Shown here: piece by piece, positions 1 to 64,000 of the stretch
Position numbering within the stretch: position 1 is the stretch's first letter
Layout of the letters: every line of letters starts with the position of its first letter
Notes under the pieces: generated by a model
The model's database searches: none
Told to the model about the DNA's origin: nothing
Seen by the model: the letters and a program-made list of their open reading frames with translations, nothing else
Assembly (NCBI GenBank): GCA_964523525.1
Contig: CAZFYO010000002.1
Coordinates: 133,038 to 197,037, forward strand
Length of the DNA stretch: 64,000 bases
Direction of reading: 5' to 3'
Source of the DNA: an uncultured Elusimicrobia bacterium
GTDB taxonomy: Bacteria > Elusimicrobiota > Elusimicrobia > 2-02-FULL-39-32
Made by a program: the position numbers and the translations under genes

Positions 1-152
1 TTCGCACCCCCATCGTCACGGCGCACGTCGCGACCGGCGCGTTCCTCCTGGGCTGCTCGTTTTTGCTGACGCTGATTTCTTATCCTCACGGCGCCCCCGG
101 CGCCGCCAAAACCGGAACGCTGTCGATGCTCCGTCCGCAGGGAGCCCAGTCA
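1..152 (+). CDS. 3' end of an upstream membrane protein gene (partial; possibly heme A synthase or another COX-associated membrane protein)
   Basis: Frame 3 is open from the window edge to TGA at 150-152 and encodes a hydrophobic C-terminus (…PIVTAHVATGAFLLGCSFLLTLISYPHGAPGAAKTG…). The stop overlaps the coxB ATG (ATGA). The assignment rests on context only. Confidence 0.3.
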
Positions 153-904
153 TGAACCTTTCCAACTACGGCTGGGGCCTGCCGGTCGCCGCTTCTTCTT
201 ACGCGGGCAAAATTGACGGCGCCCTGAACATACTGCACGCCGCCATGATCGTCATATTCGTTTTATGGGCCATCTATATGGCCTACTGCCTGGTCGTTTA
301 CCGCAAGGCCAAAACCCCGACGGCTGCCTATACGAAAGAACATTCGAAATGGGCGCTCCTCCCCGACTGGATCATCCTCGCTTTCGAAATCTGGCTGATA
401 TTCATCGTGGGAATTCCCATTTGGGCGCACATCCGCGAAGACCTGCCCAAGCCGGAAACCGCGACCGTGGTAAACCTCATCGCCGAGCAGTTCAGCTGGA
501 CGTTCCACTATCCCGGTCCGGACGGCAAGTTCGGCAAACAGGATTTGACCCTCATCAACTCCGATAACCCTGCGGGCCTCGTTGCCGACGACCCGGATGG
601 AAAGGACGACTTCATCAGCGTCAACGAGCTGCACGCCCCGATCGGCAAACCCATCCGCCTTGAGATGAGCTCTAAAGACGTCATCCACAGCTTTTTCGTT
701 CCCGAATTCCGCTCCAAACAGGACGTCGTGCCCGGCATGCGGATCCCCATGTGGTTCGAGCCGACCCTCACCGGCCGGTTCGAGATCGGCTGCGCCCAGC
801 TCTGCGGCACGGGCCACTTCAAGATGCGCGGCGACGTTTTCGTCACGACCCCGGAAGAGTACGATGCCTGGGTTCAAAAGCAACTCGCCGCAAAAGGAAT
901 CTAA
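152..904 (+). CDS. coxB: cytochrome c oxidase subunit II (CuA subunit, aa3-type; no fused cytochrome c domain)
   Basis: 250 aa with two N-terminal TM helices and the CuA motif HSFFVPEF…CAQLCGTGHFKM. A GGGAG RBS lies 7 nt upstream of the ATG. No CxxCH motif is present. Confidence 0.9.
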   Translation: MNLSNYGWGLPVAASSYAGKIDGALNILHAAMIVIFVLWAIYMAYCLVVYRKAKTPTAAYTKEHSKWALLPDWIILAFEIWLIFIVGIPIWAHIREDLPKPETATVVNLIAEQFSWTFHYPGPDGKFGKQDLTLINSDNPAGLVADDPDGKDDFISVNELHAPIGKPIRLEMSSKDVIHSFFVPEFRSKQDVVPGMRIPMWFEPTLTGRFEIGCAQLCGTGHFKMRGDVFVTTPEEYDAWVQKQLAAKGI

Positions 905-2625
905 TGTCCGAACACGCCCATCACCAAGACGAACCGTTTATCTGGAAATACGTTTTCTCGCTGGACCATAAGACGATCGGCATCCAGTATATGATCACCT
1001 CGCTGGTGTTCCTGCTCATCGGATTCTCGCTCGTCTTGCTCATGCGCTGGCAGTTGGCGTTCCCGGGCAGCCCCATTCCCATCATCGGCAATCTGCTGCC
1101 GAGCTTCGTCGCGGTCAACGGGGTCATGCACCCCGCCGCCTATAACTCGCTGGGCGCGATGCACGGAACCATCATGATATTCCTCGGCATCGTGCCGCTG
1201 GGCGTAGGCGCGTTCGGCAACTATTTCCTCCCGCTCCAGATCGGCGCGCCCGACATGGCGTTCCCGCGGCTTAACATGTCGTCCTACTGGGTTTACGCGG
1301 TCGGCGGCGTCCTGATGCTGCTCTCCTTCGTTCTTCCGGGCGGCGCCGCGCAGTCGGGCTGGACCTCCTACGCTCCGCTTTCCGTGATCTCCCCGGGCCA
1401 GACGACCTGGCTCATCGCCATGACGTTCCTTATTACGTCCTCGCTGCTCGGCTCCATAAATTTCATCGTGACGACGCTCAACATGCGCGTTTCGGGCCTC
1501 ACCTGGTCGCGCCTGCCGCTCTTCGTCTGGGCTCAGTTCATCACGGCGATTCTCCTGCTGTTCGCGTTCCCCGTGCTGCAGGCGGGCGCCTTCATGCAGC
1601 TGCTGGACCGCGTCGCCGGAACCAGCTTTTATATCCCGAAGGGCCTGATGGTCGGCGGCGTGATCATCGACCACGCGGGCGGCGGCAGCGCGCTGATGTG
1701 GCAGCACCTTTTCTGGTTCCTGGCGCATCCCGAAGTGTACGTGCTCCTGCTCCCGGCGATGGGCATCGTGGCCGAGATCCTCGCCAACGGAACGCGCAAG
1801 CCGCTTTTCGGCTACAAGGAAATCGCGGGCTCGTTCTCGTTCATCGCGTTCCTCTCCTTCGTGGTCTGGGCGCACCACATGTTCGTGAGCGGCATGAAGA
1901 CGTCGCTCAGTTATCTTTTTATGACGACCACCATGACGATTTCGATTCCGTCGGTCGCGATCCTCACGTGTTTCCTGCTCAGCCTGAAAGGCGCATCCAT
2001 TCGCTATCACGTACCCATGATGTTCGCGCTCGCGTTCCTGCCCATGTTCGGCATCGGCGGCCTCACGGGCCTGCCGCTCGGATTCACGCCCACCGACGTT
2101 TATCTGCACGATACTTATTATGTTATCGGCCATTTCCATTACGTCGTGGTCACGGGCACGCTCATCGCGCTCATGGGCGGCATCTACTACTGGTTTCCGA
2201 AGATGTTCGGCCGCTCCATGAACATGAAGTGGGGCAAAATCCATTTCTGGGGCACGCTGGTCACCATGAACGGAATTTTCTTCCCGATGTTCATCCAGGG
2301 AATGGCCGGCGTCCAGCGCCGGCTGTTTGACCCCACGGTGCAGGCGCACAATGTCATCGTGCAACCGCTGAATATTTTGATGACGTCCAGCGCGGCCCTG
2401 CTCCTGCTCTTCCAGATTCCCTTCATCGTGAACTTCTTCCACAGCATGTTCCACGGAGAGAAAGCCCCGGAAAACCCCTGGGACGCGACCACTCTCGAAT
2501 GGGCCTGCCCGTCGCCGCCGCTCCCGCACCAGAATTTCAAGACGGAACCCAAGGTTTACCGTGAACCTTACGAATACAGCGTGCCCGGGCACAAAACGGA
2601 CTTTTACCCTCAGCACCACCCATAA
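904..2625 (+). CDS. coxA: cytochrome c oxidase subunit I
   Basis: Starts at MSEHAHHQDEPFIW, and the ATG overlaps the coxB TAA by 1 nt. Polytopic, with canonical heme-copper oxidase motifs (WFLAHPEVYVLLLP, HHMFV, GHFHYVV). Confidence 0.92.
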   Translation: MSEHAHHQDEPFIWKYVFSLDHKTIGIQYMITSLVFLLIGFSLVLLMRWQLAFPGSPIPIIGNLLPSFVAVNGVMHPAAYNSLGAMHGTIMIFLGIVPLGVGAFGNYFLPLQIGAPDMAFPRLNMSSYWVYAVGGVLMLLSFVLPGGAAQSGWTSYAPLSVISPGQTTWLIAMTFLITSSLLGSINFIVTTLNMRVSGLTWSRLPLFVWAQFITAILLLFAFPVLQAGAFMQLLDRVAGTSFYIPKGLMVGGVIIDHAGGGSALMWQHLFWFLAHPEVYVLLLPAMGIVAEILANGTRKPLFGYKEIAGSFSFIAFLSFVVWAHHMFVSGMKTSLSYLFMTTTMTISIPSVAILTCFLLSLKGASIRYHVPMMFALAFLPMFGIGGLTGLPLGFTPTDVYLHDTYYVIGHFHYVVVTGTLIALMGGIYYWFPKMFGRSMNMKWGKIHFWGTLVTMNGIFFPMFIQGMAGVQRRLFDPTVQAHNVIVQPLNILMTSSAALLLLFQIPFIVNFFHSMFHGEKAPENPWDATTLEWACPSPPLPHQNFKTEPKVYREPYEYSVPGHKTDFYPQHHP

Positions 2626-2643
2626 TTAGGGACAGACACTATT

Positions 2644-3228
2644 ATGAATCTAATGATGAACAACGCGGACACTCATACGGGAATCCCCAGCGGAAAGCTG
2701 GGAATGTGGGTCTTTTTGGCGTCCGAAGTCATGCTCTTCGGCGGATTTATCAGCGCCTACGTCATCCTGCGGGCCGGCAGCGACTATTTTCCAATGCCGC
2801 CGCGCGAGATGCTGGGCGTTCCGCTCGCCACCCTCAACACGTTCGTGCTCATATCGAGCTCCGTCACCATGGTCCTGGCTCTGGACGCGATCCAAAAGGG
2901 CAACGTCGCGAAGCTCAAAAAGTTTCTGGCCGTCACCATCGCGCTCGCATGCTGCTTTTTGGCCATCAAATCCTACGAGTACCCGCATAAGTGGCACGAG
3001 GGAATCACGATTTCCAGCGGACTCTTCGGCTCCTTTTATTACACCATGACCGGCCTCCACATGCTGCACGTGCTGGGAGGCATCGGCTTCATCGGATACC
3101 TTTTGATGAGGGCGAACCAGGGACGCATCAACGAGAAGAATTACGCGCGGGTGGAATACGCCGGACTCTACTGGCACTTCGTCGATCTGGTCTGGGTCAT
3201 CCTCTTCCCCATCTTTTATTTGCTTTAA
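2644..3228 (+). CDS. coxC: cytochrome c oxidase subunit III
   Basis: 194 aa multi-TM protein with a typical COX3 C-terminal half (…GLYWHFVDLVWVILFPIFYLL). An AGGGA RBS lies upstream. Confidence 0.85.
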   Translation: MNLMMNNADTHTGIPSGKLGMWVFLASEVMLFGGFISAYVILRAGSDYFPMPPREMLGVPLATLNTFVLISSSVTMVLALDAIQKGNVAKLKKFLAVTIALACCFLAIKSYEYPHKWHEGITISSGLFGSFYYTMTGLHMLHVLGGIGFIGYLLMRANQGRINEKNYARVEYAGLYWHFVDLVWVILFPIFYLL

Positions 3229-3240
3229 TAAGGAATCACG

Positions 3241-3531
3241 ATGAACGGCGAAACGGCGAACCACGAAAGCCACACGAAAACCTACCTGACGATCTTCGGC
3301 ATTCTCATCCTTTTGACGGGTGCGACCGTCGGAGTTTCGTACATCCACATGGCGAGGCCGGCGGCGATCAGCGTGGGACTCCTCATTGCGGCGGTCAAAG
3401 TTTCGCTCATCGTTGCCTTCTTCATGCACATGAAACAGGAAGGCCGGATCATCCGGGGTCTCTTCCTCACCGCGTTCCTGCTCGTCATGGTCCTGCTTTT
3501 CTTCGTTCTGCCGGACCTGGGTTGGAAGTGA
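3241..3531 (+). CDS. cytochrome c oxidase subunit IV (prokaryotic CoxD/COX4_pro-like small subunit)
   Basis: 96 aa with three predicted TM helices, immediately downstream of coxC. The size and hydropathy fit bacterial subunit IV. Confidence 0.55.
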   Translation: MNGETANHESHTKTYLTIFGILILLTGATVGVSYIHMARPAAISVGLLIAAVKVSLIVAFFMHMKQEGRIIRGLFLTAFLLVMVLLFFVLPDLGWK

Positions 3532-3767
3532 TGGCCCGGATTTTTTTCCCGGCGGTCCTGTCGCTTCCTTTATTTTTCCCTTCGGCCGTTCTGGCCTGCT
3601 CGGTCTGCATGAAGGGCGCGACTCCCGACGCCCAGCGCGCGTACTTTTGGGGGATATTGATGCTCCTGTGCCTCCCATTCATTCTTTTCTCCATCATCGG
3701 AAGCAAAATCTTCCTCAGCATCCGCAAGAAGGCTCAGGGGTCCGGGTCGGGATCCCATGCCGTCTGA
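3531..3767 (+). CDS. small two-TM membrane protein with a CxxC motif (candidate oxidase assembly or Cu-handling factor)
   Basis: The ATG overlaps the subunit IV stop (TGATG). Encodes about 79 aa (MARIFFPAVLSLPLFFPSAVLACSVCMKG…) inside the 2991..3767 frame. No recognisable family. Confidence 0.35.
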   Translation: MARIFFPAVLSLPLFFPSAVLACSVCMKGATPDAQRAYFWGILMLLCLPFILFSIIGSKIFLSIRKKAQGSGSGSHAV

Positions 3768-4677
3768 AGTCCGTTCTCTCCCCTTCCTTTCCCGCGCCGG
3801 CGCTTTAAGTTTCGTCCAAAAATCCAAGGCCTACTTTTCGCTCGGCAAACCGGGCATCGCCTTTTCGGTCCTCATCACCACTTTCGCCGGCTACATGGCG
3901 GGGCTTTCCGTCCGGCCCGATGCGGCTTTTTCGCCCTCCACCCTGTTCCACACCCTCCTCGGGACGTTCTGCGTCTCGATGGGAGCGGGCGCGCTGAACA
4001 TGCTCCTGGAAAACGACAGCGACGCGCTCATGGACCGCACGAAAGACCGCCCCATCCCCTCGGGCAAAGTCCCGGCGCACCACGCGTTCCTGCTGGGCGG
4101 ATTCATCGCGAGTTTCGGCGTCGCGCACCTGGCGGCGACTTCCAACCTCCGCGCAGCCTTCGCGGCCGGCATCAGCCTGGTCCTGTATCTCGTTTTCTAC
4201 ACGCCCATGAAGAAATCCAGCCGCGCTTCCACCGCGGTGGGCGCCGTCGCGGGCGCTCTGCCCCCGATCATCGGATGGAACGCCGCGGGCGCCGCCTTCG
4301 GATGGAACGCCGCGTCCCTGTTCGCGATCCTCTTCCTCTGGCAGTTCCCGCACTTCCTGGCGCTTTTCTTTCTCTACCGCAGCGATTTTGCCCGCGCGGG
4401 AATCCGGACGCTCTTCCCTGCGGATGAAGACGGCCGCCGGACCGCGAAAGCCGTTCAGATTCTCTCCGTCGCTCTTGCCGCGCTCAGCGCTCTTCCCCTT
4501 GCGCTCGGCCTCGGAGGCCCGGCCTACGTCGGGGTCGCGTCCCTGCTGAACGGCTACCTGATCTTCTCGGCTTTCCGTTTCGCCCGAAAAAGCGACGCCT
4601 CCGGCGCCCGGCAATACTTTCTCGCCACCGTGATCTATCTGCCTCTGCTGTTCCTGGCCCTGGCGTTCCGGATCTAG
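3757..4677 (+). CDS. ctaB: protoheme IX farnesyltransferase (heme O synthase, UbiA family)
   Basis: 306 aa polytopic protein with a UbiA-type N-terminus (…LGKPGIAFSVLITTFAGYMAG…) and Asp-rich loop (NMLLENDSDALMDRTKDRP). Lies in a cox operon context. Confidence 0.85.
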   Translation: MPSEVRSLPFLSRAGALSFVQKSKAYFSLGKPGIAFSVLITTFAGYMAGLSVRPDAAFSPSTLFHTLLGTFCVSMGAGALNMLLENDSDALMDRTKDRPIPSGKVPAHHAFLLGGFIASFGVAHLAATSNLRAAFAAGISLVLYLVFYTPMKKSSRASTAVGAVAGALPPIIGWNAAGAAFGWNAASLFAILFLWQFPHFLALFFLYRSDFARAGIRTLFPADEDGRRTAKAVQILSVALAALSALPLALGLGGPAYVGVASLLNGYLIFSAFRFARKSDASGARQYFLATVIYLPLLFLALAFRI

Positions 4678-4693
4678 GCTGAAGGGGTCCGCC

Positions 4694-5626
4694 ATTTCAA
4701 GCGACAACGCCCTGGAAATCCAGAACCTCGTTCACAGCTATCCCGTGTCCAAAAAGCCCGCGCTGGACGGCGTTTCCTTTTCCGTCCGCCGCGGCGAAAT
4801 CTTCGGTTTGCTCGGCCCCAACGGCGGCGGCAAGACCACGCTTTTCAAAATCCTCTCGACCCTGCTCGTTCCGTCCTCGGGCCGAGCATCGCTGTTTGGG
4901 CAGGACGTACTCGCCGCTTCCGACGCGGTCCGCAAAAAAATCGGCGTGGTGTTCCAGTCGCCGAGCCTCGACGCCAAACTCACCGTCAAAGAAAACCTCG
5001 TCCACCAGGGCCACCTCTACGGATTATCGGGCAAGCCACTCGAATCCAAGATTCAGGAAACTCTGGCCGCCCTGGCGCTTTCGGACCGGCGGGACGACCG
5101 CGTGGAGATTCTCTCGGGCGGATTAAAACGGCGCGCGGAAATCGCCAAAGGGCTCCTGCACAACCCGGAACTGCTTTTGATGGACGAGCCCAGCACGGGA
5201 CTCGATCCCGGCGCGCGCAAAGACCTCTGGGACCTGCTCGCGGAGCTTAAAAAAAGCGGCATGACGATCTGCGTGACCACGCACCTGATGGAAGAAGCTG
5301 AAAAATGCGACCGCCTTGCGATTTTGAGCGAAGGAAAACTGGTCGCCCTGGACCGGCCCGAAACTTTGAAGGAAGAAATCGGCGGAGACGTGATCTGGAT
5401 CCAATCGGAGCGCGCCGAAGAGCTCGCGCGCAAAATCAAATCCGACCTCGGCGTGGACGCCCGCGCGATCGAAGGAGCGGTCCGGGTGGAAAAGGAGCGC
5501 GGCCACGAATTTCTGCCGCAGCTCGCGACCCGGTACGCCGCGGACATCCAGTCGCTGACGCTGGCCAAACCCTCGCTGGAAGACGTTTTCATCCGCAAAA
5601 CCGGCCACCGGTTCTGGAAAATATAA
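4694..5626 (+). CDS. ABC transporter ATP-binding protein (ABC-2 / NodI-NosF-like); the start codon is uncertain
   Basis: Walker A LLGPNGGGKTT, signature LSGGLKRR, Walker B LLLMDEP. The track starts at GTG 4745, but the conserved N-terminal strand (LEIQNLVHSY) lies upstream at about 4712, so the true start is roughly 4680-4710. No canonical start codon is visible there. Confidence 0.8.
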   Translation: MSSDNALEIQNLVHSYPVSKKPALDGVSFSVRRGEIFGLLGPNGGGKTTLFKILSTLLVPSSGRASLFGQDVLAASDAVRKKIGVVFQSPSLDAKLTVKENLVHQGHLYGLSGKPLESKIQETLAALALSDRRDDRVEILSGGLKRRAEIAKGLLHNPELLLMDEPSTGLDPGARKDLWDLLAELKKSGMTICVTTHLMEEAEKCDRLAILSEGKLVALDRPETLKEEIGGDVIWIQSERAEELARKIKSDLGVDARAIEGAVRVEKERGHEFLPQLATRYAADIQSLTLAKPSLEDVFIRKTGHRFWKI

Positions 5627-6384
5627 TGCTCGCCGCTTATACGCTTTGGAAAAGAGAGATCGTGCGGTTCTACCGCCAGAGGAGCCGCGTCGTCGGCGCG
5701 CTGGTGCCGCCCGTCCTTTTTTGGTTTCTCATCGGCTCCGGCATGGGGTCTTCGTTCCGCCACCCGTCGGACTGGAGCGTCAGCTATCTCCAGTACTTTT
5801 TTCCCGGCACCGTCATCATGGTGGTGCTGTTTACCGCGATTTTTTCGACCATTTCCGTCATCGAAGACCGGCGCGAAGGATTTCTGCAGTCCGTGATGGC
5901 CGCACCCGTGCCTCGTTCCAGCGTCGCTCTCGGCAAAATTCTGGGCGGATCCACGCTTGCTTTCATGCAAGGGCTACTTTTCCTGGCGCTGGCGCCCCTT
6001 CTGGGCCTGCGATTCCCCTTTTCTTCCGCGCTGTTCGCCGCGTTCGTGCTTTTTCTAATCGCCTTCGGCCTCACGGGCCTCGGTTTCGCCATCGCCTGGC
6101 GGATGGATTCGACCCAGGGGTTTCACGCGGTCATGAACCTTTTCCTGATGCCCATGTGGTTTCTGTCCGGAACGCTTTTTCCGCTGGACGGCGTGCCGGT
6201 CTGGCTCAAGGCCGTCATGCTCGTCAACCCGCTCACCTACGGCGTCGCCGCGCTCCGAGCCGCGCTTTTCCCCTCCGCTGCGCCGGAGTTCCCGACCGTA
6301 GTCTGCGTAACGGTGACGCTCTTCTTCTGCTGGCTGATGCTCACGCTCTCCATATTCCTCGTGCGCAAACCGCTGAACAAATGA
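5626..6384 (+). CDS. ABC-2 family transporter permease
   Basis: ATG at 5626 overlaps the ATPase TAA (TAATG). About 252 aa with six TM helices typical of ABC-2 permeases (MLAAYTLWKREIVRFYRQRSR…). Confidence 0.75.
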   Translation: MLAAYTLWKREIVRFYRQRSRVVGALVPPVLFWFLIGSGMGSSFRHPSDWSVSYLQYFFPGTVIMVVLFTAIFSTISVIEDRREGFLQSVMAAPVPRSSVALGKILGGSTLAFMQGLLFLALAPLLGLRFPFSSALFAAFVLFLIAFGLTGLGFAIAWRMDSTQGFHAVMNLFLMPMWFLSGTLFPLDGVPVWLKAVMLVNPLTYGVAALRAALFPSAAPEFPTVVCVTVTLFFCWLMLTLSIFLVRKPLNK

Positions 6385-7397
6385 TGCGAATGACGCTTTT
6401 TCTGGCGATAACGGCGGCGATCACCGCCTTTCCCGCCGGAACCGGTTTAAGCGCGGCTGAAACGCAAACCGCGGCAATTGAAACGCATGCGGATCTGCCC
6501 ACTTTCGCCCTCATCGACGCCGGCGGCAAACTCACGCAAAAAAAAGATCTGCTGGGCAAAGTCTGGCTCGCCAATTTCATATTCACCCGCTGCGAAGGCC
6601 CATGCCCCATGCTGACGGGACGGTTCAAGACCCTGCAGAACAGGATTCCGAAAGAAGCGATGCTGGTATCGTTCAGCGTCGATCCCGAATTCGACGCGCC
6701 GCCGGTGCTGGACTACTACGCCAAGGAACAGGGCGCCGAAGACGGTCGCTGGATTTTTCTGACCGGGTCGGCCGCGAACATCACGCACCTCATGGCCGAC
6801 GGATTCAAGCTCGCCTTCGACTCCGGCGATCCCGAAAACCCCGGCCCGACGCTGACCCATTCGACCAAATTTGCCGCGGTGGACGCTCAAGGGAGGGTGC
6901 GGCGCTACTTCGACGGCGACGATCCGGAGGACGTGCGCAAAATCCCGCTTTATCTGAAACGCCTCGCGCTCGAGCACAAGGCCCCCTGGGCCATTCCGCT
7001 GCCCGCGGTGAACGCGGCGCTCAACCTCGCAAGCGCCCTGCTTCTGCTCAGCGGGTACCGCTTCATCCGCGCGCAAAAGATCGCCGCGCACCGCTGGTCC
7101 ATGACCGGCGCTTTCATCGCTTCGATTTTATTTTTGATTTCCTACCTGGCGTATCACCAGGCTGCGGGTTCGGTGGGATATTCGGGGGAAGGATGGATGA
7201 GGAAACTCTACTTCACGATCCTGATTTCGCATTCGATACTGGCCGCGGTCATCGTGCCGATGGCCGTCACCACGATCTACTTCGCCTGGCGAGGCCGGTT
7301 CGAAAGCCACAAGAAGCTCGCCCGATGGACCCTGCCGGTCTGGCTATACGTTTCGGTGACCGGGGTCGTCATCTACCGGATGCTTTACGGCGGTTAA
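6383..7397 (+). CDS. SCO1/SenC copper chaperone (thioredoxin-like) fused to a C-terminal DUF420 (CtaM-like) four-TM domain
   Basis: The ATG overlaps the permease stop. N-terminal signal/TM, then an SCO-type CxxxC motif (FTRCEGPCPM) and a downstream conserved His (THSTKF). The C-terminal ~150 aa has four TM helices with a DUF420-like pattern (HRWSMTGAF…WLYVSVTGVVIYRMLYGG). The 5646..7397 track ORF is a spurious 5' extension of this gene. Confidence 0.65.
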
Positions 7398-7732
7398 GCT
7401 CCGGGTTCGGGCGGGGCGTTTTCTTCCGGCTTAAAATATTTATCGACGAGCGCAGGCAAATCCGCCGCCGTCACCCCGCGGTACCACACCTGTTCTCCCG
7501 TCTCCGTAAAAACCATGATGTTGGGCCCCTGCTTGCAGACGTCCATGCAGCCCGACTTCGCCACGCGAATTTTCCCCTTCAGCCCCAGATTCTTCATCTC
7601 TTCCCGCAACAGTTCCACCAGGTTTTCGCCCCGGTTCTCGCCATACTCTGCGTTCCCGCAGGAGGTCTCGCCGTCCCGCTGGTGCGTGCAGACGAACATC
7701 ATCTTCCGGTAGGGGATTTTGGATTGTTTCAT
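7394..7732 (-). CDS. thioredoxin-like [2Fe-2S] ferredoxin domain protein
   Basis: 112 aa with a four-Cys pattern of CTHQRDGETSC followed by CMDVC (C-x9-C … C-x3-C), typical of NuoE-like 2Fe-2S ferredoxins. Overlaps the end of the convergent SCO1 gene by 4 nt. Confidence 0.55.
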   Translation of the reverse strand: MKQSKIPYRKMMFVCTHQRDGETSCGNAEYGENRGENLVELLREEMKNLGLKGKIRVAKSGCMDVCKQGPNIMVFTETGEQVWYRGVTAADLPALVDKYFKPEENAPPEPGA

Positions 7733-7754
7733 CGGTTTATGGCCGCAGCGCCGC

Positions 7755-10577
7755 TCAAAACGTCGGCCCGAGGCCGAAATAGAACGTCTGCTCGCCGTCC
7801 GACGTGCGCCGCGCGAAGTCCACGCGCAGGATGACCGGGAACGTCTGCAGGACGAACGTCTGGAAGCGCAGCCCGACGCCCAGGGAATGTTTCGCGTCGG
7901 TCATGTTCTGCACGAGCAGGTCGCCGCGCCGGTTCCAGAGCAGGCCGCTGTCCATGAAGAGCGCGCCGTAGATGTTCTTGAAAAGGAAGTCGGGAAAGAA
8001 GAACCATATGTGATAGTTGGCATTAAAGAAAATAGGAAAGCGGAATTCAATGTTGTTGATGAGAAAATTGTTGGCGGCGTTGCCGGCGTCGAAGCGGCCG
8101 TAGCCGCGGATCATGTCGTCGCCGCCCGCGCGGAACACCTGGCGGTCGCGTCCGAAGCTGGACCCGCCCCGCCACTGGATGGCAAGTGAGCTTTCCCGAT
8201 GCACGGGCACGAAATGCTGGAACGTCAGAAAATAATTGCGATAGTCGAGCGTGCTGTCGAAAGCGGCGTTGGCCTCCTCAGCCGAAGCGACCAGCCGGTA
8301 ACCGGCCGTCGTTTCCAGGTAGCGGCCGCGGCTCACGTCGCGGGTGTAGTTGAGCGAGGCCACGTTCTCGCGCCCCGCGAAACGGTAGCGCACGAAATCG
8401 TCGTCTTCAAACTGGATGCGCCGCTGGGTTGTGAGCATATGGAACTCCAGGGAATCGAAACGCCCGAGCGGACAGCTCACTCCAACCAGCTGGGCGTCCT
8501 CCCGCCGCGATTCCCGGGTCGTCAGGAACACGCTGTCCTGCGTGTCGCCCAGAAACCCCACGAAAAACTGCGGGCGAAACCGCAGGTAGGAGTAAAGGAC
8601 CTGGTAATTCAGGAAGCTGATGGCCGAAGCGTAGGAAACCGACGCCTGGAGCTGATGGTTTCCCAGGAGTTCCGACGCCTGCCAGTAGGCGGAAGTGAAG
8701 AAACCGTCCAGGGACGAGTAGTAGAGGATCGGAAAAAAGAAATCAGTCGAGGCGCGGAACTTGTAGGGCTTTCCCTCCGACGGCGATGCCTCGTTGCCCG
8801 TTTCGCCCTCCGATGGAGCGGTCGGCTCGGACCGGGCGGCCGCCGCGGAAGGCTGCGCCGCCGCCGCGAAAAGTTTTCCCGTTTCGGCGCGGTAGAGATG
8901 CTGCTCTCCCTGCCAATGCGACACAAACAAGACCTGCGAATCATCCGGAGAAAACGCCGGGTAAAAATTGCCCCCTATCACGTCGGTGAGGCGCCGGACC
9001 TGCCCTTCGGGGAGCGTCAGACGGTAAAGGTTGCGCGCGCCGCCGGCCTCGCCGATGAACAAAACGTCCCTTCCGGAAGATGAAACCGCCGGCTGGAACT
9101 CATGGCCGGGCAGATCGGTGACCTGCCGTTCCTTTCCGGAATCCAGCGCCAGGGTCCAGAGGTTCCGCTCGTAAATTTTGCCGGACTTCCGCGACTCGCG
9201 CGAAAATATCACGCCCCGCCCGTCCGGCAGGAAGCGGACGTCGCTTTCGTCTTCCAAAGTCTGGGTCAGGGGTTTCAGATTCTTTCCCCGGAGGTCTGAC
9301 ATGAAAATGTCCGTGACGCCGTCTTTCATCCCGACGAAGGCGATCCGCTCCCCGTCGGGAGAAAACTGCGGGGACACCACGCTGTCCAGCGAAGGGAACG
9401 CGACCGATTTCAGCCGGTCGCGCTTCATGTCATACAGGAAAAGATAGTCCTTCTGGCGGCGCTCGCCGGCGAACAGCAGCCAGCGGCCGTCCCTGGATAC
9501 GGAAAGACCGCTGCCCTGCTGGTGAATATTCTCCACCTTGCCCGGAAATTTTTTCTGGAGCCCGAGCGGCAGCGAGCGGGCGAGCGCGATATCGTGGCGG
9601 AAAATTTCGGTGAAGCCGTCCGCGTCCGACGTATAGACCAGCGATTTACCGTCCGGCAGCCAGGTCGGGTTGGCATGGAACACGGGATAAAGTCCGTCGG
9701 GATGGGTGAGCGCTTCGCCATATTCGAGGGGTGTCTTCATCCTGCTGATGTCATCCGCGTACTGTTCCGCGAGGTCCTCCCGGAACTTGGCGTCAAGCTC
9801 CTTCAGGCCGAGGCCGAGTATTTCTTCCAGCGAGCTGTTGATGTCGAACTTTTCCGTGATGTCTTCAAGCAGCAGGCCGACTTTTTCCGGACCGTATTCC
9901 CGCGCGATGAAATTGATGGCCGCGTTTCCGGTCTTGTAGGAAAGCGTCACCTGGTGCGGCTTCACGTGATTGAAGCCGTGCAGCATCCCGAGCGGGATGA
10001 GCTGGTCCGAAGCCACCGCGTCGCGCATCACCATGTCGCGCTCCACATCGTCGATATCGCCGGAGTAATGCTCCGCCATGCCTTCCATGAACCAGAGCGG
10101 GTAGAGCACCGACTTCAGGAGGCGCGCCGATTTCCAGAAGCCCGAATAGAGGACGTGAAACTGCGCGACGTGCGTGAACTCGTGGATGATCACGTGTTCG
10201 AGCCAGGTCCGGGAACCGTTATTGAACACGAGGAACCGGTCCTTGAACGCCTCCGTCACGCCTCCGGTACCCTCCCCCACGTCCACGATGTTGTTCTGCT
10301 CGAATTCGTTATGGTTGAGGAAGAGAAAAAAGTTGGACCTCTGGGGAATCGAGATGCCGAGGCCGCCGGTGACCGACGTATAGGCGTCTTCCAGCATTTC
10401 AGCGACCGCGGGAAGGACTTTCTCGGCGCCTTGATAATAATGAATATTGAAATGGGCCGTCTGGGACACTTTCCAGGCGAACTTTTTGGCGATCAGCTTG
10501 TTGTTTGCGGCGGGACGGACGAGAGAAGGGAAGAGAAGGAAAGCGCCGAGCAGAAGTCCCAGCCGGGAACGCTTCAT
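7755..10577 (-). CDS. secreted 940-aa multidomain protein with an HExxH peptidase-like domain, a TolB/PD40-type beta-propeller and a C-terminal Omp85/surface-antigen-like beta-barrel
   Basis: Signal peptide MKRSRLGLLLGAFLLFPSLVRPA, then an HEFTH zinc-binding-like motif (VIIHEFTHVAQFH). The centre has repeated PD40-like segments (FSPDG…, LPDG…, FSPDD…). The C-terminal ~350 aa is rich in alternating aromatic beta-strands and ends in an aromatic residue (…FYFGLGPTF), as outer-membrane barrels do. Confidence 0.55.
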   Translation of the reverse strand: MKRSRLGLLLGAFLLFPSLVRPAANNKLIAKKFAWKVSQTAHFNIHYYQGAEKVLPAVAEMLEDAYTSVTGGLGISIPQRSNFFLFLNHNEFEQNNIVDVGEGTGGVTEAFKDRFLVFNNGSRTWLEHVIIHEFTHVAQFHVLYSGFWKSARLLKSVLYPLWFMEGMAEHYSGDIDDVERDMVMRDAVASDQLIPLGMLHGFNHVKPHQVTLSYKTGNAAINFIAREYGPEKVGLLLEDITEKFDINSSLEEILGLGLKELDAKFREDLAEQYADDISRMKTPLEYGEALTHPDGLYPVFHANPTWLPDGKSLVYTSDADGFTEIFRHDIALARSLPLGLQKKFPGKVENIHQQGSGLSVSRDGRWLLFAGERRQKDYLFLYDMKRDRLKSVAFPSLDSVVSPQFSPDGERIAFVGMKDGVTDIFMSDLRGKNLKPLTQTLEDESDVRFLPDGRGVIFSRESRKSGKIYERNLWTLALDSGKERQVTDLPGHEFQPAVSSSGRDVLFIGEAGGARNLYRLTLPEGQVRRLTDVIGGNFYPAFSPDDSQVLFVSHWQGEQHLYRAETGKLFAAAAQPSAAAARSEPTAPSEGETGNEASPSEGKPYKFRASTDFFFPILYYSSLDGFFTSAYWQASELLGNHQLQASVSYASAISFLNYQVLYSYLRFRPQFFVGFLGDTQDSVFLTTRESRREDAQLVGVSCPLGRFDSLEFHMLTTQRRIQFEDDDFVRYRFAGRENVASLNYTRDVSRGRYLETTAGYRLVASAEEANAAFDSTLDYRNYFLTFQHFVPVHRESSLAIQWRGGSSFGRDRQVFRAGGDDMIRGYGRFDAGNAANNFLINNIEFRFPIFFNANYHIWFFFPDFLFKNIYGALFMDSGLLWNRRGDLLVQNMTDAKHSLGVGLRFQTFVLQTFPVILRVDFARRTSDGEQTFYFGLGPTF

Positions 10578-11495
10578 TTACTTTATTTTGAGGAGTTTCT
10601 TCAGATTCTTGATCTTGGTCCTGGCGGTCTGGCTCCGGGGCGCGGCGGCCGACCATTTGTTGTAATAGTCGAGCGCCTTTTCGTTCTGCCCCATGTTTTC
10701 GTAGCTGACCGCGAGGATCTCGAGCAGGGCCGGGTCGCCCGAGCCGCGCTGCTGTTCGGGTTCGGCCGCCTGCGCCGCCTTCTGCCATTCCTTCTTGCGG
10801 TAATAAAGCTTGGCCAATGTAAACCCGACGCCGGGAGGCAGGCTTTCCCCGAGCGAAACGGCGCGCTCGAGATATCCGATCGCCTGGTCTTCGGTCTGGC
10901 GGATCTTTGCGGCGTCTTCGGGAGACGGCCGCGGGTTTTTGCTCTGGATGGATTCCGCGACCTGCTGGTAAGCGAGACCGCAGTTGATGATCGAGGTATA
11001 GTCCTTCGCGTTGTCGTCGATCAGGGCCTGGTAGCGGGCGATGGATTCCTCCCACTTTCCGGAGCGGAACAGGAGCCGCGCCAGGCGCAGTTTGATTTCC
11101 CGGTCTTCCGGCTGGTGGTTCAGAAAACGTTCATACTGCTTCTGCGCTTCCTCAAAAAGCGATATGTTCTCGTAGAGCACTCCCGAATAGTAGAAGATGC
11201 GCTCGTCGAACGCTCCGCCCTTCCGCGCCGCGTTGAGCGAGTTCAAAGCGTCCGCGTAGTGATCCGCCCCCATCCAATAGTAAATCACGCCCCGGTCCAC
11301 CAGCGATTTCAGGTCGTTGGGGTTTTTGGTCAGGTCTTCTTCCTTATCTTTGAGCAGGGATTCCAGTTTCGAGGCGGAGGGAGGGGCGTCGTTCAGCCGC
11401 GGGAAAAAGCGGTGATTGGAGCGCCGTTGGACCCAGAACACGATGAAGCCCAATGCCAGAACAAGGACGAGGGAACGGCGGAGTACGGAATTCAA
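10578..11495 (-). CDS. TPR-repeat protein with an N-terminal membrane anchor
   Basis: 305 aa with an N-terminal TM helix (LVLVLALGFIVFWV) and several 34-aa TPR-like repeats (…ALNSLNAARKGG…, GKWEESIARYQALID…, AIGYLERAVSLGE…, NEKALDYYNKW…). Confidence 0.6.
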   Translation of the reverse strand: MNSVLRRSLVLVLALGFIVFWVQRRSNHRFFPRLNDAPPSASKLESLLKDKEEDLTKNPNDLKSLVDRGVIYYWMGADHYADALNSLNAARKGGAFDERIFYYSGVLYENISLFEEAQKQYERFLNHQPEDREIKLRLARLLFRSGKWEESIARYQALIDDNAKDYTSIINCGLAYQQVAESIQSKNPRPSPEDAAKIRQTEDQAIGYLERAVSLGESLPPGVGFTLAKLYYRKKEWQKAAQAAEPEQQRGSGDPALLEILAVSYENMGQNEKALDYYNKWSAAAPRSQTARTKIKNLKKLLKIK

Positions 11496-11519
11496 AACGG
11501 ATGGGACGTCGGGTCGCGG

Positions 11520-13211
11520 TTACTCGAAAAGGTCGCCCAAGGCGGGTCCGGGGGTGTTGCCCGAATATTTGCGGACCGCCGCGCGCTGCAAATCTCTGTC
11601 CAGCTGGCGGATGGAGATGTGGATCTTGCGCTCTTTGGCGTCTACCAGCATGATCTTGCCTTCAATTTCCTGACCTTCCTTGAGGACGTCCGAAACTTTT
11701 TCAAATTTTTCCGTGGAGACCTCGCCGTAAGGGACAAACCCTTCGACGTCCGGCTCGAGCGCGACCACCGCGCCCGCGTCGTTCACCTGCGATACCACGC
11801 CCTTCACTTTTTTGCCCTTGGCGTAAGTCTCGAAGGGGTTGGCTTTGAGCTGTTTCAAGCCCAGCGAAATTTTTTCCTTCTGAGGGTCGATCTCGAGGAC
11901 CTTGGCTTCGATCTCCTGGCCCGGCTTCAATACGTCCTCAGGATGGCGGACGCGCTTGGCCCAGGAAAAATCGGAAATGTGGATGAGGCCTTCCATGCCG
12001 GCTTCGAGCCGGGCGAATGCGCCAAAGGGCGCCAGAGACGTTACCGTCACCTTCACGGTGCTGCCCTCGGGGTACTTCTGCATCAGGCTGTCCCAGGGGT
12101 TTTCCCCCACGCGCTTGAGCGAGAGCGAAATTTTCTCTTTTTCGCGGTTGGCGGAGAGAACCTTCACTTCCAGTTCCTGTCCCACTTTGAACAGCTCTTT
12201 CGGGTTCTGAGTTTCGTGTTTCCAGGAAATCTCCGTCTGGTGCAGGAGTCCTTCGACCTGCGGCGCCAGCTCTAAAAATACTCCGAAATCGGTGAATGAG
12301 GTGATCTTTCCCTTGACGACGGCGCCGGCCGGGAAACGCTGCTCGACGTTTTCCCAGGGGTGGGGCATGAGGGACTTCCGCGACAGGGAAACCTTCTCGG
12401 TCTGAGGGTCCATCTTGATGATTTTGACGTCGATCTGCTGGCCGACCTTGAGGACGTCGGAAACCTTCTTCGTGTGGGCCCATTCGAGCTCGCCGATGTG
12501 GAGCAGGCCTTCGATGCCGCCGATATCCACGAACGCCCCGAAAGTGGTGATGCCCGTCACGACGCCCTGCCGGACGTCTCCCACCTTGATATGCTGGAGG
12601 GTTTCGGCTTTTTTCTTGGCGTTTTCTTCCGCGACGAACGTTTTGCGCGATAAAACGAGGTTGTTCTTGCGAACGTCGAATTCCATGATGTATGCGGTGA
12701 GCGTCTGGCCGACCCATTTCTCGAGGTTGCGGCTCATGCGGACGTCCACCTGGGACGCAGGCATGAAGCCCGTTAACCCGCTGAGGCACTCGACGGTGAG
12801 TCCGCCCTTGATGAGAGCCTTCACCTTGACGGGAATCGGGGTCTTGTTCTTGTGCAGCTCCTGGACCTCGCGCCACGACGTCCGGTCGCGCGCAGCTTTC
12901 CAGGAAACGGTGAGATAACCTTCGACCCGGGAGCTGGAATCGCGCAGGACCTGAACGGAGTCCCCCACCGCGAACGGAGCCTCTTCGCCGAACTCCGATT
13001 TCGGGATAAGCGCTTCGGCTTTGGAGCCCGTGTTTACGAGCGCGCCGTCCTTGTTGAAGCTGACGACCCGCACCGTGATGAACGAGCCGTTCTGGGAATC
13101 TGCGCCGCCCGCCGACTCTTCCTGAGCCAGCAGTTCGGCCATTCCCATTTCTTCGGGCTGCGCGTCGGATCCGTTTCCGGAGAGAATTTTTTCGTCTAAT
13201 GTTTCCGTCAT
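11520..13211 (-). CDS. rpsA: 30S ribosomal protein S1
   Basis: 563 aa with six tandem S1/OB-fold repeats (the GxV…G…FGAFV…GLLHISE pattern recurs). Sits in the conserved aroA-cmk-rpsA neighbourhood. Confidence 0.9.
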   Translation of the reverse strand: MTETLDEKILSGNGSDAQPEEMGMAELLAQEESAGGADSQNGSFITVRVVSFNKDGALVNTGSKAEALIPKSEFGEEAPFAVGDSVQVLRDSSSRVEGYLTVSWKAARDRTSWREVQELHKNKTPIPVKVKALIKGGLTVECLSGLTGFMPASQVDVRMSRNLEKWVGQTLTAYIMEFDVRKNNLVLSRKTFVAEENAKKKAETLQHIKVGDVRQGVVTGITTFGAFVDIGGIEGLLHIGELEWAHTKKVSDVLKVGQQIDVKIIKMDPQTEKVSLSRKSLMPHPWENVEQRFPAGAVVKGKITSFTDFGVFLELAPQVEGLLHQTEISWKHETQNPKELFKVGQELEVKVLSANREKEKISLSLKRVGENPWDSLMQKYPEGSTVKVTVTSLAPFGAFARLEAGMEGLIHISDFSWAKRVRHPEDVLKPGQEIEAKVLEIDPQKEKISLGLKQLKANPFETYAKGKKVKGVVSQVNDAGAVVALEPDVEGFVPYGEVSTEKFEKVSDVLKEGQEIEGKIMLVDAKERKIHISIRQLDRDLQRAAVRKYSGNTPGPALGDLFE

Positions 13212-13229
13212 AAATTTATTGTGCGAGTA

Positions 13230-13856
13230 TTATAACATTTTGATTTTTGTGTCTGCAACCAAACGCATCACGCGGTCGGCGAATATTTGATATTCCGCCT
13301 TCTCGTCGTCCACGGGTTTGGGATAAATCGGGGCCAGATACTGCACGCGAATCTTCTTAAACCGCATCATCTTGTTGGTGTTCCACACGCAGACCGGGAC
13401 CACGGGAACTTTCGCCTTGTAGGCGAGCATGCCGACGCCGGACTTGGCTTTTCCCACGAGGCCCGTCTTGTTGCGCCGCCCTTCGGGAAACACGAGCACG
13501 ATCTGCCCGCTCTGCAAAAGGTGCTGCGCGTGCTTGAACGCGCCGATGTCATGCTCGAAGCGCTTCACCGGGAACGCGTTCACCTGCCTGATGATCCAGC
13601 CGAGGACCGGGACGTTGAACAATTCTTCTTTCGCGAAATAAAAAATGGCCCGGTCGAGGAAACAGCCGACGAGAGGCGGATCGGCGAAAGACTGATGGTT
13701 GGCGGCCAGCAGGACGCCGCCGGTTTTGGGAACGTTTTCCAGGCCCGTCACTTCCGTGCGCCAGAAGATTTTGAAGTAAAGGAAGATCAGGAACTGGGCG
13801 AAGGAATAAAAAGCCTGCTGCCAGGGCTTGGGGGGAACGTAGGCTTTATGCGTCAC
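13230..13856 (-). CDS. plsC: 1-acyl-sn-glycerol-3-phosphate acyltransferase
   Basis: 208 aa with the acyltransferase HX4D motif (AANHQSFADP) and an FPEGRR motif. Confidence 0.8.
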   Translation of the reverse strand: MTHKAYVPPKPWQQAFYSFAQFLIFLYFKIFWRTEVTGLENVPKTGGVLLAANHQSFADPPLVGCFLDRAIFYFAKEELFNVPVLGWIIRQVNAFPVKRFEHDIGAFKHAQHLLQSGQIVLVFPEGRRNKTGLVGKAKSGVGMLAYKAKVPVVPVCVWNTNKMMRFKKIRVQYLAPIYPKPVDDEKAEYQIFADRVMRLVADTKIKML

Positions 13857-14551
13857 GGCTTTTCTTTTCCTTTCATTGCGGCGTTCAACCGGACGTAATT
13901 CAAAAGCTTTTTTGCGGCCTGCTCGAGCGTGAGGCTGGTGGAATCGATCACGACCGCGTCTTTGGCGACGGCCAGCGGCGAGATGCCGCGGTTCTTGTCC
14001 TTGTAGTCGCGCTGCGCCAGAGCGTGAGCGATGCGATCAAGGCTGACGCGTTTGCCGCGCGCTTTGAGCTCGTTATAACGCCGGAGCGCGCGTTCGCGAG
14101 GCGATGCGTCCAGATAAAATTTGACCTGCGCCTTTGGGAATACCGCGGTGCCGATGTCGCGGCCTTCCATCACCACGCCGCCCTTGCGCCCCATGGCGCG
14201 CTGCTTGTTGCGCAGCACTTCGCGCACGCCGTGGACCTTGGCGATCTCGTTCGTGTGGCGGCTCACCCGCTCGCTGCGGATCTTGCCGCTGACTTCCTTT
14301 CCGTCCACGAACACGTGGAAGAGCCCTTTGCGGTCCTGCTTCAAATGGATAGCGGTCTTCTTCGCGAGGTGGGTGAGCTCTTCCTCATTATGGAGCCGCG
14401 CCTTGGTTTCGAGCGCTTTCCAGGTGACGGCGCGGTACATGGCGCCCGTATCGATATAGAGATATCCCATCTCGCGCGCCACGATCTTGGCGATGGTCGA
14501 TTTTCCCGCCCCCGCCGGCCCGTCAATCGCGACAATGAGCTTCTTCTTCAT
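13853..14551 (-). CDS. cmk: cytidylate kinase
   Basis: The real start is MKKKLIVAIDGPAGAGKSTIAK (P-loop) at 14551, which overlaps the aroA stop (ATGA). The track ORF is extended upstream to 14632. Confidence 0.85.
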   Translation of the reverse strand: MKKKLIVAIDGPAGAGKSTIAKIVAREMGYLYIDTGAMYRAVTWKALETKARLHNEEELTHLAKKTAIHLKQDRKGLFHVFVDGKEVSGKIRSERVSRHTNEIAKVHGVREVLRNKQRAMGRKGGVVMEGRDIGTAVFPKAQVKFYLDASPRERALRRYNELKARGKRVSLDRIAHALAQRDYKDKNRGISPLAVAKDAVVIDSTSLTLEQAAKKLLNYVRLNAAMKGKEKP

Positions 14552-15894
14552 GATATCAGGCCCTGCAGATCGTCCCAGAAGGACGGGAAGGAGATGGCGA
14601 TGCAGTCGAAATCTTCGATCATGGTGATCCATTTACCGGTGATGAGGCCTGCGACCGCAAGGCTCATGGCCATCCGATGGTCGTGATAGGAGCGCACGAC
14701 GGCGCCGGAAAGAGGCGTCGGCCCTTCGATGATCAGGCCGTCTTTTTTTTCGACGATGTTGGCGCTCATTTTTTTGAGTTCCGCCGCCACGGCGGCAAGG
14801 CGGTCCGATTCCTTCACGCGCAATTCTCCCGCGCCGCTGATCTCGGTGCGGCCGCTCGCCTGCGTGGCAAGCACCGACAATATGGGAATCTCGTCAATCA
14901 AAAGCGGAATTTCGGCGGGCCGCACTTCGACGCCTTTCAGCTCGGAATGGCGCACGCGCAGATTCCCGATGGGCTCGTTGTTCTCGTCGCGCCTCTTTTC
15001 GACTATAACTTTGGCGCCCATGCGGCGGATCACGTCCAAAAACCCCGTGCGGGTCGGATTTAAATTCACATTCAATATCGTCAAATCACTTTTGGGGACG
15101 AGGAGCGCGGCCGCGATGAAGAAAGCGGCGCTCGAAAAATCTCCCGGCACCGTGAAATTGAGCCCGTCCAAAACCGTTCCGCCCTCGATGGAAACGCTGT
15201 TTTCTTTGAGCAGATCGCCGGCCTTCTTGTAGCGGATCCGGGCTCCCATGCTTTCGAGCATGCGCTCCGTGTGGTCGCGCGACTTTTCGGGCTCCGTCAC
15301 GCTCGTGCGGCCTTTGGCGAAGAGCCCGGCCAGCAAAATGCTCGACTTCACCTGCGCGCTCGCCACCGCGCTCGTCCAATCAATGGACCGGAGCCCCGGG
15401 TTGCCGGTGATTTCAAGCGGCGCGGTGCCTTCCACGGTTGAGCGAATGCGCGCGCCCATGCGGAAGAGCGGCTCGATCACGCGCTTCATGGGGCGCTTCG
15501 AAAGCGACGCGTCGCCGATTAAGCGCGCCTTGAAATCCTGCGCGGAGAGTAACCCTGAAAGCAATCGCATCGTCGTGCCGGAGTTTCCGCAGTCGAGTGC
15601 GGCCGAGGGCGCCTTGAACTCGCGCAGCTTCGTCGCCGCGTTCCGCTTCCCTTTTTCGATCATCCACTCGTTCTTCCCTTTCCTGATTCGGACGCCGAGC
15701 TGGCTGAATGTCTTAAAAGTGGACAAACAATCTCCGGAACCCAATGGATTTTTGATGCGGGATGATTTTTCCGAGAGCGCGCCCAGAAAAATCCCGCGGT
15801 GCGTGATGGATTTATCGGCCGGAGGACGATATTCGCCCGAAAGCTTTTTCTTTTTCAATAAAAGGGATTCGATAGAGGCTGTTTTGGGAATCAT
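14548..15894 (-). CDS. aroA: 3-phosphoshikimate 1-carboxyvinyltransferase (EPSP synthase)
   Basis: 448 aa with an EPSPS N-terminus (…GEYRPPADKSITHRGIFLGALSE…) and the motifs LDCGNSGTTMRLL and RVKESDRL. Confidence 0.9.
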   Translation of the reverse strand: MIPKTASIESLLLKKKKLSGEYRPPADKSITHRGIFLGALSEKSSRIKNPLGSGDCLSTFKTFSQLGVRIRKGKNEWMIEKGKRNAATKLREFKAPSAALDCGNSGTTMRLLSGLLSAQDFKARLIGDASLSKRPMKRVIEPLFRMGARIRSTVEGTAPLEITGNPGLRSIDWTSAVASAQVKSSILLAGLFAKGRTSVTEPEKSRDHTERMLESMGARIRYKKAGDLLKENSVSIEGGTVLDGLNFTVPGDFSSAAFFIAAALLVPKSDLTILNVNLNPTRTGFLDVIRRMGAKVIVEKRRDENNEPIGNLRVRHSELKGVEVRPAEIPLLIDEIPILSVLATQASGRTEISGAGELRVKESDRLAAVAAELKKMSANIVEKKDGLIIEGPTPLSGAVVRSYHDHRMAMSLAVAGLITGKWITMIEDFDCIAISFPSFWDDLQGLIS

Positions 15895-15918
15895 GATGGC
15901 TTCAATGTTTTGCGCGGG

Positions 15919-16854
15919 TTAAGCCTTCCGGGATTTTTTGGCGAGGAGCGCGGCGCGGTCCTTGCGGGCCGCGGTAAAAAAGGGAAGCCAGGCCGAAGCC
16001 TGAGCGGACTGGCCGGACGCCGGACCCGGTGTTCCCCGCTCAATGTCGCGGATCAGGCGGGACAGGATATCGCGGTACGATTTAAGCGCGCCGGTCAGAA
16101 ATTTTTGGTTCGCGGAGCTGATCTCGGCCCATTGTTCGGGAGCAGAATCGGAAATGCGCGTCATGTCGCGGAACGAACCCGCCAGCAAGCGCGGCGTATT
16201 TTTGTCCCGCCGAGCCAAACCCGAAATGAGCTGAACCAACGCCGCCGACAACACATGAGGCAGATGGCTGGTCTGGGCCACGAGCAAATCGTGGATTTCC
16301 GGTCCCATCTCGACGCAATCCGCTCCGGCTGATTTCCAAAGAGACTTTAGAACCGACAAGGGTCGCAGGGTCCTGGAATCGCCGCCGGAACCACCGCCGA
16401 ATCCGCCATTGTTTCCCGCGCAAAGCACCACGGTCGCTCCCTGATACAGCGAAACGTCGGCGTTTTCGGAGCCGGTCTTTTCGGACCCGGCCAGCGGATG
16501 GCCGCCGATAAATTGGACGGAGGAGCTGGAAAACATATTCTCGGCGCCCGCGACGATATCGGATTTAACGCTGCCGATGTCAGTGACCACGGCGCCGCTT
16601 TTAAGATGCGGCAGGATTTTCCGGATTGTAGGCAGGATGGCGGAAACGGACGTGCAGAGAACGACGATATCGGCGCGGGAAACGCCTGCGGCCAAATCCG
16701 TGCTAACTTCGTCGCAGGTTCCGCGGCGTTTTGCCGCGGAAAGCTTTTTGGGATCGCGCCCGACTCCGATCACCCGGGCGAACTTCCTGCGCCGGAGCGC
16801 GAGGCCCAGCGAGCCCCCCATCATCCCCACCCCGATGATAGAGACGATTCGCAC
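15919..16854 (-). CDS. tyrA: prephenate dehydrogenase
   Basis: 311 aa with a Rossmann N-terminus (IIGVGMMGGSLGLAL) and a TyrA-type dimerisation domain. Lies in an aromatic amino acid gene cluster. Confidence 0.8.
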   Translation of the reverse strand: MRIVSIIGVGMMGGSLGLALRRRKFARVIGVGRDPKKLSAAKRRGTCDEVSTDLAAGVSRADIVVLCTSVSAILPTIRKILPHLKSGAVVTDIGSVKSDIVAGAENMFSSSSVQFIGGHPLAGSEKTGSENADVSLYQGATVVLCAGNNGGFGGGSGGDSRTLRPLSVLKSLWKSAGADCVEMGPEIHDLLVAQTSHLPHVLSAALVQLISGLARRDKNTPRLLAGSFRDMTRISDSAPEQWAEISSANQKFLTGALKSYRDILSRLIRDIERGTPGPASGQSAQASAWLPFFTAARKDRAALLAKKSRKA

Positions 16855-16857
16855 GGC

Positions 16858-17871
16858 TTAGACCGTTTTGCCGACCGCCGAGGCGACGCGGCGGATATCG
16901 CCCATCAGCTTTTCGAACATGGCGGGGAGAAGCGCCTGGTGTCCATCGGAAAGAGCTTCCGTCGGTTTCGGGTGAACCTCCACCATGATGGCGTCCGCTC
17001 CGGCCGCCACCGAAGCCAGAACAATCGGGTTGATGTAATCGCGCACACCCACGCCGTGCGAGGGGTCCACCATGATCGGCAGGTGCGATAAATGCTTGAC
17101 CACCGGGACCGCGTTGATGTCGATCGTGTTGCGCGTGGCGGTCTCGAACGTCCGGATGCCGCGCTCGCAAAGAATGACGTTGCGGTTGCCGCGCGACATG
17201 ATGTATTCGGCGCTCATCAGCCATTCTTCGATGGTGTTGGCGAGGCCGCGCTTCAGGATCACGGGCTTTTTGACTTCGCCTACTTCCTTCAGAAGGTCAA
17301 AATTCTGGGAGTTGCGCGCGCCGATCTGGAGCACATCGGCATATTTGGCGACCGCCGCAACCTGGCGCGTGTCCATAACTTCCGTTACGGTTGGCATCCC
17401 CACGGCTTTGCCGGCTTCGGCGAGGTGCTTGAGAGCAGTCAGTCCATGGCCCTGAAAGGCGTAGGGCGACGTGCGGGGCTTGAACGCGCCGCCGCGCAGA
17501 AGATGCGCTCCAGCCGCCTTTACCGCGCGCGCGCAGGCCATCAAATTATCCATTTTATCGATGGAACAGGGCCCGGCCACCACGACAACCTTGCCGCCGC
17601 CCACTTTCACGCCCTTGATATCAACGATCGTGTCGTCTTTTTTGAATTCGCGTCCGACCAGCTTGTAAGGCTTCACGATGGGCGTCACGGTTTCGACGAA
17701 ATCCATCGACTCAAAAAGGTCCTTGTACTTGTTCTCCCCTTCGCCGATCACGCCGATGACGACGCGCAGCGCGCCCTTGGAAATGTGCGGGGTGAACCCG
17801 AGATCCTTGATCTTTTTTGTAATGCTGTCGACGTCCGCTTTCTTAACGCCCGACTTCAATGTGAGTATCAT
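16858..17871 (-). CDS. aroF: 3-deoxy-7-phosphoheptulonate (DAHP) synthase, class I-beta, with an N-terminal ferredoxin-like regulatory domain
   Basis: 337 aa. The KDO8PS/DAHPS I-beta core includes KPRTSPYAFQG and ILCERGIRTFE. An N-terminal ~70 aa extension resembles the Thermotoga-type regulatory domain. Confidence 0.85.
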   Translation of the reverse strand: MILTLKSGVKKADVDSITKKIKDLGFTPHISKGALRVVIGVIGEGENKYKDLFESMDFVETVTPIVKPYKLVGREFKKDDTIVDIKGVKVGGGKVVVVAGPCSIDKMDNLMACARAVKAAGAHLLRGGAFKPRTSPYAFQGHGLTALKHLAEAGKAVGMPTVTEVMDTRQVAAVAKYADVLQIGARNSQNFDLLKEVGEVKKPVILKRGLANTIEEWLMSAEYIMSRGNRNVILCERGIRTFETATRNTIDINAVPVVKHLSHLPIMVDPSHGVGVRDYINPIVLASVAAGADAIMVEVHPKPTEALSDGHQALLPAMFEKLMGDIRRVASAVGKTV

Positions 17872-17900
17872 GCGACTCTCCTTAAATTAGGGACAGCGCC

Positions 17901-19073
17901 CTATTTTCCCAAAACTCGCTTCAAATTTTCGATGAAAAATTTGTTCTCGGCGGCGGTGCCCACCGTCACGCGGAAATGATTGGTGTAGCCGTACTCGTTC
18001 ATCGCCCGCACAATGACGCCGCGGCGGAGCATCTTTTCAAAAACCTCGCTGCCCGTCTTCGGCGACGCGTCCACCAGAAAAAAATTGCCGGCGGACGGGA
18101 CGTAGGGCAGACCCATCGCGGAAAGTTCCCCTTCAAGATATTTCATTCCTTTGCGCACCAGCTCGACGCTCTTTTTGACGTGACCGGAATCCTTGAGCGC
18201 CTCGATGGCCGCCGCCTGCGACAGGCTCGTCACGTTAAACGGCGGGCGCACGCGGTCCATGATCTCGACGGCTTCCGCGCTCATCACGCCGTAGCCCACG
18301 CGCAGGCCCGCGAGGCCGTAGATTTTAGAGAACGTTCGGAGCACGACCACGTTCCAGCCCTTGCGGAAATAGTCCAGCGACTCGGGGTAGTCCGGCATGA
18401 GTCCGTTCGCAAACTCGTAATAGGCCTCGTCGAAAACGACCAGGGGCATCGTCCGCTGATCCGAAGCCAGGGACTGCTCTTTCAGCAGCGCGAAAAATCG
18501 CGCTACCTCGGACCGGCTCGCGTAGGTTCCGGTCGGGTTGTTCGGATTGGCGATGAAAATCGCCTTGGTGCGCGGGGTTGCCGCGCGCGCCATCGCTTCG
18601 AGATCGTGCGCATAGCCGCGCGTCGGGACGACCACGGATTTCGCGCCCATCAGGTCCGCCGCCATCTTATAGCGCGTGAAGGCGTGCTCCGAGATCACGA
18701 CTTCGTCGTCCGGATTGAAAAATGTTTTGCCGATGATTTCGATCAGCTCGTCCGAACCCGCGCCCAGAATCACTTCGGACGGTTTCACCTTGAGGTGTTT
18801 GGCCAGGGCGATGCGGAGCGGGGTACCGGCGCTCGCGGGATATTGAAAGATCATTCCCGCCGACTTCTTCACCGCGGCCACGGCCATTTTGGAGGCGCCC
18901 AGCGCGTTTTCGTTCGAAGCCAGCTTCACGATCTTCTTCAATCCCAGCTCGCGGCGGACTTCCTCCACCGGCTTTCCGGGCAAATAGGGTTCGAAACCCC
19001 GGATCTGAGGCCTGCAATATTTTTCCAAGCTCATGGAAGCCAACAGATTATCATTTTCCCTCTGAAAACTCAA
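17901..19073 (-). CDS. hisC: histidinol-phosphate / aromatic aminotransferase (class II PLP aminotransferase)
   Basis: 390 aa of HisC-family sequence (…YPESLDYFRKGWNVVVLRTFSKIYGLAGLRVGY… PLP-lysine region). Given the pheA/tyrA/aroF neighbours it probably serves Phe/Tyr synthesis as well. Confidence 0.8.
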   Translation of the reverse strand: MSFQRENDNLLASMSLEKYCRPQIRGFEPYLPGKPVEEVRRELGLKKIVKLASNENALGASKMAVAAVKKSAGMIFQYPASAGTPLRIALAKHLKVKPSEVILGAGSDELIEIIGKTFFNPDDEVVISEHAFTRYKMAADLMGAKSVVVPTRGYAHDLEAMARAATPRTKAIFIANPNNPTGTYASRSEVARFFALLKEQSLASDQRTMPLVVFDEAYYEFANGLMPDYPESLDYFRKGWNVVVLRTFSKIYGLAGLRVGYGVMSAEAVEIMDRVRPPFNVTSLSQAAAIEALKDSGHVKKSVELVRKGMKYLEGELSAMGLPYVPSAGNFFLVDASPKTGSEVFEKMLRRGVIVRAMNEYGYTNHFRVTVGTAAENKFFIENLKRVLGK

Positions 19074-19095
19074 TCGGGAGAGCCCGGGGACGGCG

Positions 19096-20163
19096 TTAGT
19101 CGCAGCGGGGGTAGGAACCGAGGATTTTGATCCGCAGGCAGGATTTCCGGAGCTCGGAAAGCATCTCCTGGATTTTGGGATTGGTGGAATGGCCCATGAA
19201 GTCGACGTAAAAGATGTACTCCCAGGCCTTCTTTTTGGACGGCCGGGATTCGATCTTCGTGAGGTTGAGGTTGAAGTTCTTGAAGATGAGCAAAATGTCG
19301 TTCAGCGCGCCGATCTTGTCCTTGATGGAGAAGAGGATCGAAGTCTTGTCGTGGCCGGACGAGACCGGGACCTGGCGGCCGATGACGAGAAAGCGCGTGA
19401 AGTTCTGGTCGAAATCCTGAATATTGGGGGCGGCGACCTTGAGATTATAGAGCTTGGCGGCGAGCGCGGAGGCGATGGCGGCGGCGGAACCGTCGAGCGA
19501 CGCCTGGCAGGCAGCGTCCGCGGTGGAAGCGGATTCATGAATCTCCACGCCCGGCAGATGGCTCTCGAGCCATTTGCGGCATTGCGCGATGGCCTGCGGG
19601 TGCGAGTAGACGCGCTTGATCTTGGCGGTCTGCCCCGGCGACGACAGCAGATAATGGGCGATCGGCTCCTCGCGCTCCGCGCAGATCACGAGGTCCGACT
19701 CCGTGAACATGTCGAGCGTGTGGTTCACCACGCCTTCCGTGGAATTTTCGATGGGAACGACGCCGTAATCGGCGCGGCTCCGCTCCACTTCGACGAAAAC
19801 ATCCGAAATGGATTTCTGCGGTAGCATCTCGGAGCTTTTGCCGAAATGCTTGATGGCGACCTGGTGAGTGAAAGTGGCTTCGGGGCCGAGGAACGCGACG
19901 CGCAATTTGCGCTGGACGTTGCGGCAGGCGTTGAACACTTCGCGGAAAATGGAATCGATGTCTTCTTCGCGCAGCGGGCTGATCTTTTTGGAAATCAACC
20001 GGTTGATGATTTCCTGCTCGCGCGCGCTGGAATAGACTTCGCTGCCCGACTTGCTTTTGAGCTTCCCGATGGTTTTCGCCAGACCGGCGCGGCGCACGAG
20101 CTGATCGACGATTTTAGCGTCGATATCGTCGATCTTGCGCCGCAGCTTTTCTATTGATTCCAT
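19096..20163 (-). CDS. pheA: bifunctional chorismate mutase / prephenate dehydratase
   Basis: 355 aa with an N-terminal AroQ chorismate mutase helix (IEKLRRKIDDIDAKIVDQLVRRAGLAK), a PDT domain (RVAFLGPEATFTHQ) and a C-terminal ACT domain. Confidence 0.85.
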   Translation of the reverse strand: MESIEKLRRKIDDIDAKIVDQLVRRAGLAKTIGKLKSKSGSEVYSSAREQEIINRLISKKISPLREEDIDSIFREVFNACRNVQRKLRVAFLGPEATFTHQVAIKHFGKSSEMLPQKSISDVFVEVERSRADYGVVPIENSTEGVVNHTLDMFTESDLVICAEREEPIAHYLLSSPGQTAKIKRVYSHPQAIAQCRKWLESHLPGVEIHESASTADAACQASLDGSAAAIASALAAKLYNLKVAAPNIQDFDQNFTRFLVIGRQVPVSSGHDKTSILFSIKDKIGALNDILLIFKNFNLNLTKIESRPSKKKAWEYIFYVDFMGHSTNPKIQEMLSELRKSCLRIKILGSYPRCD

Positions 20164-20176
20164 AAAATCCTCATGT

Positions 20177-20836
20177 CTATATTTTTGCTATTAAAGAAAT
20201 CATGCGGTGCTCGGTTTTGTCGCGCCGCCAGGAGAAGTGGCGGTTGCCGCAGTACGTGCAATCTTCCGCCGCCTGGATGTTCGCCGCGGGAATTCCCGCT
20301 TCCTGCGCCTGGACCGCCACGGCTCGCTCCAGACTTAAAAACGTTTTTCCTTCTTTTTGGCTGAGCGCTTTGGGAAAAACTTTTGCCACGTCTTCCCCCA
20401 CTTCGTAACAACAGTCGCGGATATGGGCGCCGAACGAAACCTTCAAATCGGACGGATCGGACTTCCAGCGCTCGCGCATCAGGCTGATTCCCTTCTGCAC
20501 GATGCGGTTTTCCGCTCCGCGCCAGCCGCAGTGAAACGCGCCCACCACCTTGTTCCTATCGTCGGAGATGAGGACGGGCGCGCAATCCGCGCTGTAAATG
20601 CCAAGGACCAGCTGCTTTTGATCCGTCACCAGGCCGTCAAAACCTTCGTAGAGCCGGCGCTGGTTATTCTCGACAATGGCGATCTTGTCGCCATGGACCT
20701 GCTTGCAGGTGATTAAATTTTCAAAAGGGAGGCCCAGCTTCTGGAGCATCCCGCCGCGCACCGCGTCGTCCTTCGCGTTGCCGGAACTGGAATCGCTGGA
20801 CGCTTCGACGTACCAGCCCTTGCGCGAGATCCGCAC
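20177..20836 (-). CDS. pgeF: peptidoglycan editing factor PgeF / YfiH-family laccase-domain protein
   Basis: DUF152/YfiH motifs (CKQVHGDKIAIV; SADCAPVLI; HCGWRG). Occupies the usual position just downstream of ftsZ. The start may instead be the internal Met at about 20749. Confidence 0.75.
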   Translation of the reverse strand: MRISRKGWYVEASSDSSSGNAKDDAVRGGMLQKLGLPFENLITCKQVHGDKIAIVENNQRRLYEGFDGLVTDQKQLVLGIYSADCAPVLISDDRNKVVGAFHCGWRGAENRIVQKGISLMRERWKSDPSDLKVSFGAHIRDCCYEVGEDVAKVFPKALSQKEGKTFLSLERAVAVQAQEAGIPAANIQAAEDCTYCGNRHFSWRRDKTEHRMISLIAKI

Positions 20837-20848
20837 GGGCGGCTGAAC

Positions 20849-22033
20849 TCAGCTCAGCTTGTGCGTGCCGCCCTTGCGGCGCAAAAAAGCGGGACGGCGC
20901 AGATCGCCCAGATCGCTGTAGGGCTCGTCATTCTCATCGGCCGTAACCTTGAGGCGCGACGGAGCGGCGGGGTCGGACGGAGCCCGCCAGATCTGGCCTT
21001 CGTTCACGGGGATCCTGTAGTTGCGCTTCGAAGCGGCGGCGCTCGCGGAATTGGCGCGCTGCTGCTGGATCGGGAAGCCCGTGGATATCACGGTGATGCG
21101 GATCGAATCGTCCAGAGTTTCCTCGGTGCCCAGACCGCCGAACACCTTGGCGTCGGGCGAGACCACGGAGTAGATGTAGCTCATGGCGTCGCGCACTTCG
21201 TGCATGGTGACGCTGCGCTTCTTGCCGGAAATGTTGACGAGCAGTCCCTTGGCTCCGTCGATGGAAACGTTCTCGAGCAGGGGGCTCTGGATCGCCTGCT
21301 GGGCGGCGCGGATGGCGCGGTCGGGGCCGGTCGCTTCGCCGATGCCCATGAGCGCTTCTCCCGCGCCCGTCATGAGCGCTTTAACGTTGGCAAAATCCAT
21401 GTTCACTTCCTGCGGCCGCGTGATGACGTCCGATATGGCCTGGACGGCCTTCCTTAACACGTCGTCCACGATGCGGAAACAGTCTTCCCAGGGAGTGTCT
21501 TCCTCGACCACGCCGAAGAGCCGGTCGTTGGGAATGACGAGCACGGTATCCGCGAACTGGCGGATGTTCTTGATGCCCTGCTCGGCCTGGGCCGCGCGCA
21601 TGCGCCCTTCAAACTCGAAGGGGCGCGTGACGACGCCCACCGTCAAAATGCCCATTTCCTTGGCGACGCGCGCCACGACGGGCGCGGCGCCGGTGCCGGT
21701 TCCCCCGCCCATTCCGGCGGTGACGAAAACCATGTCGGAATCGGCGAGCGCGTTCTTCAAATCGTCCACGCTTTCTTCCGCCGCGAGGCGCCCCTTCTCG
21801 GGATCGCCGCCCGCTCCCAACCCCTTGGTGAGCGTCGCGCCCAACTGCATGCGGATCGGCGCCAGCGACTTGTGGCGCAGCCATTGAGCGTCGGTGTTGG
21901 CGGCCACGAATTCCACGTTCTGGACTTCGCTCTGGATCATGCGGTTCACGGCGTTGCCGCCGCCGCCGCCCAGTCCCACAACGCGCAGGATGGCCGGCTG
22001 GTCGGTAAAGTCTTCGGAAAACTTAATCTTCAT
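20849..22033 (-). CDS. ftsZ: cell division protein FtsZ
   Basis: 394 aa with the tubulin signature GGGTGTGAAP and the N-terminal GLGGGGGNAVNRM motif. Confidence 0.95.
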   Translation of the reverse strand: MKIKFSEDFTDQPAILRVVGLGGGGGNAVNRMIQSEVQNVEFVAANTDAQWLRHKSLAPIRMQLGATLTKGLGAGGDPEKGRLAAEESVDDLKNALADSDMVFVTAGMGGGTGTGAAPVVARVAKEMGILTVGVVTRPFEFEGRMRAAQAEQGIKNIRQFADTVLVIPNDRLFGVVEEDTPWEDCFRIVDDVLRKAVQAISDVITRPQEVNMDFANVKALMTGAGEALMGIGEATGPDRAIRAAQQAIQSPLLENVSIDGAKGLLVNISGKKRSVTMHEVRDAMSYIYSVVSPDAKVFGGLGTEETLDDSIRITVISTGFPIQQQRANSASAAASKRNYRIPVNEGQIWRAPSDPAAPSRLKVTADENDEPYSDLGDLRRPAFLRRKGGTHKLS

Positions 22034-22058
22034 GCGGGTCTCCTCGCCTGGTTGTGAT

Positions 22059-23291
22059 TTACAGAACCTCGTCCACCCATGCCATCACTTTCTTCATAAA
22101 CGAGCCGTTGCCGACCGTGCGGTGATTGCGCGTCCAGTCGCCGGCGTGCTTGTACTTCAAAAGCCCGATGGCCGTCGAATAAGTCGGATCGAAAACGATT
22201 TCCTGCGGGCCGTCCACGCCGATGGGCACGCCCAGGTGTACGCTCATGCCGAAAATTTCCTCGGCCGCCTTGTCGATGCCGGGCAGTTTGGAACAGCCGC
22301 CCGTGAGCACGATGCCGCCCGGGATGATTTCGGAGTAATTGGATTTCTGCAGTTCCTGCTGGATCAGCTCGAACACTTCCTCGATGCGGCTCTGGATGAT
22401 TTCGACCAGCGTGCGCTTCGGGACTTCCCGCTGGTTGCGGCCGTCCACCGCGACGAACTGGAGATTCATGTTGGAGTCGCCGTTCAGGAGGCTGCACATG
22501 GACAGCCCATGATGCTCTTTGAGCTCCTGCGCCACGGAAAAAGAGGTTTTAAGGCCGTACGATAAATCCTTGGTGATGAGCTCGCCGCCGATGGGCAGCT
22601 CTTTGGTGTAGCGGACGCTGCCGTCGACGTAAATCGTAAGGTTGGAAGTCTGCCCGCCCAGGTCGATGAGCGCGGCGCCGAGGTCCTTTTCTTCTTCGCT
22701 CACCACGCAGTCGCCCACGGCAAACGCGCCGTACACCAGGTCGCTGTACTCGAACCCGGCGAGGTTGATGGCTTTGACGATATTGGAAATATGGCTGGAG
22801 GAAGCGACCGCGATGTGGACGTCCACCGCAAGGTGCGAGCCTTCCATTCCGACGGGAACCATGACGCCGGACTGCTTGTCGACGGAAAAATCCTGCGGAA
22901 CGGTGTGGAGAATTTCGCGATCGGCGGAAAGCTGGATGGCTTTCGCGTTGGTGATCACATGCTCAAGGTCTTCGGCCGTGATTTCTTTGTCGGTGCGGGA
23001 AATGTTGATGGCGCCGCGGTGGTTGAACGTTTCGATGTGCGCCCCGCGCACTCCGACCAGCAACTTCTCGATGGTCTGGCCCGACGTTTCTTCCGCTTCG
23101 CTCACCGCGCGCTCGATGGCGCCGCGCGCTTCCGGAATATTGACGACGACTCCGCCCTTGATGCCGCGGCAGGGCGATTTGCCCGCGCCGAGCACCGTGA
23201 CGTGTCCCGTTTCCTCGTCGCGCGATCCGACGATCACGACGACCTGAGAACTCCCGATATCAATTCCCGCTTCTATCACCGATTTCGGCAT
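22059..23291 (-). CDS. ftsA: cell division protein FtsA
   Basis: 410 aa actin-like ATPase (IEAGIDIGSSQVVVIVG…; DLGGQTSNLTIY). Lies between ftsQ and ftsZ. Confidence 0.9.
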   Translation of the reverse strand: MPKSVIEAGIDIGSSQVVVIVGSRDEETGHVTVLGAGKSPCRGIKGGVVVNIPEARGAIERAVSEAEETSGQTIEKLLVGVRGAHIETFNHRGAINISRTDKEITAEDLEHVITNAKAIQLSADREILHTVPQDFSVDKQSGVMVPVGMEGSHLAVDVHIAVASSSHISNIVKAINLAGFEYSDLVYGAFAVGDCVVSEEEKDLGAALIDLGGQTSNLTIYVDGSVRYTKELPIGGELITKDLSYGLKTSFSVAQELKEHHGLSMCSLLNGDSNMNLQFVAVDGRNQREVPKRTLVEIIQSRIEEVFELIQQELQKSNYSEIIPGGIVLTGGCSKLPGIDKAAEEIFGMSVHLGVPIGVDGPQEIVFDPTYSTAIGLLKYKHAGDWTRNHRTVGNGSFMKKVMAWVDEVL

Positions 23292-23297
23292 GCTTTC

Positions 23298-24206
23298 TTA
23301 TCCTTTTAAATTTGACTTGGGTTCCGCCTGACTGATCTTCGTTTTCGGCCGGACGATGACCCGGCCCACCACTTCGCGCTCTTCGCCCAGCGCCGACGTT
23401 GAACGCTGCGGAACGCCGCGCAGGTTCACGTACTCCACTTCGATGGACCGCGCGACGAGGTCCCGCCAGACGTCGCGCAGGCGCCGGTACTTCTCGTCAA
23501 AGGTCGAGGCATCGTACGCGCCCCAGACGATGCGCAGGACCTGCCCGCCGAACGCGGGCGAGCGCACGTAAACGTTGAGCTCGTTCCACTGGTCCAGCGT
23601 CAGCTTGCGCAAGGCCAAGGGGTCTCCGCCCTGGCCCAAATCCGATTCCGCTTCCTTCCACGCGGCCAGGAACGCCAGGGCCCGCTGACGGTCTTCCGCC
23701 GCGGGCAAAACCGCTTCGGGAAGCTCCGCCGCCTCCGAGGGCGTCAGCGCCGCCGGAAAGACCGCGCCTTCGGAATCCAAAGCCTTCATGGAATCCTCGC
23801 GGCCGTCGGATTTGACCAGAGCCACCGGTTGGCGCAACGAATATTCCACTTTAATCCCGTCGGGCAGAACGCGCGCGACCTTCAAAGAACGGAGCTGCGG
23901 ATACTGCTTCATCCAATCGCGCTCGGCGCTTCCGAGGTCCAGACTGAACGCCGATCGACCTTTGAAGCGCGAAACTTTGGACTTCATTTCCGACGCAATT
24001 TTAGGATCGGCCTCCGAAACCTCGAACGATTTTATCATAAAAAAATCGGAAACAAATAGGAAGCGGTGCAGGGCGCCGGCCGCGATGGCGAACAGGACAA
24101 CGAACGCGAACTTTCCGAAAAGAAACGAGCGGATCCTGCCGAATCGCTCGCGCCGGACTTTGCTGCGCAGCGTGACCCGCTGGCGCCTTTTCCCCCGCCG
24201 CATCAT
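23298..24206 (-). CDS. ftsQ: cell division protein FtsQ/DivIB (POTRA-domain, single TM)
   Basis: 302 aa with a basic N-terminus, one TM helix (FAFVVLFAIAAGALHRFLFV) and a periplasmic domain. Lies between ddl and ftsA. Confidence 0.6.
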   Translation of the reverse strand: MMRRGKRRQRVTLRSKVRRERFGRIRSFLFGKFAFVVLFAIAAGALHRFLFVSDFFMIKSFEVSEADPKIASEMKSKVSRFKGRSAFSLDLGSAERDWMKQYPQLRSLKVARVLPDGIKVEYSLRQPVALVKSDGREDSMKALDSEGAVFPAALTPSEAAELPEAVLPAAEDRQRALAFLAAWKEAESDLGQGGDPLALRKLTLDQWNELNVYVRSPAFGGQVLRIVWGAYDASTFDEKYRRLRDVWRDLVARSIEVEYVNLRGVPQRSTSALGEEREVVGRVIVRPKTKISQAEPKSNLKG

Positions 24207-24225
24207 TGAAGATCCCCCGGCAAAC

Positions 24226-25134
24226 TCATAAAGATTCCCTGACCATTTCCAGCAGCAGCGCCTCGAAGGAATAGCCCGCGGCTTTCGCGGATTCCGGGAA
24301 AAGCGACGTCTCCGTCATGCCGGGAATGGAATTGAGCTCGAGCGCCCAGGGGCGGTTTTGTTTATCGACGATAAAATCCGTGCGCGAATACCCGCGGCAG
24401 CCGAGCGCGCGGTGCGCTTCAAGCGCGTAACGGCGGCAGAGCCCGTCCGCTTCCGCCGTGATGCGCGCGGGGATCAGATGGTTCGACATCCCCTTCCCGT
24501 ATTTTGATTTGTAATCGTAAAACTTTCCCTTCGGCACGATCTCGATGACCGGGAGCGCTTCGCCGTTCAGCACGGGAACCGTCACTTCGGTGCCCGCGAT
24601 GAATTTTTCGGCCAGCAGCCGCTTCGAAATTTTGCGAGCCGCTTTAAGCGCCGCCGAAGCGCCGGACGCGCTCCGCACGATGCTGACGCCGATCGCCGAG
24701 CCGCCGTCCACCGGCTTCACGACATAAGGCGGCTTGAACGAAACGGAATGGTCTCCGGATTCCAGGATTTGAAAGGGCGCCGTGGGAATTTTGTGGTGCG
24801 CGAAAACGATTTTGGTCGCGGCCTTGTCCATGGAAAGAGAACTGGCCAGCACGCCGGACCCTGAATAAGGAATTTTCATCACGTCCAGCATGCCCTGAAC
24901 GGTCCCATCTTCCCCCGGTTTTCCGTGCAGGGCGATGAAACAGAACCCCGCCCCGCTGTCTTTGATTTTTTTGGCCAGATCCGCGCCCGCCTCGATGCCG
25001 ACAGCGCGCAGTCCGAGTTTTTTGAATCCGTTCAGAACGGCCTTCCCCGTGCGGCGCGACACCGCCGCTTCGGGCGACGGCCCCCCGTAAAGCACCGCGA
25101 TTTTCATCCTTTTGAGTTTGGCTAAAGTATCCAT
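24226..25134 (-). CDS. ddl: D-alanine--D-alanine ligase
   Basis: ATP-grasp Ddl motifs (MKIAVLYGGPSPE…; HGKPGEDGTVQG; ELNSIPGMTETSLFP). The track ORF starts at 25182 and would overlap murB by 32 nt. A start at Met 25134 or 25107 is more likely. Confidence 0.85.
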   Translation of the reverse strand: MDTLAKLKRMKIAVLYGGPSPEAAVSRRTGKAVLNGFKKLGLRAVGIEAGADLAKKIKDSGAGFCFIALHGKPGEDGTVQGMLDVMKIPYSGSGVLASSLSMDKAATKIVFAHHKIPTAPFQILESGDHSVSFKPPYVVKPVDGGSAIGVSIVRSASGASAALKAARKISKRLLAEKFIAGTEVTVPVLNGEALPVIEIVPKGKFYDYKSKYGKGMSNHLIPARITAEADGLCRRYALEAHRALGCRGYSRTDFIVDKQNRPWALELNSIPGMTETSLFPESAKAAGYSFEALLLEMVRESL

Positions 25135-25150
25135 TAAATTGCTTCCTTGA

Positions 25151-26032
25151 CTAGCGTCCGACCATTTTGATTTCGGGCTCAAGGTCCACGCCGCATTTCT
25201 CTTTGACGGTCTTTTGCGCGTGCGCCACCAGGGCCTGAAAATCCTTCGCGGTGGCGCCGCCCGTGTTGACGAAAAAATTGGCGTGCTTGGGCGAAACCTG
25301 CGCCGCGCCGATTTTGAACCCTTTGAGCCCCGCCTGCTCGATCAGCTTCGCGGAAAAATTTCCCTCGGGATTTTTGAAAATGGAGCCGACGTTTTGCGTG
25401 CCGATGGGCTGGGTCTCGAGCCGTCTCGACAAAAATTCCTGGATGATTTTGAGCGTGGATTCTTTTTTGGCGGGAACAAGCTTCAGCGTGGCGAAGCACA
25501 GGATTTTTCCGCCCAGAGACGACCATCGGTACTTAAAATCAATCGCGTTGGCCGGTATGATTTTCATATTTTCCTGCTCATCCAGCACTTCGACGGATTG
25601 CGTGATGGTCCCCAGCCACAATTCGCGCGTGCCGCAGTTCATGATGAGCCCGCCGCCGACGGTTCCCGGGACGCCCACCAGAGGCTCCGCTCCTCCCAAC
25701 CCTTTTTCGGCGCAGGCTTTCACCAAAGTCGGCAAAAATACTCCCGCGCCGGCGCGCACCGTGTCTCCAGAAAACGTGAAGGTTTCGAATTCCCCCCGCA
25801 AGCGGATGACCAGCCCAGCGATGCCGGCATCGCTCACCAAAAGGTTCGAGCCGGCCCCCAGGATGAAAACAGGAATCTGTTTGGATTTTGAGAACGAAAT
25901 GAGGGATTTTAGATGGGAAACGGAGGCCGCTTCGGCGTACCACTCGGCGGGACCGCCGATGCCGAGCGTGGTGTGTTTGGACATTGGCTCGTTCGTCGAG
26001 ATCCGAGCACCTGATTCAAGCAACTGCTCCAT
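25151..26032 (-). CDS. murB: UDP-N-acetylenolpyruvoylglucosamine reductase
   Basis: 293 aa with an FAD-binding N-terminus (…HTTLGIGGPAEWY…FILGAGSNLLVSD) and a MurB C-terminal domain (…KNPEGNFSAKLIEQAGLKGFKIGAAQVS…). Confidence 0.85.
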   Translation of the reverse strand: MEQLLESGARISTNEPMSKHTTLGIGGPAEWYAEAASVSHLKSLISFSKSKQIPVFILGAGSNLLVSDAGIAGLVIRLRGEFETFTFSGDTVRAGAGVFLPTLVKACAEKGLGGAEPLVGVPGTVGGGLIMNCGTRELWLGTITQSVEVLDEQENMKIIPANAIDFKYRWSSLGGKILCFATLKLVPAKKESTLKIIQEFLSRRLETQPIGTQNVGSIFKNPEGNFSAKLIEQAGLKGFKIGAAQVSPKHANFFVNTGGATAKDFQALVAHAQKTVKEKCGVDLEPEIKMVGR

Positions 26033-26080
26033 GGAATGAAAGGGTACAAAATCGTTCCGGTCATGTCAAAAAAGCGTGGA

Positions 26081-29000
26081 TCAAGCTTGTTTCGCAATCA
26101 ATTCAGCGTCGCGCCAGATATTATCGATGTCGTTGCCATCGATCAGAGGCATGGCCTGAAAAAGGTCATTGATCACAAGTATCATTCCCTGCTTCAGCAG
26201 AGAAATCTGGGGCAGCACGGAGTATCCGGATAAATTCCCCATGAGGCCGCGATGAACGATGAAGACGTGCGTGCCGAAACCTTCCCGGCGGACACCTTCC
26301 GTCAAAGCATCCAATGCATTCCAGTTGACGTTCCAACCAGAAACCTCGTGCAGCGGATCAAACAAATTCTCGCTGCCCATAAAGAGCACTCGGACGATAC
26401 CTAACTCTCTTGCATATTGGGCGATGCGGTCCTTTTGATCCTGCGATAGGCCCGGCGCAAAAAAGCCAACTGCCGGCGCGTCGCGGCTGAGCTCTTCCGG
26501 ACGCTCTAACCTAGATAAAACGTTCATTGCAAACTCCTCGGCATCGGCACTCGGCGGAATTACGACGCCGATAAAGGGACGCTTGCTTTCCGAAAGAACG
26601 GTCGACAAGCGGCCGCCGATATCGGAGAATTCAACACCATTTAGAATCGCATCCACCGCATCGCGCAGAACCTGATCTATCGCGGGCGTTTTCGCAGAAT
26701 ATTTTGATTGACCCATCCCGCGTTTGATCCGAATCTGCTTTGCGATTTCGCGGACGAGAACATCCTGATCCAAGACCTTGGAAACGCCAGGCAGGGCTGC
26801 GTGATGCAAGACGCCACCCAAATCTTCCACACCGGATTTCTCAACCGGGCCAAGGATGGCGCCGATATGCGGCTCATCGCCGCTAACCAACAGACGCGCG
26901 ACGATTTCTTCCGGGGATGCGCTCCACCTCTCAGGAATGACACTTATCAAAGAACGGACCCAGCGAATCAAATTCGTTACAGGCCGATGAATCGCGTATA
27001 TATAAAGCGTTTGAAATCCTCTGTCCGTAAGAAATTGAGCAAATGAAAGAGACCGGTTCATCTTCAGGCGTATGAACTCGTGCCGATCAAAAATTGTTTC
27101 CAGCACCTGCGTACGAAGCGAAGCCAAGTCGGGCGACTCAGGATCAGATGAAATAAGACGCACGAGCCATTCCGAAATTTCCAACGTTTGGCGGCCATTT
27201 TCATTGATCACGCGAGCCTCTGCCTTGCCGCGATGTCCAAGATATGAATTAACGCGCACCTCAACGCTGTCCCACAGGCCACCTTCAAGAAGATGATATC
27301 CCGCTAATATATGCCTCAAGCGCTCAATGGCAAATAATTTTTCTGCGGAAGTTACAGGTTCGGACGAAACACTAAATGAAATTTTGGCCTTTTCAACCCA
27401 TCTGCGCTCTCTGCCGAAAGCTATACTTTGCAAGGCGAACAAGGACGCCGTGGTGAAGGAGAAAATCACAAACGACGGGCGCAGAAAATCCGGCACCGAT
27501 AAGCCCGATACCTGCCCCGCGAGAAGAAGAGCGGACTCCAGGGTAAACAGCAGGCCAGCAGAACCCGCGACAAAGCCGAAAGCGCGGCCCGCCCTCCGGA
27601 CATGGACCAGATCGTATGGCGAACCTGATTCCGCCGCGCGCTCCATCAGCCGATCAGAGCGGTTGCGGAGCCTGTCTGCCTCGGAAAGATATGCATCGCG
27701 AACCCGGTCGATGGAGGTTTGTGACGCCTGTCGACGCAATACGCTGATCGCAGCGCGAACAGCCGCATCAAATTCTCCTGCAGCGGCGCGGGGATCGCTG
27801 GACCAGCGCTCTTGCATTCTGATATCCGCCGCCGCTAAATTCTCCCAGCGCGCCAGGGTGTCCCGGATATACAACGGCCGATCCTCCCGGACGACAGCAA
27901 TGAGCTCGTCAGTACCGATCTTGAAAATATCTTCCGGTTTTTCCAAAATCCCCTTCGCAACTGCGAGTCGGCCCTGATTCAGCATCATTCGAGCGATTTT
28001 CCTCTGAAACGGAACGATCAGGTGGTGTCCGTCTTCGCGCAGGACGATCTCCATCCGCGACAAGGCGAGGATCACTTTTAGTTCAGGAAGCTTTTCAAAT
28101 ATATGCCTCGCATTTTGCTCATATCGGCCCGTTTCTTCCGATTGAGCCAAGAGCTGTTCGAGGACATCCGGAATTCTCGCTTCGATCTCTGCCGGGGAAA
28201 TGGAATTCATAGCAAGGACTTTGATATTCCCCATGGCTTCAGTGTTCCCGGTTTCAAAATCAGGATATTTGGACTCGAAGGCCAGTAGGCGTGCCCGGCT
28301 GGCGATCAGATCATAGAGAACCGGATCCTGGCCGCGAATTTTCTCGGCATCGTAGTCCTCCCAGCCGGAAAAAAGCCGGGCCAGCAACGGTATGCCGATG
28401 GTCGCGCCGCTTTTCAACCGGCCGTGCAGGTCCATGAGATACCGCGGCGTATCATCCAAAAGCTCGATATGCTCGCGCGTTTCCTTGTATTTGTCGGACC
28501 ATCCCCGAACCGCGTTCAGGATTTCAGGCGCGCCCATCTCCAACCTTTGTGCAATAGCAGCTGCCGCATCAACCCGGTTATCATTATTCAATTCAAACGC
28601 CGCCACAGCTGAAGGCGTCCGGCGGATTCGTTCCAGCAAGGCATAAATTTCCTTATCCTTGGCCCGAGACAACTCCAGCACCCAGCCTGGCTTGATGTCG
28701 CTTCGGAATGGATTAATGCTGCCGGATGGCAAGATGTCCGACACCGCAACGTCCCTTAAGTACGGATGCAGCTCCTTATGCAGATAAACGAGCCGGGGAC
28801 GGACGAGGTTTTCATCAACGATGACATCCAGCCAGAAACCGATGTGCATCCACACAAACGCATCAATCAACGCGTCTACCATCGCATCGACGTTTGAAGA
28901 ATCTAGGGTCTCGATGGATTCCGTGAACATCGCGAACTGCTGAAATCCCCTCCACCGGGCTTCATAGAGGTCTAAATAATCCTCCAGCGACAGGCCTTCG

Positions 29001-32000
29001 AGCCCGGAGAAAAAATGATAGATGTCTGCCGGATCGTTAGGAACCACCTGATGAAATAATGAAAGGCCCTTGGGCTCTGCTTTGATTTCGCGGCGCTGCG
29101 AGACCAGACGGAACGGGCTCCGCTCACCGTACGTCCCATTGAAAAAATCCGTCAGTTTATCCCAGGCCTTGTAATAGTAATCGAGCTGGAACCAGCCAAA
29201 CCCATCTGACCGGCGGCGCCACTCCCCTTCAAAATCATCTCCAAAAACCTCGGGCCGCTTGAGCTTGCTATCGGCCCAAGACCGAAATATTTCGTGAATT
29301 TCCTGACGCCCTTTAATCACGCTAAAAATGTCGGGATCTACGTTCCATATATTCAAATCCCGCTCTTCAATCAGGATGGGCATTTCGCCGAGGTATATCC
29401 TGCGGTGGTCCGCATCCAACGTGACGACCTGTCCGTTCCATTTTTTCAGGACATCAATGGCTTCGGCAGCGCCCACGATGCAGGGGATTCCTATGGCCTG
29501 GGCATTTTGCGCTGCGTGGGACGTAACCCCGCCATCCGTGGTCACCACCGCGGCCAGTTTTGCAAACACGGCATTCCACTCGTTGTTGGTATGGTGCGTC
29601 ACAAGAATCGCCCCCGGCGTTGCATCGCGATGCTGGTCCGTTGACTCTATGATTTGCAAGCGGCCGACCACTGCCCCCGTGTTTGCGATTCGGGATGACG
29701 CTCCCAATGTAACCTGGGGAGCCGACCGGGCGGTTTCCGATTTATCATCTACAACCGATACGGAAATCGTAAACTGGCCGCCGCTTTTATTTGCAGCTTT
29801 CACTGCCTTAGGTCGGGCCTGAAGGATATAAAGTTCACCATTCTCGCCAAAACAAAATTCGATATCGAGTTGCTCCGCCCAGTCCTTGTTCAGATAGTGT
29901 CTTTGAAGGTTCCCCGATAGGAGGCTCAACCTCAAAACCTCCACGTCACTCAAACTGGGGTCATCTCCAATTATGGACTCTTCGCGAACCCCGCCGCCCC
30001 TGCCCGCCGCAATGCGCGCCCGCTTAGGCACGATCGACTTGTCGAAAATAACGTCGCCCATATATCCCGTTATCCACCGATCACTGCCATAGCTGTTCTG
30101 CTGAACGACGCCTTCCCCAAGGCCGGGCTGGGCTTCAATGACGTGGAGAGGCCACTGCGTTTCATCATGCACCGTGAATAGCACTCCTGCGGCCTTGGGA
30201 TCCACGAATTGCTGGAGAACGACCGCCATTCGCGCCTCTTTTTCCGAAAAGCCGAGTGTTTTGCGGTGAGTGACGAACTCCTTCGAATAAAGACTGGCCC
30301 AGACTTTCTTGATATCGGAAAACAGTTCTTCTTCTGTGATGATGTGCAGGAAGGATTGCGCGAGCCCCGCGGCGGAGGAGCCCTCGATATCTTCAACGTT
30401 GGCGGAACTACGCGCCGCGACATCGCGGCCCAGTTTTCGAAAAACGTCGCTCAGCCCCTTTCGGAGCCCGACAGGCATTTCCATACGGGTGATACGTGTC
30501 CTGAGTGCCGAGGCCGTTTCCTCAATGCCGTTCTCGGACGATTCGGATTCCAGTTTTTCCACCAACCTTGAGACTTCCGGATCCGCGAGAACATAGCGTT
30601 CAAACGCGGCAGTGGTCAGCACTTCGGTCTCCGGAACCTTGAAATGAAGCCCATCTCGATTCCTGTAAACTTTGGAGATATCCCGGAGACGGTGCAGATT
30701 TAACCCCTTGCCCCCCACGAGGTGCAATCTGCCGGACATGGGATGCGCGGCCGGCAAAATGTCTGTGACCTGTGACCATATATCATCGTTTCCAAAATAG
30801 GGAGCAACCAGGTCCTGGGCGAAGTCCCGGGGCCCACGCAGGAAGCGGGCGCGGACCTTGTCCCAGTTTTCGAAGCGCATCAAATCGGAATCTGCGCCGT
30901 CATAATCCGGAGCCTGGCCCGAGACACCCAGGTTATCAATCGCGCGTTTCCGGGCTCCTTGCTTGCGGGTAATGATGCGGGATATTTCATTTTCTTCCGC
31001 AGCATTCAAGACATACACCATGAGCGTGGACTCGTCGTTCGAATCCATTGGAAATACGTAAGGAATTCCCGTCCGAGCCCGAACCTCCTCAGCTGCCGAC
31101 TGAACCGGGGACCGGGTGCGTTGAGGATTGACCGAATAGAGGCTCAGGCACCGCGTAAAAGAATTGTAGTCAGCGAAGATTTTTTCGCCGCGGAATCGGG
31201 AGGAGAAATCTCTCAAAATTTCGCGAAGCATTTCTTCTTCCAATTCACTGAAGGCAAAGAAATCATAGCTGATCATCCCGGTCCGAAAAGAACCGGCGCT
31301 ACCCACCGTTTCCAGCCTGCGGAGATCAGGCGTAATGCCCACTTCTTCCTGAACCGCGCGAGCAGCGGCGGCTTCCAGGGTCTCGCCATCTTTCGGTTTT
31401 CCATTGGCGGACACTGTCCACTTGTAGGGAAACGACCGCTTGAAGGCGCCGCGTTGCTGCAAAAGCACTTTACGACGGCTGGAATCCATGACCAGAATCT
31501 GGACCGAACGGCCACTGGTGCCTTGAGTCCAGCTTCCGCCACTCAGCGCTTTGGCGAAGAGCCGGGAAACGTAGCGCAGAGATAAGAGCTTATCCCGCAT
31601 ATCCAGCGCCGAACCAAACGCCAGGTTTCTCTCCATCTGGCTCTGAATTTCCTGGCCGGCTGTTCTGGATCCGGCGAAGTCCCCTTCGCCAAAACGTTCT
31701 CGCATTTTCTTCGCGCGCTCTACCTGCCCTTCCTGCACCGCACGGCGAACATCATCCCTGAGTTTATTTTCGGGCACGGAATACAGGAACTCCGCTGCAG
31801 TGCGATCAACTACCGGAAAGGATCCTCCAGCGGAGCGCATGATTCGCCTGTCCTGCCAACTTGCGGTAAAATAATCCGAACCCTGCGGCACATAGGCAAA
31901 GACGACTCCTCCTTTAGGCACACCGCTGACCGCCATAGAAAAATTTCCATAGGCTTCAAACAGATGAAATGCGGGCTTCTGGACATTGCGCAGCATTTCA

Positions 32001-35000
32001 AACTGAAGCGCTCCCACCGAAAACAGGTAATCCGCACCATTCACTGCAGCAAAAGCTTCTCCGGAAAGGCGGCTCATGTCGGTACCCTCATGCGGCGGAC
32101 CGTTCCCAATTAGATTAAAGCGCCCCTTCTCCTGCAGTCCCCTCAGCGGCTCAAAAATCGGGTCTTCCAGTATTTCAAGGGTACTCAAATAACTGAGATC
32201 AGTCCGGTAATTCGCCCTTTTGGGAATGAAGTTGATGCTCAAATTGGGACTCTCCAGCAGCATCTCCATCGCAAGTTTTAGAACGAGGACCGATTCGCCG
32301 TTGTCATCCGGCAGCCAGGCAACCGTAACGGGGGTTTTTGCATTCAGGACGGAGTTTTCGAAATGCGAATATGCGTCAATTGCGGGGACAGTGCTATCGA
32401 AGGACGCGAGCTTTTCCATGTTTGCCACGGCGATGGCATCCGCGGTACCAGACTCGCGCCCGTCATACATTTCGTATTTTAGGATTTCAAAAACACGCGC
32501 TGAACGCAGGAGGAGTTGGCGGACGGATAATCCCGGCTCGAATCGACGCAGCATAGCCAATGCGGTCGCATTGGAAAGATCGTTGCGCTCGCGGTAGGGA
32601 TCGAAATCGGGGTCCTGGATTTTTCCAGTCGCAATGATCTCTATGATTTGCATCGTGAGCAGGCCTCGTTGCCAAGTCGTAAGGCCGGACTCCAGGGAGG
32701 AACCGTCATCCATGGGAATTTTCCAGGCCAGTTCCAGGAGTTCCAGCCCGCGGGCCGTTAAGGTTGAAAGCGCTCGATCCTTGTCCTTCCGGCGCATCAG
32801 ACCGTTGGAAATTTTCTGATCCAGCCAAAGCGAAAGATCCCTTTCGATGAGCTTGCGTCCGACGATCCTATCTTCGCTCTCTTTTTCCATCCCGGCAACG
32901 TCGCCGGCAAGGTATGCGCTTGAAACATAACCACGGCCTACAATTTGCTCGAGGTCATGATTAGCCGCGGAAGGTGGTGACCGCGGCAGAAGGGTTTCCA
33001 GAATACGCCGGCGCTTGGCGGAGATGTCACGATATTGAATGGATTCTTTCCAGCCGAGATCTTTTTTAAGGATGTCATAAAGTTCGTGAATGGCGCTTTC
33101 AGATGACTGAAACTCGTTTACCGACGGTCTCACCTGATCCGAGATTGTGCCAGAGGATCTGAACTGACTGACAAAAACAAACGCATCAAATGCAATGTGG
33201 GCTGCGATTGCGGGCAGGGGATGAACGGCATACATCAGAAAAAGTGCGGACGAGCCCCATTGCAGGCGGCTCCAGGGAGAACCGCGCACCCGTCGCGGCG
33301 CGAGCGCGATAAAATATGGAACGTGCATGGCAGCGTACAGAGAGATCACGGCGAGGAATACCGGAGGCTCCAGCCAGCCCGGAAGGAGCCAGGCGCCCAA
33401 TATGATTTCTGCAAACGTTCCCGCCGCCCCTATCGCGGCAAGATGCGCGCGATTTCTCACTCCTGCCACTTGAGCAGCCAAATACGCCATTGAATTCGCG
33501 GCCGCGACTCTCGAACTGAAAATGGCCATCCGGGCGTCGACAAAAAGTGACAGAATTCGGCTGACCCCGGTAAATCCGGCACCTGCCTCATCCACGTTCA
33601 TTTGGCCCGTATCGGGGTCCTTTGAAACTGAATACTTCATGGATCCGTTGGGGCCCGAGACGGAAACCCGGACCCGTCCGGGCCCGGCATCTTGCAGCCG
33701 GGCCGTGAAGCCATTGGCCGCTTCGCCCAGCGCCATGGACATACCGGCATCCACCTCCCGGGCGTCGAGATGAGTATCTGCCCCGTTCGCGATTTCTTCA
33801 AGGGCGAGCCGATCAATCGCAGCGGATCGTTGCGCTTCTAAAGTCCATGGCTCGATTGAGACGAAAAGTTTTTCACCGCTAAAAAGCTTTTCGATGGGGG
33901 TTTTCTCCCGGGCGAAAATGGAAAGATATTGCGCGCCGCCGAAGGTTTCAATCTTTTCGACTTTCGGTGAAAGCGTCAGCACCGCTACGCCGGATGCAGA
34001 GATATCTTTTTCGATAGCGGACGAATGAAAGCCTCCCGCGACCAGCACCGCAACGTTGCTCCCGCGCTCCTTCATCTCCCGCAGGAGCTTGAAAGACATG
34101 GCGCGATCGCGAAGAGTCGCCTCTCTGAAAAACTCCTCAAACATCGCGAGCTCCGGATCTTTGCCTGCCAGAGATTGATACGCTCTCCACTCCCCGGGTG
34201 AGAGGGAATAGTCCAGAAGCCGGCCAGTTAGTCCCGCTGCGCGGGACTGCTCCAGTAGCCTTTTCTCATCCTCGGACCGGACCAGAACCCTGTATGCGGA
34301 GGCCTCCAACGCCCCCAGTTGATCAAAAAATTTATCTGAGCGGATCCCGTCCGACAGTGCGGCGTATCGGACGTACCGGACCAACTCCGGAAATTCAGAA
34401 AACCGGACGCCGTGCTTTTTCCCTATGCTCTCCAGCCGGCCGTAAAATTCCGAATGGTCAAGCTTGCCACATCGGTAAGCAATCGCAGCGTTTGCAAGAT
34501 TCTCGGATTCCCTCCGACCGATCGAGCGCGCCAGCTGCCCAAGAAAATCGCCGCGCTGTTTTTCCACCGCTCTGAAATCTATAGAAGATTCCATGTTCAG
34601 GACAACCAAAAATTTCCGCACTTCGTCGGAGTCCTCCGCCAGAGGTGTGACTGCAGCCAGGGCCCGGACGTACTGGCCCAGCGGGATCTTTTCGCCGCGA
34701 TGAGACTGCACCACCCTGTCGAACGCGAGGAGCCGGGGATTGAACGTCTCGAGTTTCCGGCGCTCCAGTTGCAGCTGAACTCGCTTCAGCTGCCGAAGTC
34801 GCGCGGGCGCGGCCGCGAAAGAACCGAGATAGGCGCTCACGTTCGCCGCGTAGCGCTGGCGGTCGTCCACGCCGGTAAAAATAGGAGCCCTGCGCGCGGT
34901 CAGGCCGGCATGCACGGGGCCGGTAATTTTATTTTTCTTCAGAAGGAAATCAGCGACTGTAACTGTCGATTCCAGCTTACCGGATGATCTGAATTTTTCC

Positions 35001-35461
35001 AGATCCAACGGACCAAAGGCGCCCTCGAGCGCAACGAAGTCGACACCGCCCTCATTGATCAGCTGGTGAACAGATGCTGATATATTTTTTTGAGCATCCT
35101 CATTCAGGTGAATGTCCTGAATATGGATCACGACAGGCTGTCCGGCTTTCCAACCGGGAGGAACCAGAGCCCTGCGAAGGTTTGAGAATTCAAGCGGCAG
35201 CCGCGGCAAATCTCCGGCAATTCCTGACAGGTCCTCGCGCGCATTCAAATCGGCAGAACGCAACGGGCGTAGGCCCGGCATAGCCACTGAAGGAGCGGAC
35301 GGGGCGGCCGCTTCTATCCAATGATTCACGGATCTAGCCTGATTGGCCAGGAGCAATGGGGCGGTTACAAAGTTTTGCAGGAGGCACGCGGCCAGAAAGA
35401 CCGCGAAAAGTTTGCGGCAGGGGTTCTGTCGGTGGGAAGTTCCGGCTAAGCGGAGACCCAT
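26081..35461 (-). CDS. giant multidomain membrane protein 1 (3126 aa). It has a signal anchor, a paralogous N-terminal domain, a TM cluster, a possible DUF89-like domain, a NUDIX domain and a PEP-utilising dikinase-like module
   Basis: Uninterrupted 9.38-kb ORF. The ATG at 35461 overlaps the stop of giant gene 2 by 16 nt. Domains were assigned from motifs read in the translation (see the separate entries). Confidence 0.85.
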   Translation of the reverse strand: MGLRLAGTSHRQNPCRKLFAVFLAACLLQNFVTAPLLLANQARSVNHWIEAAAPSAPSVAMPGLRPLRSADLNAREDLSGIAGDLPRLPLEFSNLRRALVPPGWKAGQPVVIHIQDIHLNEDAQKNISASVHQLINEGGVDFVALEGAFGPLDLEKFRSSGKLESTVTVADFLLKKNKITGPVHAGLTARRAPIFTGVDDRQRYAANVSAYLGSFAAAPARLRQLKRVQLQLERRKLETFNPRLLAFDRVVQSHRGEKIPLGQYVRALAAVTPLAEDSDEVRKFLVVLNMESSIDFRAVEKQRGDFLGQLARSIGRRESENLANAAIAYRCGKLDHSEFYGRLESIGKKHGVRFSEFPELVRYVRYAALSDGIRSDKFFDQLGALEASAYRVLVRSEDEKRLLEQSRAAGLTGRLLDYSLSPGEWRAYQSLAGKDPELAMFEEFFREATLRDRAMSFKLLREMKERGSNVAVLVAGGFHSSAIEKDISASGVAVLTLSPKVEKIETFGGAQYLSIFAREKTPIEKLFSGEKLFVSIEPWTLEAQRSAAIDRLALEEIANGADTHLDAREVDAGMSMALGEAANGFTARLQDAGPGRVRVSVSGPNGSMKYSVSKDPDTGQMNVDEAGAGFTGVSRILSLFVDARMAIFSSRVAAANSMAYLAAQVAGVRNRAHLAAIGAAGTFAEIILGAWLLPGWLEPPVFLAVISLYAAMHVPYFIALAPRRVRGSPWSRLQWGSSALFLMYAVHPLPAIAAHIAFDAFVFVSQFRSSGTISDQVRPSVNEFQSSESAIHELYDILKKDLGWKESIQYRDISAKRRRILETLLPRSPPSAANHDLEQIVGRGYVSSAYLAGDVAGMEKESEDRIVGRKLIERDLSLWLDQKISNGLMRRKDKDRALSTLTARGLELLELAWKIPMDDGSSLESGLTTWQRGLLTMQIIEIIATGKIQDPDFDPYRERNDLSNATALAMLRRFEPGLSVRQLLLRSARVFEILKYEMYDGRESGTADAIAVANMEKLASFDSTVPAIDAYSHFENSVLNAKTPVTVAWLPDDNGESVLVLKLAMEMLLESPNLSINFIPKRANYRTDLSYLSTLEILEDPIFEPLRGLQEKGRFNLIGNGPPHEGTDMSRLSGEAFAAVNGADYLFSVGALQFEMLRNVQKPAFHLFEAYGNFSMAVSGVPKGGVVFAYVPQGSDYFTASWQDRRIMRSAGGSFPVVDRTAAEFLYSVPENKLRDDVRRAVQEGQVERAKKMRERFGEGDFAGSRTAGQEIQSQMERNLAFGSALDMRDKLLSLRYVSRLFAKALSGGSWTQGTSGRSVQILVMDSSRRKVLLQQRGAFKRSFPYKWTVSANGKPKDGETLEAAAARAVQEEVGITPDLRRLETVGSAGSFRTGMISYDFFAFSELEEEMLREILRDFSSRFRGEKIFADYNSFTRCLSLYSVNPQRTRSPVQSAAEEVRARTGIPYVFPMDSNDESTLMVYVLNAAEENEISRIITRKQGARKRAIDNLGVSGQAPDYDGADSDLMRFENWDKVRARFLRGPRDFAQDLVAPYFGNDDIWSQVTDILPAAHPMSGRLHLVGGKGLNLHRLRDISKVYRNRDGLHFKVPETEVLTTAAFERYVLADPEVSRLVEKLESESSENGIEETASALRTRITRMEMPVGLRKGLSDVFRKLGRDVAARSSANVEDIEGSSAAGLAQSFLHIITEEELFSDIKKVWASLYSKEFVTHRKTLGFSEKEARMAVVLQQFVDPKAAGVLFTVHDETQWPLHVIEAQPGLGEGVVQQNSYGSDRWITGYMGDVIFDKSIVPKRARIAAGRGGGVREESIIGDDPSLSDVEVLRLSLLSGNLQRHYLNKDWAEQLDIEFCFGENGELYILQARPKAVKAANKSGGQFTISVSVVDDKSETARSAPQVTLGASSRIANTGAVVGRLQIIESTDQHRDATPGAILVTHHTNNEWNAVFAKLAAVVTTDGGVTSHAAQNAQAIGIPCIVGAAEAIDVLKKWNGQVVTLDADHRRIYLGEMPILIEERDLNIWNVDPDIFSVIKGRQEIHEIFRSWADSKLKRPEVFGDDFEGEWRRRSDGFGWFQLDYYYKAWDKLTDFFNGTYGERSPFRLVSQRREIKAEPKGLSLFHQVVPNDPADIYHFFSGLEGLSLEDYLDLYEARWRGFQQFAMFTESIETLDSSNVDAMVDALIDAFVWMHIGFWLDVIVDENLVRPRLVYLHKELHPYLRDVAVSDILPSGSINPFRSDIKPGWVLELSRAKDKEIYALLERIRRTPSAVAAFELNNDNRVDAAAAIAQRLEMGAPEILNAVRGWSDKYKETREHIELLDDTPRYLMDLHGRLKSGATIGIPLLARLFSGWEDYDAEKIRGQDPVLYDLIASRARLLAFESKYPDFETGNTEAMGNIKVLAMNSISPAEIEARIPDVLEQLLAQSEETGRYEQNARHIFEKLPELKVILALSRMEIVLREDGHHLIVPFQRKIARMMLNQGRLAVAKGILEKPEDIFKIGTDELIAVVREDRPLYIRDTLARWENLAAADIRMQERWSSDPRAAAGEFDAAVRAAISVLRRQASQTSIDRVRDAYLSEADRLRNRSDRLMERAAESGSPYDLVHVRRAGRAFGFVAGSAGLLFTLESALLLAGQVSGLSVPDFLRPSFVIFSFTTASLFALQSIAFGRERRWVEKAKISFSVSSEPVTSAEKLFAIERLRHILAGYHLLEGGLWDSVEVRVNSYLGHRGKAEARVINENGRQTLEISEWLVRLISSDPESPDLASLRTQVLETIFDRHEFIRLKMNRSLSFAQFLTDRGFQTLYIYAIHRPVTNLIRWVRSLISVIPERWSASPEEIVARLLVSGDEPHIGAILGPVEKSGVEDLGGVLHHAALPGVSKVLDQDVLVREIAKQIRIKRGMGQSKYSAKTPAIDQVLRDAVDAILNGVEFSDIGGRLSTVLSESKRPFIGVVIPPSADAEEFAMNVLSRLERPEELSRDAPAVGFFAPGLSQDQKDRIAQYARELGIVRVLFMGSENLFDPLHEVSGWNVNWNALDALTEGVRREGFGTHVFIVHRGLMGNLSGYSVLPQISLLKQGMILVINDLFQAMPLIDGNDIDNIWRDAELIAKQA
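29380..30715 (-). other. PEP-utilising-enzyme module inside giant protein 1: ATP-grasp nucleotide-binding domain plus phosphohistidine swivel domain, with no PEP/pyruvate TIM-barrel domain
   Basis: The VGGKGLNL glycine loop sits at 30700-30717. The …DIEFCFGENGELYILQARP motif ends the ATP-grasp part. The swivel domain reads GAILVTHHTNNEW…VVTTDGGVTSHAAQNAQAIGIPCIVG, with the catalytic His codon at 29516-29518. Confidence 0.75.
31130..31530 (-). other. NUDIX hydrolase domain inside giant protein 1 (non-canonical box with RA in place of RE)
   Basis: The Nudix box is GKPKDGETLEAAAARAVQEEVGI at about 31332-31401, matching Gx5Ex7R[E→A]UxEExGU, and is preceded by a VLLQQRGAFKRSFPYKWTVSANG strand. 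Confidence 0.55.
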
Positions 35462-38400
35462 ATAATTCGGTTGGCCTTCCAGCTGTTTTCTAGCGTTGCG
35501 GGGTTCAGTGTTTCAGCGGCATTGATTCGAAGGTTGCCAGTAGCGTCATCATAGGAAATCGCGCCTCTTTCACTATCGCTGAGATTGAGCTGTTCTAAAA
35601 TGGACCGGAGCATCCTCGCCGCCTGCGGACCTCTGAGGTTGATGGTTTTGCCGACGTCCAAGATCATGGCGACCCCTTCGATGTCCCACTTTGCCGCATT
35701 TTGGGTCAGGACCTGGATAACCAGGTTTGCTTTGGAGTGATACTGAGCCGCAATGCGGCCCGCTTGAGCCATGGCGTCGGCGGGAGTGTGATAGAGGATC
35801 ACGAAATCTTCGGGAAGCCCGGTGCCTTTTGAAATTTGTCCTTTCAACTGTTCGGCTTCGACTTCGGAAAGAGAAATCTGCGAAACGTCGAACGCCATGA
35901 ACATACGGCCTCGGCTTTCGGGATCGTCCCGATCTTGAAGAAGAGCGAGATAGTGATCGGCAAGCGCCGGAATCGCGGCAGAGATCCCCGAGGGCGAGCG
36001 CTGCGGCGCGCCGCTGTCGACCAGGAGGATCCGTGTTTCATTGAGATGTGACTCCGTCACGGCGGACAGGATTCTACCTTCGATCTTAGGCATCGGCATT
36101 TGCCTGGGAGAGAGAGCCGTTGAATCACCCTGGATATTGCGGACCGTAGCTTTAGATGCGAAGCCGGACAAAGCCAAACCAACAGCAGCAGTCCAAGAAC
36201 CCGGTCCCGAAATCAATACTACCGCCTGGCGCGGTAACAAGGCGGCAAATCGAGCGTTCTGAAGGGCCCCCATCCATTGGACCTTTGAGAAATACCGGGT
36301 AAGGGCATCCCTGCTCAATAATCCCCCGACCGCAGCCGCGCCTGCGGTGAATGCGATGGTCCCTCGTCCGGTTCCAACTGAGTGAACTTCTTCAAATTTG
36401 GAAAAGAGCGCTCCCACCACTGGAAGGACCTCAAGCAGTCGCCCAGCGCCGGCGAAGGAGGAGACGACATCCAGAGCCAGTTTTTCAGGAGCAACCGCAA
36501 GTCCCGAAGCCAGTTCGCCGAGCAGCTGCTGGGCGAGCTGATTCTGCCCGCCGACTGACAAGCCATGCCAGATGTCCGGGGCACCAGCAACGCCTGCAAA
36601 ACCCATAGCGGCAGCACTCAACGACGCAAACAGAACGAGAGGTTTGAATATGGAATGCGCGCGAACCGACAAAAAGGTTGCGGCGCCCGTTACAGCCGGC
36701 GCCGATTTCATTTCTCCAGAGTCCTTGATGTTCGCAGACGCGTTGATCCGCTGATGAACAACCGCGAGTATCGCGAAGGGGACTGCGGAATTCTGCATTC
36801 CCAGAACGGGGACCAATCCAGCAGCCAATCCCGAGAGTGCCGAAACCACAAGCACGTCTCGGCTGATCAGGACTTTCCAGTTCCAGCCGGAAACGTCAAA
36901 GACGGAGGAGCCGCTCCGCCTTTCCTGAACGACGCGGATTATATGGGAACTCAAAAGAGTGGACGCGGCGGCGATACCAAAGGAATGCCCCGCGGCATCT
37001 ACACCGAGCAACATCGCAAGCCAGGCGGGTAATGCGATCAGCAAGGTTTCGGCTAGCCAGGCGATCTCACGGTACTGCATGAAGCCGAATCTCTGGCCGG
37101 GTTTGAAAATCATTCCGCCACCCTTCGCTGACTTGAACGGGTTTGGAGTCCCGATCTTTTCAAAAAACTGATCCGCATTTTCAAACTCCGTAATTGGATA
37201 GCCGATCCAGGGCTTACCGGGATCAACAAGTTCCAAATACTCCGGCGGAATTTCCGTGCCTTTGAAATCACCCGCAAAATCGTAAAGCTCTCCGCCGCGG
37301 ACCCTGTTTTCCAGGATAGTGGGAGCGTCTTTTTTGACTCGCAGCCACAGGTAAGGAATATTCCACCGTGTACTCCCTTCGTAAGGCGAGTTTTGAATCG
37401 TTCCCAAATAAAACCGCGAGTCCCAAAAAAAGATCCTGTCCGGACGTTCGCCGCCCTGCGTGTGGCGCACACTTAATCCGTGTTCCTTGATCGAATTGAA
37501 ATCTCCCTTCGACTGGTGGAAAACGTACTGGTCGAGAGAGCGTTTGCTCTCCAGGACCGGCGTCATGGACCTCAGCAGGTCCAGGCCCCGAGGATCGGCA
37601 CCGACCAGATCTCCAGCGGTTTCGATGGCTTGCAGTTTGCCCATCAATTTCGCGTGGATATTCTGAAGCCTGCTCTCCACAGCCGGGGAAGTGATTTTTT
37701 TGAAATCGGTCCGCCGCCCCTCCCTCCGATCGAACTCATCGCGGTTTTGCCTCAAAGTGGGAATGGTCCAGCCCGTGCCGTAATATATATGATCGTCGTA
37801 TGTTTCCATGTAGGCGAGAAAATACAGTGTCCTGCGGGCAGCTTCTACCTCGTATGGATCGCCATAGGTCAAGATCCGCTGAATGCTTCGGTCCATAAGC
37901 CGGCCAATAACCCGCTCTAATACCGGGAGCAAAGCCGCGGGCTGCTCCGACTGGGCGATCAGGTATTTCCGGTACAGATTGAGCAGGAGGTGCTGCGCTC
38001 CAACCGTAGGTTGGGATAGCAGAGCGAATATCTGCTCTTCCCAGGCCGTGAGATCCTCCGGCATTGCCCCTATGAACCTCAGCACGTCCGCGGCGGCCTT
38101 CTCGTCCGCCGAATATTCCGCACCGAAAGGCAGCGTCGGGACATGTTCGAAATCAGGGATAACCGCGGCCGGAGATACGGGCGCAGCGTAATCGCTTTCC
38201 CGCAGAGCCGGAACGAGGGACGGGTCCACCGCGTTTTCATATATTTTCACGTATTGTGGAACCAATTCGTTCCAGGACTTTGGCGCGGACATGGCGCGGC
38301 GCTGCATGCCGGAGAAACCCTGCGACTGCTCTCTGTACAAAGCCAGAGCCTGCGTCAGGGCTCGAACATACGCGCGCTCCTGCGCCTGCGGATCCATGCT

Positions 38401-41400
38401 CGCGGAGCCGAATTTAAAGCCAGTACTTTCGACCAGGCTCTGCGCGGGATCAATGATGGTGTCAACCAGACCTCCCACCGCGCGGGCGATCGGGATCGCG
38501 CCGTAGCGCATCGCCTGCTGCTGCGCAATGCCGCCCGGCTCAAACAGGGACGGAATAAGGAAGATATCGCTTGCGGCGAAGATGCGACGCGCCACGATCG
38601 GATCAAAGCGGTTGATGAATACGACGCTTCCGGGATAGCGGATCGCCAGCCTCTGAAAGGCCTGCTCATATTTTTTTTCATCGGCGTTGGCGGTCCCCAA
38701 AATCACCAACTGCGCGCCGCTGTCAACCGCTTCCTGTACGTGGTTCAAAATCGTCTCCATGCCCTTTTGATATGTGAGCCGCGTCACCACCGCCAGAAGG
38801 GGCTTGCTCGCATCCTCTTCCAGATAGCCATAGCGCTTGCTCGCTGGGTCATTGGAGGGGCTGGAGTACCTGGCCTGCAGGGTCATCTTGTTTCGCGCCT
38901 TTTGATTAAATTTCTCGTCCGCGTCAAAAGGACTGTAGCCATCCTCATTCAAGACCGGATCGCTCTGAGGATCCCAGCTCACTATGTCTATACCGTTCAC
39001 AATGCCGGCAAAATCTCCGTCACGTGCCCGAAGCAGCCCATCGAGGCCCGTCTCAAAGTCGCCCGAAAGGATTTCATTGCGATACGAAGGGCTGACGGTA
39101 ACCAGCTTGTCGGCATAATACAAGCCGCCCTTGATCAGGCTGATATCGCCGTAATATTCGATCCCCTCCATATTGTTGACAGAAGCTGGCAACCCCATCG
39201 CTTCAAGCTCTTCAAACCAGCCGGAGGGAAACTTTCCCTGATAATCGTGTCCGATATTGTGGATCGTGAAAACGGTCGCCGGTATCTGCTCGCCGGGTTT
39301 GGCGGTCATTTTTAGAAATGGCGAGACGAGGCCCGTAACCCAGTCGTGACTATTGACCACATCGGGATCGAGGTTCAGGACCCGGATGGCTTCAACCGCA
39401 GCCCGGGAAAAGAGCGCTGCTTCCATGAACGCCTCCCGCCGGTCAGGATGGTAACCTTGACGAAAATATTTTCCGTTGGCCAGCAGATAAACCGTGACCC
39501 CGTCGGATTCCGCCTGAAGGATCCGGAAACGGACGAAGCCGCGGGCCGTCTTAACGCTGACGATTTTTCCGGTGTCTTTCGCGCGTCGTTCCAGCGCATC
39601 ATGGTGTCCGGGCAGGACTATCGATACGTTATGACCCGCCTCGCGCATGGCCATGGGAAGCTCTTTAATGAAGTCGCCGACGCCGCCCACCTTAAAAAAT
39701 CCGCCCATTTCATATGCGACATGTACGATTCGGCCCTGACCATTCTTCAACCGCTCAACCCGCTGATGCGCGCTTTCGAAGGGGCGTTCAGCCTGCTTTG
39801 GAAATACCGCGGCATGCGCCCAATCCAAAAGCTCTTTCTGACGAATGGCTTCAGCTCCGGGGACACGCTTGGAATCGATCAAAGCATCATGAGCGTCATC
39901 ATAATCAGCGCCTGGCCTCATCAAGAACTCGCGTAGCAACAGCTCCCTTTCAACGAGAGTTTGGATAAGCCTCAGCCTCGTGGCATCCTCTTCCTTGAGG
40001 AGGGAATCAAGGATGATCTTATTAATTGAAAATATTGCCTGTCCGCTATCCTTGACCACGAACGGAGCCAGGAGGAAATTATCCGGCCCCTCGATCAGTT
40101 CCCGTCCTTCGTGAACTCTAACGTCAACGTGGAGAATCCCCAGATTCGCCATGCGTTCGCTATTCGATTCGAACAAACGCCGAATTGATTCCAATACCGT
40201 CATTTCTTCAGTACTTAGTTCTGAGGGCACAGACTGCTGAAGCCAATCCGAAATGAGATTTTCAAAAAATTGCCGGAGCTGATCCGGAAATAACGATTCG
40301 AATTCCCTGACAAACCCGATGGAACCAGCCGCCGCCAATCTTTCCTTCAGAGAACCGTCAGCATCATCAATCATGTTCATGGATCTAAAAAATCTGGACC
40401 ACGGCACAAGAGTTAGAGAATACCGCATGATGAGCAGCTGGACCAACTGCTCCAGAGTCCCGACGTGCAGCGCTCCCTGGGTGGCGCGGGGCGCAGATGG
40501 GAGAGGCGCGATGGCTCGAGGCTCCTGTATTTGCGAGCGCGCACCGAGCAAGCTGCCCTCATCCGCCATGGCTGCGGGATATAATTCCACGCGGGGACCG
40601 TTTGCAGAGGCGCGGTATCCAGCGCTATGCAAAAAGTCGAGCAACTCGGCTCGCTGTCCCGGAGAAAAGCGGCTCATATCCAGAGACCTTACGTAGTCTT
40701 CAAAACGTTTTTCTCCGACGGTCAATTCCTGAAGCCGGCCCGTATTGCCCCCCGTGCGGATTGTGGCGGCAAGCTGAAGCAGCAGTTCGGGCGCGCTGGC
40801 CTGATCCATCATCGCCGCCATTTGACGTAGCGTGCCCATCGCAGCCTTGACCGTTTCCCCCCAGCCCGCCGACACGACGGAATCGGGGCCCGGCGTCCCC
40901 TCGGCGAATTTCATGACAAAGTTGACTCGAGCTTGATCGCCCTGGAACGACCCCAAAAGGCTGGATGCATCGCCCGTTTTGAATGGACCGAAGAAAACTG
41001 CCCGGCTTCTCAGGAAATGGAGGATGTCTTTCGGCAGAGGGGCTGCGGACGAAATGGTCGCGGGAAGATTCCTTAAGTTATGGGCATATGTGGAAAGCAG
41101 AGATTCCGTATTTTTCGGATCGAAACGCCGGACGGCCGCGACAGGGCCACGTGTCTCCGACAAGCCTTGCGTGTTGGACAGGCTTGGCCTTATCACACAG
41201 TACGGTATCTGACTCCGCCTCAGCTCAGCGACGATTCCAGAGGTATGGAATCCACCCGCCACCAGAACCACCCGTCCCGCTTTCTGATTTTTCGCTAACT
41301 TTACGGCGTTTTCCGCCAGGACGACATCCCGCTGATGAGCCCGCTCAAAATATTTTTGAACATATTCGGAATGGCTTTGAGTCAACGCGATTAATTTTTT

Positions 41401-42882
41401 CCATTGCCCCTCGGTCCCAATGGGATGCGTGCGTCCCGCATCTTGTTCCAAAGCATCAAACGCGGCGCGAAACTCATGCCAGCCCATCGCATGCTGTTCG
41501 TCCCTATAGCCCGCCCAATCCGCAGGCGACATCTCAAGCAGCCAGAGTTTTTCCTGAGTTTTCAGCCACCGCTCCAGTTCGAGAACCCGCCCAGCCAAAG
41601 CGCCCTCACCGCTCAAATCCCGCTGCGCCGCAAGCGTCAGAATCTTCAGGCTATCCTGAAGATTCTCAAGCGTGATGCCGTCTGCCTTCTTCAGGTATTC
41701 CACGTAGCGCGACGTATGAGGCAAATCAACAGAGTGGGTTCTTCCAAAATGGATAAATGCTCCATAATATTCGAGAGGACCCACCGAGCCCAGCCTGAAT
41801 TGGATACTGATAGCGGCGAGCCGCGAAAGGGCGTCTGAGCTGGCGCGGGTCTGCAGCTCCTTTATAAAAAAATTGCGCTCCTCCTCCATTTTTTCTTTGA
41901 TGAAAGATGATTCCATCATGCGAAGATCATCCACCGCTTTCAGCGTTGGCCCTGCCGCTGCGTTCCATACCCCGGGAGCAGCGGACTTCAAATAAGACAG
42001 ATAAGAATTGAGGGACAATTCGTTCTTTTCAAACCGTTTCAACTGTTTGTCCAAGGCCAATAGTTCGTGCGGATAGGCGCGGGACTTCAACCCGTCGATT
42101 TCTGAAAGAAGAGAACGGATGTTTAATCCCCCGGGCTGGCCGGCGGGATGCGCGGGACCGCTGGCGCCGACGATACGGTTTTGAACCGTGAAAATATTTT
42201 TTTGCAATGCGACGTTTTCACGGTACAGAGCCTCGTTTTCAACTCCCTCCACGTCTATGAATCCGGCCCCTTCGAGGATACTGAGATATTCCTCGCCGCT
42301 GATTTTCGCGCGCGCCAGAAGGTCCTCGGCCAGAGATTTCCGTATATTCTTATCGGGAAAAGCGTGCAGCCATTCCAGATCCACGCTCTTCCAGGCGCCT
42401 TCCACACCCACGACAAGCGGAGCCGCTGGCGAACCCGCGCGATCGGACTGGCGCTTCAGATATTGGAGGATAACCGCAAGATTGCGCTGCGCATGCAGAT
42501 AACCATGAGCGTCCTGAACATGGATAACCATCGGAGTTTTATCGGAGGCAGAAGGCCAGTATGTGTCGATAACTTGACCGGCGCCTGGAGGAATTTGCAG
42601 GCCCACCCCTTCCGCAAAGAGGCCGGGGACGGGTTGGGTCAGAAGATTCGCGTCTGTGGATGAACCCGACTTCGAGTCCATGCCGCTGATCGTTTCTAAT
42701 GCCTTGCGGCGTTCAGACCAGAGTGATGCCTGCGCCAGCGGTGGAGCCGCAGACGAAAAGACCAGGGAAAAACAGACGATGAATGTCGCCCCCCTGGACG
42801 CAAATGACAAATGATGTTTTCTGTTGTTTCCCATACGAATCAGCGGATATGCCGTCAGGCGCATGCCGCCCGATATCGGCAC
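35446..42882 (-). CDS. giant multidomain membrane protein 2 (2478 aa). It has a signal anchor, a paralogous N-terminal domain, an embedded GT5 glycogen/starch-synthase domain and a C-terminal polytopic TM cluster
   Basis: Uninterrupted 7.4-kb ORF. Candidate starts are GTG 42882, ATG 42864 and ATG 42834. Only 29 nt separate it from the stop of giant gene 3. Confidence 0.85.
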   Translation of the reverse strand: MPISGGMRLTAYPLIRMGNNRKHHLSFASRGATFIVCFSLVFSSAAPPLAQASLWSERRKALETISGMDSKSGSSTDANLLTQPVPGLFAEGVGLQIPPGAGQVIDTYWPSASDKTPMVIHVQDAHGYLHAQRNLAVILQYLKRQSDRAGSPAAPLVVGVEGAWKSVDLEWLHAFPDKNIRKSLAEDLLARAKISGEEYLSILEGAGFIDVEGVENEALYRENVALQKNIFTVQNRIVGASGPAHPAGQPGGLNIRSLLSEIDGLKSRAYPHELLALDKQLKRFEKNELSLNSYLSYLKSAAPGVWNAAAGPTLKAVDDLRMMESSFIKEKMEEERNFFIKELQTRASSDALSRLAAISIQFRLGSVGPLEYYGAFIHFGRTHSVDLPHTSRYVEYLKKADGITLENLQDSLKILTLAAQRDLSGEGALAGRVLELERWLKTQEKLWLLEMSPADWAGYRDEQHAMGWHEFRAAFDALEQDAGRTHPIGTEGQWKKLIALTQSHSEYVQKYFERAHQRDVVLAENAVKLAKNQKAGRVVLVAGGFHTSGIVAELRRSQIPYCVIRPSLSNTQGLSETRGPVAAVRRFDPKNTESLLSTYAHNLRNLPATISSAAPLPKDILHFLRSRAVFFGPFKTGDASSLLGSFQGDQARVNFVMKFAEGTPGPDSVVSAGWGETVKAAMGTLRQMAAMMDQASAPELLLQLAATIRTGGNTGRLQELTVGEKRFEDYVRSLDMSRFSPGQRAELLDFLHSAGYRASANGPRVELYPAAMADEGSLLGARSQIQEPRAIAPLPSAPRATQGALHVGTLEQLVQLLIMRYSLTLVPWSRFFRSMNMIDDADGSLKERLAAAGSIGFVREFESLFPDQLRQFFENLISDWLQQSVPSELSTEEMTVLESIRRLFESNSERMANLGILHVDVRVHEGRELIEGPDNFLLAPFVVKDSGQAIFSINKIILDSLLKEEDATRLRLIQTLVERELLLREFLMRPGADYDDAHDALIDSKRVPGAEAIRQKELLDWAHAAVFPKQAERPFESAHQRVERLKNGQGRIVHVAYEMGGFFKVGGVGDFIKELPMAMREAGHNVSIVLPGHHDALERRAKDTGKIVSVKTARGFVRFRILQAESDGVTVYLLANGKYFRQGYHPDRREAFMEAALFSRAAVEAIRVLNLDPDVVNSHDWVTGLVSPFLKMTAKPGEQIPATVFTIHNIGHDYQGKFPSGWFEELEAMGLPASVNNMEGIEYYGDISLIKGGLYYADKLVTVSPSYRNEILSGDFETGLDGLLRARDGDFAGIVNGIDIVSWDPQSDPVLNEDGYSPFDADEKFNQKARNKMTLQARYSSPSNDPASKRYGYLEEDASKPLLAVVTRLTYQKGMETILNHVQEAVDSGAQLVILGTANADEKKYEQAFQRLAIRYPGSVVFINRFDPIVARRIFAASDIFLIPSLFEPGGIAQQQAMRYGAIPIARAVGGLVDTIIDPAQSLVESTGFKFGSASMDPQAQERAYVRALTQALALYREQSQGFSGMQRRAMSAPKSWNELVPQYVKIYENAVDPSLVPALRESDYAAPVSPAAVIPDFEHVPTLPFGAEYSADEKAAADVLRFIGAMPEDLTAWEEQIFALLSQPTVGAQHLLLNLYRKYLIAQSEQPAALLPVLERVIGRLMDRSIQRILTYGDPYEVEAARRTLYFLAYMETYDDHIYYGTGWTIPTLRQNRDEFDRREGRRTDFKKITSPAVESRLQNIHAKLMGKLQAIETAGDLVGADPRGLDLLRSMTPVLESKRSLDQYVFHQSKGDFNSIKEHGLSVRHTQGGERPDRIFFWDSRFYLGTIQNSPYEGSTRWNIPYLWLRVKKDAPTILENRVRGGELYDFAGDFKGTEIPPEYLELVDPGKPWIGYPITEFENADQFFEKIGTPNPFKSAKGGGMIFKPGQRFGFMQYREIAWLAETLLIALPAWLAMLLGVDAAGHSFGIAAASTLLSSHIIRVVQERRSGSSVFDVSGWNWKVLISRDVLVVSALSGLAAGLVPVLGMQNSAVPFAILAVVHQRINASANIKDSGEMKSAPAVTGAATFLSVRAHSIFKPLVLFASLSAAAMGFAGVAGAPDIWHGLSVGGQNQLAQQLLGELASGLAVAPEKLALDVVSSFAGAGRLLEVLPVVGALFSKFEEVHSVGTGRGTIAFTAGAAAVGGLLSRDALTRYFSKVQWMGALQNARFAALLPRQAVVLISGPGSWTAAVGLALSGFASKATVRNIQGDSTALSPRQMPMPKIEGRILSAVTESHLNETRILLVDSGAPQRSPSGISAAIPALADHYLALLQDRDDPESRGRMFMAFDVSQISLSEVEAEQLKGQISKGTGLPEDFVILYHTPADAMAQAGRIAAQYHSKANLVIQVLTQNAAKWDIEGVAMILDVGKTINLRGPQAARMLRSILEQLNLSDSERGAISYDDATGNLRINAAETLNPATLENSWKANRIIWVSA
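38217..39735 (-). other. GT5 glycogen/starch synthase (GlgA-like) catalytic domain inside giant protein 2
   Basis: The N-terminal signature is VAYEMGGFFKVGGVGDFIKELP at 39661-39720 (KxGGL-type). The C-terminal Rossmann half reads …VTRLTYQKG…ILGTANADEKKYEQ…FLIPSLFEPGGIAQQQAMRYGAIPIARAVGGLVDTI. Confidence 0.8.
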
Positions 42883-42911
42883 GCGCCCTTAGGCCCCCAA
42901 ACTCTCAATAT

Positions 42912-45900
42912 TTATGCCTGACGCAGTATGACGCTGTTCGCCTTGATGTCTTCAAGGAGCGCATCGCTCGCTTTGATTTTGAAGACGGCGCTCAGGGAAT
43001 ACCACAGGACGAACATGATCTGATCCAGGTCCATTCCTGTCAGGTCAATCATGCTCGGATCGTCCGTCATCACCCTTTGGCCTTGATTCAAAATCAGCGG
43101 CCGCCCGCTGATTTGCATGACCTCGAGGAAACCCTTGACGTACAGTCTCCCATAATTCAGATCCATCACCTGCTTACCCCCGACCACCTGTTTCAGAACC
43201 TTATCATTGGTGTGAATCACCCGCACCCTCCCTTCATTCAGGGCGAGCAACAGGTTGTCCAGCCCGGGGCTCAGAACTCCCAGATTTCGCTGGTCGGAGA
43301 TCTTCTGTCTCAGGACCTGTTTGAGCTCGGCTAACGCGCCAGCCGAATTCCCCTTAATATCAACGATCATCTGTCCGGTCCGCTTCAGCGATCCATCGCC
43401 GATTTCAAGGCCGACTGATTCCAGGTACCCCTCGCTGTAAATGCGCCGGCCGCGAGCGATAATAATGCGATTGGCGAAGTCGGAATCTTTGCCCAACGCA
43501 TGGGGTAAAAGCTTTCCAGCCATCGCAGCGACTGCCATGAATGCGCGAGGCCAATCTTTACCGATCTTTACGCCGGAGACTGACGCCTCCCTTTCATGGC
43601 TCGCAATCAATATTTCGGCAACGCGCCGCGATGCGTCCGGATTGCCGGACCCGAACGTTCCTGCCGTCATCGCGAAAGAAACGGAATCCGCGAAAAAGCC
43701 GGTCTCGGAACGATCCTGGCGCAAGCGTTCACGGCGCTCGGAGATGATGGACTGCAGGGCCCTGACTGCCACGGCGGCCCGCTCCGCATCCTGCGGGCTT
43801 ACGAGCGCAACGTTGCCCTGGGTCACGACCCGGATCGCTATTTGAATGTCTTTGTCCGTAACGACGCTTTGGGTCTCACCCTCCAGGCCGACGCTCATCC
43901 CGCTCACCAACGATAGCAATCCGTAATTCATGATATGGCGGCTCAACGGCTCCGCGGTGGAGCGATCCATTCCGGACGAGATCAAATCGTCCAGGATCCC
44001 CGTAACGGACGGGAGATCCGTCAATTCCGGCTGGACGGGAGATCGGCCTGTGACAAAATTCCGGAGGCGGCCGAGCCCTTGATAAAGCGCGTCACGGAAA
44101 CCGACCGCGCCCACGAAGCCACCAACCAAATACCCCTGCTCAGTCCCGAGTGACGCGGAGACATCAGTTCCGGAACCTCCGAAACCCAAATATTGCATTA
44201 TGAGCGCGGTAATAGCTACAAACGGGAGAGCCAATACAACGATAGGCAGGATATCCCCCAGGCGGGATAGGACTCCGGGGCGAGTCCCGTCATTTTCATC
44301 CTGATTCCAACTCAGCGATGACTCGTCAACCTCAACCGCCGCGTGAATATCCCAAAACTTGAGCGACTGGCCCATGTAGTAGACAAAATAGGGAACAGTC
44401 CACCAGTGCGCATTTTTCCGAACGCGGGTGGACGAGGTGTCCATCATTTGCCGCACGTTCACGATATTAGAGATGCCCGATCTGTCTCTTAATGCCTGTA
44501 GTTCCCCGGGCTTAAATTCCTCGCCGGCCCGCTCAATGAATATGACGCCCATTGACTCTCCATCGTACCCGTCCAATTTTGACTCCATTTTGTCCTTGAG
44601 CTTTTTGGTTGTATCGGGCTGGATATTTCCGTTTTTAGTGACCTCCCAATAGCGATGATCCGACCCTACCATATAGGACCACTCCACGTTCACACCCCGG
44701 TTAAAGCTCATCAATCTGAAAATGCTCGTCTCTCCATCGGCATCCCGAAGATCGTCCTCCTCTTTGGCGATGGGCGAGTACTCAATGAAGGGCTCAAACG
44801 CCTTCAGCAGCTCGAGCGTGACCGCCTCTCGGATCGACAGGGTGCTCAAACCCGGTTTTCTTGTCGGGTCGCTGTTATCGATCATCACGACCACTTTATC
44901 GAGCTTATGCTCAGCAATCGACATGAGAGCAATGTGCCCCATCTGCCAGGGATCACCCTTCATTGGATAAAAGCCGATGCGGCCGGGTCGTCCGCCCTGA
45001 GTTTTGATCGATGCCCCGGTCTCGTCACCACGGCTCAACTTGATCTTTACAGCGTTCGGATCGGTCTCGCCACTTTTCACGTTGGCCTCGATTTTGTCGA
45101 CCGCCGCCAGCAGAGGCCCATAAATCTCATTTTCTATTTCTCTGACTATGCGGTCGTATTCCCAAATATTACTTTCCGCGTCAGGCACGGGATTCGCGGC
45201 GACATACTTTTCGGCGTACGCCAATGCCCATTCGCGCGAACGGAGCAGGTTTTCCCGCACACGCGCCACAGCTGCCAGTGCGTCGTCCGGTTCCTCCGGC
45301 CTGCGCGTCATCACGTTTGCGCGCCTCATCCCTTCCCGAGCCAGCTCAGCTCCCCGCTGGAAGAGCATGTTTCTGATTTCGAGCAGACCGGCGCGTACCG
45401 CGCTGACAGAACCGCTGTCAAAATATCGGCGCATCAGGCTCCTGTCCACCGCGTTCATTTGGGGACCGTACATGTCGGGAGACAAATTCCGCAAGTCCCG
45501 AGAAAGAGATTGGACCACATCGGTATCAGCCAGATTCTCAGAGGAAATCCTGTCCGCCAGGTCGTTCACGAAAGGATCTACGGCTGCGACGCGTTTGGCT
45601 GCGCCAATATCCCAAAACTGGATATTTTGGGCCATAAAATATATGGGAGCCGGCACCGTCCACCAATGCCTCTGCTTGCGAACGCGGGTCGCGGAGGTAA
45701 TATTCACGCCCTTGGGCTTAATGTTGTATATTTCTGATATTCCTGAGCGATTCCTCAGCTCCTGAAGAGTCAGCTCAATTTTTCCTCCCGCTTCAGCCCT
45801 TTCCCGGTCCTCATGAGTAAGGCTTTGCTTAAATTCATCACCGGTCCTTTCGAGGAAGATGATCCCCATGGGCTCACCTTCTCGGCCCTCCCGGCCATAG

Positions 45901-48900
45901 CCATCCAATCCATCAGCCATTTTTTGAGTAATCTTTTTCACAGTGTCCGGCATTCGCACGCCATTTCTAACGACTTCCCAGAATCGGTGGTCGCCGCCCA
46001 CAAAATAAAACCAAAGAACGTTCAGTCCGCGGTTAAACTGGATGAGCCGGAAAATGCTCGTTTCGCCGTCAGCGGTCCAGAGGTCTTCTTCTTCTTTTGC
46101 GATTGGAGTGTACTCGACAAATGGGGACGCGATTTTCATCAGCTCGATGGTCAGCGCTTCGCGCACGGATAAGGAGCTCAAGTCCGGCTTTCTCACAGGG
46201 TCGCTGTTATCGATCATGACCAGAATCTTGTCCAGCCCCTGCTCTGCCATCGCCCTCAAGGGCTGCGCCAGGTGCCCAATCTGCCAGGGATCTCCCTTCA
46301 TCGGCAGGAATCCGACTTTGGCCTGCCGCCCATCAGATTTTTCGATCGAAGGGGTGTTTTGATCGTTGCGGCTCAGCTTCAAGTGAACGGAATTGGGCTC
46401 GGTCACACCGTCAACGATATTCTTTTCAATTTGATCAATGACACCATTCGGCTCTAACAGCATGTCATAGATGCTCGCTATTTCAACATCGATCTCAACG
46501 TCGAACTCCTTTACAAAATCCTCAGAGGCACCAGAATCTTCCTTGTATGCTCTTGCGTAGGCCTCGGCCCATTTGCGAAGAACAATGACGTTTTCCCTAA
46601 ATTTTCTGATAGCTTCAAGGGCTGAATCGTCTTCGGATGGATAATTCAGCACCAAGCCCGACCGCCGCATACCGTCAAGTGCGAGATCAGCTCCCCGCTG
46701 GAAAAGCATGTTTCGTATTTGCAAAAGCCCCGCTTTGACCTCGGCCGTCGTCCCATTGGCGACGTAGCGGGACATTACGCTTTTATCGATCGCATTCATA
46801 TGCGCGCCGTACACTTTGGGAGTTAACGCGCGGGCTTCGGCAATGACTTTTTCCATAACAGCAGGATCGCTCAGGTTAGAGTCTTCGATTCGTTTGGCAA
46901 GATTCCCAGATGCTAAATCAATGTTGGCCTCAACCGAGCTGCCAATGGAATCAGAATCCTCCGGCAATTCCTCGTTGATCCTGGCGTCGCCGACAGTCTT
47001 GACGTGCGCATTCTTGGCGCCGCCGATCTCGGCAAAGATGATGTCCCGCCCCCACTGATACACCTGCTGGTTGATGCGGGCGCTTCCGGGGGTTTCTTCG
47101 ACTGTTTCCACGTAAATTCTGAACAGGGGTTCGGTGCCTGAAGCGCGGACGTTTACCCATCCGACGAGTTTGCCGGACGCGTCCGCGAGGCGGTAATAAT
47201 AACCGTCCATCGTTTCGGTCTTGATGACTCTCAACCCCGTGTTGCCGAGAACGGGTTGCTCTCCGCGCTCGATGGCCGCCTGAAATTCCTTTTGAGCCGC
47301 TTCGAATTTTTGCATCACCAAGCCCCGCGATCCTTGAACGCCCGCTTTGACGGCATCGACTTCGACGTCATAGCGCCCGTAATCGGGCCTGCGCGCCGCT
47401 TCATCGGCTTCCTGAAATAGGCCTTCCATGGAATTACCGGCCTGTTTCGCGCGGGCGGCGACGGTCAGGGCATAAAGCGTGCTGGCGAGTCCGTCCTTAT
47501 ATGGTAGCGCGCTTCCGAGGGCGATTCCCCCGTTTTCCTCAAAGGACAGGATGACGGTCTTGCCTTCTTCCTTGGCCCGGCGGATCTCGTTGTTTAGAAA
47601 CCGGAAACCGACCGCGGTCAGGCGGATGTTATCCTGCGGCACGCCGAAACTCGCGGCGATCGAATCCACCCAGGAGGTGGAAACGATGGAACGAACGACC
47701 ACGTATTTGGCGGGATCGAAATCGTCGCCCAGTCTTTCTTTTTCCGATTTCAAAAATCCGTAAACCTGAACGCTGGCGAGATCGTTGCCGCTGTAGAGGC
47801 GGACCGAGCCGTCCGCCTTCGGCGCCATGAGCCCCGAGCGGTCGAAATCTCCGTCGCCTGTAACCCCGGCGTCGCGCTTTTCCGAGCGAATCTGCTGCAT
47901 GGTTTTTTCCATGTTGGCCGCGGTGATTTCGCTGTTATTGCGCCCGCCAAACTCGGGATCCGCCTGGCCGTTGATGATCGTCACGTTCTGCCCGATGCCC
48001 AGGCGGTCGATGATTTCCTGCGCGACTCCGCCCACCACGCCATTCTGACCGTCGAATAGCGCGTTGATGCCGGAAGCGCGAATATCGTCCGGATTGACGC
48101 CGATGACGTTGATCAAATAGTCCACGTATTTTTCGATCGAGGGTTCTATAACTTCAACGAGTGGATGATTATCAAGGTCAAAATCCGAGCGGAGCATTTT
48201 GACGCGGCGGATTCCTTTTAGATGATCGACGATGGGGTTACTGACCGGGCTGTCGGCAAGACCACCTGTTCGGCCGTCAAAAAACTCAACGCCGCCGTCC
48301 GCCGCTGGATTGTGGCTGGCCGTAAAATTGACCATCATGGCGGACTTGGCGCCTTCATGCGGCCACATTTCGTAAAGGTTGAGAGGGGTGGACGCCGCGC
48401 GGCTCAGCAATTTCACCTTGATGCCGTTGGCGGCGAAAATGCGGGCCGCCATTTCCGCGTAGGCCTTTTCCGAAAGATCTTCGCCGGTTGCAGGGTGATT
48501 TCCCTGATGGCGGTGGTCGTAGCCGATCACGATCGTGGGTCTGCCGCGCCAGTCCGTTAGACCCGCTTCTCGGAAAGAAGAGCGGTTCTGGTTCATGTAG
48601 TCCGCAGCGCTCTGCATCAGGACGCGAATACGATCGGGAGAGAAAGTTCCGTTCGGATTTTTTTCGGATGGGAACCGCGCGCGCCAGCCGGCAGTGCCGA
48701 AGCGGATTTCGTCACGCTGTGCCCGTGTAATCTTGACAGGAACGCTTTCGATGCTGCCGTCGCCGGTCACCCCGGCCGCCATGGGCAAGCCCATCGCGCC
48801 GAAGACGGAAAGGTCATTATTGCCGGTCAGGAAGAAAATGACGGCGCCCAAAGTCGCGGAGATGAATGCCATGATGAAAAGCGGTTGTAAAGGAGGAAGA

Positions 48901-51203
48901 GTGGTGAGGGACTTGCGAAAGCCGGACGCTCCCTGAATCCAGCCGCGCACCTTCGCGGCGGCGCCGAATATCTGGCGGCGGACTTTGGCGACGGTGATGA
49001 TGATCACGGGGTGATTTTTGGTGCCGGCGCGGAACGCGAGGGGACCGGCATCGGCGAGATCGGACGGAACTTCGCTGCCCAAAAAGACGGTGCGGTCGCC
49101 CTGGCCTTCGATCGAAACTGCATACGTTCCGGCACCCAGAGCGGTGACATCCGCTTCGGCTCCCGCGATCTGCGTGGCGTTGGCCTTGCCGGCTTCAACG
49201 TCGTTCGCTTCGGCGCCCAAGGCGGCGGCGAGCGGAGCGGCAGCGCCGGTCATGAGGTTCCGCGGGTTGACGACTCCCGGATACTGACGGGCAGCGGTGG
49301 CGCTGGGCGGCATCAGGAACAGGCGTTCGCCGAGCAGCATTTTTTCCAGCGGCGTGCGGTTCGGAGAAAAAACGTGGAGGTAATCGGTGCCGGAGCCCGA
49401 AACTTTGCCGATGCGCGGGCGGAACACCGCGTAGGAGTAACCGCGGGCAGACATTTCCTCTTCGAGGCCGGGCGTGTGGAACCCGCCGGCGATCAGGACG
49501 GCGAACCCGCCGGACTGCTCTTTGATCTTCGCCGAGAGGTTGTCGGTGAGCGCGACGTTGCGGGCGTGCGACGCGGCGTAAAACGCTTCATGCGCGGACA
49601 AAAGTTGCGCGAAGGAACCGGATCCGGCGGCTAGCGCACCCGATACGGGAGCAGCCGAAGCGCTTTGGGCGCCGTCATTGCCGGACCGGGCGAAGTTCAG
49701 GACGCGGCCCGCGTTTTTGACGGGCTGTTCCACGGCGAGGGCGGCGACGCTCTTGCCGCTGGTCTTCACGATCTCCGAAAGCAGGCGGATGTTTTCCGGC
49801 AGGCGGACGATGCCCGCTTTGCGCGATTGGTAGGACTTCCAATCTTCGGGCGAAAGCTCCTGGCGCGTCATCTTCCCCGCGAGGCGGAGGTCCGACGCGT
49901 AATCAAAAACGTTCTTCTGCTCGGGCGTCTTCGCGAGGCGGCGGATCACCGCGCTTTCGATGCTTTCGAGATTGTCGAGCAGGGAATTGAAATCGATCCG
50001 CTCGGACATGAGCACGTACTGCACGTAGGCGTTGAAGCTTTTATACTGTTTCAAATCAATTTTGGCGTTCAAGAGCATGGCCTGGAGCGAGCGGTAATAG
50101 TCCGCGTAGCCGATCCGGCCGAGGCGGTAGGACACGCTCATCTGCAGGAGCTGGTTCAAGTCGGCGGGTTTTAGTTTTTTGGTGAGCGCGCCGATCAGCT
50201 CGTTGCGTTGTGATTCGACCGACTTGAAATCGAGGTCTTTTTCGACGCGGGCGAGCGACAGGTACTTGTCGAGCTCGGGGTAACGGCCGGAGTTCAGCTC
50301 GGGCGACCCCTCAAAAAAACGGATGTATTCCGCGAGGGTGATCTCGCGCTTATCAAATTTTCCTTCCAGGGTATCGAGCTTCGCGAGTTCGGGCGTCAGG
50401 ATGCGGCTCTTGACGGCCGCGAGGTCCGCGCTCATCGCCTCAATCATCGGCCCGGTTTTCTCGCGGGCTTCAAGGCCGTTGCGGTAGGCGGCGACGTTAT
50501 CAAGGTAGAGCTTTTCGTCTTCCACGCCCCAAAGCAGGGGTTCGCGCTCGGCCATCAGGCCGAAATATTCCGCGCCGTTGATGAGCGACTTTTGGATCAG
50601 CACTTCCCAGATTTCTTTCTGGATTTTGGGGTTTTTGAGCTGACGGTACTGGTTGATGTCGAACGCGCCGCTCGACCCTTCGAGGCCGACCAGGAGCCGG
50701 CGTCCGAGTTTGGTCTGGAGGTGCGAAAGCGTCTGCGCGATGTTTCTCTGCGCGGCTTCGACCTGGTGCGCGTCCTGGATCAGCAGGATAAAGGGAGCCG
50801 ACGGGTTCTTGGCCTGGTGCGCCTTGATCACCTCGCCGTAAGAATAAGGAACCGCGAGCAGGGGCTCGGGCAGGTTCCCCGCGTTGACGGCAGCGCGGAC
50901 GGAAGCGCCGGCCGATTTTCCCGGCAGGCCGCTTTGCTTGAGCGGCAGGGACATCGCCGGCTTCGCGCTTTCGGGCAGGAGGTTATCCATGCCGGCGGAA
51001 AAATTCTCCTGGATGTACCCCGCCGCCGAAGCGAGCTGGGTATGGGTTTCGGAGGCGCGGGTCTCCCCGCTGTTCCGAGCGGCCTTGCGCTGTTCCCACA
51101 GATTGGCTTCCGCCACGGGGACGGCAACCGACGTGTACAGCAGGGCCAGCGCGAGCGCCGACGCCGCAAATTTTTTGATGTGTTCCGCGATGATTTTAAG
51201 CAT
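42912..51203 (-). CDS. giant multidomain membrane protein 3 (about 2763 aa from the RBS-supported start). It has a signal anchor, a paralogous N-terminal domain, a complete phosphoglucomutase domain and two tandem HIGH-type nucleotidyltransferase units
   Basis: ORF track 42912..51257. The ATG at 51203 (MLKIIAEHIKK…) is preceded by GAGGGAG 7 nt upstream and lies 17 nt past the TAA of giant gene 4, so it is the likely start. Confidence 0.85.
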   Translation of the reverse strand: MLKIIAEHIKKFAASALALALLYTSVAVPVAEANLWEQRKAARNSGETRASETHTQLASAAGYIQENFSAGMDNLLPESAKPAMSLPLKQSGLPGKSAGASVRAAVNAGNLPEPLLAVPYSYGEVIKAHQAKNPSAPFILLIQDAHQVEAAQRNIAQTLSHLQTKLGRRLLVGLEGSSGAFDINQYRQLKNPKIQKEIWEVLIQKSLINGAEYFGLMAEREPLLWGVEDEKLYLDNVAAYRNGLEAREKTGPMIEAMSADLAAVKSRILTPELAKLDTLEGKFDKREITLAEYIRFFEGSPELNSGRYPELDKYLSLARVEKDLDFKSVESQRNELIGALTKKLKPADLNQLLQMSVSYRLGRIGYADYYRSLQAMLLNAKIDLKQYKSFNAYVQYVLMSERIDFNSLLDNLESIESAVIRRLAKTPEQKNVFDYASDLRLAGKMTRQELSPEDWKSYQSRKAGIVRLPENIRLLSEIVKTSGKSVAALAVEQPVKNAGRVLNFARSGNDGAQSASAAPVSGALAAGSGSFAQLLSAHEAFYAASHARNVALTDNLSAKIKEQSGGFAVLIAGGFHTPGLEEEMSARGYSYAVFRPRIGKVSGSGTDYLHVFSPNRTPLEKMLLGERLFLMPPSATAARQYPGVVNPRNLMTGAAAPLAAALGAEANDVEAGKANATQIAGAEADVTALGAGTYAVSIEGQGDRTVFLGSEVPSDLADAGPLAFRAGTKNHPVIIITVAKVRRQIFGAAAKVRGWIQGASGFRKSLTTLPPLQPLFIMAFISATLGAVIFFLTGNNDLSVFGAMGLPMAAGVTGDGSIESVPVKITRAQRDEIRFGTAGWRARFPSEKNPNGTFSPDRIRVLMQSAADYMNQNRSSFREAGLTDWRGRPTIVIGYDHRHQGNHPATGEDLSEKAYAEMAARIFAANGIKVKLLSRAASTPLNLYEMWPHEGAKSAMMVNFTASHNPAADGGVEFFDGRTGGLADSPVSNPIVDHLKGIRRVKMLRSDFDLDNHPLVEVIEPSIEKYVDYLINVIGVNPDDIRASGINALFDGQNGVVGGVAQEIIDRLGIGQNVTIINGQADPEFGGRNNSEITAANMEKTMQQIRSEKRDAGVTGDGDFDRSGLMAPKADGSVRLYSGNDLASVQVYGFLKSEKERLGDDFDPAKYVVVRSIVSTSWVDSIAASFGVPQDNIRLTAVGFRFLNNEIRRAKEEGKTVILSFEENGGIALGSALPYKDGLASTLYALTVAARAKQAGNSMEGLFQEADEAARRPDYGRYDVEVDAVKAGVQGSRGLVMQKFEAAQKEFQAAIERGEQPVLGNTGLRVIKTETMDGYYYRLADASGKLVGWVNVRASGTEPLFRIYVETVEETPGSARINQQVYQWGRDIIFAEIGGAKNAHVKTVGDARINEELPEDSDSIGSSVEANIDLASGNLAKRIEDSNLSDPAVMEKVIAEARALTPKVYGAHMNAIDKSVMSRYVANGTTAEVKAGLLQIRNMLFQRGADLALDGMRRSGLVLNYPSEDDSALEAIRKFRENVIVLRKWAEAYARAYKEDSGASEDFVKEFDVEIDVEIASIYDMLLEPNGVIDQIEKNIVDGVTEPNSVHLKLSRNDQNTPSIEKSDGRQAKVGFLPMKGDPWQIGHLAQPLRAMAEQGLDKILVMIDNSDPVRKPDLSSLSVREALTIELMKIASPFVEYTPIAKEEEDLWTADGETSIFRLIQFNRGLNVLWFYFVGGDHRFWEVVRNGVRMPDTVKKITQKMADGLDGYGREGREGEPMGIIFLERTGDEFKQSLTHEDRERAEAGGKIELTLQELRNRSGISEIYNIKPKGVNITSATRVRKQRHWWTVPAPIYFMAQNIQFWDIGAAKRVAAVDPFVNDLADRISSENLADTDVVQSLSRDLRNLSPDMYGPQMNAVDRSLMRRYFDSGSVSAVRAGLLEIRNMLFQRGAELAREGMRRANVMTRRPEEPDDALAAVARVRENLLRSREWALAYAEKYVAANPVPDAESNIWEYDRIVREIENEIYGPLLAAVDKIEANVKSGETDPNAVKIKLSRGDETGASIKTQGGRPGRIGFYPMKGDPWQMGHIALMSIAEHKLDKVVVMIDNSDPTRKPGLSTLSIREAVTLELLKAFEPFIEYSPIAKEEDDLRDADGETSIFRLMSFNRGVNVEWSYMVGSDHRYWEVTKNGNIQPDTTKKLKDKMESKLDGYDGESMGVIFIERAGEEFKPGELQALRDRSGISNIVNVRQMMDTSSTRVRKNAHWWTVPYFVYYMGQSLKFWDIHAAVEVDESSLSWNQDENDGTRPGVLSRLGDILPIVVLALPFVAITALIMQYLGFGGSGTDVSASLGTEQGYLVGGFVGAVGFRDALYQGLGRLRNFVTGRSPVQPELTDLPSVTGILDDLISSGMDRSTAEPLSRHIMNYGLLSLVSGMSVGLEGETQSVVTDKDIQIAIRVVTQGNVALVSPQDAERAAVAVRALQSIISERRERLRQDRSETGFFADSVSFAMTAGTFGSGNPDASRRVAEILIASHEREASVSGVKIGKDWPRAFMAVAAMAGKLLPHALGKDSDFANRIIIARGRRIYSEGYLESVGLEIGDGSLKRTGQMIVDIKGNSAGALAELKQVLRQKISDQRNLGVLSPGLDNLLLALNEGRVRVIHTNDKVLKQVVGGKQVMDLNYGRLYVKGFLEVMQISGRPLILNQGQRVMTDDPSMIDLTGMDLDQIMFVLWYSLSAVFKIKASDALLEDIKANSVILRQA
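44327..46895 (-). repeat. intragenic tandem duplication in giant gene 3: two ~1.3-kb units, each a helical region plus a HIGH-superfamily (NadD/NMNAT-like) nucleotidyltransferase domain
   Basis: Unit 1 runs about 45572-46895 and unit 2 about 44327-45545. They share roughly 65% aa identity. The GFLPMKGDPWQIGHL… and GFYPMKGDPWQMGHI… segments each carry a HxGH-like motif, followed by ITSATRVRK and DTSSTRVRK (SxTxxR). The duplication also shows as near-identical antisense ORFs at 44722-44970 and 46042-46362. Confidence 0.7.
47102..48725 (-). other. alpha-D-phosphohexomutase (phosphoglucomutase/phosphomannomutase) domain inside giant protein 3
   Basis: All four diagnostic motifs are present in order: FGTAGWRA, the active-site Ser loop TASHNP, the Mg loop GDGDFDRSG, and the phosphate-binding RASGTEP. 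Confidence 0.85.
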
Positions 51204-51216
51204 GGTATTCTCCCTC
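51204..51216 (-). promoter_or_regulatory. Shine-Dalgarno sequence (GAGGGAG) for giant gene 3, in the 17-nt spacer after the gene 4 stop
   Basis: The minus-strand sequence is GAGGGAGAATACC followed by the ATG at 51203, which implies translational coupling. Confidence 0.6.
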
Positions 51217-51220
51217 GATA

Positions 51221-54200
51221 TTACGCCTGTTTCAATATCATTTGGACTTCCGTCCAAAGTCTGTCAAAATCTTTCGGCTTGACCTGACGCGCGGGAAGCA
51301 CGAGAGCGCCGTCATTCCCCCGGGACGCGCCCGGTTCGACTTCCACTCCGCCCGCGTCGATGATCAGGGCGCGGATCTGCTCCGCCTCGCGGCCGTAGGC
51401 CCTGAACTCCACGCCCACGTTCACGAGCTGCTGGTACTTGAACGAGGTCAGGGTGATGTTCGTGCCTTCGATATTCAAATTGAGCGACTGAATGTCCTCC
51501 GGAGTGCCGATGACCTGAATGTCAGAGGTTTTCATCCCGCTGATTATTTCGTCGGCGCTGGTCAGGGCGAGGTCCTGAAGGATTTCGCTGCCCAGCGCCT
51601 GAAGTTTGAGCGCCGCCGCAAGCTGTTTGCGCGTCGCATCCTTGTCGGAAATCTGGAGCGCGGGGTCGTCGCTGTTGTAGACCACGCGGAAGTTCGCCGC
51701 GTTCTCGGGGTTGGCGCGGATCTGTGTGAGGACGCCCTCGACGATCAGCCGGTCGGGGCTGTTCTTGTCGGCCAGAGGGCTCGTGATGACCAATATGGTT
51801 CCCTTGCGGGAATCCGTTGTCGTGCGGTCGCCCAGCAACATCGTGCCGATCTCATGGGAGCTGGGCAGGTTCGATTCCACGAACGTCGTCTTGCCGAGGA
51901 GCCCGCCGAGCGCGCTGAGGTCAAATCGGTTCGAGATGAACGGCGCCGCGCGGACGAGCCGGTTCGCGTTGGCCGCGGCTGCCGTGAGGATCACGGCCGA
52001 AACCACGAGGACGACGGACTGCCAATGCGCGACCCCCGCCAGGAGGCCGATGGAATCCCACGGCATGCTGCGGATACGGTCGAGCTGGCTCGTGTAGGCG
52101 CCCATGGCCGCGACGTGCGCGATGGAGCCCGCGGGAGCGATCAGACCCCCGACTATTTTTTCCGGAACGCTGATGACGACGGAGCCGCCGAACTTCCAGG
52201 CCGCCAGGCCCGCCGTCCCGATGAACGCGCCCGCGATCGGGAGCGCCGCGATCACTCTGCCGCTCCGCGACGATGCCGTCACGCGCACTTTCACGTTGCC
52301 CGCGCGCTCGCGGATATACGCCGCCGATTCGCTCAAAAGCTGTTTGTACACCTGGCCCTTCTGGTCGGCCGCCATGTCCCGCGTGACCGGGGACTGCATT
52401 GCATCGCTGAGATCGGCGATGGGCCCCGAGTTGCGGGCGACCAGCATCGCCGTGCGTTCCGCCAGGTTGTCCGAAAGGAACGTCCGGCTTTCCTCCCTGA
52501 TCCGCCCCAGCGAGTTCGAAATCCTCGTTCCAATACCCCTGAACCCTGCGCTCAAGCCCGATGGAATCGCGCCAAACCGTTCGCGGCTGATATTCGCCCG
52601 GTTCAGCCCGGCCTGGACCGCGTTCGGAATCCCCGCCATCCGCGCCCTCTGCGCTTCGATGACGCCGCCGACTCGTCCGGTCACAGAACGCCACGCGTTT
52701 TTACCGACAACGGTCATTTCCATGTTTTCATCAAGCTGAACGCTTGCGACGCCCAGACCTGCCAGCACGGTATTCTTCACCTGAGTGCGATCGCCGATCT
52801 CATTCCCATCGGCATCCTGAGTGGTATAACTCACTTGCCGAACAAGCTGACGATATCTCTCCATCGTCATATTCCGCAAAACGGTTTTGGGATACAGCAG
52901 CAGGCCGAAGAACGAATGCGGGCTGAAATAATTACCATCCAAATACAGGTCCTCGGCGTTCCAGGTCTCTAGCGCGCTGGGGTTGCGCCATATGAAAATG
53001 ACTCTTCCGGCGGAGAAGTACGCGTGATAAGGGATCCTGCTATCCATCAGAAGTCCCGCCAGCCGGAATGTCATGTCCGCCAGGGCCGCGTCGTCATTAC
53101 TTTCCAGAACCGTGCTAACTCCGGGCAACCCTTCGACATTTTCGATCTCGCCCACGGTGACGCCGGAAACCTCACCCAACTGTTTGACCTTCATCCCCCG
53201 TTCCATCGGGAATTGGCCCCAATATAAGTGGTCGTGGAGCCGATGCAGAGCGCCTATACCGAGACTATTGATATATCCCTTGATGCCGCTCGCGCGATGG
53301 AATGAGATCAAATCGAATACGGCGTCACGAACGTCCTGCGCTTTATCAGTATCCCGGCTCGACAAAACCAGATTGACGTCATTTTCCGGGAAAAGCAGGG
53401 TGTCGTATGGCATCGAGGGTCTTCCGTCCGCGACCAGGCGGTAAGAACGCCCGTTGATCGCGACCGGCGGATCCACGCCTAAAGCGTGCTGATCTACCCA
53501 GCCTGCTTCAAGACTGAAGATATTGTCATCCGCCGGAGGGTTGGGATCAATCGCCTGCGCGACATCCGGCGCGACTGCTCCCTCTCCGTGACGCGGCGCG
53601 ATTTCATACGCCCTTCCCGCCACACGCCGGTTGGGACCGTCCAGATATCGCTGAGTTGTGGGCGCCGAAGGGGCGGTAATGCGGCTCAACTCACCCATTT
53701 TTATGCTCCACGAGGCACGAATAAGATCACCTGTAAGGGATAACTGTTGCTGGCCAGATGAGATCCTGCTTAATGCCCGCAAAGTATCTAATGACTTAGT
53801 CAAAGCATCGATCGCAATGGTATACCTTTCAATATTTGGGTTATAAAACGGATTCGGAGCCTCCCAAACCTCGTAATATTCATTATCAATCTGTCTGACC
53901 ACGTGAGCATATTGCTCAGCTTTCATGTAATCGTAGTGCAGTTGGCCAGAGTAAAGCGGCTCGCTGGAGCCATCACCGATCCTGGCAAGTTCAGACTGAT
54001 ATTTATTCAGGAGCAGTTCAAGTTTGGGAATTGCTTCGACATGACCAGCGTCCGCAGATGCACGAGCGAACTCAATATCTTTTAAATACTGCGGGCTTTT
54101 ATTCTGGAGCTCATTAATGTCCGAGTCAGGGATCCGACTGCGAGCAATCTTGATCCCGCCAATAGCGGCGATCAACGCTGGAATCACTAAAGCGGCGCCT

Positions 54201-57200
54201 AAGACCGGATGATCCGTAAAAAATCCTGTGATGGAATTGTAAATATTGAGCAATGGCAACCCAAATGGCAAACCCAGGGGCAGAATGCCCAATTTGTTAG
54301 ATACACCGCTTTCCACACCCCTGTCCTCTTCACCTGAAGGAGCAGCCACCTCAGAAATAATCTCCTTAACCCGCTCCTCGGCTTCCTTTATGCCTCTGGC
54401 TGAAACCGATCGTGTATTAATCGGAATGCGGTACCCGGATTGAGCCTCAGCCAAGGCGTCGTTCATTGCAGCGATCTGGCCGATTCTCTGCTCCAAAGTC
54501 CCGACGCTGTATCGCAGGAAGGAAGCGGAGGGAACGAAAGGGTATCGATCCTTGTAACGTTCGACCAACGCAGACAGAGCATCGATCTTGTTCTGCATCT
54601 GCGGAGATGCATTATGACGGAGCTCAGTCAGCCGGGCAACGGCCCGTTCCATCGCAATATCGAACGATTTTTTATTGAGCGCATTTCCTGCGGAGACCGC
54701 TCCCAGCCGCGGACCGGCCATCGTTGGAAGAGATGCTTCAGAAACTCCGGCAGATTCAGGCGCTTCACCCTCTGTCTGATCGGAATCGGAATCGGAATCG
54801 AAATCGAAATCGCGATCGGCTCCGCGTTCAGGACCCGTACGGAGGTCCGGACTGTCCGGCGAGGTCATATCGTCGGGCTCCACCCGCGCCACATTCCTCC
54901 GGATCGGATGATTCGGCAAGTTGAAAAGTCCGTTGATGGGAACCGCATTTGCCTCCGCAATCTTTGTGACCGCAATTATGCCGTTCTGCGATAACGTGGA
55001 GGTATTAAACGGAATTCGGATCTGCGCACCCGCATTCTCGAACCCATCGTTGACGGCCGTAATCTGCTCGACCCATCGTTCAAGATCAAATGGGCTATAA
55101 ATCAGGTATTCGGGGCGAGGCTCAAAATCATGGGCCGCGGAGATCCGGACCAATGAATCAATTCTGTTTTTAAGATCATTTGTGCGCGCCTTGTCGCGGA
55201 TCGCAGCGAGCAGGGGTGGCGTTGCGATGACTGCCGGACGAGCCGCGGCATGTGCGTGAGCTTCCTCAACGGACACGATCAACGGATCGGCGGCTTCAGA
55301 CCGTGATGGGATCATCCGGTTATCCCTGGACCAGTAATAGGCGCGGACCGATGCCAGCCATAACCGGGCGATCCGGGAAGGACGCAAGGTGGAAAATTCA
55401 AGTCGTGCCAGGGGAAGGGAATGCTTCGAGACATCAATGCCGCTCGCCTTGGCCAGCTCCAACACGGCTTCAACGCCCTGGGGCGACAATGTTTTTCCAT
55501 TCAGAGCTATTCTTACGCCGGAATCCGACCGCTCCAGCTCTCCATTGATGCGCACAATCGCATCGACCCACCGATTCAGCGCCGTGCTATCGTACGGAAG
55601 AAGTTCCCTGAGCGGGGTAAATGTATGAGCGCGCGAAAGTTCAATCAAATTTTCCACCCGGTCACGCAAACTGTCCGTCTGAGCTTCGGCGCCGATGGCC
55701 GCGATCTTTTCCAACGCCGCAGGGTCCGCGACTTCGGGATCCAGCGCCGACCGGACCAGCGAAAGCTGCCTGCCGATTCCATCCACAGGGGCCGGGAGCA
55801 ATAGGTTGTCCATGGACCAATCCTTTACATTCAACATCCCCGCACGATTTGCATTGGGGACGCCATCCTTCGCGATGATTTTATGCTCGAGGGAATGCCC
55901 GCCCCTGATACGTAGTCCGTTCAACCGCGCGCTGCGAGTGACGCTGGCAATGCCGTTTTGAGAAACGCTCGCGGCGTTGATTTTTACGGTATAGGCCGAC
56001 TGCTCATTGATGTTCGCCAAAGTTTCCACCCAGCGGTTCAAAGCACCGGACTCGTACCAAAGCATTTGCGGATCAGGCGCAAAATGATGCATGTTAGCAA
56101 GCTCAATGAGATTATCGATTCGGCTCCGAAGCTCGGCGCTATCTGACGATCCCCGAATTACCTCCAACCGCGCCAGACTGTCCGCCGACGGCTGATTCAT
56201 ATCGCGGACACCCTCTCCGCCCTCGGTTTTTGCCGCGAGCATTGTGGGATCCAGACTGAGCCGTTCAGTGATCCCGAATTTCCTGTCAAACATGGCATAG
56301 ACAGGAATATGCTTCCAGCTGTAGTTGCCGCGGTTCATAAACAAAACGTCGATCGCGATATAAAAAAGCGACAACGCGAAAAAGATCAATTCACCCACGA
56401 TGATCGTGGTCAGAAACAGCACATGAGGTGAACGCGCCAGAAGCACATTGGGCATCACGCCCACGGACCCATCACCCGTCATCACATGAGAGACGGAGGC
56501 GAGCGGCGTATGTGTCAGAAACTCAATAAACCCGCCGAAGATCGGCTGGGTGGCGGGCACTGAGACAAAAATCACGGCTGCCGAGATCAAAATTCCGATC
56601 AGAGTGGATTCGATCGCGACGAAACTGATCCTGTCACCCATCCATTGGATGCCGCGGAGCCCCGAGCGCGCTGGCGCGCGGATCAATATCCGAGCCAGAG
56701 GGAGCAGAAGGCCAATTCCACCCAGGACCAGCGCGGGAATCAGAGGGTTGTCTATCGTCGGCAGAATGAAGCCCAATGCCAGACCGAGCAGACCAAACTT
56801 CATCCCTGGCCATGCGTAATAAACCGCCAGCCGCGCAAGCCAAACAATCCGGCCAATCAAACCGGACTGGAATTTGTCGACCGCATCAAGCAAATTGAAC
56901 ATGCGGCCTGACACATATATATTCCAGAAGCGACGGGTGGAATCCCCCGGACCGAGGATTGTGCTTCTTCGAATATCCCTTTCTCCCCCGTACCGGAAAA
57001 ATCCGACGTAAACGTTGATAAACTGGAATATCACAAATGGTATACCGATAGCCATGAACAAAAACAGCCAGGATTGAGAAATCTGCTCGGGAAGGCTTAA
57101 CACATTCATCAGCAAGGCAACCGCCGTCAGAAAAATCATCGGGAACCAGGCGTTTCTCTTCGAATACTTATACTGACGCGAGTCGCTCATGTCTTTGGTT

Positions 57201-60200
57201 TCCGCCTGCCAGACTTCAAGCGAGTCGTAGGGCGAGGTCCTCAGTCTCTGCACGAAATCGCTGCGGCTCCGCGCGGCGCTGGCCTTGGCGCCGGAAAACT
57301 GCTCATAAAGCACCGGATTAATAATTGGCGTCACCATTGAGGCCGCAAATAGAGCCAGCAAGACGCTCCCGGCCAGCAAAATGGCTGGCGGAAAAAATGC
57401 GGAAAGGTAGCCGTTCAACACGATGATGAGCAGCGCCATACCGAACGTAAAAGTTTTCGGCGACGTGGCAAACGGCTCGTAAGCCGGTTTCGAGCCGCTC
57501 TGGCTCGGGTTGATGCCGATAGGCGGACCCTCGCCGCGCTCGATCACCTGATTGTGCGCCCGTATGCCATCACTTGTGGATTTCGTGTGGATGCCCAGGT
57601 TCGGCATATATATCGCGTTGGACATGGCCGTCTCCGCGATGCCCCAAATGAAATACAGGGGACCCATGATGAGAACGTTGGGGAGAAACATTACAAACTG
57701 GGCGAAAAGCTTCTCGAATGGATTAACGATCGTTCGACCGAACCACCAGGGGTTTAGAACGCTGTTGAACGTGGGACCCAGCGGCTTCGATAGCCACAGC
57801 AGGCCAAACAGGATGAATGAGAGCGTCCAAGCAGCGTCCGGGAGACGGTATTCGATCATTCCGGGAAGATAATTCATGTAGAAATAGCCGAGAATTAAAG
57901 TGAAGGCCCAGACCGGCGTTACAATGATCCCGAGTATCCCGAACCCGTGAAGAAATTTGCTCTGAATGCTGAGGGCCAGTGTTTTCCCCTTGGTTTTAAA
58001 ACTTTCCTGCGGCACCTCATTCTGAATATTCCACTTTTTGGCCAGAAAGAACAGGAAACTTCCCACGATGGGGCGGTCATCGATGATGGCGGCGATCAAT
58101 CTGGGCACCGACAGCAGAGCGACGCCGACGTTTCTCAGAATCGGCCGGGGGTGTTTGGCAATCTGATCATAGTTCTGTTCATAAATCTGGGCTGAGTTCC
58201 GGTGCCCGAACCGCGATTTGGAGAAAAAGACCATCCAGTCGATCTCCATTATGAATTGAAAAAGAAAGCTGCCGGCGACGCGATCTTTTTTCTTTTCGAG
58301 CGCGGTGACGGGACGCTTAACCTTATATTTTCCGTCCTTGGCCATTCTCCATATCGCGACGGAGTCCATCGCGCTTGCGCTCATGATCTCGTCTTCGCTG
58401 TTGATCCGGTTATAGATCAGGTTCCAGAACCTCTGGAAAACGGCTGGCGAATGCACGACCCGCAGCCCAAAATTCGTCAGCCAATGGTGTTCATAGCCCG
58501 AGGCGTAATACCCGCGCGTGAAATAAAAACCTGCGGGGTACCCCGGCATGGATTTAAATGCCATAGCGATGGATTCGTGTATACCGCAATACTTCCCGAA
58601 TGCTCGGATGACGCCCAAAAGCAGCGCGTTGAACTGTTGGGTAAACCACAGCCCCCTGTGGGCAAACACGCCCATGAACTGCAGCATAGAGTTCTTGGAT
58701 TCATAGCCGGTCATGGCCTGCATCATAAAATACTGGGCACTCTCAAGCGTTTCCATGAGCTTGGTAACGACCAGGGCCATGTACATGCCGGCCGCAGCCC
58801 AAAGCCAGTTGCCGTTATCCACCACCACGAAGAACCGCTCCCGCGCCTTGCCCGGCGTCTCGGGGAGCATGGACTCCATATAATCGGTTTCCCGCAGTTC
58901 CTCCCAGGGGATGAACGTACGCTCATCGCGCGAGGTGATGACGCCGTAGAAAAACGGTTTGCGCATAAACTCAAGCCCGTTGTCGAAAAACTTTTCGGTG
59001 CTCAGGATCAGGTCGCGCGTCACCGCGTCAACTCCAAGCTGCTGCAAACGCTGCATCGCGCTCTGAGGATCCATATCCAACAGGGATCTTGCCAGCGCAG
59101 CGCGCTGCGCCGCGTTGCCTTCGAAAGGTTCCAGGTGCTCATCAATTTCAGAAATCGAGGTGTTATAGTTCATCTCCCACATCGGTGTGCCGTACATCGG
59201 CATTCCCCAGATATACGTCTTGACCTCCTCAAGATTGATAATTTCCCGTTTCACCCGGTCTACGCGCGCGACGATACTCTCAACTTCGCTGCCGCTGAGC
59301 CTTTTGCCGCCTGCCAGTTCTAATCTGATCAGATATTGCCGGCCGCCGATCCCAGTCAAACGCAGAAGGGTCTCCGCGGTTTCGTTCCCGGATATTACTC
59401 CTGCCGGAAGTTCTTCGGCAATAGCGAGTACAGCTGCGGACTTGGCCTCATTGAACTCCCTGTCGTTGATCAGCTCCCACGGTCCCTGTTTCCGGATGGA
59501 GGCAATCTCTCTGAGTATTTTCTCGAACGCCTTGTCGTTATGATCGACGCTCTGCTCGATCAGCATCTGACGCGCAACCGGCTCAAGAGACGTCGCGAGC
59601 TTTCTGGCGAACAGAGGGATTTGCTCCGCCGGCATTACTTCGAGGTAATTATTGGAACTTTTGCCTTTAGCTTGCTCCTTTACGCGGTCCGCCATGACCC
59701 TCGTAAGAATATCGATGATGACTTTTTCGCCATTTTCCATCGCCTTGCGATATGCATCGGTTTCTGCCCCCATTCGTACGCCGTGGAACCTCACAGGCAT
59801 GGGAGAAGGGATTTTGGGATCGTCCAAAGCCGGCAGATACGACATGGTCTTGGTTTCAATAACAAGCGCCTCAATCGCCGACCTCTGGTCAGCGCCAAGA
59901 TCTGCAAGACCATTTAGCAGCATCGCGCGCTGGTTCGGAGTCGACCAGAGCAACCGCTTCGCGAAAGCAGTACGATCGCTCCAGACAGGAATCATTCCAA
60001 GAGCGCGGGCTACGCGCTCTTCCGGACGGCTCATGTCTCGGACTTCTTCCATGATGTCCAGCACGTCATTGATTTGCTGCGCATTTAAATCGAGTTGCGC
60101 ATTCAGTTCCTGAACCATCAGCAGCCGCGCGGTCATACCCGGGACCTGCCTGAGCGCTGCGTTCAACAGGTCATAAGCCAGCTTTTTGCGAGCGTCCTTA

Positions 60201-63200
60201 TTGATATCACCGTCAAAGATTCCCATGGCGGCAAGTCTCGGCTCTATTAAATCGATTTCGGTATCCAGCTGAGACCAAAATCGACCGGGCGTGCCATCAT
60301 TTCCGTTCACCGCGGTTTCAGCATGCATGGCGGTGGGCAACGGCTTTTTACCCGCCGAAGAACGCGCTAATACGATGAACCGCTCGTCGCCGTAGTGGAT
60401 GGTCCTGGACAAATCCGCGTTGGATACACTTCTTAGATCAACTCCTATCCTTGCCTCAAGGGTCGCGCGAAGCACAGCAGGATCTTTTCCGTTCCAACCG
60501 TAGAACTCATCGCCAATAGCGTCAATGTTCGCATGATTTTCGCCGGGCAAGAGGGCCGCAAGAGCGTCTTTAAAATCGGAACGAAGCATACCGTCCTGAT
60601 AATCTTCCTGGATTTTTCCGATCGTTCGCAGCTGCGCTTCGGTTAGAACCACACCATGGCGCGCCGCCACTTCCATCAATCGCGCCGAGAACCGAGCGGA
60701 GTCAAGACTATCGATATAGCCGTCCAGCATGATGTAAAGCTCGTCAACAGACTCCTTGACGAGAGCCTTCATCTGTTCATCAGTACGCCCACCCTGTATC
60801 TTGTGAAGAGCCAAGGCAAGAGCCGGTTCATCGACATATGTAAATTCCGCATGGTAAGGCCGCGCCATACGGGAGATGATTTTCTGGAAATCGCGATGGT
60901 TGGAATTTACGCTGCCGTAGCCCACGTTGATGGTGTTCCCAAGATCTCCCCTCCGCCTTCCCATAAAATCATTGACGTTGTTCCGGACATCAGCAGGTAA
61001 GCTGTGTTTATCCATCACCTCCGCAAGAGCATTAGGCTTTCCCGACTGCACGGCCAGGATCATCTCATACGCTAGGCCTTCCTGTTTGCCGGCGGCGACA
61101 GAACCCGCAACGATCCTCGCCAGCTCGGCCATCGCCGGATAAAAGGAGAACGCGTTATAAGACAGATCAAGATAGTGGCGGAAACGCTTGTCATTGTTGC
61201 CGCGGATTGATCGGGCCATTTTGTCGAAGAGTTCTATCGAAAAATATTTATCCAGCTGGTCGCCTGCAGGAATAGACGGGAAGAAGGGCATCTGCGCCTG
61301 AAAGTACTGGTGTTCCTTAAGACGATGGACCAGCTCGTATGCGCGGTGCTGCGGTCCCCGCAGAAGCTTGGTTTGTTCTACTTTTTGCGGGCTCACGAAT
61401 TTTCCGGTTCCCCGGCCCTGACCGTCAACTTCTTCCACGACCTTGCTGTCATCCAGATATTTCCAGTCGCGCACTTCCTCCACCATACCTGGAGGCGTTC
61501 CCATCCATTTTCCGAACCACTTCGTTGTCATCATGATCAGGAGACCGTGCGCGGCAAGAATGAACATCAGGACACCGGCAAGGATCGGGGAGGTAGAGAA
61601 GAGGCCAATATAGCCTGAGAAAATTGTCCAGATGCTGTCTGTATCGTAAAACACTGATGTCAGCGTGGACCCAATCATGAAATATACAAAGGTGATGGCA
61701 AATGCCCGAAACTGAGCGACGGTCTGTGCCATAATCAGGAACGGAATATTCCGAAGCAGCAGGACGGTGGGCAATATAAACAATACCAGAGGGATGACAT
61801 GAATTGCGCCTTCAAACGGATTAAGCACCGCGAGATTCCAATAAAGAAAGAAGACGGTCCAGAACGTCGTAACCATGCTGTTGATCATGATACGGATCCA
61901 GGCATGGCGGTGCGGGTGCCAGTCGTTGACATCTTCCTTATCAATGAGATATTCCCGATGGAACGTCGGGAAGAAGAAATTTCGGCGCGAGAAGCTGATC
62001 TTGTAGTGGACGAAAGGGTTGATCATATGGTGTCGGAGCCATCCGAGCACGGTCAGGCTGGTGAAGAAAAGTGATGTTATCAGGCTGGCAAAAGCGATAT
62101 TGGTGAGAGCGCCCGTTGTCTGATTTCCCTTATTAAGGCCGAAAAGATTATATTCGCCCAAGAAGAGCTTGGACCAGGGACGAGTCCACCATGGCCTCCC
62201 GTCAGGAATATCAGCGTAACTTTCCAGCTCCCTGTTTTCGACTTGGCGCAGAGGTTCGTTGATCGCCTTGTCGACTTTATAGATCAGGCGGTTCTTATCA
62301 TCCCGGGACATCGTGGGGAAGAAAATTTCCAACAACCCGATCCTGCGGTCGGGATTCTGATGGGAGTCCAGGGTTAGCAGAATTTCCAGATCGGTGATCT
62401 TGGATGTAATGCCGCTGGACCCTTCCACAGGTTCCGGCTTGAGTTTTTCCTGTTCAACGATAAACTCCCGGATTCTCCGGACTTCAGCCATCAGAACGTT
62501 GATTTGATAAGGCGGGATCTTTCTGGCGATCATCTCCGCGACAATTGCACCCTCGATTCTCTCGGCGCTGTTCTTCCCTTGGATAAAATGGGTCTGCAGG
62601 GTGAGGTCCAGGTCGGATCGATAATAAAGCTCGTTCACCAAGTCGCCCACACGGCCAAAGTTCTTCACCTTCTCCGGCTTTTCTGCGGCGAGAATACGGT
62701 CAAATAGACCCTTGAACTCCAGGTTGACAGCATCCCGGACAATCTGTGGAGAAGTTTTTTCGGGAACATAGAGTTTGGTCATTCCAAGTTCCAGAATCAT
62801 GTCAGCCGAAAACCGGATCTGCTCGTCCGGAATGTTGACTCCGGATGCGCGCTCAAACTCCGCCATACTTTCGACGGTCAGGAAAAGCTGCTCAAAAGTC
62901 TTCAGAATCTCCGGGCTTCGGGTCACGAACTCATTGCGAATCTGATCCACGCTGGCCGCGCGCTCGGTTTTCAGCAATTCTGGGCTGTCCGCTATATTGG
63001 TAGGTTTGTAAAGGATCCGATGGCCATCGCTGAAATCAGGCAGGGGAACGAGTCCGGACTGGATGGAGTTCACCGCCATCAGGCTGATTTCCTGGTCCCT
63101 GTACCCGTTCAGCCCGATTTCCGCCAGATATTCCTTGAGAGCGGCCTCGAGCATCACCTGCCAGGCAAAAAGGGTGAGAGCGCGCTCGATTCCCAGGTTG

Positions 63201-64000
63201 TACTCCTCCGAAAGCCCCGCCTTGACCACATCGGTGTCCAAGGGATCCTGGAAACCCTGCGCGTATATGGAACCCGTAATGCCGTTGACCTGGCCCTTTT
63301 GAACGGAAGTCAGTCCCAGATCCTCGGAAATCCCGTTGAGGATTCTGAAGATCTCCTGCGAATAGAGAGGAATGGTCGTGTCCCGGAAGAAGGCGTCTTC
63401 AGCGGAGATCTGAGACTGCAGCATGTCGTTGATAATATAATCAATGTCGCCGCGCTCCAGCCGCTGAATGCCATTGTCAGCGGAGAGCCGGCGCAACTGG
63501 GTCTCAAGGATCAGGGCGCTCTTATCGCTTTTTAACGCCTCGAAAGCCTGATTTTTGTAGCTGGCGGCCAGACTTTTTGAATAGGACGCGTAGGAGTCGA
63601 GCCGTTTTGTGTTCCTGTTGGCGATGTCATCCTTGATCGCGAGAATAAGCGCGGGATCGGCCTGCACCGTGATTCCCCTGAATATCGCATCTTCCGGCCT
63701 CTCGGAGCTTTCCAGACGGCCGTTCACCGGGACGCCGATACCGTTACCTTCAAACAAGAATTCGATGCCGCCGTCCACGACAAGGCTGATCGGCAATTTC
63801 GCAAGAGCCTCCGCAAGCAGCTGCTTATCGGATAGAGGGATATCTGGCAGCCGATAGTCCAGGATCTGGAAGTTTCTGTATTGCACGAAATTTCGGTTCT
63901 GCTCGGAGTTGTCGAACGCAAAATCTTCCCGGAGGCGCTCCTTAAGAGGATCGCCCGTGACGATCTTGTAGCGGACCGCGTCGGCATTGTCGCGGATCAG
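51221..64000 (-). CDS. giant polytopic membrane protein 4 (more than 4259 aa; N-terminus beyond the window edge). It has three large TM domains, four novel ~100-aa repeats, an acidic DSDSD linker and a conserved C-terminal tail
   Basis: The reading frame stays open from 51221 to position 64000 with no stop. Translating 63887-64000 by hand gives …LIRDNADAVRYKIVTGDPLKERLREDFAFDNSEQNRNFV before the GTG that the track reports as M. The true start therefore lies upstream of the window. Confidence 0.85.
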   Translation of the reverse strand: MIRDNADAVRYKIVTGDPLKERLREDFAFDNSEQNRNFVQYRNFQILDYRLPDIPLSDKQLLAEALAKLPISLVVDGGIEFLFEGNGIGVPVNGRLESSERPEDAIFRGITVQADPALILAIKDDIANRNTKRLDSYASYSKSLAASYKNQAFEALKSDKSALILETQLRRLSADNGIQRLERGDIDYIINDMLQSQISAEDAFFRDTTIPLYSQEIFRILNGISEDLGLTSVQKGQVNGITGSIYAQGFQDPLDTDVVKAGLSEEYNLGIERALTLFAWQVMLEAALKEYLAEIGLNGYRDQEISLMAVNSIQSGLVPLPDFSDGHRILYKPTNIADSPELLKTERAASVDQIRNEFVTRSPEILKTFEQLFLTVESMAEFERASGVNIPDEQIRFSADMILELGMTKLYVPEKTSPQIVRDAVNLEFKGLFDRILAAEKPEKVKNFGRVGDLVNELYYRSDLDLTLQTHFIQGKNSAERIEGAIVAEMIARKIPPYQINVLMAEVRRIREFIVEQEKLKPEPVEGSSGITSKITDLEILLTLDSHQNPDRRIGLLEIFFPTMSRDDKNRLIYKVDKAINEPLRQVENRELESYADIPDGRPWWTRPWSKLFLGEYNLFGLNKGNQTTGALTNIAFASLITSLFFTSLTVLGWLRHHMINPFVHYKISFSRRNFFFPTFHREYLIDKEDVNDWHPHRHAWIRIMINSMVTTFWTVFFLYWNLAVLNPFEGAIHVIPLVLFILPTVLLLRNIPFLIMAQTVAQFRAFAITFVYFMIGSTLTSVFYDTDSIWTIFSGYIGLFSTSPILAGVLMFILAAHGLLIMMTTKWFGKWMGTPPGMVEEVRDWKYLDDSKVVEEVDGQGRGTGKFVSPQKVEQTKLLRGPQHRAYELVHRLKEHQYFQAQMPFFPSIPAGDQLDKYFSIELFDKMARSIRGNNDKRFRHYLDLSYNAFSFYPAMAELARIVAGSVAAGKQEGLAYEMILAVQSGKPNALAEVMDKHSLPADVRNNVNDFMGRRRGDLGNTINVGYGSVNSNHRDFQKIISRMARPYHAEFTYVDEPALALALHKIQGGRTDEQMKALVKESVDELYIMLDGYIDSLDSARFSARLMEVAARHGVVLTEAQLRTIGKIQEDYQDGMLRSDFKDALAALLPGENHANIDAIGDEFYGWNGKDPAVLRATLEARIGVDLRSVSNADLSRTIHYGDERFIVLARSSAGKKPLPTAMHAETAVNGNDGTPGRFWSQLDTEIDLIEPRLAAMGIFDGDINKDARKKLAYDLLNAALRQVPGMTARLLMVQELNAQLDLNAQQINDVLDIMEEVRDMSRPEERVARALGMIPVWSDRTAFAKRLLWSTPNQRAMLLNGLADLGADQRSAIEALVIETKTMSYLPALDDPKIPSPMPVRFHGVRMGAETDAYRKAMENGEKVIIDILTRVMADRVKEQAKGKSSNNYLEVMPAEQIPLFARKLATSLEPVARQMLIEQSVDHNDKAFEKILREIASIRKQGPWELINDREFNEAKSAAVLAIAEELPAGVISGNETAETLLRLTGIGGRQYLIRLELAGGKRLSGSEVESIVARVDRVKREIINLEEVKTYIWGMPMYGTPMWEMNYNTSISEIDEHLEPFEGNAAQRAALARSLLDMDPQSAMQRLQQLGVDAVTRDLILSTEKFFDNGLEFMRKPFFYGVITSRDERTFIPWEELRETDYMESMLPETPGKARERFFVVVDNGNWLWAAAGMYMALVVTKLMETLESAQYFMMQAMTGYESKNSMLQFMGVFAHRGLWFTQQFNALLLGVIRAFGKYCGIHESIAMAFKSMPGYPAGFYFTRGYYASGYEHHWLTNFGLRVVHSPAVFQRFWNLIYNRINSEDEIMSASAMDSVAIWRMAKDGKYKVKRPVTALEKKKDRVAGSFLFQFIMEIDWMVFFSKSRFGHRNSAQIYEQNYDQIAKHPRPILRNVGVALLSVPRLIAAIIDDRPIVGSFLFFLAKKWNIQNEVPQESFKTKGKTLALSIQSKFLHGFGILGIIVTPVWAFTLILGYFYMNYLPGMIEYRLPDAAWTLSFILFGLLWLSKPLGPTFNSVLNPWWFGRTIVNPFEKLFAQFVMFLPNVLIMGPLYFIWGIAETAMSNAIYMPNLGIHTKSTSDGIRAHNQVIERGEGPPIGINPSQSGSKPAYEPFATSPKTFTFGMALLIIVLNGYLSAFFPPAILLAGSVLLALFAASMVTPIINPVLYEQFSGAKASAARSRSDFVQRLRTSPYDSLEVWQAETKDMSDSRQYKYSKRNAWFPMIFLTAVALLMNVLSLPEQISQSWLFLFMAIGIPFVIFQFINVYVGFFRYGGERDIRRSTILGPGDSTRRFWNIYVSGRMFNLLDAVDKFQSGLIGRIVWLARLAVYYAWPGMKFGLLGLALGFILPTIDNPLIPALVLGGIGLLLPLARILIRAPARSGLRGIQWMGDRISFVAIESTLIGILISAAVIFVSVPATQPIFGGFIEFLTHTPLASVSHVMTGDGSVGVMPNVLLARSPHVLFLTTIIVGELIFFALSLFYIAIDVLFMNRGNYSWKHIPVYAMFDRKFGITERLSLDPTMLAAKTEGGEGVRDMNQPSADSLARLEVIRGSSDSAELRSRIDNLIELANMHHFAPDPQMLWYESGALNRWVETLANINEQSAYTVKINAASVSQNGIASVTRSARLNGLRIRGGHSLEHKIIAKDGVPNANRAGMLNVKDWSMDNLLLPAPVDGIGRQLSLVRSALDPEVADPAALEKIAAIGAEAQTDSLRDRVENLIELSRAHTFTPLRELLPYDSTALNRWVDAIVRINGELERSDSGVRIALNGKTLSPQGVEAVLELAKASGIDVSKHSLPLARLEFSTLRPSRIARLWLASVRAYYWSRDNRMIPSRSEAADPLIVSVEEAHAHAAARPAVIATPPLLAAIRDKARTNDLKNRIDSLVRISAAHDFEPRPEYLIYSPFDLERWVEQITAVNDGFENAGAQIRIPFNTSTLSQNGIIAVTKIAEANAVPINGLFNLPNHPIRRNVARVEPDDMTSPDSPDLRTGPERGADRDFDFDSDSDSDQTEGEAPESAGVSEASLPTMAGPRLGAVSAGNALNKKSFDIAMERAVARLTELRHNASPQMQNKIDALSALVERYKDRYPFVPSASFLRYSVGTLEQRIGQIAAMNDALAEAQSGYRIPINTRSVSARGIKEAEERVKEIISEVAAPSGEEDRGVESGVSNKLGILPLGLPFGLPLLNIYNSITGFFTDHPVLGAALVIPALIAAIGGIKIARSRIPDSDINELQNKSPQYLKDIEFARASADAGHVEAIPKLELLLNKYQSELARIGDGSSEPLYSGQLHYDYMKAEQYAHVVRQIDNEYYEVWEAPNPFYNPNIERYTIAIDALTKSLDTLRALSRISSGQQQLSLTGDLIRASWSIKMGELSRITAPSAPTTQRYLDGPNRRVAGRAYEIAPRHGEGAVAPDVAQAIDPNPPADDNIFSLEAGWVDQHALGVDPPVAINGRSYRLVADGRPSMPYDTLLFPENDVNLVLSSRDTDKAQDVRDAVFDLISFHRASGIKGYINSLGIGALHRLHDHLYWGQFPMERGMKVKQLGEVSGVTVGEIENVEGLPGVSTVLESNDDAALADMTFRLAGLLMDSRIPYHAYFSAGRVIFIWRNPSALETWNAEDLYLDGNYFSPHSFFGLLLYPKTVLRNMTMERYRQLVRQVSYTTQDADGNEIGDRTQVKNTVLAGLGVASVQLDENMEMTVVGKNAWRSVTGRVGGVIEAQRARMAGIPNAVQAGLNRANISRERFGAIPSGLSAGFRGIGTRISNSLGRIREESRTFLSDNLAERTAMLVARNSGPIADLSDAMQSPVTRDMAADQKGQVYKQLLSESAAYIRERAGNVKVRVTASSRSGRVIAALPIAGAFIGTAGLAAWKFGGSVVISVPEKIVGGLIAPAGSIAHVAAMGAYTSQLDRIRSMPWDSIGLLAGVAHWQSVVLVVSAVILTAAAANANRLVRAAPFISNRFDLSALGGLLGKTTFVESNLPSSHEIGTMLLGDRTTTDSRKGTILVITSPLADKNSPDRLIVEGVLTQIRANPENAANFRVVYNSDDPALQISDKDATRKQLAAALKLQALGSEILQDLALTSADEIISGMKTSDIQVIGTPEDIQSLNLNIEGTNITLTSFKYQQLVNVGVEFRAYGREAEQIRALIIDAGGVEVEPGASRGNDGALVLPARQVKPKDFDRLWTEVQMILKQA
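54346..56191 (-). repeat. four divergent ~100-aa protein repeats in giant protein 4, a domain family I do not recognise
   Basis: Each repeat carries R[IV][DE]NLIEL…H.F.P…L.Y…L.RWV..I..[IV]N… and then a RI..N…[LV]S.NGI..V pattern. The copies begin RIDNLIELANMHHFAPDP, RVENLIELSRAHTFTPLR, RIDSLVRISAAHDFEPRP and KIDALSALVERYKDRYPF, with about 30-40% pairwise identity. Confidence 0.6.
54779..54815. repeat. hexanucleotide microsatellite (TCGGAA)3(TCGAAA)2 encoding the acidic linker DFDFDSDSDSD in giant protein 4
   Basis: The sequence reads tcggaatcggaatcggaatcgaaatcgaaatcg directly. The minus-strand translation is …DRDFDFDSDSDSDQ…. Confidence 0.8.

Follow-up and report, generated by a model that had tools for sequence, protein, structure and literature searches.

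Four giant genes, G1 through G4, stand side by side on one strand directly upstream of murB in the 64-kb window, which is the whole stretch of Elusimicrobiota DNA analyzed here. Their products belong to a very large and barely described family of modular giant membrane proteins that carry interchangeable enzyme cargo. Our preferred explanation, to which we give about an even chance of being correct, is that G1 to G4 form an array of membrane-tethered enzyme carriers for alpha-glucan metabolism.

Positions 26081–64000 are filled on the minus strand by four co-oriented stop-free frames of at least 4,259 (G1), 2,763–2,781 (G2), 2,478 (G3), and 3,126 (G4) codons. The giant genes occupy about 60% of the window. 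Their boundaries and that of the adjoining murB gene are as follows.

51221..64000, minus strand: 3′ part of the G1 ORF, the frame being open through the window edge (51221..63886+ in the ORF list)
42912..51203, minus strand: G2 ORF, 2763 codons from an ATG at 51203, with the ribosome-binding site GAGGGAG
35446..42882, minus strand: G3 ORF, 2478 codons from a GTG
26081..35461, minus strand: G4 ORF, 3126 codons from an ATG
25151..26032, minus strand: murB, conserved anchor for this locus, 48 nt beyond the 3′ end of G4

Because the G1 frame is free of stops from 63886 to base 64000, G1 is cut by the window edge. G2 has an alternative TTG start (42912..51257, 2781 aa), and the true start of G3 likely lies a little 3′ of the GTG. 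The spacing reported in the initial annotation was reproduced, as was the open end of the last ORF: G3 and G4 overlap by 16 nt, G2 and G3 (the latter taken from its GTG) are 29 nt apart, and G1 lies 17 nt from the G2 ATG that follows GAGGGAG, or overlaps G2 by 37 nt if the TTG is used. After G4 come murB, ddl, an unrecognized ORF at the ftsQ position, ftsA, and ftsZ. Terminator-like sites show no enrichment at the locus, which together with the tight spacing makes the operon that had been proposed plausible, possibly one extending into murB. The array would then be co-transcribed.

All four co-oriented ORFs are real. At this composition (~3.9% stops per random codon), each of the four frames would be free of stops by chance with a probability of 1e-43 to 1e-74, in agreement with the earlier statement that such frames are too long to arise by chance, and coding periodicity (GC1 > GC2 < GC3) is present in every 500-codon block. 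The GC3 of the giant genes is below that of housekeeping genes. All four ORFs end in an Ala-terminated tail, and G2, G3, and G4 begin with a signal peptide and the family N-domain; modules placed in this way at ORF boundaries are not the pattern expected from frameshifts or chimeric joins. A Logan contig (SRR16481186) is 100% identical to positions 23857–26854 of the window, and thus the junction of the G4 3′ end with murB and ddl is confirmed by an independent assembly. This independent confirmation covers that one junction, and the giant-giant junctions rest on the module pattern. G4 is identical to database entry P0001, the 2763-aa G2 product from the ATG at 51203 is P0085 in a 50%-identity representative library, and the G1 product is not in the protein collection searched. 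No tandem DNA repeats were found in the region.

The idea that the array is an artefact of assembly or annotation, a set of decaying pseudogenes, or a misreading of a classic giant adhesin or NRPS/PKS is all but refuted. The metagenomic origin of the contig, the lower GC3, and the missing G1 product would favor it, but it is contradicted by stop-free probabilities of at most 1e-43, by periodicity throughout, by family head or tail modules at every ORF boundary, by intact catalytic motifs, by thousands of homologues with the same layout, and by the one junction matched in an independent assembly. G1 through G4 give no Pfam matches to Ig/cadherin or other repeat domains or to NRPS/PKS modules (A/C/KS/AT), as expected from the earlier remark that these are not classic adhesins. 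A classic giant adhesin (Ig/cadherin/RTX) and an NRPS/PKS are thus ruled out, the only duplication being a two-copy module in G2.

The domains of the four proteins are located as follows.

49221..50861, minus strand: N-terminal TIKI/ChaN-like domain of G2
47067..48704, minus strand: phosphoglucomutase/phosphomannomutase (PGM/PMM) domains I-IV of G2 (Pfam; TASHNP, GDGDFDR, EENGG, and RASGTEP kept)
44451..46928, minus strand: internal tandem duplication of a ~400-aa module in G2 (aa 1444-1847 versus 1891-2269, 50% identical)
41104..42603, minus strand: N-terminal TIKI/ChaN-like domain of G3
38443..39732, minus strand: starch/glycogen synthase domain (GT5 + GT1) of G3 (Pfam E 4.7e-57; KVGGV and FEPGG kept)
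33818..35209, minus strand: N-terminal TIKI/ChaN/EreA-like domain of G4 (aa 85-548)
31286..31513, minus strand: Nudix domain of G4 (box G-x5-E-x7-RAVQEEVGI)
29405..30721, minus strand: PEP-synthase-like dikinase of G4 (PPDK_N ATP-grasp and swivelling phosphohistidine domain, GGVTSHA)
56366..58141, minus strand: polytopic block of G1 (~11 TM-like segments by hydropathy scan, aa 1954-2545 of the visible part)
61568-62110 and 51989-52255, minus strand: smaller hydrophobic clusters of G1 (hydropathy scan)

The metabolic enzyme domains announced in the initial annotation are confirmed by Pfam for G2, G3, and G4, whereas a Pfam search of the visible part of G1 revealed no enzyme domain. TM-like segments, which had also been noted, are found by hydropathy in all four proteins. 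G2 runs from a signal peptide through the sequence NLWEQRK, the N-domain, a TM region, PGM, the duplicated module, and further TM to the tail (...VILRQA). Its enzyme has the four domains and the phosphoserine, metal, sugar, and phosphate loops of an alpha-D-phosphohexomutase, an assignment that leaves sugar specificity aside, and the duplicated module carries the invariant motifs PMKGDPWQxGH and DNSDPxRKPxLSSL. G3 consists of a signal peptide, SLWSERRK, the N-domain, a GlgA-type synthase, a TM cluster, and the tail (...IIWVSA), and no hydrophobic segment was found between its signal peptide and synthase domain. The synthase matches E. coli GlgA at E 1e-59 over residues 2-416 of 477 and has the Glyco_transf_5 and GT1 halves, the K-x-GG-L/V motif, and the catalytic Glu of FEPxG that characterize GT5 enzymes.

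In G4, a signal peptide and the N-domain are followed by three TM-like segments, the Nudix and dikinase domains, a TM pair, a ~250-aa C-terminal domain, and the tail (...LIAKQA). One Glu of the Nudix REUXEE signature is replaced by Ala. No PEP/pyruvate-binding domain (PF02896 TIM barrel) was found with the dikinase, and its missing PF02896 domain rules out PPDK or PEP synthase. The best PDB matches, 5fbs/5hv1 (E 3e-36), are deposited as phosphoenolpyruvate synthase, and we take them to be rifampicin phosphotransferase. Plant glucan-water dikinase is another dikinase that lacks the PEP/pyruvate domain. G4 shares with these PEP/pyruvate-domain-free enzymes the ATP-grasp PPDK_N and the phosphohistidine domain with its TSH motif, but differs from them in that a Nudix domain is joined to these within one polypeptide of 3126 aa. 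That glucan is its substrate is a guess from context.

By motif inspection, the catalytic motifs of the cargo are intact in G2, G3, and G4. The PGM and synthase domains are as full-length, and their catalytic motifs as intact, as those of free cytoplasmic GlgA and phosphoglucomutase, yet in contrast to free glycogen-pathway enzymes they lie 850-1050 residues deep within giant membrane proteins. The visible locus has no recognizable copy of GlgC (ADP-glucose pyrophosphorylase) or GlgB (branching enzyme).

The four proteins had been described as paralogues with shared terminal modules. At the N-terminus this holds for G2, G3, and G4, whose head domains are ~24% identical to one another, while that of G1 lies outside the window. 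The head spans ~460 aa with an intact DxH…E…R…H motif, and its invariant residues are D116, H118, Q124, E146, G197, R451, G476, G477, H479, and P499; G2, G3, and G4 all have the D-x-H, E, R, and GGFH elements that define the family. Weak Pfam matches to ChaN (Tiki superfamily) occur in 9 of 18 members, along with single weak matches to TraB and Erythro_esteras. The best of them (ChaN, E 2.9e-5) is below the gathering threshold (19 bits for G4 versus a cut-off of 27.7). NCBIfam has no match for the head, a sequence-profile search of the PDB returned nothing relevant, and Foldseek with the head model gave no match at E<=0.001. The AF2 model (pLDDT 84, pTM 0.74) predicts a parallel beta-sheet core with the conserved residues at strand ends, and its best structural matches are ChaN, RRSP, TraB, EreC, and HopBA1. 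The TIKI 2His/2Glu motif of RRSP comprises E3900, H3902, E3930, and H4030 (PMC6254334). The His-to-Glu spacing of 28 residues in the head (H118 to E146) is the same as in RRSP, and Asp takes the place of Glu as the first acidic residue. On the basis of the predicted fold and these residues, we assign the head to the TIKI group with moderate confidence. It appears to share with the TIKI/TraB-PrgY/ChaN/EreA superfamily the core fold and the D/E-x-H, E, R, H motif. It differs in its ~250-aa helical insert that splits the core, in its sub-threshold sequence similarity, and in being an N-terminal fusion to membrane proteins of several thousand residues.

The array is not a one-off, a point that the initial annotation missed: its family exceeds 10,000 clusters. 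The 69 database relatives of G4, one of which is its own entry P0001, are 1,978-5,399 aa long and match only 3-19% of the query (except P0002, with 42% coverage), and the part common to them is the N-terminal domain. A head-domain profile retrieves 10,271 clusters at 50% identity, 7,282 of these at E<=1e-30, and in 149 of 150 listed matches the domain begins at residue ~140 or earlier. These long proteins come from Elusimicrobiota and Omnitrophota, which answers the earlier query as to which lineages have comparable giant ORFs; all of the nearest genomic relatives of the head domain come from Elusimicrobia, and Omnitrophota proteins are also among its relatives. For the host itself, the best named matches of RpsA are Elusimicrobia MAGs. 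Also missed was that such giants are already described in Omnitrophota, where they are called Archaeovorins or "multi-enzyme metabolic" giants, and have been noted in Elusimicrobia (West-Roberts et al. 2023, bioRxiv 10.1101/2023.11.21.568195; Nielsen & Lui 2026, bioRxiv 10.64898/2026.06.07.730766).

Members of the family follow a common plan. A Sec-type signal peptide, predicted in G2, G3, and G4, precedes a [FL]W-x-[EQ]-R-[RK] stretch, which in G4 has diverged to VNHWIEAA. The head is usually followed ~100 aa later by a TM cluster (in 135 of 189 members, the 400 aa that come after the head contain one or more TM-like segments) and then by a long, poorly conserved body that bears the cargo, which consists of one ordinary enzyme or a few. 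In other members this cargo includes glycogen phosphorylase, GH77, PGM with NTP_transferase, hexokinase, and adenylate kinase, and many bear modules that have nothing to do with sugars, such as SNF2 helicases, methyltransferases, radical SAM, or a sigma-70 region 4. The proteins end in a C-terminal amphipathic helix held in fixed register with the free C-terminus. Ala is the last residue in 58 of 72 family proteins, compared with 10% Ala overall, and in 40 of 59 proteins of at least 2000 aa in an independent set, as it is in G1 through G4. When the proteins are scanned with a 30-aa tail profile, the true C-terminus comes out first in G1 (...MILKQA, first of 4230 windows), G2, and G4, but 38th of 2449 in G3. 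Shared terminal modules are accordingly present at the C-termini of G1, G2, and G4, whereas G3 merely ends in -SA.

G1 is the member about which the least can be said. No relatives of it were found in Pfam (searched to E<=5 for G1-G3), the PDB, or the databases, and it has no detectable similarity to G2-G4 except in the tail; the proposed paralogy is to this extent only partly supported. It is weakly homologous to a 7,990-aa giant at the same position in a related genome (L087; FtsA 86% identical), where this G1-like giant and a G2 orthologue lie directly upstream of murB. The position of giant genes beside murB is thus conserved. G3 and G4 are absent from this syntenic genome, and its G2 orthologue has no PGM. 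Adjacency to dcw genes was seen at no other family locus examined. In another genome, a G4 orthologue adjoins a giant with PMI, PGM, and NTP_transferase.

According to the preferred reading, the array would have been inserted directly upstream of murB-ddl-ftsQAZ in an Elusimicrobiota chromosome. The TM segments would anchor each polypeptide in the cytoplasmic membrane with the head domain facing the periplasm, perhaps as a hydrolase or as a docking or processing module. The cargo enzymes would act at the membrane, such that glucan synthesis and turnover might be localized there. The four products might also form a single membrane-bound assembly, as had been suggested. It is plausible that the PGM of G2, the ADP-glucose-dependent GlgA of G3, and the Nudix and dikinase domains of G4 are steps of, or accessories to, glycogen-like metabolism. 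Several observations fit this proposal poorly. A crude hydropathy analysis puts the C-terminus of G2 on one side of the membrane and that of G4 on the other, which is difficult to reconcile with a shared tail function. With the head in the periplasm, the lack of a TM segment before the synthase of G3 would leave an ADP-glucose-dependent enzyme outside the cytoplasm. Because many members carry non-sugar cargo, a pathway-specific reading may be over-fitted. The lack of a recognizable GlgC or GlgB in the visible locus, the absence of G3 and G4 from the syntenic relative, and the lack of an identifiable domain in G1 also count against a glucan role.

Other explanations assign these proteins to different places. 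They might serve predation or episymbiosis as weapons that are secreted or displayed on the cell surface, the role proposed for Archaeovorins, in which case the signal peptide would export most of the polypeptide and the head and enzymes would strike the envelope sugars of prey or host. The Sec-type signal peptides, the uninterrupted path from signal peptide to synthase in G3, the very low cysteine content (0.0-0.2%), a domain repertoire that overlaps that of Archaeovorins (GT5, GT1, PGM, PPDK_N, NUDIX, HEAT, HAD, radical SAM, AAA_5), and the action of the TIKI-fold effectors RRSP and HopBA1 on other cells are all consistent with such a role. However, PGM, an ADP-glucose-dependent synthase, and an ATP-dependent dikinase require cytoplasmic substrates, and TM clusters follow the head in most members. 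The visible flank holds dcw and amino-acid biosynthesis genes instead of a secretion system, pilZ, or sugar-import genes, and the cytochrome oxidase and aromatic amino-acid pathways of the genome suggest a free-living organism. We consider the weapon function unlikely on balance.

A dedicated machine for glucan synthesis and export, co-expressed with division and cell-wall genes, seems decidedly improbable. PGM and the synthase would build alpha-glucan at the inner face of the membrane, and the polytopic block of G1 would let it through to the periplasm or the cell surface; the analogue would be Cgs/NdvB, the giant cyclic beta-1,2-glucan synthase. The coherent enzyme set, the ~11 TM-like segments of G1, the close spacing of G4 and murB without terminator enrichment, and the giants at the same dcw position in the relative speak for this arrangement. 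Yet the relative has neither synthase nor dikinase gene nor a PGM in its G2 orthologue, G1 resembles no known transporter or synthase, and the other family loci examined are not beside dcw genes. Very unlikely, in our judgment, is that the giants are MARTX-like autoprocessing carriers, in which the TIKI-like head or another protease would cut the precursor to free enzymes or peptides, and the giant ORF would be a way of packaging or delivering them, not itself the functional molecule. The head appears from its sequence to keep a protease/esterase catalytic constellation, the conserved mature N-terminus and C-terminal tail could be recognition sites, and cleavage to smaller products has been suggested for Archaeovorins too; against this, MARTX-type repeats, a CPD domain, and T1SS genes were not found, and cleavage sites are undefined.

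A broader reading builds on the membrane-tethered carriers and is, with all of its parts taken together, doubtful. The TIKI-like head and Ala-ending tail would define a previously unrecognized superfamily of more than 10,000 clusters, whose members would be giant enzyme-carrier membrane proteins of Elusimicrobiota and Omnitrophota, and such carriers would be the unit fused into the Archaeovorins of 30-147 kaa. Housekeeping enzymes would be permanently tethered to the membrane on megadalton scaffolds as a distinct organization of carbohydrate metabolism, the head may recognize or process tails and thereby link neighboring products head to tail into one assembly, and the system would be wired into the cell-division operon in this lineage.

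In a published survey, Elusimicrobiota are one of the bacterial phyla with the strongest enrichment in huge proteins, which are essentially uncharacterized. The locus indicates that one architecture accounts for a large share of them: a conserved hydrolase-like head, a conserved tail, and swappable cargo. It provides a family definition in the form of a head-domain profile that retrieves over 10,000 clusters, candidate residues for testing (D116, H118, E146, R451, and H479), and proteins of tractable size (2.5-3 kaa with one enzyme each, versus 30-147 kaa for the Omnitrophota giants). When a glycogen synthase or a PGM is called as present in these phyla, caution is warranted, because the call may reflect a domain buried in a giant membrane protein. 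Enzymes that function on a membrane tether, if that is what these are, would represent an unusual metabolic organization for bacteria.

MARTX toxins and giant RTX adhesins are likewise giant modular polypeptides with a functional C-terminal signal. Swappable internal enzyme modules are common to MARTX toxins and the present family, and RRSP is a TIKI-fold module in MARTX toxins. In contrast, G2-G4 have an N-terminal Sec signal, and G1-G4 have internal TM segments and are without RTX/Ig repeats, a CPD domain, or nearby T1SS genes.

The closest resemblance is to the Archaeovorins. Like G1-G4, these have numerous TM helices, a signal peptide, or both, and extended regions that lack annotation. 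Both groups embed GT5 glycogen-synthase-like, GT1, PGM/PMM, PPDK_N, and NUDIX domains, and Archaeovorins and the wider family also have HAD, radical SAM, AAA_5, HEAT, hexokinase, TIM, and FBPase domains in common; the array itself combines many TM segments with embedded GT5/GT1, PGM, PPDK_N, and NUDIX. HEAT/TPR repeats and a C39 or S8 peptidase near the N-terminus gave no Pfam matches in G1-G4 (searched to E<=5 for G1-G3), and the two Archaeovorin preprints make no mention of the TIKI-like head, the [FL]WxER[RK] motif, or the Ala-ending tail. Archaeovorin genes are flanked upstream by a T2SS/T4P-like secretion locus and downstream by pilZ and sugar ABC transporter genes (10.1101/2023.11.21.568195), whereas murB-ddl-ftsQAZ lies downstream here, the comparison being of the downstream side because the window ends before the upstream flank. 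Each Archaeovorin is one ORF of 30-147 kaa in Omnitrophota; G1-G4, at 2,478 to more than 4,259 aa and in Elusimicrobiota, are outside that size (>=30,000 aa) and host range, and come as separate genes (2.5 to over 4.3 kaa, with 7,990 aa for the giant of the relative). G1-G4 are thus the same kind of protein as Archaeovorins, at about one-tenth of the size and split into an array.

The four giant genes that the initial annotation described upstream of murB are borne out as contiguous open reading frames (ORFs) on one strand (26081-64000, minus), ending 48 nt from murB. Numbered G1 to G4 from the upstream-most gene to the one adjoining murB, they are as follows:

26081-35461, minus strand: G4, 3126 aa, ATG start
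35446-42882, minus strand: G3, 2478 aa, read from GTG
42912-51257, minus strand: G2, 2781 aa, read from TTG
51221-63886 and beyond, minus strand: G1, at least 4259 codons visible

The junctions have the sizes first described: the G3 and G4 frames share 16 nt, a 29-nt gap separates G2 from G3, and 17 nt lie between the G1 stop codon and an ATG of G2 that is preceded by GAGGGAG. This ATG is likely the start of G2, and the 2763-aa product read from it is present as P0085 in a representative library at 50% identity. The G1 frame runs on to base 64000 without a stop codon, as had been noted, so G1 is truncated by the window edge and only part of it is visible. The argument that such frames are too long to arise by chance also holds, with a probability in random sequence of the same composition of 1e-43 to 1e-74 and a coding-type codon-position GC pattern in all 500-codon blocks of the giant genes. 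Furthermore, a Logan contig assembled independently for this organism (SRR16481186) matches window positions 23857-26854 with 100% identity and confirms the junction from the end of G4 through murB to ddl. Sequence scans gave promoter-like and terminator-like sites no more often than expected by chance, and an Rfam scan of the window gave no matches.

The remainder of the window is ordinary chromosome that carries coxBAC, ctaB, an ABC transporter, a TolB-like protein, rpsA, aroA, tyrA, aroF, hisC, pheA, pgeF, ftsZ, ftsA, an ORF at the ftsQ position, ddl, and murB. GC content is 0.52-0.57 in the giant-gene region at 26000-64000 (0.58-0.61 at 48-54 kb) versus 0.57-0.62 in the housekeeping flank at 1-26000, and GC at third codon positions is 0.60-0.69 in the giant genes versus 0.71-0.84 in housekeeping genes. 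Weak expression could account for the lower values, as could a history that differs from that of the flank. The cytochrome c oxidase operon (152-4677, plus strand) comprises coxB, coxA, coxC, and a further ORF, followed by heme o synthase, so O2 respiration is apparently possible for this organism of the Elusimicrobiota. A 940-aa ORF (7755-10577, minus strand) with TolB-like beta-propeller repeats and matches to Peptidase_MA_2 and Tricorn-like domains may encode a periplasmic protease. The 302-aa ORF at the ftsQ position (23298-24206, minus strand) has no NCBIfam match.

The proteins from G2, G3, and G4 have approximately 500-600 N-terminal residues in common (~24% identity), within which lies a head domain of ~460 aa. 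The residues D116, H118, Q124, E146, G197, R451, G476-G477, H479, and P499 (G4 numbering) are invariant in the head-domain alignment. Sub-threshold Pfam matches to ChaN, of the Tiki superfamily, occur in 9 of 18 members, and TraB and erythromycin esterase matches occur in one member each. Structure prediction with a Foldseek search, as initially proposed, was run on the head domain. An AlphaFold model made from the alignment is confident (pLDDT 84, pTM 0.74) and depicts a beta/alpha core with a helical interruption of ~250 residues, but Foldseek gave no significant match for it in the PDB. Likewise, a profile search of the PDB with the head domain returned only noise (e.g., troponin C, mS26). 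The TIKI catalytic motif in the structure of RRSP consists of E3900-x-H3902, E3930, and H4030 (PMC6254334). A comparable arrangement is seen in the family, which has D-x-H, a Glu exactly 28 residues on, and a His within GGFH. Thus, motif and spacing suggest that the family has kept the hydrolase constellation with Asp replacing the first Glu.

Both ends of these proteins carry additional conserved features. The N-termini of the family consist of a Sec-type signal peptide and then the conserved motif [FL]W-x-[EQ]-R-[RK], which in most members directly follows the predicted cleavage region (e.g., aa 51-57 of G2 in the TTG frame and aa 53-60 of G3). It corresponds to no sorting or processing signal known to us. 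At the other end, the final residue is Ala in 58 of 72 proteins, compared with 10% Ala overall, and hydrophobic and basic positions keep a constant register when numbered from the C-terminus of these 72 proteins. An independent set yielded a C-terminal Ala in 40 of 59 proteins of at least 2000 aa. When a profile of the last 30 residues, constructed without G1-G4, was run on each giant, the true C-terminus ranked first among all windows in G1, G2, and G4, but 38th in G3. The claim that all four proteins share terminal modules therefore stands for the N-terminus of G2, G3, and G4 and for the tail of G1, G2, and G4, whereas only the tail ties G1 to the family. Comparison of the C-terminal 900 aa among members revealed similarity beyond the tail in just 11 pairs, and a C-terminal domain of ~200-250 aa is common to a subset made up of G4, the relatives P0106 and P0202, and locus L035.

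Between the two ends lie embedded enzyme domains, here called cargo. The initial annotation attributed metabolic enzyme domains to these proteins, and Pfam matches with intact motifs substantiate this for G2, G3, and G4, but not for G1. G2 carries phosphoglucomutase/phosphomannomutase domains I-IV (aa 852-1397) with the signatures TASHNP, GDGDFDR, EENGG, and RASGTEP. A starch/glycogen synthase (GT5 + GT1) occupies aa 1051-1480 of G3, with KVGGV and FEPGG intact, and residues 2-416 (of 477) of Escherichia coli GlgA align with it at E 1e-59. G4 has a Nudix domain (1317-1392) whose box has Ala instead of one Glu, followed by two dikinase parts, PPDK_N (ATP-grasp; 1581-1892) and the PEP-utilising mobile domain (1949-2019), with the GGVTSHA signature intact. 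The best PDB matches to this kinase are 5fbs and 5hv1, whose chains are deposited as phosphoenolpyruvate synthase. We take both to be rifampicin phosphotransferases, which likewise lack a PEP/pyruvate-binding domain. Because G4 has no such domain, it is a dikinase but neither PPDK nor PEP synthase.

G2 also contains a tandem duplication, in two copies that are 50% identical, of a ~400-aa module (aa 1444-1847 and 1891-2269; window 44451-46928, minus strand) that is present once in the orthologue P0207. Its invariant motifs (PMKGDPWQxGH, DNSDPxRKPxLSSL, ADGE, GxDH) resemble those of HIGH-type nucleotidyltransferases, with a beta-alpha-beta pattern about the motif and a single Pfam match at E 0.1. 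The AF2 model is poor and the fold search was uninformative. Such an identity would supply a missing ADP-glucose step, and we do not count it as evidence.

In G1, no Pfam domain is found even at E<=5, and nothing is matched in the PDB. A search of 5.8 billion proteins with the first 1200 visible residues (window 60401-64000) gave no relative within E<=1e-5, and G1 did not recover even itself. The G4 and RpsA proteins of the same contig are present in that collection, from which the G1 product seems to be missing. Approximately 80% of each giant protein is without known matches, and cysteine is nearly missing from all four. Hydrophobic transmembrane (TM)-like segments are present in G1, G2, G3, and G4, in agreement with the initial annotation, with a block of ~11 in G1.

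Comparable giants were sought in other lineages, and members were found in Elusimicrobiota and Omnitrophota. A search with the G4 protein recovered 69 proteins of 1,978-5,399 aa, including G4 itself (P0001). One of them, P0002, carries the Nudix-dikinase cargo of G4 and is its true orthologue, and the remaining matches cover just 3-19% of the query, the common part being N-terminal in every match. Against 1.84 billion representatives, a head-domain profile matched 10,271 clusters with a cutoff of E<=1e-3, and 7,282 with a cutoff of E<=1e-30. In 149 of the 150 matches listed, the head domain begins no further than ~140 residues from the N-terminus, and the longest listed match has 6,013 aa. At least one TM-like segment lies within 400 aa after the head domain in 135 of 189 members. 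A one-genome-per-species scan with a closer alignment confirmed 245 relatives. The best 80 of these (79 distinct loci) are all in 26 Elusimicrobia/Elusimicrobiota MAGs, with a per-genome maximum of at least seven, a result that says little of the full range because the seven-sequence query is biased to the Elusimicrobia subfamily. More distant members are named Omnitrophota or Omnitrophica, and one is labeled only 'bacterium F11'. The closest named sequences to RpsA of the window come from Elusimicrobia MAGs (54-55% identity).

Head-domain genes at the best-80 loci are often first in tandem arrays of long ORFs, and family members lie among varied housekeeping genes. In locus L001 (1-29318, JGI Ga0558121_00357), a G4 orthologue (Nudix + dikinase, 37% identical) sits within an array of three giants, between an upstream 2,391-aa protein with no Pfam match and a downstream giant of >3,825 aa with PMI, PGM, and NTP_transferase. 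In L083 (18137-27986, JGI Ga0558718_00377), a PGM-carrying member (P0033) lies upstream of a Glycoamylase/DUF3131 gene and of genes for a periplasmic binding protein, for several proteins with CBMs, and for a sugar ABC transporter. This carbohydrate-uptake setting differs from that of the window. The cargo of G4 relatives, taken from precomputed Pfam domains and source names, includes GH77 4-alpha-glucanotransferase, glycogen phosphorylase, PGM with NTP_transferase, hexokinase (PF03727), adenylate kinase (a JGI name), and accessions that we presume to be GAPDH/TIM and FBP aldolase/phosphatase. PPDK_N, HAD, GNAT, radical SAM, methyltransferases, SNF2/ResIII helicases, HATPase, AAA_5, and HEAT are also represented. 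Thus, sugar-phosphate and glycogen enzymes are frequent, yet other cargo occurs too.

The murB-adjacent site recurs in one related genome (L087, a 51-kb contig of Logan SRR29476933), whose FtsA, FtsZ, and MurB are 86%, 83%, and 76% identical to those of the window. The order there is a 7,990-aa giant, a 226-aa ORF, a 2,599-aa G2 orthologue, and murB-ddl-ftsQ-ftsA-ftsZ-pgeF-pheA-hisC-aroF-tyrA. The giant holds the G1 position (L087 1-9228, its 5′ two-thirds lying beyond the locus), shows weak similarity to G1 over two regions that include the C-terminus, ends in ...IRIAA, and has HHH_3 as its sole Pfam match. G1 may well be much longer than the portion inside the window. The head domain of the G2 orthologue is 49.5% identical to that of G2, its duplicated module is single-copy, and PGM is absent. 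No counterparts of G3 or G4 are found at this locus. The site upstream of murB is thus conserved and its content variable. The ORF at the ftsQ position has a counterpart in L087 that is 48% identical, with only a weak POTRA_1 match.

What is established here comprises the gene structure, the family, the head fold and its conserved residues, the intact enzyme motifs, the conserved tail, and the conserved murB-adjacent site. ChaN, TraB/PrgY, GumN, and Tiki proteins act outside the cytoplasm. In the reading that we consider most likely, at about even odds, the signal peptide would place the head domain there as well, and the TM segments that follow would bring the chain back into the cytoplasm. 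The cargo enzymes, which depend on ATP, sugar phosphates, and ADP-glucose, would then act while tethered to the membrane. Together, the PGM, GlgA-type synthase, and Nudix-dikinase cargo suggests a role in alpha-glucan synthesis and turnover. The tethered arrangement has two weak points: G3 lacks any hydrophobic segment from its signal peptide to the synthase, and simple hydropathy places the tails on inconsistent sides. Positive-inside counts were contradictory and are not relied on for topology. The glucan reading is weakened because no ADP-glucose pyrophosphorylase was seen, because the syntenic relative does without G3 and G4, and because many family members carry non-sugar cargo.

Other explanations can be set beside membrane-tethered glucan metabolism. 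The giants might be exported surface weapons, as has been proposed for the Omnitrophota giants termed Archaeovorins; we consider this reading unlikely. Somewhat less probable is a division-linked machine for glucan synthesis and export. No dcw genes occur beside family members at the 79 other Elusimicrobia loci (best 80 of 245 relatives), so the murB linkage is lineage-specific and shared only by L087. It is a slightly more doubtful idea still that the proteins are precursors autoprocessed through cleavage by the head domain. The hydrolase constellation appears to be retained in the head domain. An artefact, adhesin, or NRPS is very improbable; the frames keep coding-type periodicity throughout, the G4-murB-ddl junction recurs in an independent assembly, and no tandem DNA repeats were found in the giant-gene region.

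The initial finding is real and its description largely right, but it is not unique. The locus represents a very large family that has hardly been studied, and preprints on a sister phylum describe similar proteins. Two of these report Omnitrophota giants of 30-147 kaa that are TM-rich (West-Roberts et al. 2023, bioRxiv 10.1101/2023.11.21.568195; Nielsen & Lui 2026, bioRxiv 10.64898/2026.06.07.730766). These proteins embed GT5, GT1, PGM/PMM, PPDK_N, NUDIX, TIM, FBPase, hexokinase, HAD, radical SAM, and HEAT domains. The names 'Archaeovorins' and 'multi-enzyme metabolic' giants have been given to them, and there is debate over where they are located and what they do. Other papers report that giant genes are common in Elusimicrobia, and one survey counts Elusimicrobiota with the phyla in which huge proteins are most enriched and notes that no COG was assigned to these. 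This kind of protein is therefore already known. Within the searchable literature, three aspects appear to be undescribed: the common plan, with its TIKI-like head, [FL]WxER[RK] motif, and Ala-ending tail; how large a family that head/tail plan sets apart; and the presence of arrayed units of 2.5-8 kaa at a dcw-cluster site that is conserved. The value of the locus is as a compact, dissectable example that supplies a family definition and specific testable residues. It departs from the Archaeovorin definition in how large the proteins are, in host and flanking genes, and in the N-terminal peptidases reported there, and we therefore class it as a related variant rather than as a member.

Follow-up and report, generated by a model that had tools for sequence, protein, structure and literature searches.

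The four giant proteins encoded in the window, the 64,000-nucleotide stretch of Elusimicrobia DNA analyzed here, share a tail that, judged from sequence, is real: a predicted amphipathic helix that ends in Gln/Ser-Ala, is fixed in position and marks the ends of a whole family of giants. The comparison of their translated products further indicates that the giants form one large paralogous family with two conserved ends, a leader followed by an N-terminal module (N-module) and the tail, which flank a variable middle. Huge proteins are reported to be especially numerous in the Elusimicrobiota, which rank near the top of the bacterial phyla in this respect, and to have remained essentially unannotated (PMC11573180; bioRxiv 10.1101/2023.11.21.568195). 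Searches of Pfam, NCBIfam, the PDB and the literature yielded no description of the giant family or its tail.

Organization of the giants

The giant genes sit in same-strand tandem arrays, both in the window and in 11 other loci. The window contains the following members:

26081..35461, minus strand: G1, 3126 aa, with leader, N-module, NUDIX domain, PEP-synthase-like ATP-grasp and swivel domains, a C-terminal domain of ~210 aa and tail
35446..42882, minus strand: G2, up to 2478 aa, with leader, N-module, full-length GlgA (GT5) at residues 1051-1553 and tail
42912..51203, minus strand: G3, 2763 aa from the ATG, with leader, N-module, PGM/PMM domains I-IV and tail
51221..64000, minus strand: G4, C-terminal 4259 aa of an ORF that is open at the window edge, with no stop before base 64000

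G1 is identical to family member P0002, and the window part of G4 is an exact substring of member P0038, starting at residue 3415. The full G4 protein comprises 7634 aa, starts with ...IAEANIWDDRK...HVQDAH and shares its leader and N-module with the other giants, with a match to the N-module A2 profile at residues 15-537. The original prediction had described the four as otherwise different megaproteins, a view that proved incorrect, as all of them are paralogues with a common leader and an N-module of ~550 aa. Given that they belong to a single paralogous family of at least 9159 cluster representatives, the tail is inherited family anatomy rather than a product of convergence.

The middles of the giants contain differing enzymes (GlgA, PGM, and a dikinase with NUDIX) that are apparently intact, with preserved catalytic motifs in GlgA, PGM and the dikinase. 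The GlgA of G2 scores 411 bits against TIGR02095 (cut-off 328) and contains both the KVGGV and the PSLFEPGG motif, and the PGM/PMM of G3 has the active site TASHNP. Cargo domains found across the giants include GlgA, PGM, dikinase, NUDIX, kinases and radical SAM/B12, with many paralogues per genome and interchangeable cargo. A reading of the giants as NRPS or PKS proteins was rejected, as Pfam identified sugar-metabolism enzymes and no PKS/NRPS domains.

The N-terminal ends of the giants that are complete in the window are located as follows:

33760..35461, minus strand: leader and N-module (EreA/ChaN/Tiki-like) of G1, PF04187 match with E=0.0019
41080..42882, minus strand: leader (..PPLAQASLWSERRK) and N-module of G2
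49308..51203, minus strand: leader (..VPVAEANLWEQRK) and N-module of G3

The leader, composed of [KR][KR], 17 apolar residues and the sequence [HPY]-A-[AP]-E-x-N-F-W-x-E-R-R, occurs in 171 of 185 members, and a looser pattern, E-x-x-[FLI]-W-x-[ED]-R-[RK] after the apolar segment, is also found in the family. Its core reads AQASLWSERRK in G2, AEANLWEQRK in G3 and AEANIWDDRK in G4, and is degenerate in G1 (LLANQARSVNHW). The N-modules of G1-G3 match one another by BLAST (E 1e-22 to 1e-45), and seven of eight N-modules match PF04187 (ChaN/Tiki superfamily) with E 1.6e-7 to 0.03, mostly below threshold, with only one exceeding the gathering score (32.0 vs 27.7). The match is centered around a V-L-V-A-G-G-F-H motif, and the motifs H-I-Q-D-x-H, E-G and G-G-F-H are kept. 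The AF2 fold of the N-module is confident (pLDDT ~90), with a large helical insertion (helices 217-480) in the model of P0094, a natural member of 1041 aa that carries both ends. Its best Foldseek match is the erythromycin esterase EreC (6xcq; E=0.1, probability 0.57), and the profiles of the N-module and of the C-terminal domain gave no useful match in PDB sequence searches. Collectively, these data suggest a weak resemblance to EreA/ChaN/Tiki enzymes.

An exhaustive HMMER search with the N-module recovered at least 9159 cluster representatives, whose members reach ~8000 aa. A word-indexed search with the G3 N-module returned none, a null result that, in light of the HMMER count, reflects a limit of the index.

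A tail in fixed register with the C-terminus

Translation of the minus-strand ORFs exactly reproduced the four C-terminal ends that had originally been reported:

26084..26131, minus strand: tail of G1, DIDNIWRDAELIAKQA, stop codon at 26081-26083, PSSM rank 1 of 3103 scored windows
35449..35496, minus strand: tail of G2, TLENSWKANRIIWVSA, stop codon at 35446-35448, PSSM rank 1 of 2455 scored windows
42915..42962, minus strand: tail of G3, ALLEDIKANSVILRQA, stop codon at 42912-42914, PSSM rank 3 of 2758 scored windows
51224..51271, minus strand: tail of G4, DFDRLWTEVQMILKQA, stop codon at 51221-51223, PSSM rank 1 of 4198 scored windows

On their own, the predicted tails of the window are not significantly similar, with BLAST pairing only those of G1 and G4 (7/16 identical residues, E=8). 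However, their recurrence throughout the family indicates a likeness beyond chance. Of the 112 representatives that reach 1500 aa or more, 100 finish with ...Phi-x-x-[Q/S/A..]-A or x-Q, in every case directly at the C-terminus, and 24-25 of the 32 ORFs of more than 1400 aa with an N-module in 78 Elusimicrobiota loci terminate in [QSN]A or x-A. The G4 orthologue in locus L002 has the C-terminus VNKKDFDAVWKGVQLILKQA.

In a right-anchored ungapped profile, position -1 is Ala in 93% of sequences, whereas position -2 is occupied by Q/S/A/F/M/Y and mostly polar (Q/S/N), with an A-A ending in 18 of 110 tails. Position -3 is often R/K/Q/T, position -10 is charged, and position -16 is D/E. Hydrophobic residues recur at positions -1, -4/-5, -8, -11, -15 and -22 in a heptad-like manner, and the tails of paralogues within one genome vary at -2 to -8. 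When a PSSM was trained on half of the family and the last 24 residues of held-out members were compared with all windows of the same length, the C-terminal window outscored every other window of the protein in 37 of 59 cases.

The tail had been proposed to be specific to this system, with a general composition effect at C-termini as one objection. The motif is absent from the remaining window genes (0/23), and of 688 ORFs with a length of 100-1000 aa in related loci, only 3 carry its strict form, two of them being pieces of giants; the high-scoring control C-termini in the sampled loci all proved to be fragments of giants. Since the other sampled C-termini lack the tail, the composition-effect objection fails and the proposed specificity holds, with the tail confined to N-module proteins in the loci that were sampled.

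At the DNA level, the tails show 33-57% pairwise nucleotide identity, with roughly equal use of GCA, GCC, GCG and GCT for the terminal Ala and all three kinds of stop codon behind them. This low identity and varied codon choice argue for selection at the protein level and against a recent duplication of one piece of DNA, an origin that had been named as a challenge to the reading of the tail as a tag; this second objection fails as well.

A predicted terminal helix behind different C-terminal domains

The conserved positions predict that the tail is an extreme C-terminal amphipathic alpha-helix of ~18-22 residues, with hydrophobic residues spaced 3-4 apart along a seam and a terminus that reads ...Phi-x-x-[Q/S]-Ala-COOH. 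The mean hydrophobic moment of the tails is 0.37, compared with 0.23 for internal 18-mers, and the last 18 residues have a mean hydrophobicity of ~0.05 and a family mean net charge of ~-0.3 (-2, +1, 0 and -1 for the tails of G1-G4). AF2 places a terminal helix at residues 1020-1040 of P0094 and 221-234 of the G1 model, with low confidence (pLDDT 41-57). In G1, the tail closes a larger domain:

26084..26749, minus strand: G1 C-terminal domain, ~210-220 aa, Rossmann-like core followed by helix-Pro-turn-helix (iterated HMM search, hhalign, AF2)

This domain is common to 11 other members, with all 12 of 12 matches ending 0-1 residue from the C-terminus. Foldseek returned only generic Rossmann-like matches for it (E 5e-3 or weaker), and a word-indexed search with the alignment of this domain type found none, the same index having also missed the N-module family. 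More broadly, clusters of C-terminal domains join into superclusters across 140-226 columns that reach the C-terminus (hhalign probability 77-97%). The three supercluster types have no links to one another, yet all of them finish in the same helix. For G2, G3 and G4, profile-profile comparison of the final 260 aa with the C-terminal domain profiles gave 0 matches. The last ~20 residues are the sole C-terminal stretch common to the four window giants, which fits a portable short element.

Gene neighborhood

Immediately downstream of the giant genes lies the series murB-ddl-ftsQ-like ORF-ftsA-ftsZ, with murB following G1 after 48 nt. Across 78 loci, no gene, a transporter gene included, recurred in the neighborhood of the family genes, and no tmRNA gene is present within the window. 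The sequences ILKQA and ILRQA resemble the end of E. coli FtsZ (...FLRKQAD), and this likeness, together with the ftsA and ftsZ neighbors, gave rise to the idea of FtsZ C-terminal-peptide mimicry. It was rejected on the grounds that the tails lack P-x-F-L-R, that position -3 is not basic family-wide and that the FtsZ tail of this organism contains ...RRPAFLRRK... (C-terminus ...DLRRPAFLRRKGGTHKLS).

Possible roles of the tail

Among the roles considered for the tail, we tentatively place first that of a protein-protein docking helix. The helix would insert its hydrophobic side and its free terminal Ala into a partner protein, preferably the EreA/ChaN/Tiki-like N-module of the family itself, because this module is the only other part common to all members and its relatives bind or act on peptides and small ligands. 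Some Tiki, PrgY/TraB and RRSP superfamily members, for instance, act on peptides or proteins. Docking in cis would tie the far end of a giant to its membrane-proximal head. Alternatively, docking in trans between co-expressed paralogues might unite the giants of the operon that carry PGM, GlgA and the dikinase in one assembly. In support of docking, the tail strictly co-occurs with the N-module in the sampled loci, the N-module is confidently folded, and the giants form same-strand tandem arrays in the window and 11 loci. The fixed distance of the tail to the free carboxyl end, moreover, is as expected for a recognition element. On the other hand, the AF2 confidence of the tail helix is low, the assignment of the N-module is weak (Foldseek E=0.1; Pfam mostly sub-threshold), and the tails within one genome differ at positions -2 to -8, whereas binding to their own heads would predict co-variation. 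In the G1 subfamily, the tail closes a domain of ~210 aa, so that it may merely be a structural helix.

A role as a sorting or secretion signal is possible but doubtful, and it ranks close behind docking. A machine encoded elsewhere would then read the tail helix together with the leader and export or localize the giants, for instance to the envelope, vesicles or another cell, by analogy with T1SS signals, T9SS C-terminal domains, PTS1 or encapsulation peptides. This idea could account for the flush position of the motif and its near-invariant terminal Ala, for the pairing of the tail with an unusually conserved leader (171/185 members) and for the many paralogues per genome with swappable cargo, which are typical of substrates of dedicated sorting systems. 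The within-genome diversity of the tails, which weighs against docking, fits a single tolerant receptor. However, the cargo is of a cytoplasmic, nucleotide-dependent type, with intact catalytic motifs in GlgA, PGM and the dikinase, and the 78 loci contain no recurrent neighbor and hence no transporter. In addition, the apolar segment is followed by an invariant R-R-[RK], a feature that disfavors Sec export.

Less likely still is a purely structural origin, in which a divergent C-terminal domain has the tail as its final helix, kept more conserved than the rest by core packing and without a separate recognition role. The G1-type domain shared by 11 members, the superclusters whose 140-226 columns extend to the C-terminus and the helix and Pro-containing turn directly preceding the tail are all consistent with such an origin. 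Against it stand the lack of any fitting C-terminal domain profile for the final 260 aa of the other three giants, G2-G4, and the unlinked supercluster types. Furthermore, domains usually have ragged ends, whereas the giants almost always stop exactly at Ala, and in the AF2 model of G1 the last two helices are not confidently packed on the core, which itself reaches values of 65-86.

It is quite improbable that the tail serves as a C-terminal degron or protease tag of the ssrA/ClpXP or Tsp/Prc type that controls the turnover of these costly proteins. ClpX and Tsp recognize C-termini that are non-polar and carry a free carboxylate, and the terminal Ala in 93% of sequences and the A-A ending of 18 of 110 tails would suit them. 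However, position -2 is mostly polar and position -3 often R/K/Q/T, and the ~20 residues conserved with helical periodicity go far beyond the needs of a degron. We see a similarly slim chance for a membrane-targeting helix comparable to those of MinD and FtsA, which would place both ends of the giants on the membrane. The amphipathic nature and C-terminal position of the tail, the apolar, membrane-type segment at the N-terminus and the location of the genes next to the murB-ftsZ cluster agree with this notion, but the mean charge of the last 18 residues is -0.3 (G1, -2; G4, -1), compared with +4 for MinD and +3 for FtsA. Thus, the tail is amphipathic but roughly neutral to acidic, and a cationic helix of the MinD/FtsA type was rejected. 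Membrane targeting would also leave the conserved terminal Ala and the polar position -2 unexplained, and the tails are unlike the FtsZ C-terminal peptide of this organism. Finally, an artefact of chance, composition, recent DNA duplication or overlapping downstream starts has a negligible probability and was rejected, in part because of the low DNA identity and varied codon choice: although the window-only similarity is not significant and the G1 start codon (35461) lies inside the G2 tail codons, the motif occurs family-wide in independent genomes, is missing from control C-termini and is also present where no gene closely follows, as in the case of G1 with its 48-nt gap to murB.

Significance

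The two short conserved ends provide a handle on unannotated huge proteins, in a family of at least 9159 cluster representatives whose members harbor enzymes that are otherwise commonplace (GlgA, PGM, dikinases, kinases, radical SAM). The tail in particular is a small, experimentally tractable element that could show how giants assemble or localize and why core glycogen-metabolism enzymes sit in megaproteins within a cell-division gene cluster. It is tempting to speculate, although we consider it rather unlikely, that the leader and the flush tail helix constitute a two-ended address for an as yet unrecognized Elusimicrobiota pathway of sorting or assembly, which would place enzyme-carrying giants at a specific site. 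Such a site might, for instance, be the envelope, another cell or a metabolic scaffold tethered to the membrane; the cargo encoded in the window would amount to a full set for glycogen metabolism (PGM, GlgA, dikinase/NUDIX), and the ...Phi-x-x-Q/S-Ala-COOH end would be read by a dedicated receptor. If such a receptor exists, the tail would belong to a new protein-sorting system; if the tail instead docks on the N-module, it would represent a new way of building enzyme super-assemblies.

Comparison with known systems

Like the T1SS signals of HlyA and other RTX proteins, the tail is an uncleaved element right at the C-terminal end of huge proteins, forms a predicted amphipathic helix and ends in small residues, as exemplified by HlyA (...TASA). 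T1SS substrates, however, have no N-terminal leader, contain RTX/Ca-binding repeats and are encoded next to ABC/MFP genes. The giants, by contrast, possess an apolar leader, Pfam scans detected no RTX repeats in them, and no ABC/MFP gene lies beside them in the window. Moreover, the T1SS signal is not in fixed register with the last residue.

With PEP-CTERM/exosortase, GlyGly-CTERM, T9SS CTD and LPXTG systems, the family shares a lineage-restricted terminal motif, many paralogues per genome and variable passengers. The signals of these systems contain a transmembrane helix and a basic cluster, or a beta-sandwich domain, and co-occur with a dedicated sortase. Unlike those of PEP-CTERM, LPXTG and GlyGly-CTERM proteins, the tail is soluble and roughly neutral, with no apolar stretch or basic tail. 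A T9SS CTD, a beta-sandwich of ~80-100 aa, was rejected as well, given that the C-terminus of the giants is predicted to be helical, the G1 domain is Rossmann-like and there is no Pfam match.

The dependence on the exact C-terminal residue, presumably with its free carboxylate, and the small non-polar end are reminiscent of PTS1-PEX5, PDZ/Tsp and ssrA-ClpX recognition. Those signals comprise only 3-4 residues, whereas the tail has ~20 constrained residues with helical periodicity and a usually polar position -2; with regard to the ssrA-like L-A-A, Ala is found in 93% of sequences at -1 but only in 18 of 110 at -2. The cargo-loading peptides of microcompartments and encapsulins are likewise terminal amphipathic helices or peptides of ~18 residues on diverse enzymes, and known ones suffice for assembly targeting. 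In this case, however, the cargo proteins comprise 2400-7600 aa and have a membrane-type leader, and the window contains no shell or encapsulin genes.

The N-module, as the candidate acceptor, resembles the EreA/ChaN/TraB-PrgY/Tiki superfamily in its PF04187 match and in having EreC as its best structural match, but it differs in its mostly sub-threshold scores, its big helical insertion and its fusion to giants. To our knowledge, such a fusion has not been described for this superfamily.

The proposed docking role has counterparts in the docking and COM domains of PKS and NRPS systems, short terminal helices on co-operonic, modular megaproteins that are thought to join successive giants. The proteins analyzed here differ from these systems in that they have no carrier or condensation chemistry and carry an apolar leader. 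Moreover, their candidate acceptor is an enzyme-like module of ~550 aa rather than a short N-terminal helix, and all paralogues have the same kind of tail instead of pair-specific codes.

Four giant paralogues with common ends

The window contains four giant open reading frames (ORFs), G1-G4, called as follows:

26081-35461, minus strand: G1
35446-42882, minus strand: G2
42912-51257, minus strand: G3
51221 to past the window edge, minus strand: G4

Their translated C-terminal ends are ...DIDNIWRDAELIAKQA (G1), ...TLENSWKANRIIWVSA (G2), ...ALLEDIKANSVILRQA (G3) and ...DFDRLWTEVQMILKQA (G4). The tail sequences and coordinates of the original prediction are correct, with identical ORF translations and every range starting at a stop codon. 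The only pair of tails recovered by BLAST inside the window is that of G1 and G4 (7/16 identical, E=8). Taken from the window alone, the likeness is thus suggestive and not significant, so that relatives were needed to decide the matter.

G1, G2 and G3 have a ~550-aa N-terminal region in common (BLAST E 1e-22 to 1e-45), hereafter called the N-module. The frame of G4 is still open at base 64000, with no stop before the window edge (51221-64000, minus strand); the ORF list places its start at a GTG at 63886, although the frame is open up to base 64000. The part of G4 in the window is contained, residue for residue, in a database protein of 7634 aa (P0038), whose N-terminus comprises the family leader, a conserved apolar segment, and the same N-module as in G1-G3. 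All four giants therefore have the same ends and, rather than being 'otherwise different' megaproteins as originally described, are paralogues of one large family. The start codon of G1 (ATG, 35461) lies inside the final codons of G2 (…ATA TGG GTC TCC GCT TAG), giving a 16-nt overlap (35446-35461). Of the four tails, that of G2 (IIWVSA, W at -4) is also the least canonical, which may reflect the double coding constraint imposed by this overlap.

Scanning the GTDB representative genomes for the N-module returned 332 encoding stretches, nearly all in Elusimicrobiota MAGs and a few in Omnitrophota bins and bins labelled Clostridia; among the best 78 of these, a single assembly has as many as 11 loci. 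An exhaustive HMMER search of 1.84 billion cluster representatives yielded 9159 proteins at E ≤1e-3 and 5096 at E ≤1e-30, which reach lengths of up to about 8000 aa and always carry the N-module at residues ~1-600. Word-indexed homologue searches with the G3 N-module and with the C-terminal-domain alignment gave no match; given the relatives of the N-module that HMMER found, such index nulls are unreliable for this family. Its proteins are labelled 'hypothetical protein' in the source databases, and neither end has a Pfam or NCBIfam model. Elusimicrobiota are described as rich in huge proteins without annotation, and the present family does not appear in the searchable literature on them.

In the closest relative (JANLTE010000390.1), an in-frame TAA at 4723-4725 of locus L002 breaks the G4 orthologue, with homology running on past it (RALTRLE*LKLK versus RAVARLTELRH); the break could represent a pseudogene, an assembly error or a split gene. 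In several loci from nanopore-derived MAGs (e.g. L047 and L041), the N-module ORF is split from the tail-bearing rest, probably by frameshift errors.

The tail is a conserved helix fixed to the C-terminus

Among the N-module ORFs longer than 1400 aa in the relatives' loci, 24-25 of 32 end in [QSN]A or x-A. The tail is indeed a family hallmark: in the database, A or x-Q stands at the end of 100 of the 112 representatives with 1500 aa or more, and of none of the 12 below 1000 aa, which are probably fragments.

Tail profile, aligned ungapped from the last residue (-1)
-1: A (93%)
-2: Q/S/A/F/M/Y
-4: A/L
-5: I/V/A/L (89% apolar)
-8: mostly apolar (75%)
-10: charged
-11: L/I/F
-13, -14: polar
-15: L/I/M (85% apolar)
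-16: D/E
-22: I/L

The three-to-four-residue spacing is that of an amphipathic helix, here some 20 residues long and finishing at the last residue of the protein. In most cases a turn with Pro and a second apolar helix come before it. AF2 predicts the tail helix at low confidence (pLDDT 41-57). The mean hydrophobic moment of the tails is 0.37, compared with 0.23 for internal 18-mers, and their mean charge is -0.3.

When all windows of each protein were ranked with a position-specific matrix trained on half of the family, the C-terminal 24-mer came first in 37 of 59 held-out members. It also took first place in each of G1, G2 and G4, and in G3 it was third among 2758 windows. The motif was found in 0 of the 23 other genes of the window, and among 688 locus ORFs of 100-1000 aa, 14 end in [QSN]A and three in a stricter motif. 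Two of these three are pieces of giants, one being the closest relative's G4 orthologue, which ends in VNKKDFDAVWKGVQLILKQA. The five top-scoring control C-termini in the matrix test all belong to N-truncated or giant-adjacent ORFs, probably pieces of giants; the sixth lies ~1.1 kb upstream of a giant.

At the DNA level, the four window tails are only 33-57% identical. Over 31 tails, the terminal Ala is encoded by GCG (9), GCA (9), GCC (8) and GCT (5), the -2 position by 13 different codons, and all three stops are used (TAA 24, TAG 6, TGA 1). Selection therefore works on the protein. Neither composition nor a recent duplication of DNA explains the motif, and the observation of a common tail stands. 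Collectively, these data show the tail to be a selected, helical, amphipathic and roughly neutral element whose register is fixed to the free C-terminus.

Leader, N-module and regions ahead of the tail

The leader occurs in fixed register in 171 of 185 members (P0001-P0185). It follows the pattern [KR][KR], 17 apolar residues (with conserved Y/F-F, T-N and A), then [HPY]-A-[AP]-E-[AST]-N-F-W-x-E-R-R-[RK], so that K/R residues flank the apolar segment on both sides; an AxA-like site is present. Its conservation is far above that of an ordinary Sec signal peptide. In the window, N-termini with the leader are found at:

51150-51203, minus strand: G3
42780-42882, minus strand: G2
35380-35461, minus strand: G1

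In P0094, a natural 1041-aa member carrying both family ends, the N-module is predicted at pLDDT of about 90 over residues 80-635. PF04187 (ChaN, Tiki superfamily) matches seven of eight N-modules tested, one above threshold, and the top structural match is the erythromycin esterase EreC, a weak one (E=0.1). This fold family includes peptide-handling members, namely Tiki, PrgY/TraB and RRSP.

The last ~210 aa of G1 form a domain common to 11 other members, always ending 0-1 residue from the C-terminus. AF2 gave it a Rossmann-like core (pLDDT 65-86) followed by two final helices (41-51), and Foldseek returned generic matches only. BLAST splits the family's C-terminal regions into many clusters, and hhalign groups these into two or three superclusters at the least. 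No C-terminal cluster profile matches the final 260 aa of G2, G3 or G4, so the terminal helix is the sole detectable C-terminal element common to the four giants.

Embedded enzymes and gene surroundings

The middle of G2 contains a full-length GlgA (TIGR02095, 411 bits versus a cut-off of 328) with KVGGV and PSLFEPGG motifs, that of G3 contains PGM/PMM domains I-IV with a TASHNP active site, and that of G1 a NUDIX domain, a PEP-synthase-like ATP-grasp and a swivel domain with GGVTSH, the dikinase lacking a PEP-binding domain. The PGM/PMM, the ADP-glucose-type GlgA and the dikinase plus NUDIX share a glycogen/glucan theme, and the signature motifs of PGM, GlgA and the dikinase swivel are intact. 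Other members carry protein kinase, radical SAM plus B12-binding, glycogen phosphorylase, HATPase_c, SLOG, DUF1861, HEAT, TPR, macro and further domains.

The giants often form tandem arrays on one strand. Directly downstream of those in the window are murB, ddl, an ftsQ-like ORF, ftsA and ftsZ (20849-26032, minus strand), which puts ~48 kb of giant genes within, or on the border of, a division/cell-wall (dcw) cluster, with murB 48 nt away. At a distance of ~15 kb downstream from the giants (7755-11495, minus strand) lies a gene for a 940-aa protein with a Peptidase_MA_2 domain and PD40/TolB-like beta-propeller repeats, followed by one for a 305-aa TPR protein.

Possible roles of the tail

In the data examined, the tail accompanies only the leader and N-module, and we infer that a protein partner recognises it. 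The initial interpretation as a putative docking, sorting or secretion tag is supported in part: the tail proves specific to this system and under selection, while the premise that its carriers are otherwise different is wrong. Our tentative preference is for a docking helix that would have the N-module of the family itself as its acceptor, either in cis or across co-expressed paralogues, because the two ends are the family's only invariant parts, the fold family of the N-module has peptide-handling members and the gene arrays encode successive steps of one pathway. A close rival, possible though on balance unlikely, is a sorting or secretion signal read together with the leader by a machine encoded elsewhere. 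While the unusual conservation of the leader speaks for it, the cargo domains are cytoplasmic-type enzymes dependent on ATP or cofactors, no neighbour gene recurs beside family genes at 78 loci, and an invariant R-R-[RK] follows the apolar segment. It is rather improbable that the tail has a purely structural role, as the final helix of a divergent domain. A C-degron appears very doubtful, and equally so a membrane-targeting helix, which is disfavoured by the tail charge. A chance, composition or DNA artefact is refuted by the control ORFs, the low DNA identity and the varied codons. Together with the leader, the tail provides a simple signature of and experimental handle on thousands of uncharacterised giant proteins.

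Comparison with known systems

In its working, the tail may come nearest to terminal docking or address peptides such as PKS/NRPS docking helices, T1SS signals, encapsulation peptides and PTS1/PDZ-type C-terminus recognition, yet it matches none of these in the features that define them. The giants have no RTX repeats and no ABC/MFP gene beside them, unlike T1SS substrates; they lack PKS/NRPS domains, and no shell gene adjoins them as in encapsulation systems. In contrast to other C-terminal sorting signals, their C-terminus has neither a beta-sandwich domain nor a transmembrane-plus-basic anchor, and the tail is not cationic and mostly not L-A-A-like. A likeness to the FtsZ C-terminal peptide, prompted by the ...ILKQA tails, was not borne out. 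The tail would belong to a general class, that of terminal recognition helices shared by the members of a paralogous family.

Follow-up and report, generated by a model that had tools for sequence, protein, structure and literature searches.

The 64-kb stretch of DNA analysed here (the window) contains four giant paralogous genes arranged head-to-tail on the minus strand and encoding proteins of 7,634, 2,763, about 2,470 and 3,126 aa (giants A to D). It raises the question of whether the enzyme domains embedded in these proteins make up a route from hexose phosphate to alpha-glucan, as an earlier note on this DNA had proposed, or represent cargo of another kind. The domains named in that note were all present on the minus strand at the positions given for them, with strong statistics, and Pfam and NCBIfam profile searches together with motif checks upheld its phosphoglucomutase (PGM), GlgA, NUDIX, and PEP-utilising assignments. 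The genes considered are the following:

51221..64000, minus strand: giant A, the C-terminal part (4,221+ aa) of a gene that encodes 7,634 aa and crosses the right window edge
42912..51203, minus strand: giant B, starting with the ATG at 51203 and 2,763 aa long; ORF open from 51257
35446..42882, minus strand: giant C, about 2,470 aa
26081..35461, minus strand: giant D, 3,126 aa
20849..26032, minus strand: murB, ddl, ftsQ-position gene, ftsA, and ftsZ, directly downstream, from Pfam matches

The 7,634-aa gene of giant A lies partly outside the window, with its reading frame open to nt 64000. What had been taken for a separate polytopic giant (51221-63886) is an incomplete ORF, the tail of this gene: it corresponds to residues 3414-7634 of protein P0151 (7,634 aa) at 100% identity, and P0151 carries the N-terminal module (N-module) of the family at aa 12-537. 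Hydropathy analysis revealed two polytopic hydrophobic blocks in giant A, at about aa 590-790 and 1870-2520 (window numbering). A Pfam search of the window part returned no domain, and the polytopic block matched no solved transporter or synthase. The other giants correspond to P0020 (giant B, same 2,763 aa), P0001 (giant C, with a later annotated start), and P0021 (giant D). Only 48 nt separate the stop of giant D from the start of murB; a terminator scan found no terminator-like site at this junction, the scan itself showing no enrichment over shuffles. The following domains were assigned within giants B, C, and D:

49398..50870, minus strand: N-module (TIKI/TraB/ChaN-fold head) of giant B, about aa 130-620
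47067..48704, minus strand: alpha-D-phosphohexomutase (PGM/PMM/GlmM superfamily) domains I-IV of giant B, aa 852-1397
45588..46901, minus strand: nucleotidyltransferase (NTase) repeat unit 1 of giant B, aa 1452-1890, a helical region plus a HIGH-superfamily NTase-like domain
44328..45560, minus strand: NTase repeat unit 2 of giant B, aa 1899-2310, with GDPWQMGH ... SSTRVRK
38224..39732, minus strand: GT5 glycogen/starch synthase domain (ADP-glucose type) of giant C, aa 1051-1553
31286..31513, minus strand: NUDIX-fold domain of giant D, aa 1317-1392, PF00293 E 2e-12
29405..30721, minus strand: PEP-synthase/PPDK-like ATP-grasp and phospho-His domain of giant D, aa 1581-1892 and 1949-2019

The heads of giants B, C, and D are mutually alignable over about 600 aa. 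The family head spans about 550 aa and is protease-like, with a TIKI/TraB/ChaN/erythromycin-esterase fold that is split by a helical insert (about 300 aa in giant B) and an intact site of the form [D/E]-x-H...E...H. The D, H, E, R, and GG-H residues are invariant across 13 divergent members, and in giant B they are D162-x-H164, E193, R566, and GG-x-H594. The N-terminus of giants B, C, and D and of most relatives resembles a signal peptide and has an AxA-type site, ending with the motif P-[LV]-A-[EQ]-A followed by [SN]-[LF]-W-x-[ED]-R-[RK]. In 125 of 136 members a transmembrane segment (TM) comes after the head, typically around aa 750-800 and at a median of aa 771; behind it come a long middle that differs among members, further transmembrane segments, and a conserved C-terminal region. 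This tail ends in Ala in 104 of the 136, with the pattern hydrophobic-[L/A]-x-[Q/S/A]-Ala, and the last residues are ..VILRQA in giant B, ..IIWVSA in giant C, and ..LIAKQA in giant D.

The family, which is without a Pfam model, comprised 10,341 clusters at 50% identity with E<=1e-3 and 7,136 with E<=1e-30. The module was N-terminal in all 150 matches listed, in proteins of up to 7,634 aa. More than 411 genomic loci were found among GTDB species representatives, where the module fronts ORFs between 1,500 and more than 4,000 aa long, and the best 80 of these loci were nearly all from Elusimicrobiota, with many paralogues per MAG; sampled members were likewise mostly Elusimicrobiota, some being labelled Omnitrophota or Auribacterota. 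The array heads share 24-36% identity with one another, and each is closer to heads in other genomes. Judged by sequence comparison, the four array genes are old paralogues within one huge family.

In giant B, the signal-like N-terminus, TIKI-like head, and TM are followed by PGM, the two NTase units, a second TM, and the C-terminal region. The claim of a complete phosphoglucomutase domain with four motifs held: PGM_PMM I-IV (PF02878, PF02879, PF02880, and PF00408) matched with E from 3e-13 to 2e-5, and alignment to PDB 1tuo showed that the phosphoserine, metal, sugar, and phosphate loops are all kept (TASHNP, DGDFDR, EENGG, and RASGTEP). The best NCBIfam model was archaeal GlmM, at 105.6 bits, far under its cut-off of 439. 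The NTase units are duplicates with 50% identity over 441 aa, and in both the first His of HxGH is replaced by Gln (QxGH). Unit 1, with GDPWQIGH ... SATRVRK, weakly matched the NadD model NF005410 (E 4e-4), and unit 2 weakly matched PF01467 (E 0.13). Homologous units occur in P0027 and P0093, and the HIGH-superfamily assignment holds because the same module in P0093 has the canonical HxGH. Activation of a sugar-1-phosphate, also suggested for these units, fared worse: in hhalign comparisons they were closer to CoaD (E 0.004) and NadD (E 0.012) than to the sugar/glycerol-phosphate enzymes HldE (E 0.1) and TagD (E 0.16). Within the HIGH family, adenylylation of a sugar-1-phosphate is known from the ADP-heptose synthase domain of HldE/HldC.

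Giant C consists of a signal-like N-terminus, a TIKI-like head (about aa 95-575), GlgA, three or four TM, and the C-terminal region. Its GT5 domain, as previously called, was confirmed by TIGR02095 (glgA; 411.6 bits, above the cut-off of 328.45), by PF08323 (E 5e-57) and PF00534, and by alignment to E. coli GlgA 2qzs (E 4.5e-63), whose motif residues in KTGGL, RLTSQKG, and FEPCG are kept as KVGGV, TRLTYQKG, and FEPGG.

In giant D, the signal-like N-terminus, TIKI-like head (about aa 100-540), and two or three TM at 674-760 precede the NUDIX domain, and the second half contains the dikinase module, about 600 aa with no assigned domain, two TM, and the C-terminal region. The NUDIX domain had been linked to a family including NDP-sugar pyrophosphatases. 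The domain is there, but its nearest NCBIfam model is isopentenyl-diphosphate isomerase (IDI; NF002995, E 9e-9) and its box is altered, reading G-x5-E-x7-R-A-V-Q-E-E-V-G-I with R-A where R-E is expected (Glu to Ala). The ATP-grasp and phosphohistidine domains of the dikinase module were borne out by PPDK_N (PF01326, E 4e-51) and the PEP-utilizers mobile domain (PF00391, E 7e-18), and the swivelling phospho-histidine domain keeps the catalytic His motif GGVTSH. Pfam and NCBIfam searches found no PEP-utilizers_C (PEP/pyruvate-binding acceptor) domain after it, and the NF005057 match spans only profile positions 18-473 of 798. The PDB chains that matched the dikinase sequence best (5fbs, 5hv1, and 8a8e) carry the deposited name phosphoenolpyruvate synthase.

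The captured domains thus keep their catalytic motifs except for His to Gln in HxGH and Glu to Ala in the Nudix box, and the enzyme domains look catalytically intact. The reading that we favour, with moderate confidence, is that the giants are membrane-anchored paralogues, comparable with the giant proteins of Omnitrophota, that combine a hydrolase head with captured active enzymes and form no closed pathway. They would sit anchored in the inner membrane of the producing cell itself, the hydrolase head facing outwards, and the captured enzymes would remain active while fixed to the membrane. Among the cargo, enzymes that handle sugar phosphates and alpha-glucan (PGM, GT5) may be one theme that recurs across the family. 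In relatives the same head fronts Lon/AAA, kinases, PIG-L, aminotransferase, radical SAM, and methyltransferase domains, and glycogen phosphorylase was found in 2 of 20 and UDPGP in 1 of 20 other members. The cargo of most relatives is undetectable by Pfam, so the picture of captured enzymes rests on a minority of members.

Enzymes that depend on ATP, SAM, and NDP-sugar stand behind a signal-like N-terminus, an arrangement equally compatible with a membrane anchor and with an exported effector. The giants could accordingly be pictured as an exported arsenal, in which signal peptide and head send them out, the hydrophobic segments enter the membrane of a partner or prey, and the cargo acts in or on the other cell, much as in modular MARTX toxins or in Chlamydia, where secretion of GlgA and PGM is documented (PMC4829429, PMC9251005). 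Consistent with this, the cargo requires ATP, NDP-sugar, or SAM, present only inside a cell, many paralogues per genome carry highly variable cargo behind conserved termini, the head fold is common to the effectors RRSP and HopBA1, and the giants of Omnitrophota have been suggested to act in predation or as effectors. We nevertheless consider export unlikely: internal hydrophobic segments would normally stop transfer and hold the protein in the membrane of the cell that makes it, the window contains no secretion-system, pilus, or immunity genes, the genes next to the array have housekeeping roles (dcw, aro, cmk, rpsA, COX), and many ordinary bacterial proteins, among them ChaN, TraB, and EreA, also have the TIKI fold.

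Worked out in full, the membrane-tethered pathway suggested by the earlier note would be a closed line that converts Glc-6-P to Glc-1-P (PGM, giant B), then to ADP-glucose by the HIGH-type units of giant B without GlgC, and finally to alpha-1,4-glucan (GT5, giant C), with NUDIX and dikinase (giant D) in an accessory role, either proof-reading or phosphorylation, and the giant A blocks exporting the polymer. In its favour, PGM and the ADP-glucose-type GT5 are intact and belong to a recurrent theme, one protein combines PGM with two units of the adenylyltransferase superfamily, and HldE/HldC shows that such chemistry exists in the HIGH family. Moreover, the pair of a dark polytopic giant followed by a PGM giant is kept in three genomes, P0131 joins GT5 and a weak UDPGP match in one protein, and Pfam co-occurrence analysis of Omnitrophota long proteins gave a module of PF08323, PF00534, and PGM (2026 preprint, 10.64898/2026.06.07.730766). 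The activation step, however, is missing: profile searches found no GlgC/GalU-type NTP_transferase in any of the four giants, and the NTase units combine QxGH with their resemblance to NadD/CoaD. P0027 (head 50% identical) keeps the NTase unit with no PGM match, and P0161 has a PGM match and no NTase match. Hydropathy further argues against a shared compartment. Giant C has no hydrophobic segment from signal peptide to GlgA (first TM only at aa 1940) and giants B and D have one to three from head to enzymes, so that simple parity predicts that the membrane separates GlgA from PGM; on hydropathy, if the head is exported, GlgA of giant C would be exported too, away from ADP-glucose. This parity varies among relatives (0, 1, 2, 4, or 6 segments). 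The IDI-like NUDIX and the unmatched giant A block also speak against the pathway, as does the co-occurrence check that the note itself had proposed: the domain set of this array recurs in none of the roughly 230 relatives sampled, and unrelated cargo is found instead. We therefore regard a closed pathway as distinctly improbable.

A third explanation, that the former enzymes now only bind ligands or mediate adhesion (to glucans, sugar phosphates, or nucleotides) within a large surface coat, would agree with the adhesin or "coat" role proposed for giant ORFs in related phyla, with the two altered motifs (QxGH and the R-A Nudix box), and with a dikinase that has no acceptor domain. It seems highly improbable, since the GlgA score above the curated cut-off and the retained GlgA, PGM, and dikinase His motifs amount to active-site conservation unexpected in pure binding modules. 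Misassembled or frame-fused pseudogenes are scarcely credible, even with a metagenome-type assembly and exact proteins absent from the gene-position index, given uninterrupted ORFs of 2,478, 2,781, and 3,126 aa plus 4,221+ aa of the truncated giant A, identical proteins in protein collections, a 70%-identical (amino acids) orthologue with the same gene order in another MAG, and thousands of family members with the same architecture.

The favoured reading, membrane-anchored giants carrying captured enzymes, also has a precedent, although the earlier note knew of none for such megaprotein fusions. GT5, PGM/PMM, NUDIX, and PPDK domains are listed inside the giant "Archaeovorins" of Omnitrophota (West-Roberts et al., 2023; 10.1101/2023.11.21.568195). 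Giant enzyme-carrying membrane proteins are thus already described in this related phylum. Likened by reported domain content, it may represent the smaller-format Elusimicrobiota counterpart of the Omnitrophota "Archaeovorins" and "sugar-metabolism module" proteins, with GT5, PGM, NUDIX, and PPDK common to array and "Archaeovorins".

The locus contains four very long ORFs on the minus strand (A, B, C, and D), arranged head to tail and either overlapping or separated by tiny gaps:

51221-63886, minus strand: giant gene A (4,221 aa listed)
42912-51257, minus strand: giant gene B (2,781 aa listed)
35446-42882, minus strand: giant gene C (2,478 aa listed)
26081-35461, minus strand: giant gene D (3,126 aa listed)

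The genes murB, ddl, a gene in the ftsQ position, ftsA, and ftsZ (20849-26032) are located 48 nt 3' of D on the same strand; aro genes, cmk, and rpsA are found farther on, and cytochrome oxidase genes occupy the left end of the window. Given these flanking genes, the array belongs to an ordinary chromosome, where it has its place in a cluster of division and cell-wall genes. Directly 5' of murB-ddl-ftsQ-ftsA-ftsZ, the giant genes take up about 48 kb, and no obvious terminator separates the two groups. Adjacency to murB/ddl (dcw) was considered as a trait of the family and discarded, being found in only 1 of 79 related loci, in that case in a divergent operon. A promoter and terminator scan revealed no enrichment over shuffles and is uninformative, and no tandem DNA repeats of note were detected within the giant genes. 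The G+C content of the giant genes (0.548-0.573; 26081-64000) is lower than that of the flanking housekeeping genes (0.593-0.604; 1-26032), and it rises to 0.605 in the region of B that codes for the N-terminal module (the head). Elsewhere in the window, 7755-10577 (minus strand) codes for a 940-aa protein with a Peptidase_MA_2 domain and PD40 beta-propeller repeats, and 5646-7397 (plus strand) codes for a SCO1/SenC-DUF420 fusion adjoining the cytochrome oxidase genes.

An earlier note on this DNA credited A with huge polytopic membrane domains. A is an incomplete gene in the window: its reading frame is open to nt 64000, and its product is the tail of P0151, a family protein of 7,634 aa, being 100% identical to residues 3414-7634. 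P0151 starts with the head common to B, C, and D. Pfam scans detected no domain in the rest of P0151 outside this module, and the large polytopic block of A matched neither Pfam nor, by sequence, any solved structure. Residues 1560-2500 (approximately) of P0151, beyond the window edge, contain at least eight degenerate repeats of about 90-100 aa each, with the consensus ..RGxxSFFLxxDDPNTPxxPxxGxGxEGLGW...

The products of B, C, and D have about 600 N-terminal residues in common (24-25% identity), and the heads of A and C are 36% identical. Closer relatives of these heads are found in other genomes, in family proteins P0027 (50% with B) and P0059 (42% with D). Because each head is closer to heads found elsewhere, the array is made up of old paralogues and did not arise by recent duplication. 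The head is a parallel beta-sheet TIKI fold of the TIKI/TraB/ChaN/EreA superfamily, and the core of its AlphaFold model showed a pLDDT of 80-90. Residues D162, H164, E193, R566, and G591-G592-x-H594 (B numbering) are invariant in 13 divergent heads. Among them, D162-x-H164, E193, and H594 match in pattern and spacing the catalytic residues of RRSP (E3900-x-H3902/E3930/H4030, i.e., E-x-H / E / H; PMC6254334), so the head is predicted to carry a 2His/2Glu-type catalytic set with Asp in place of the first Glu. In comparison with the TIKI/TraB-PrgY/ChaN/erythromycin-esterase superfamily, which includes the MARTX effector RRSP and HopBA1, the head of this family is split by a helical insert of about 300 aa, its first acid is Asp, and it is always N-terminal in a giant protein. 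No Pfam model reached its cut-off on the heads (PF04187, PF01963); PF04187 matched weakly in 5 of the 13 members, with a best E of 0.002.

A signal-peptide-like segment precedes the head and ends with P-[LV]-A-[EQ]-A, directly before [SN]-[LF]-W-x-[ED]-R-[RK]. The latter motif, right after the putative AxA site, is strongly conserved (B, 51050-51203; C, 42720-42864; D, 35340-35461), and such conservation just past the cleavage site is unusual for a cleaved signal peptide. In the case of C, the database version (P0001; 2,411 aa) starts 67 codons after the ORF start (42682-42882). Since P0001 is devoid of the family-conserved signal peptide and of the ASLWSERRK motif, its annotated start is probably too late. 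At the other end, the four proteins have similar C-termini, encoded by the following segments:

51221-51265, minus strand: 3' end of A, coding for the tail ..MILKQA
42912-42956, minus strand: 3' end of B, coding for the tail ..VILRQA
35446-35490, minus strand: 3' end of C, coding for the tail ..IIWVSA
26081-26125, minus strand: 3' end of D, coding for the tail ..LIAKQA

Among the 136 family members with a length of 1,500 aa or more, 104 have an Ala-ending tail, consisting of hydrophobic-[L/A]-x-[Q/S/A] and then Ala, after an amphipathic helix. This tail resembles C-terminal recognition tails of the ssrA/Tsp type.

The middles of B, C, and D carry enzyme domains (the cargo), from which the earlier note had proposed a pathway leading from hexose phosphate to alpha-glucan. 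Pfam and NCBIfam scans and motif checks showed that every domain it named (PGM, GT5, NUDIX, and ATP-grasp plus phosphohistidine) is present, and degeneration was seen neither in the PGM phosphoserine loop nor at the GlgA KxGGL lysine. The GT5 domain of C (PF08323/PF00534 type) is complete: TIGR02095 (glgA) scored 411.6 bits (cut-off 328.45) over profile positions 2-476 of 477. C keeps the motifs KVGGV, TRLTYQKG, and FEPGG, equivalent to KTGGL, RLTSQKG, and FEPCG of Escherichia coli GlgA, and alignment to 2qzs/3d1j confirmed the KxGGL lysine, the R/K pair of RLTxQKG, and the Glu of FEPxG. C is predicted to contain a GT5 glycogen/starch synthase of the ADP-glucose type.

The product of B contains a complete set of PGM_PMM domains I-IV at aa 852-1397 (PF02878, PF02879, PF02880, and PF00408). 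Alignment to a solved phosphomannomutase showed that all four mutase loops are kept: phosphoserine (TASHNP), metal (DGDFDR), sugar (EENGG), and phosphate (RASGTEP). None of the equivalog cut-offs (pgm TIGR01132, PRK07564, GlmM, PMM/PGM) was reached; the best model was archaeal GlmM (105.6 bits versus a cut-off of 439), and pgm scored 39.8 versus 778. By its domains and loops, this enzyme is a predicted member of the alpha-D-phosphohexomutase superfamily, and the scores support no glucose-specific assignment. B also contains an internal tandem duplication (aa 1452-1890 and 1899-2310; window 44328-46901) of a unit of about 440 aa, formed by a helical region and a nucleotidyltransferase (NTase) domain. 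The two units are 50% identical over 441 aa at the protein level, and DNA similarity is confined to two short segments (69% and 81% identity). Both contain the motifs GDPWQ[IM]GH and S[AS]TRVRK, in which Gln replaces the first His (QxGH). HMM support was weak (NadD NF005410, E 4e-4, 19.7 bits versus 214; PF01467, E 0.13, 12.9 bits versus a cut-off of 21). The homologous module has QxGH in P0027 and the canonical HxGH in P0093, and all copies keep SxTxVR. The assignment of these units to the HIGH superfamily, as proposed in the earlier note, stands as a prediction, with Gln in place of the first His in the window copies. In hhalign comparisons, the units and NadD were in register over 97 columns (E 0.012), CoaD was likewise in register (E 0.004), and the alignments with HldE (E 0.1) and TagD (E 0.16) were poorer; the four reference sequences were entered by hand and HHalign probabilities were low, so these alignments are leads only. 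PDB sequence and profile searches with the unit gave no match, and its AF2 model, from a two-sequence alignment, had a pLDDT of 35, below any confident fold.

The NUDIX domain of D scored well above the PF00293 gathering score (E 2e-12, 47.7 bits versus 21.1). Its Nudix box (G-KPKDG-E-TLEAAAA-R-A-V-Q-E-E-V-G-I) deviates from the canonical GX5EX7REUXEEXGU, the Glu after Arg being Ala, and the nearest NCBIfam model is isopentenyl-diphosphate isomerase (IDI). D also contains a PPDK_N ATP-grasp domain (PF01326, E 4e-51, 174.7 bits) and a mobile phospho-His domain (PF00391, E 7e-18, 64.5 bits) with the catalytic His motif GGVTSH. The dikinase module proposed in the earlier note is only partial: Pfam and NCBIfam did not detect the PEP-utilizers_C (PEP/pyruvate-binding) domain, NF005057 matched only at profile positions 18-473 of 798 (234.7 bits, below the cut-off of 598), and about 600 aa with no recognised sequence take the place of the PEP/pyruvate TIM-barrel domain. 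Among solved structures, the closest by sequence are chains whose PDB entries name them phosphoenolpyruvate synthase; the top matches, 5fbs and 5hv1, are the Listeria rifampin phosphotransferase. D resembles dikinases of the PEP synthase/PPDK/rifampin phosphotransferase type in having an ATP-grasp domain followed by a swivelling phospho-His domain with a TSH motif, in the PEP-synthase order, and differs from them in the missing TIM barrel. In glucan water dikinase (GWD), the His domain precedes the nucleotide-binding domain; since the order in D is the opposite, a GWD reading was set aside. At aa 944-1163 of D (window 31973-32632), the ARMT1/DUF89 family of damage-control phosphatases matched weakly (E 8e-4), its 19.1 bits falling short of the cut-off (25). 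The NUDIX and dikinase modules are generic parts of giant proteins of this kind, with no demonstrable link to NDP-glucose.

When 1.84 billion representatives were searched exhaustively with HMMER, the head was found in 10,341 clusters at E<=1e-3, of which 7,136 also passed E<=1e-30. It was N-terminal in 150 of 150 hits among those listed, and the longest host protein has 7,634 aa. A scan of GTDB species genomes with five closer sequences confirmed more than 411 loci, and nearly all of the best 80 came from MAGs of Elusimicrobiota, where a single genome often holds many copies. There the heads lead ORFs of 1,500 to more than 4,000 aa, some of them in tandem. Members labelled Omnitrophota and Auribacterota were also found. 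Cargo in relatives includes Lon/AAA, PIG-L, and a Ser/Thr kinase with a PTS-EI domain, and Pfam identified in 20 complete Elusimicrobiota giants phosphorylase (two cases), UDPGP, PPDK_N, aminotransferase, cNMP-binding, radical SAM, kinase, methyltransferase, and HATPase_c domains. Two cargo guesses made by eye, GlmS-like (P0003) and phosphorylase-like (P0008), were dropped after Pfam did not confirm them. For many members no Pfam match of any kind was found. Sugar/glucan enzymes are the most recurrent recognisable cargo theme in this sample. Co-occurrence of the window's own set was not borne out in relatives, where its cargo turned up only now and then, one kind at a time: P0131 has GT5 (with a weak UDPGP match), P0161 has PGM, P0027 and P0093 have the NTase unit, and the dikinase is present in P0066 and at locus L068. 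A gene pair formed by a dark polytopic giant (A homologue) and then a PGM-bearing giant was observed in the window (42912-64000) and at related loci L001 (1-9302) and L081 (1-23407; L081-083). This pair is kept in three genomes; at the two related loci, the contigs end before the rest of the array.

The evidence shows A-D to be giant membrane proteins with TIKI heads, encoded in tandem, and the enzymes captured in them are catalytically intact by their motifs. With moderate confidence, we favor a reading in which these proteins are anchored in the inner membrane of the producer, their hydrolase heads facing outward and their enzyme modules held at the membrane, and in which sugar-phosphate and glucan chemistry would be one cargo theme of the family rather than a closed pathway. 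Hydropathy revealed one clear TM segment between head and enzymes in B and two or three in D. In C there is no hydrophobic segment from the signal peptide to residue 1939 (maximum Kyte-Doolittle score, 1.0). Because C has no TM segment and B has one before the enzyme, GlgA and PGM would be on opposite sides for any single head orientation; this parity argument is weak, crude hydropathy giving 0 to 6 segments in relatives, and it was not used as proof.

A rival reading, which we regard as unlikely, is that the giants form an arsenal of exported effectors, by analogy with MARTX toxins and with the GlgA and PGM secreted by Chlamydia. Chlamydia trachomatis puts GlgA and the PGM CT295 outside its own cytoplasm, performing glucan metabolism in another compartment (PMC4829429, PMC9251005). 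The likeness to the window enzymes would be one of functional analogy only: the chlamydial proteins are of normal size and use type 3 secretion, with neither giant scaffold nor TIKI head, and nothing beyond the enzyme families speaks for homology. The sole link to MARTX toxins is the TIKI fold of one MARTX effector; Pfam scans of the giants and window detected none of the MARTX hallmarks (glycine-rich terminal repeats, cysteine protease autoprocessing domain, T1SS neighbours), and the neighbours are housekeeping genes. A closed glucan line, as formulated in the earlier note, appears quite unlikely. It would fit the intact PGM and GT5 domains, the recurrence of sugar/glucan cargo, and the PF08323/PF00534/PGM module of Omnitrophota, and the array resembles the classical glycogen pathway (Pgm, GlgC, GlgA, GlgB) in its intact Pgm-like and ADP-glucose-type GlgA-like catalytic domains. 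However, whole-protein and piecewise Pfam/NCBIfam scans detected no NTP_transferase-type (GlgC/GalU/RmlA) domain in the four giants, and the HIGH units are closer to NadD/CoaD than to HldE/TagD; the parity argument, weak as it is, also points against this line. The array differs from the classical pathway as well in having neither GlgC nor GlgB, in a mutase below every equivalog cut-off, and in enzymes embedded in giant membrane proteins instead of soluble. The pathway logic holds only in part, and the array is probably not a closed pathway. A bolder version has a slim chance of being correct: the TIKI-headed giants would be an unrecognised, very large class of modular envelope proteins (more than 10,000 clusters) by which housekeeping enzymes, still active, are carried through or along the membrane, and PGM, fused to two unusual QxGH adenylyltransferase units, would feed the ADP-glucose-type GlgA without GlgC, giving alpha-glucan at the membrane or, as with Chlamydia, in a partner cell. 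It is very improbable that the modules are non-catalytic binding domains, and an artefact can practically be dismissed.

This locus bears on the role of giant multi-enzyme proteins in Omnitrophota, Elusimicrobiota, and related phyla. Known examples exceed 30,000 aa and are beyond experimental handling; the window giants, of 2.5-3 kaa, are manageable, with one or two assayable enzymes of good conservation per protein (a GlgA that passes its curated cut-off, a four-loop mutase, a dikinase). The N-terminal TIKI-fold head (10,341 clusters) and the C-terminal tail ending in Ala provide two handles by which the family can be collected, classified, and probed for topology, processing, and cargo logic. 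Because of this small format and these two handles, the locus is experimentally approachable, though the phenomenon is not new. Should the enzymes prove active and be exported, this would be a case of bacteria using metabolic enzymes beyond their cytoplasm; should they face the cytoplasm instead, membrane tethering of metabolism by such proteins would be widespread.

Elusimicrobiota have been described in surveys as rich in huge proteins with no functional assignment. The earlier note knew of no precedent for the fusion of consecutive glucan-synthesis steps into megaproteins; however, GT5, PGM/PMM, NUDIX, and PPDK domains had already been reported in giant proteins of Omnitrophota. These Archaeovorins, whose type is the 39,678-aa protein of Velamenicoccus archaeovorus, have GT5 glycogen synthase as their second most common domain class, NUDIX listed as consistent (with an IDI-like fold in one example), PGM/PMM together with several glycolytic enzymes, and frequent pyruvate-phosphate-dikinase domains, and the localisation of their embedded enzymes has been stated to be a puzzle as well (West-Roberts et al., 2023; bioRxiv 10.1101/2023.11.21.568195). 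Compared with this published description, A-D are likewise very long, are associated with the membrane, and contain enzymes that elsewhere are cytoplasmic (GT, NUDIX, PGM/PMM, PPDK-type); they pose the same topology puzzle. They differ in size (2.5-7.6 kaa, not more than 30 kaa), in being split over four tandem paralogous genes, in having their closest relatives in Elusimicrobiota instead of Omnitrophota hosts, and in the TIKI-fold head at the start of each. The text of the Archaeovorin paper (10.1101/2023.11.21.568195) mentions neither Tiki nor, as a protein name, ChaN. Pfam scans of A-D found no SecA-like DEAD helicase, HEAT, TPR, methyltransferase, glycoside-hydrolase, or peptidase domains. 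A 2026 preprint extends the Omnitrophota long proteins to hundreds, leaving four hypotheses standing, and defines a "Module 2, sugar metabolism" in which PF08323, PF00534, and PGM_PMM I-III co-occur statistically in long SP+TM or TM-only proteins (10.64898/2026.06.07.730766). The window array has both GT5 and PGM, in two adjacent proteins, and is devoid of the ROK kinase, radical SAM, and receiver domains of that module. In the literature searched, neither a TIKI-fold head as family-defining module, nor a conserved C-terminal tail, nor a small multi-gene format was found. The embedding of enzymes in giant proteins was already known, and the window locus would represent its small, multi-gene format in Elusimicrobiota.
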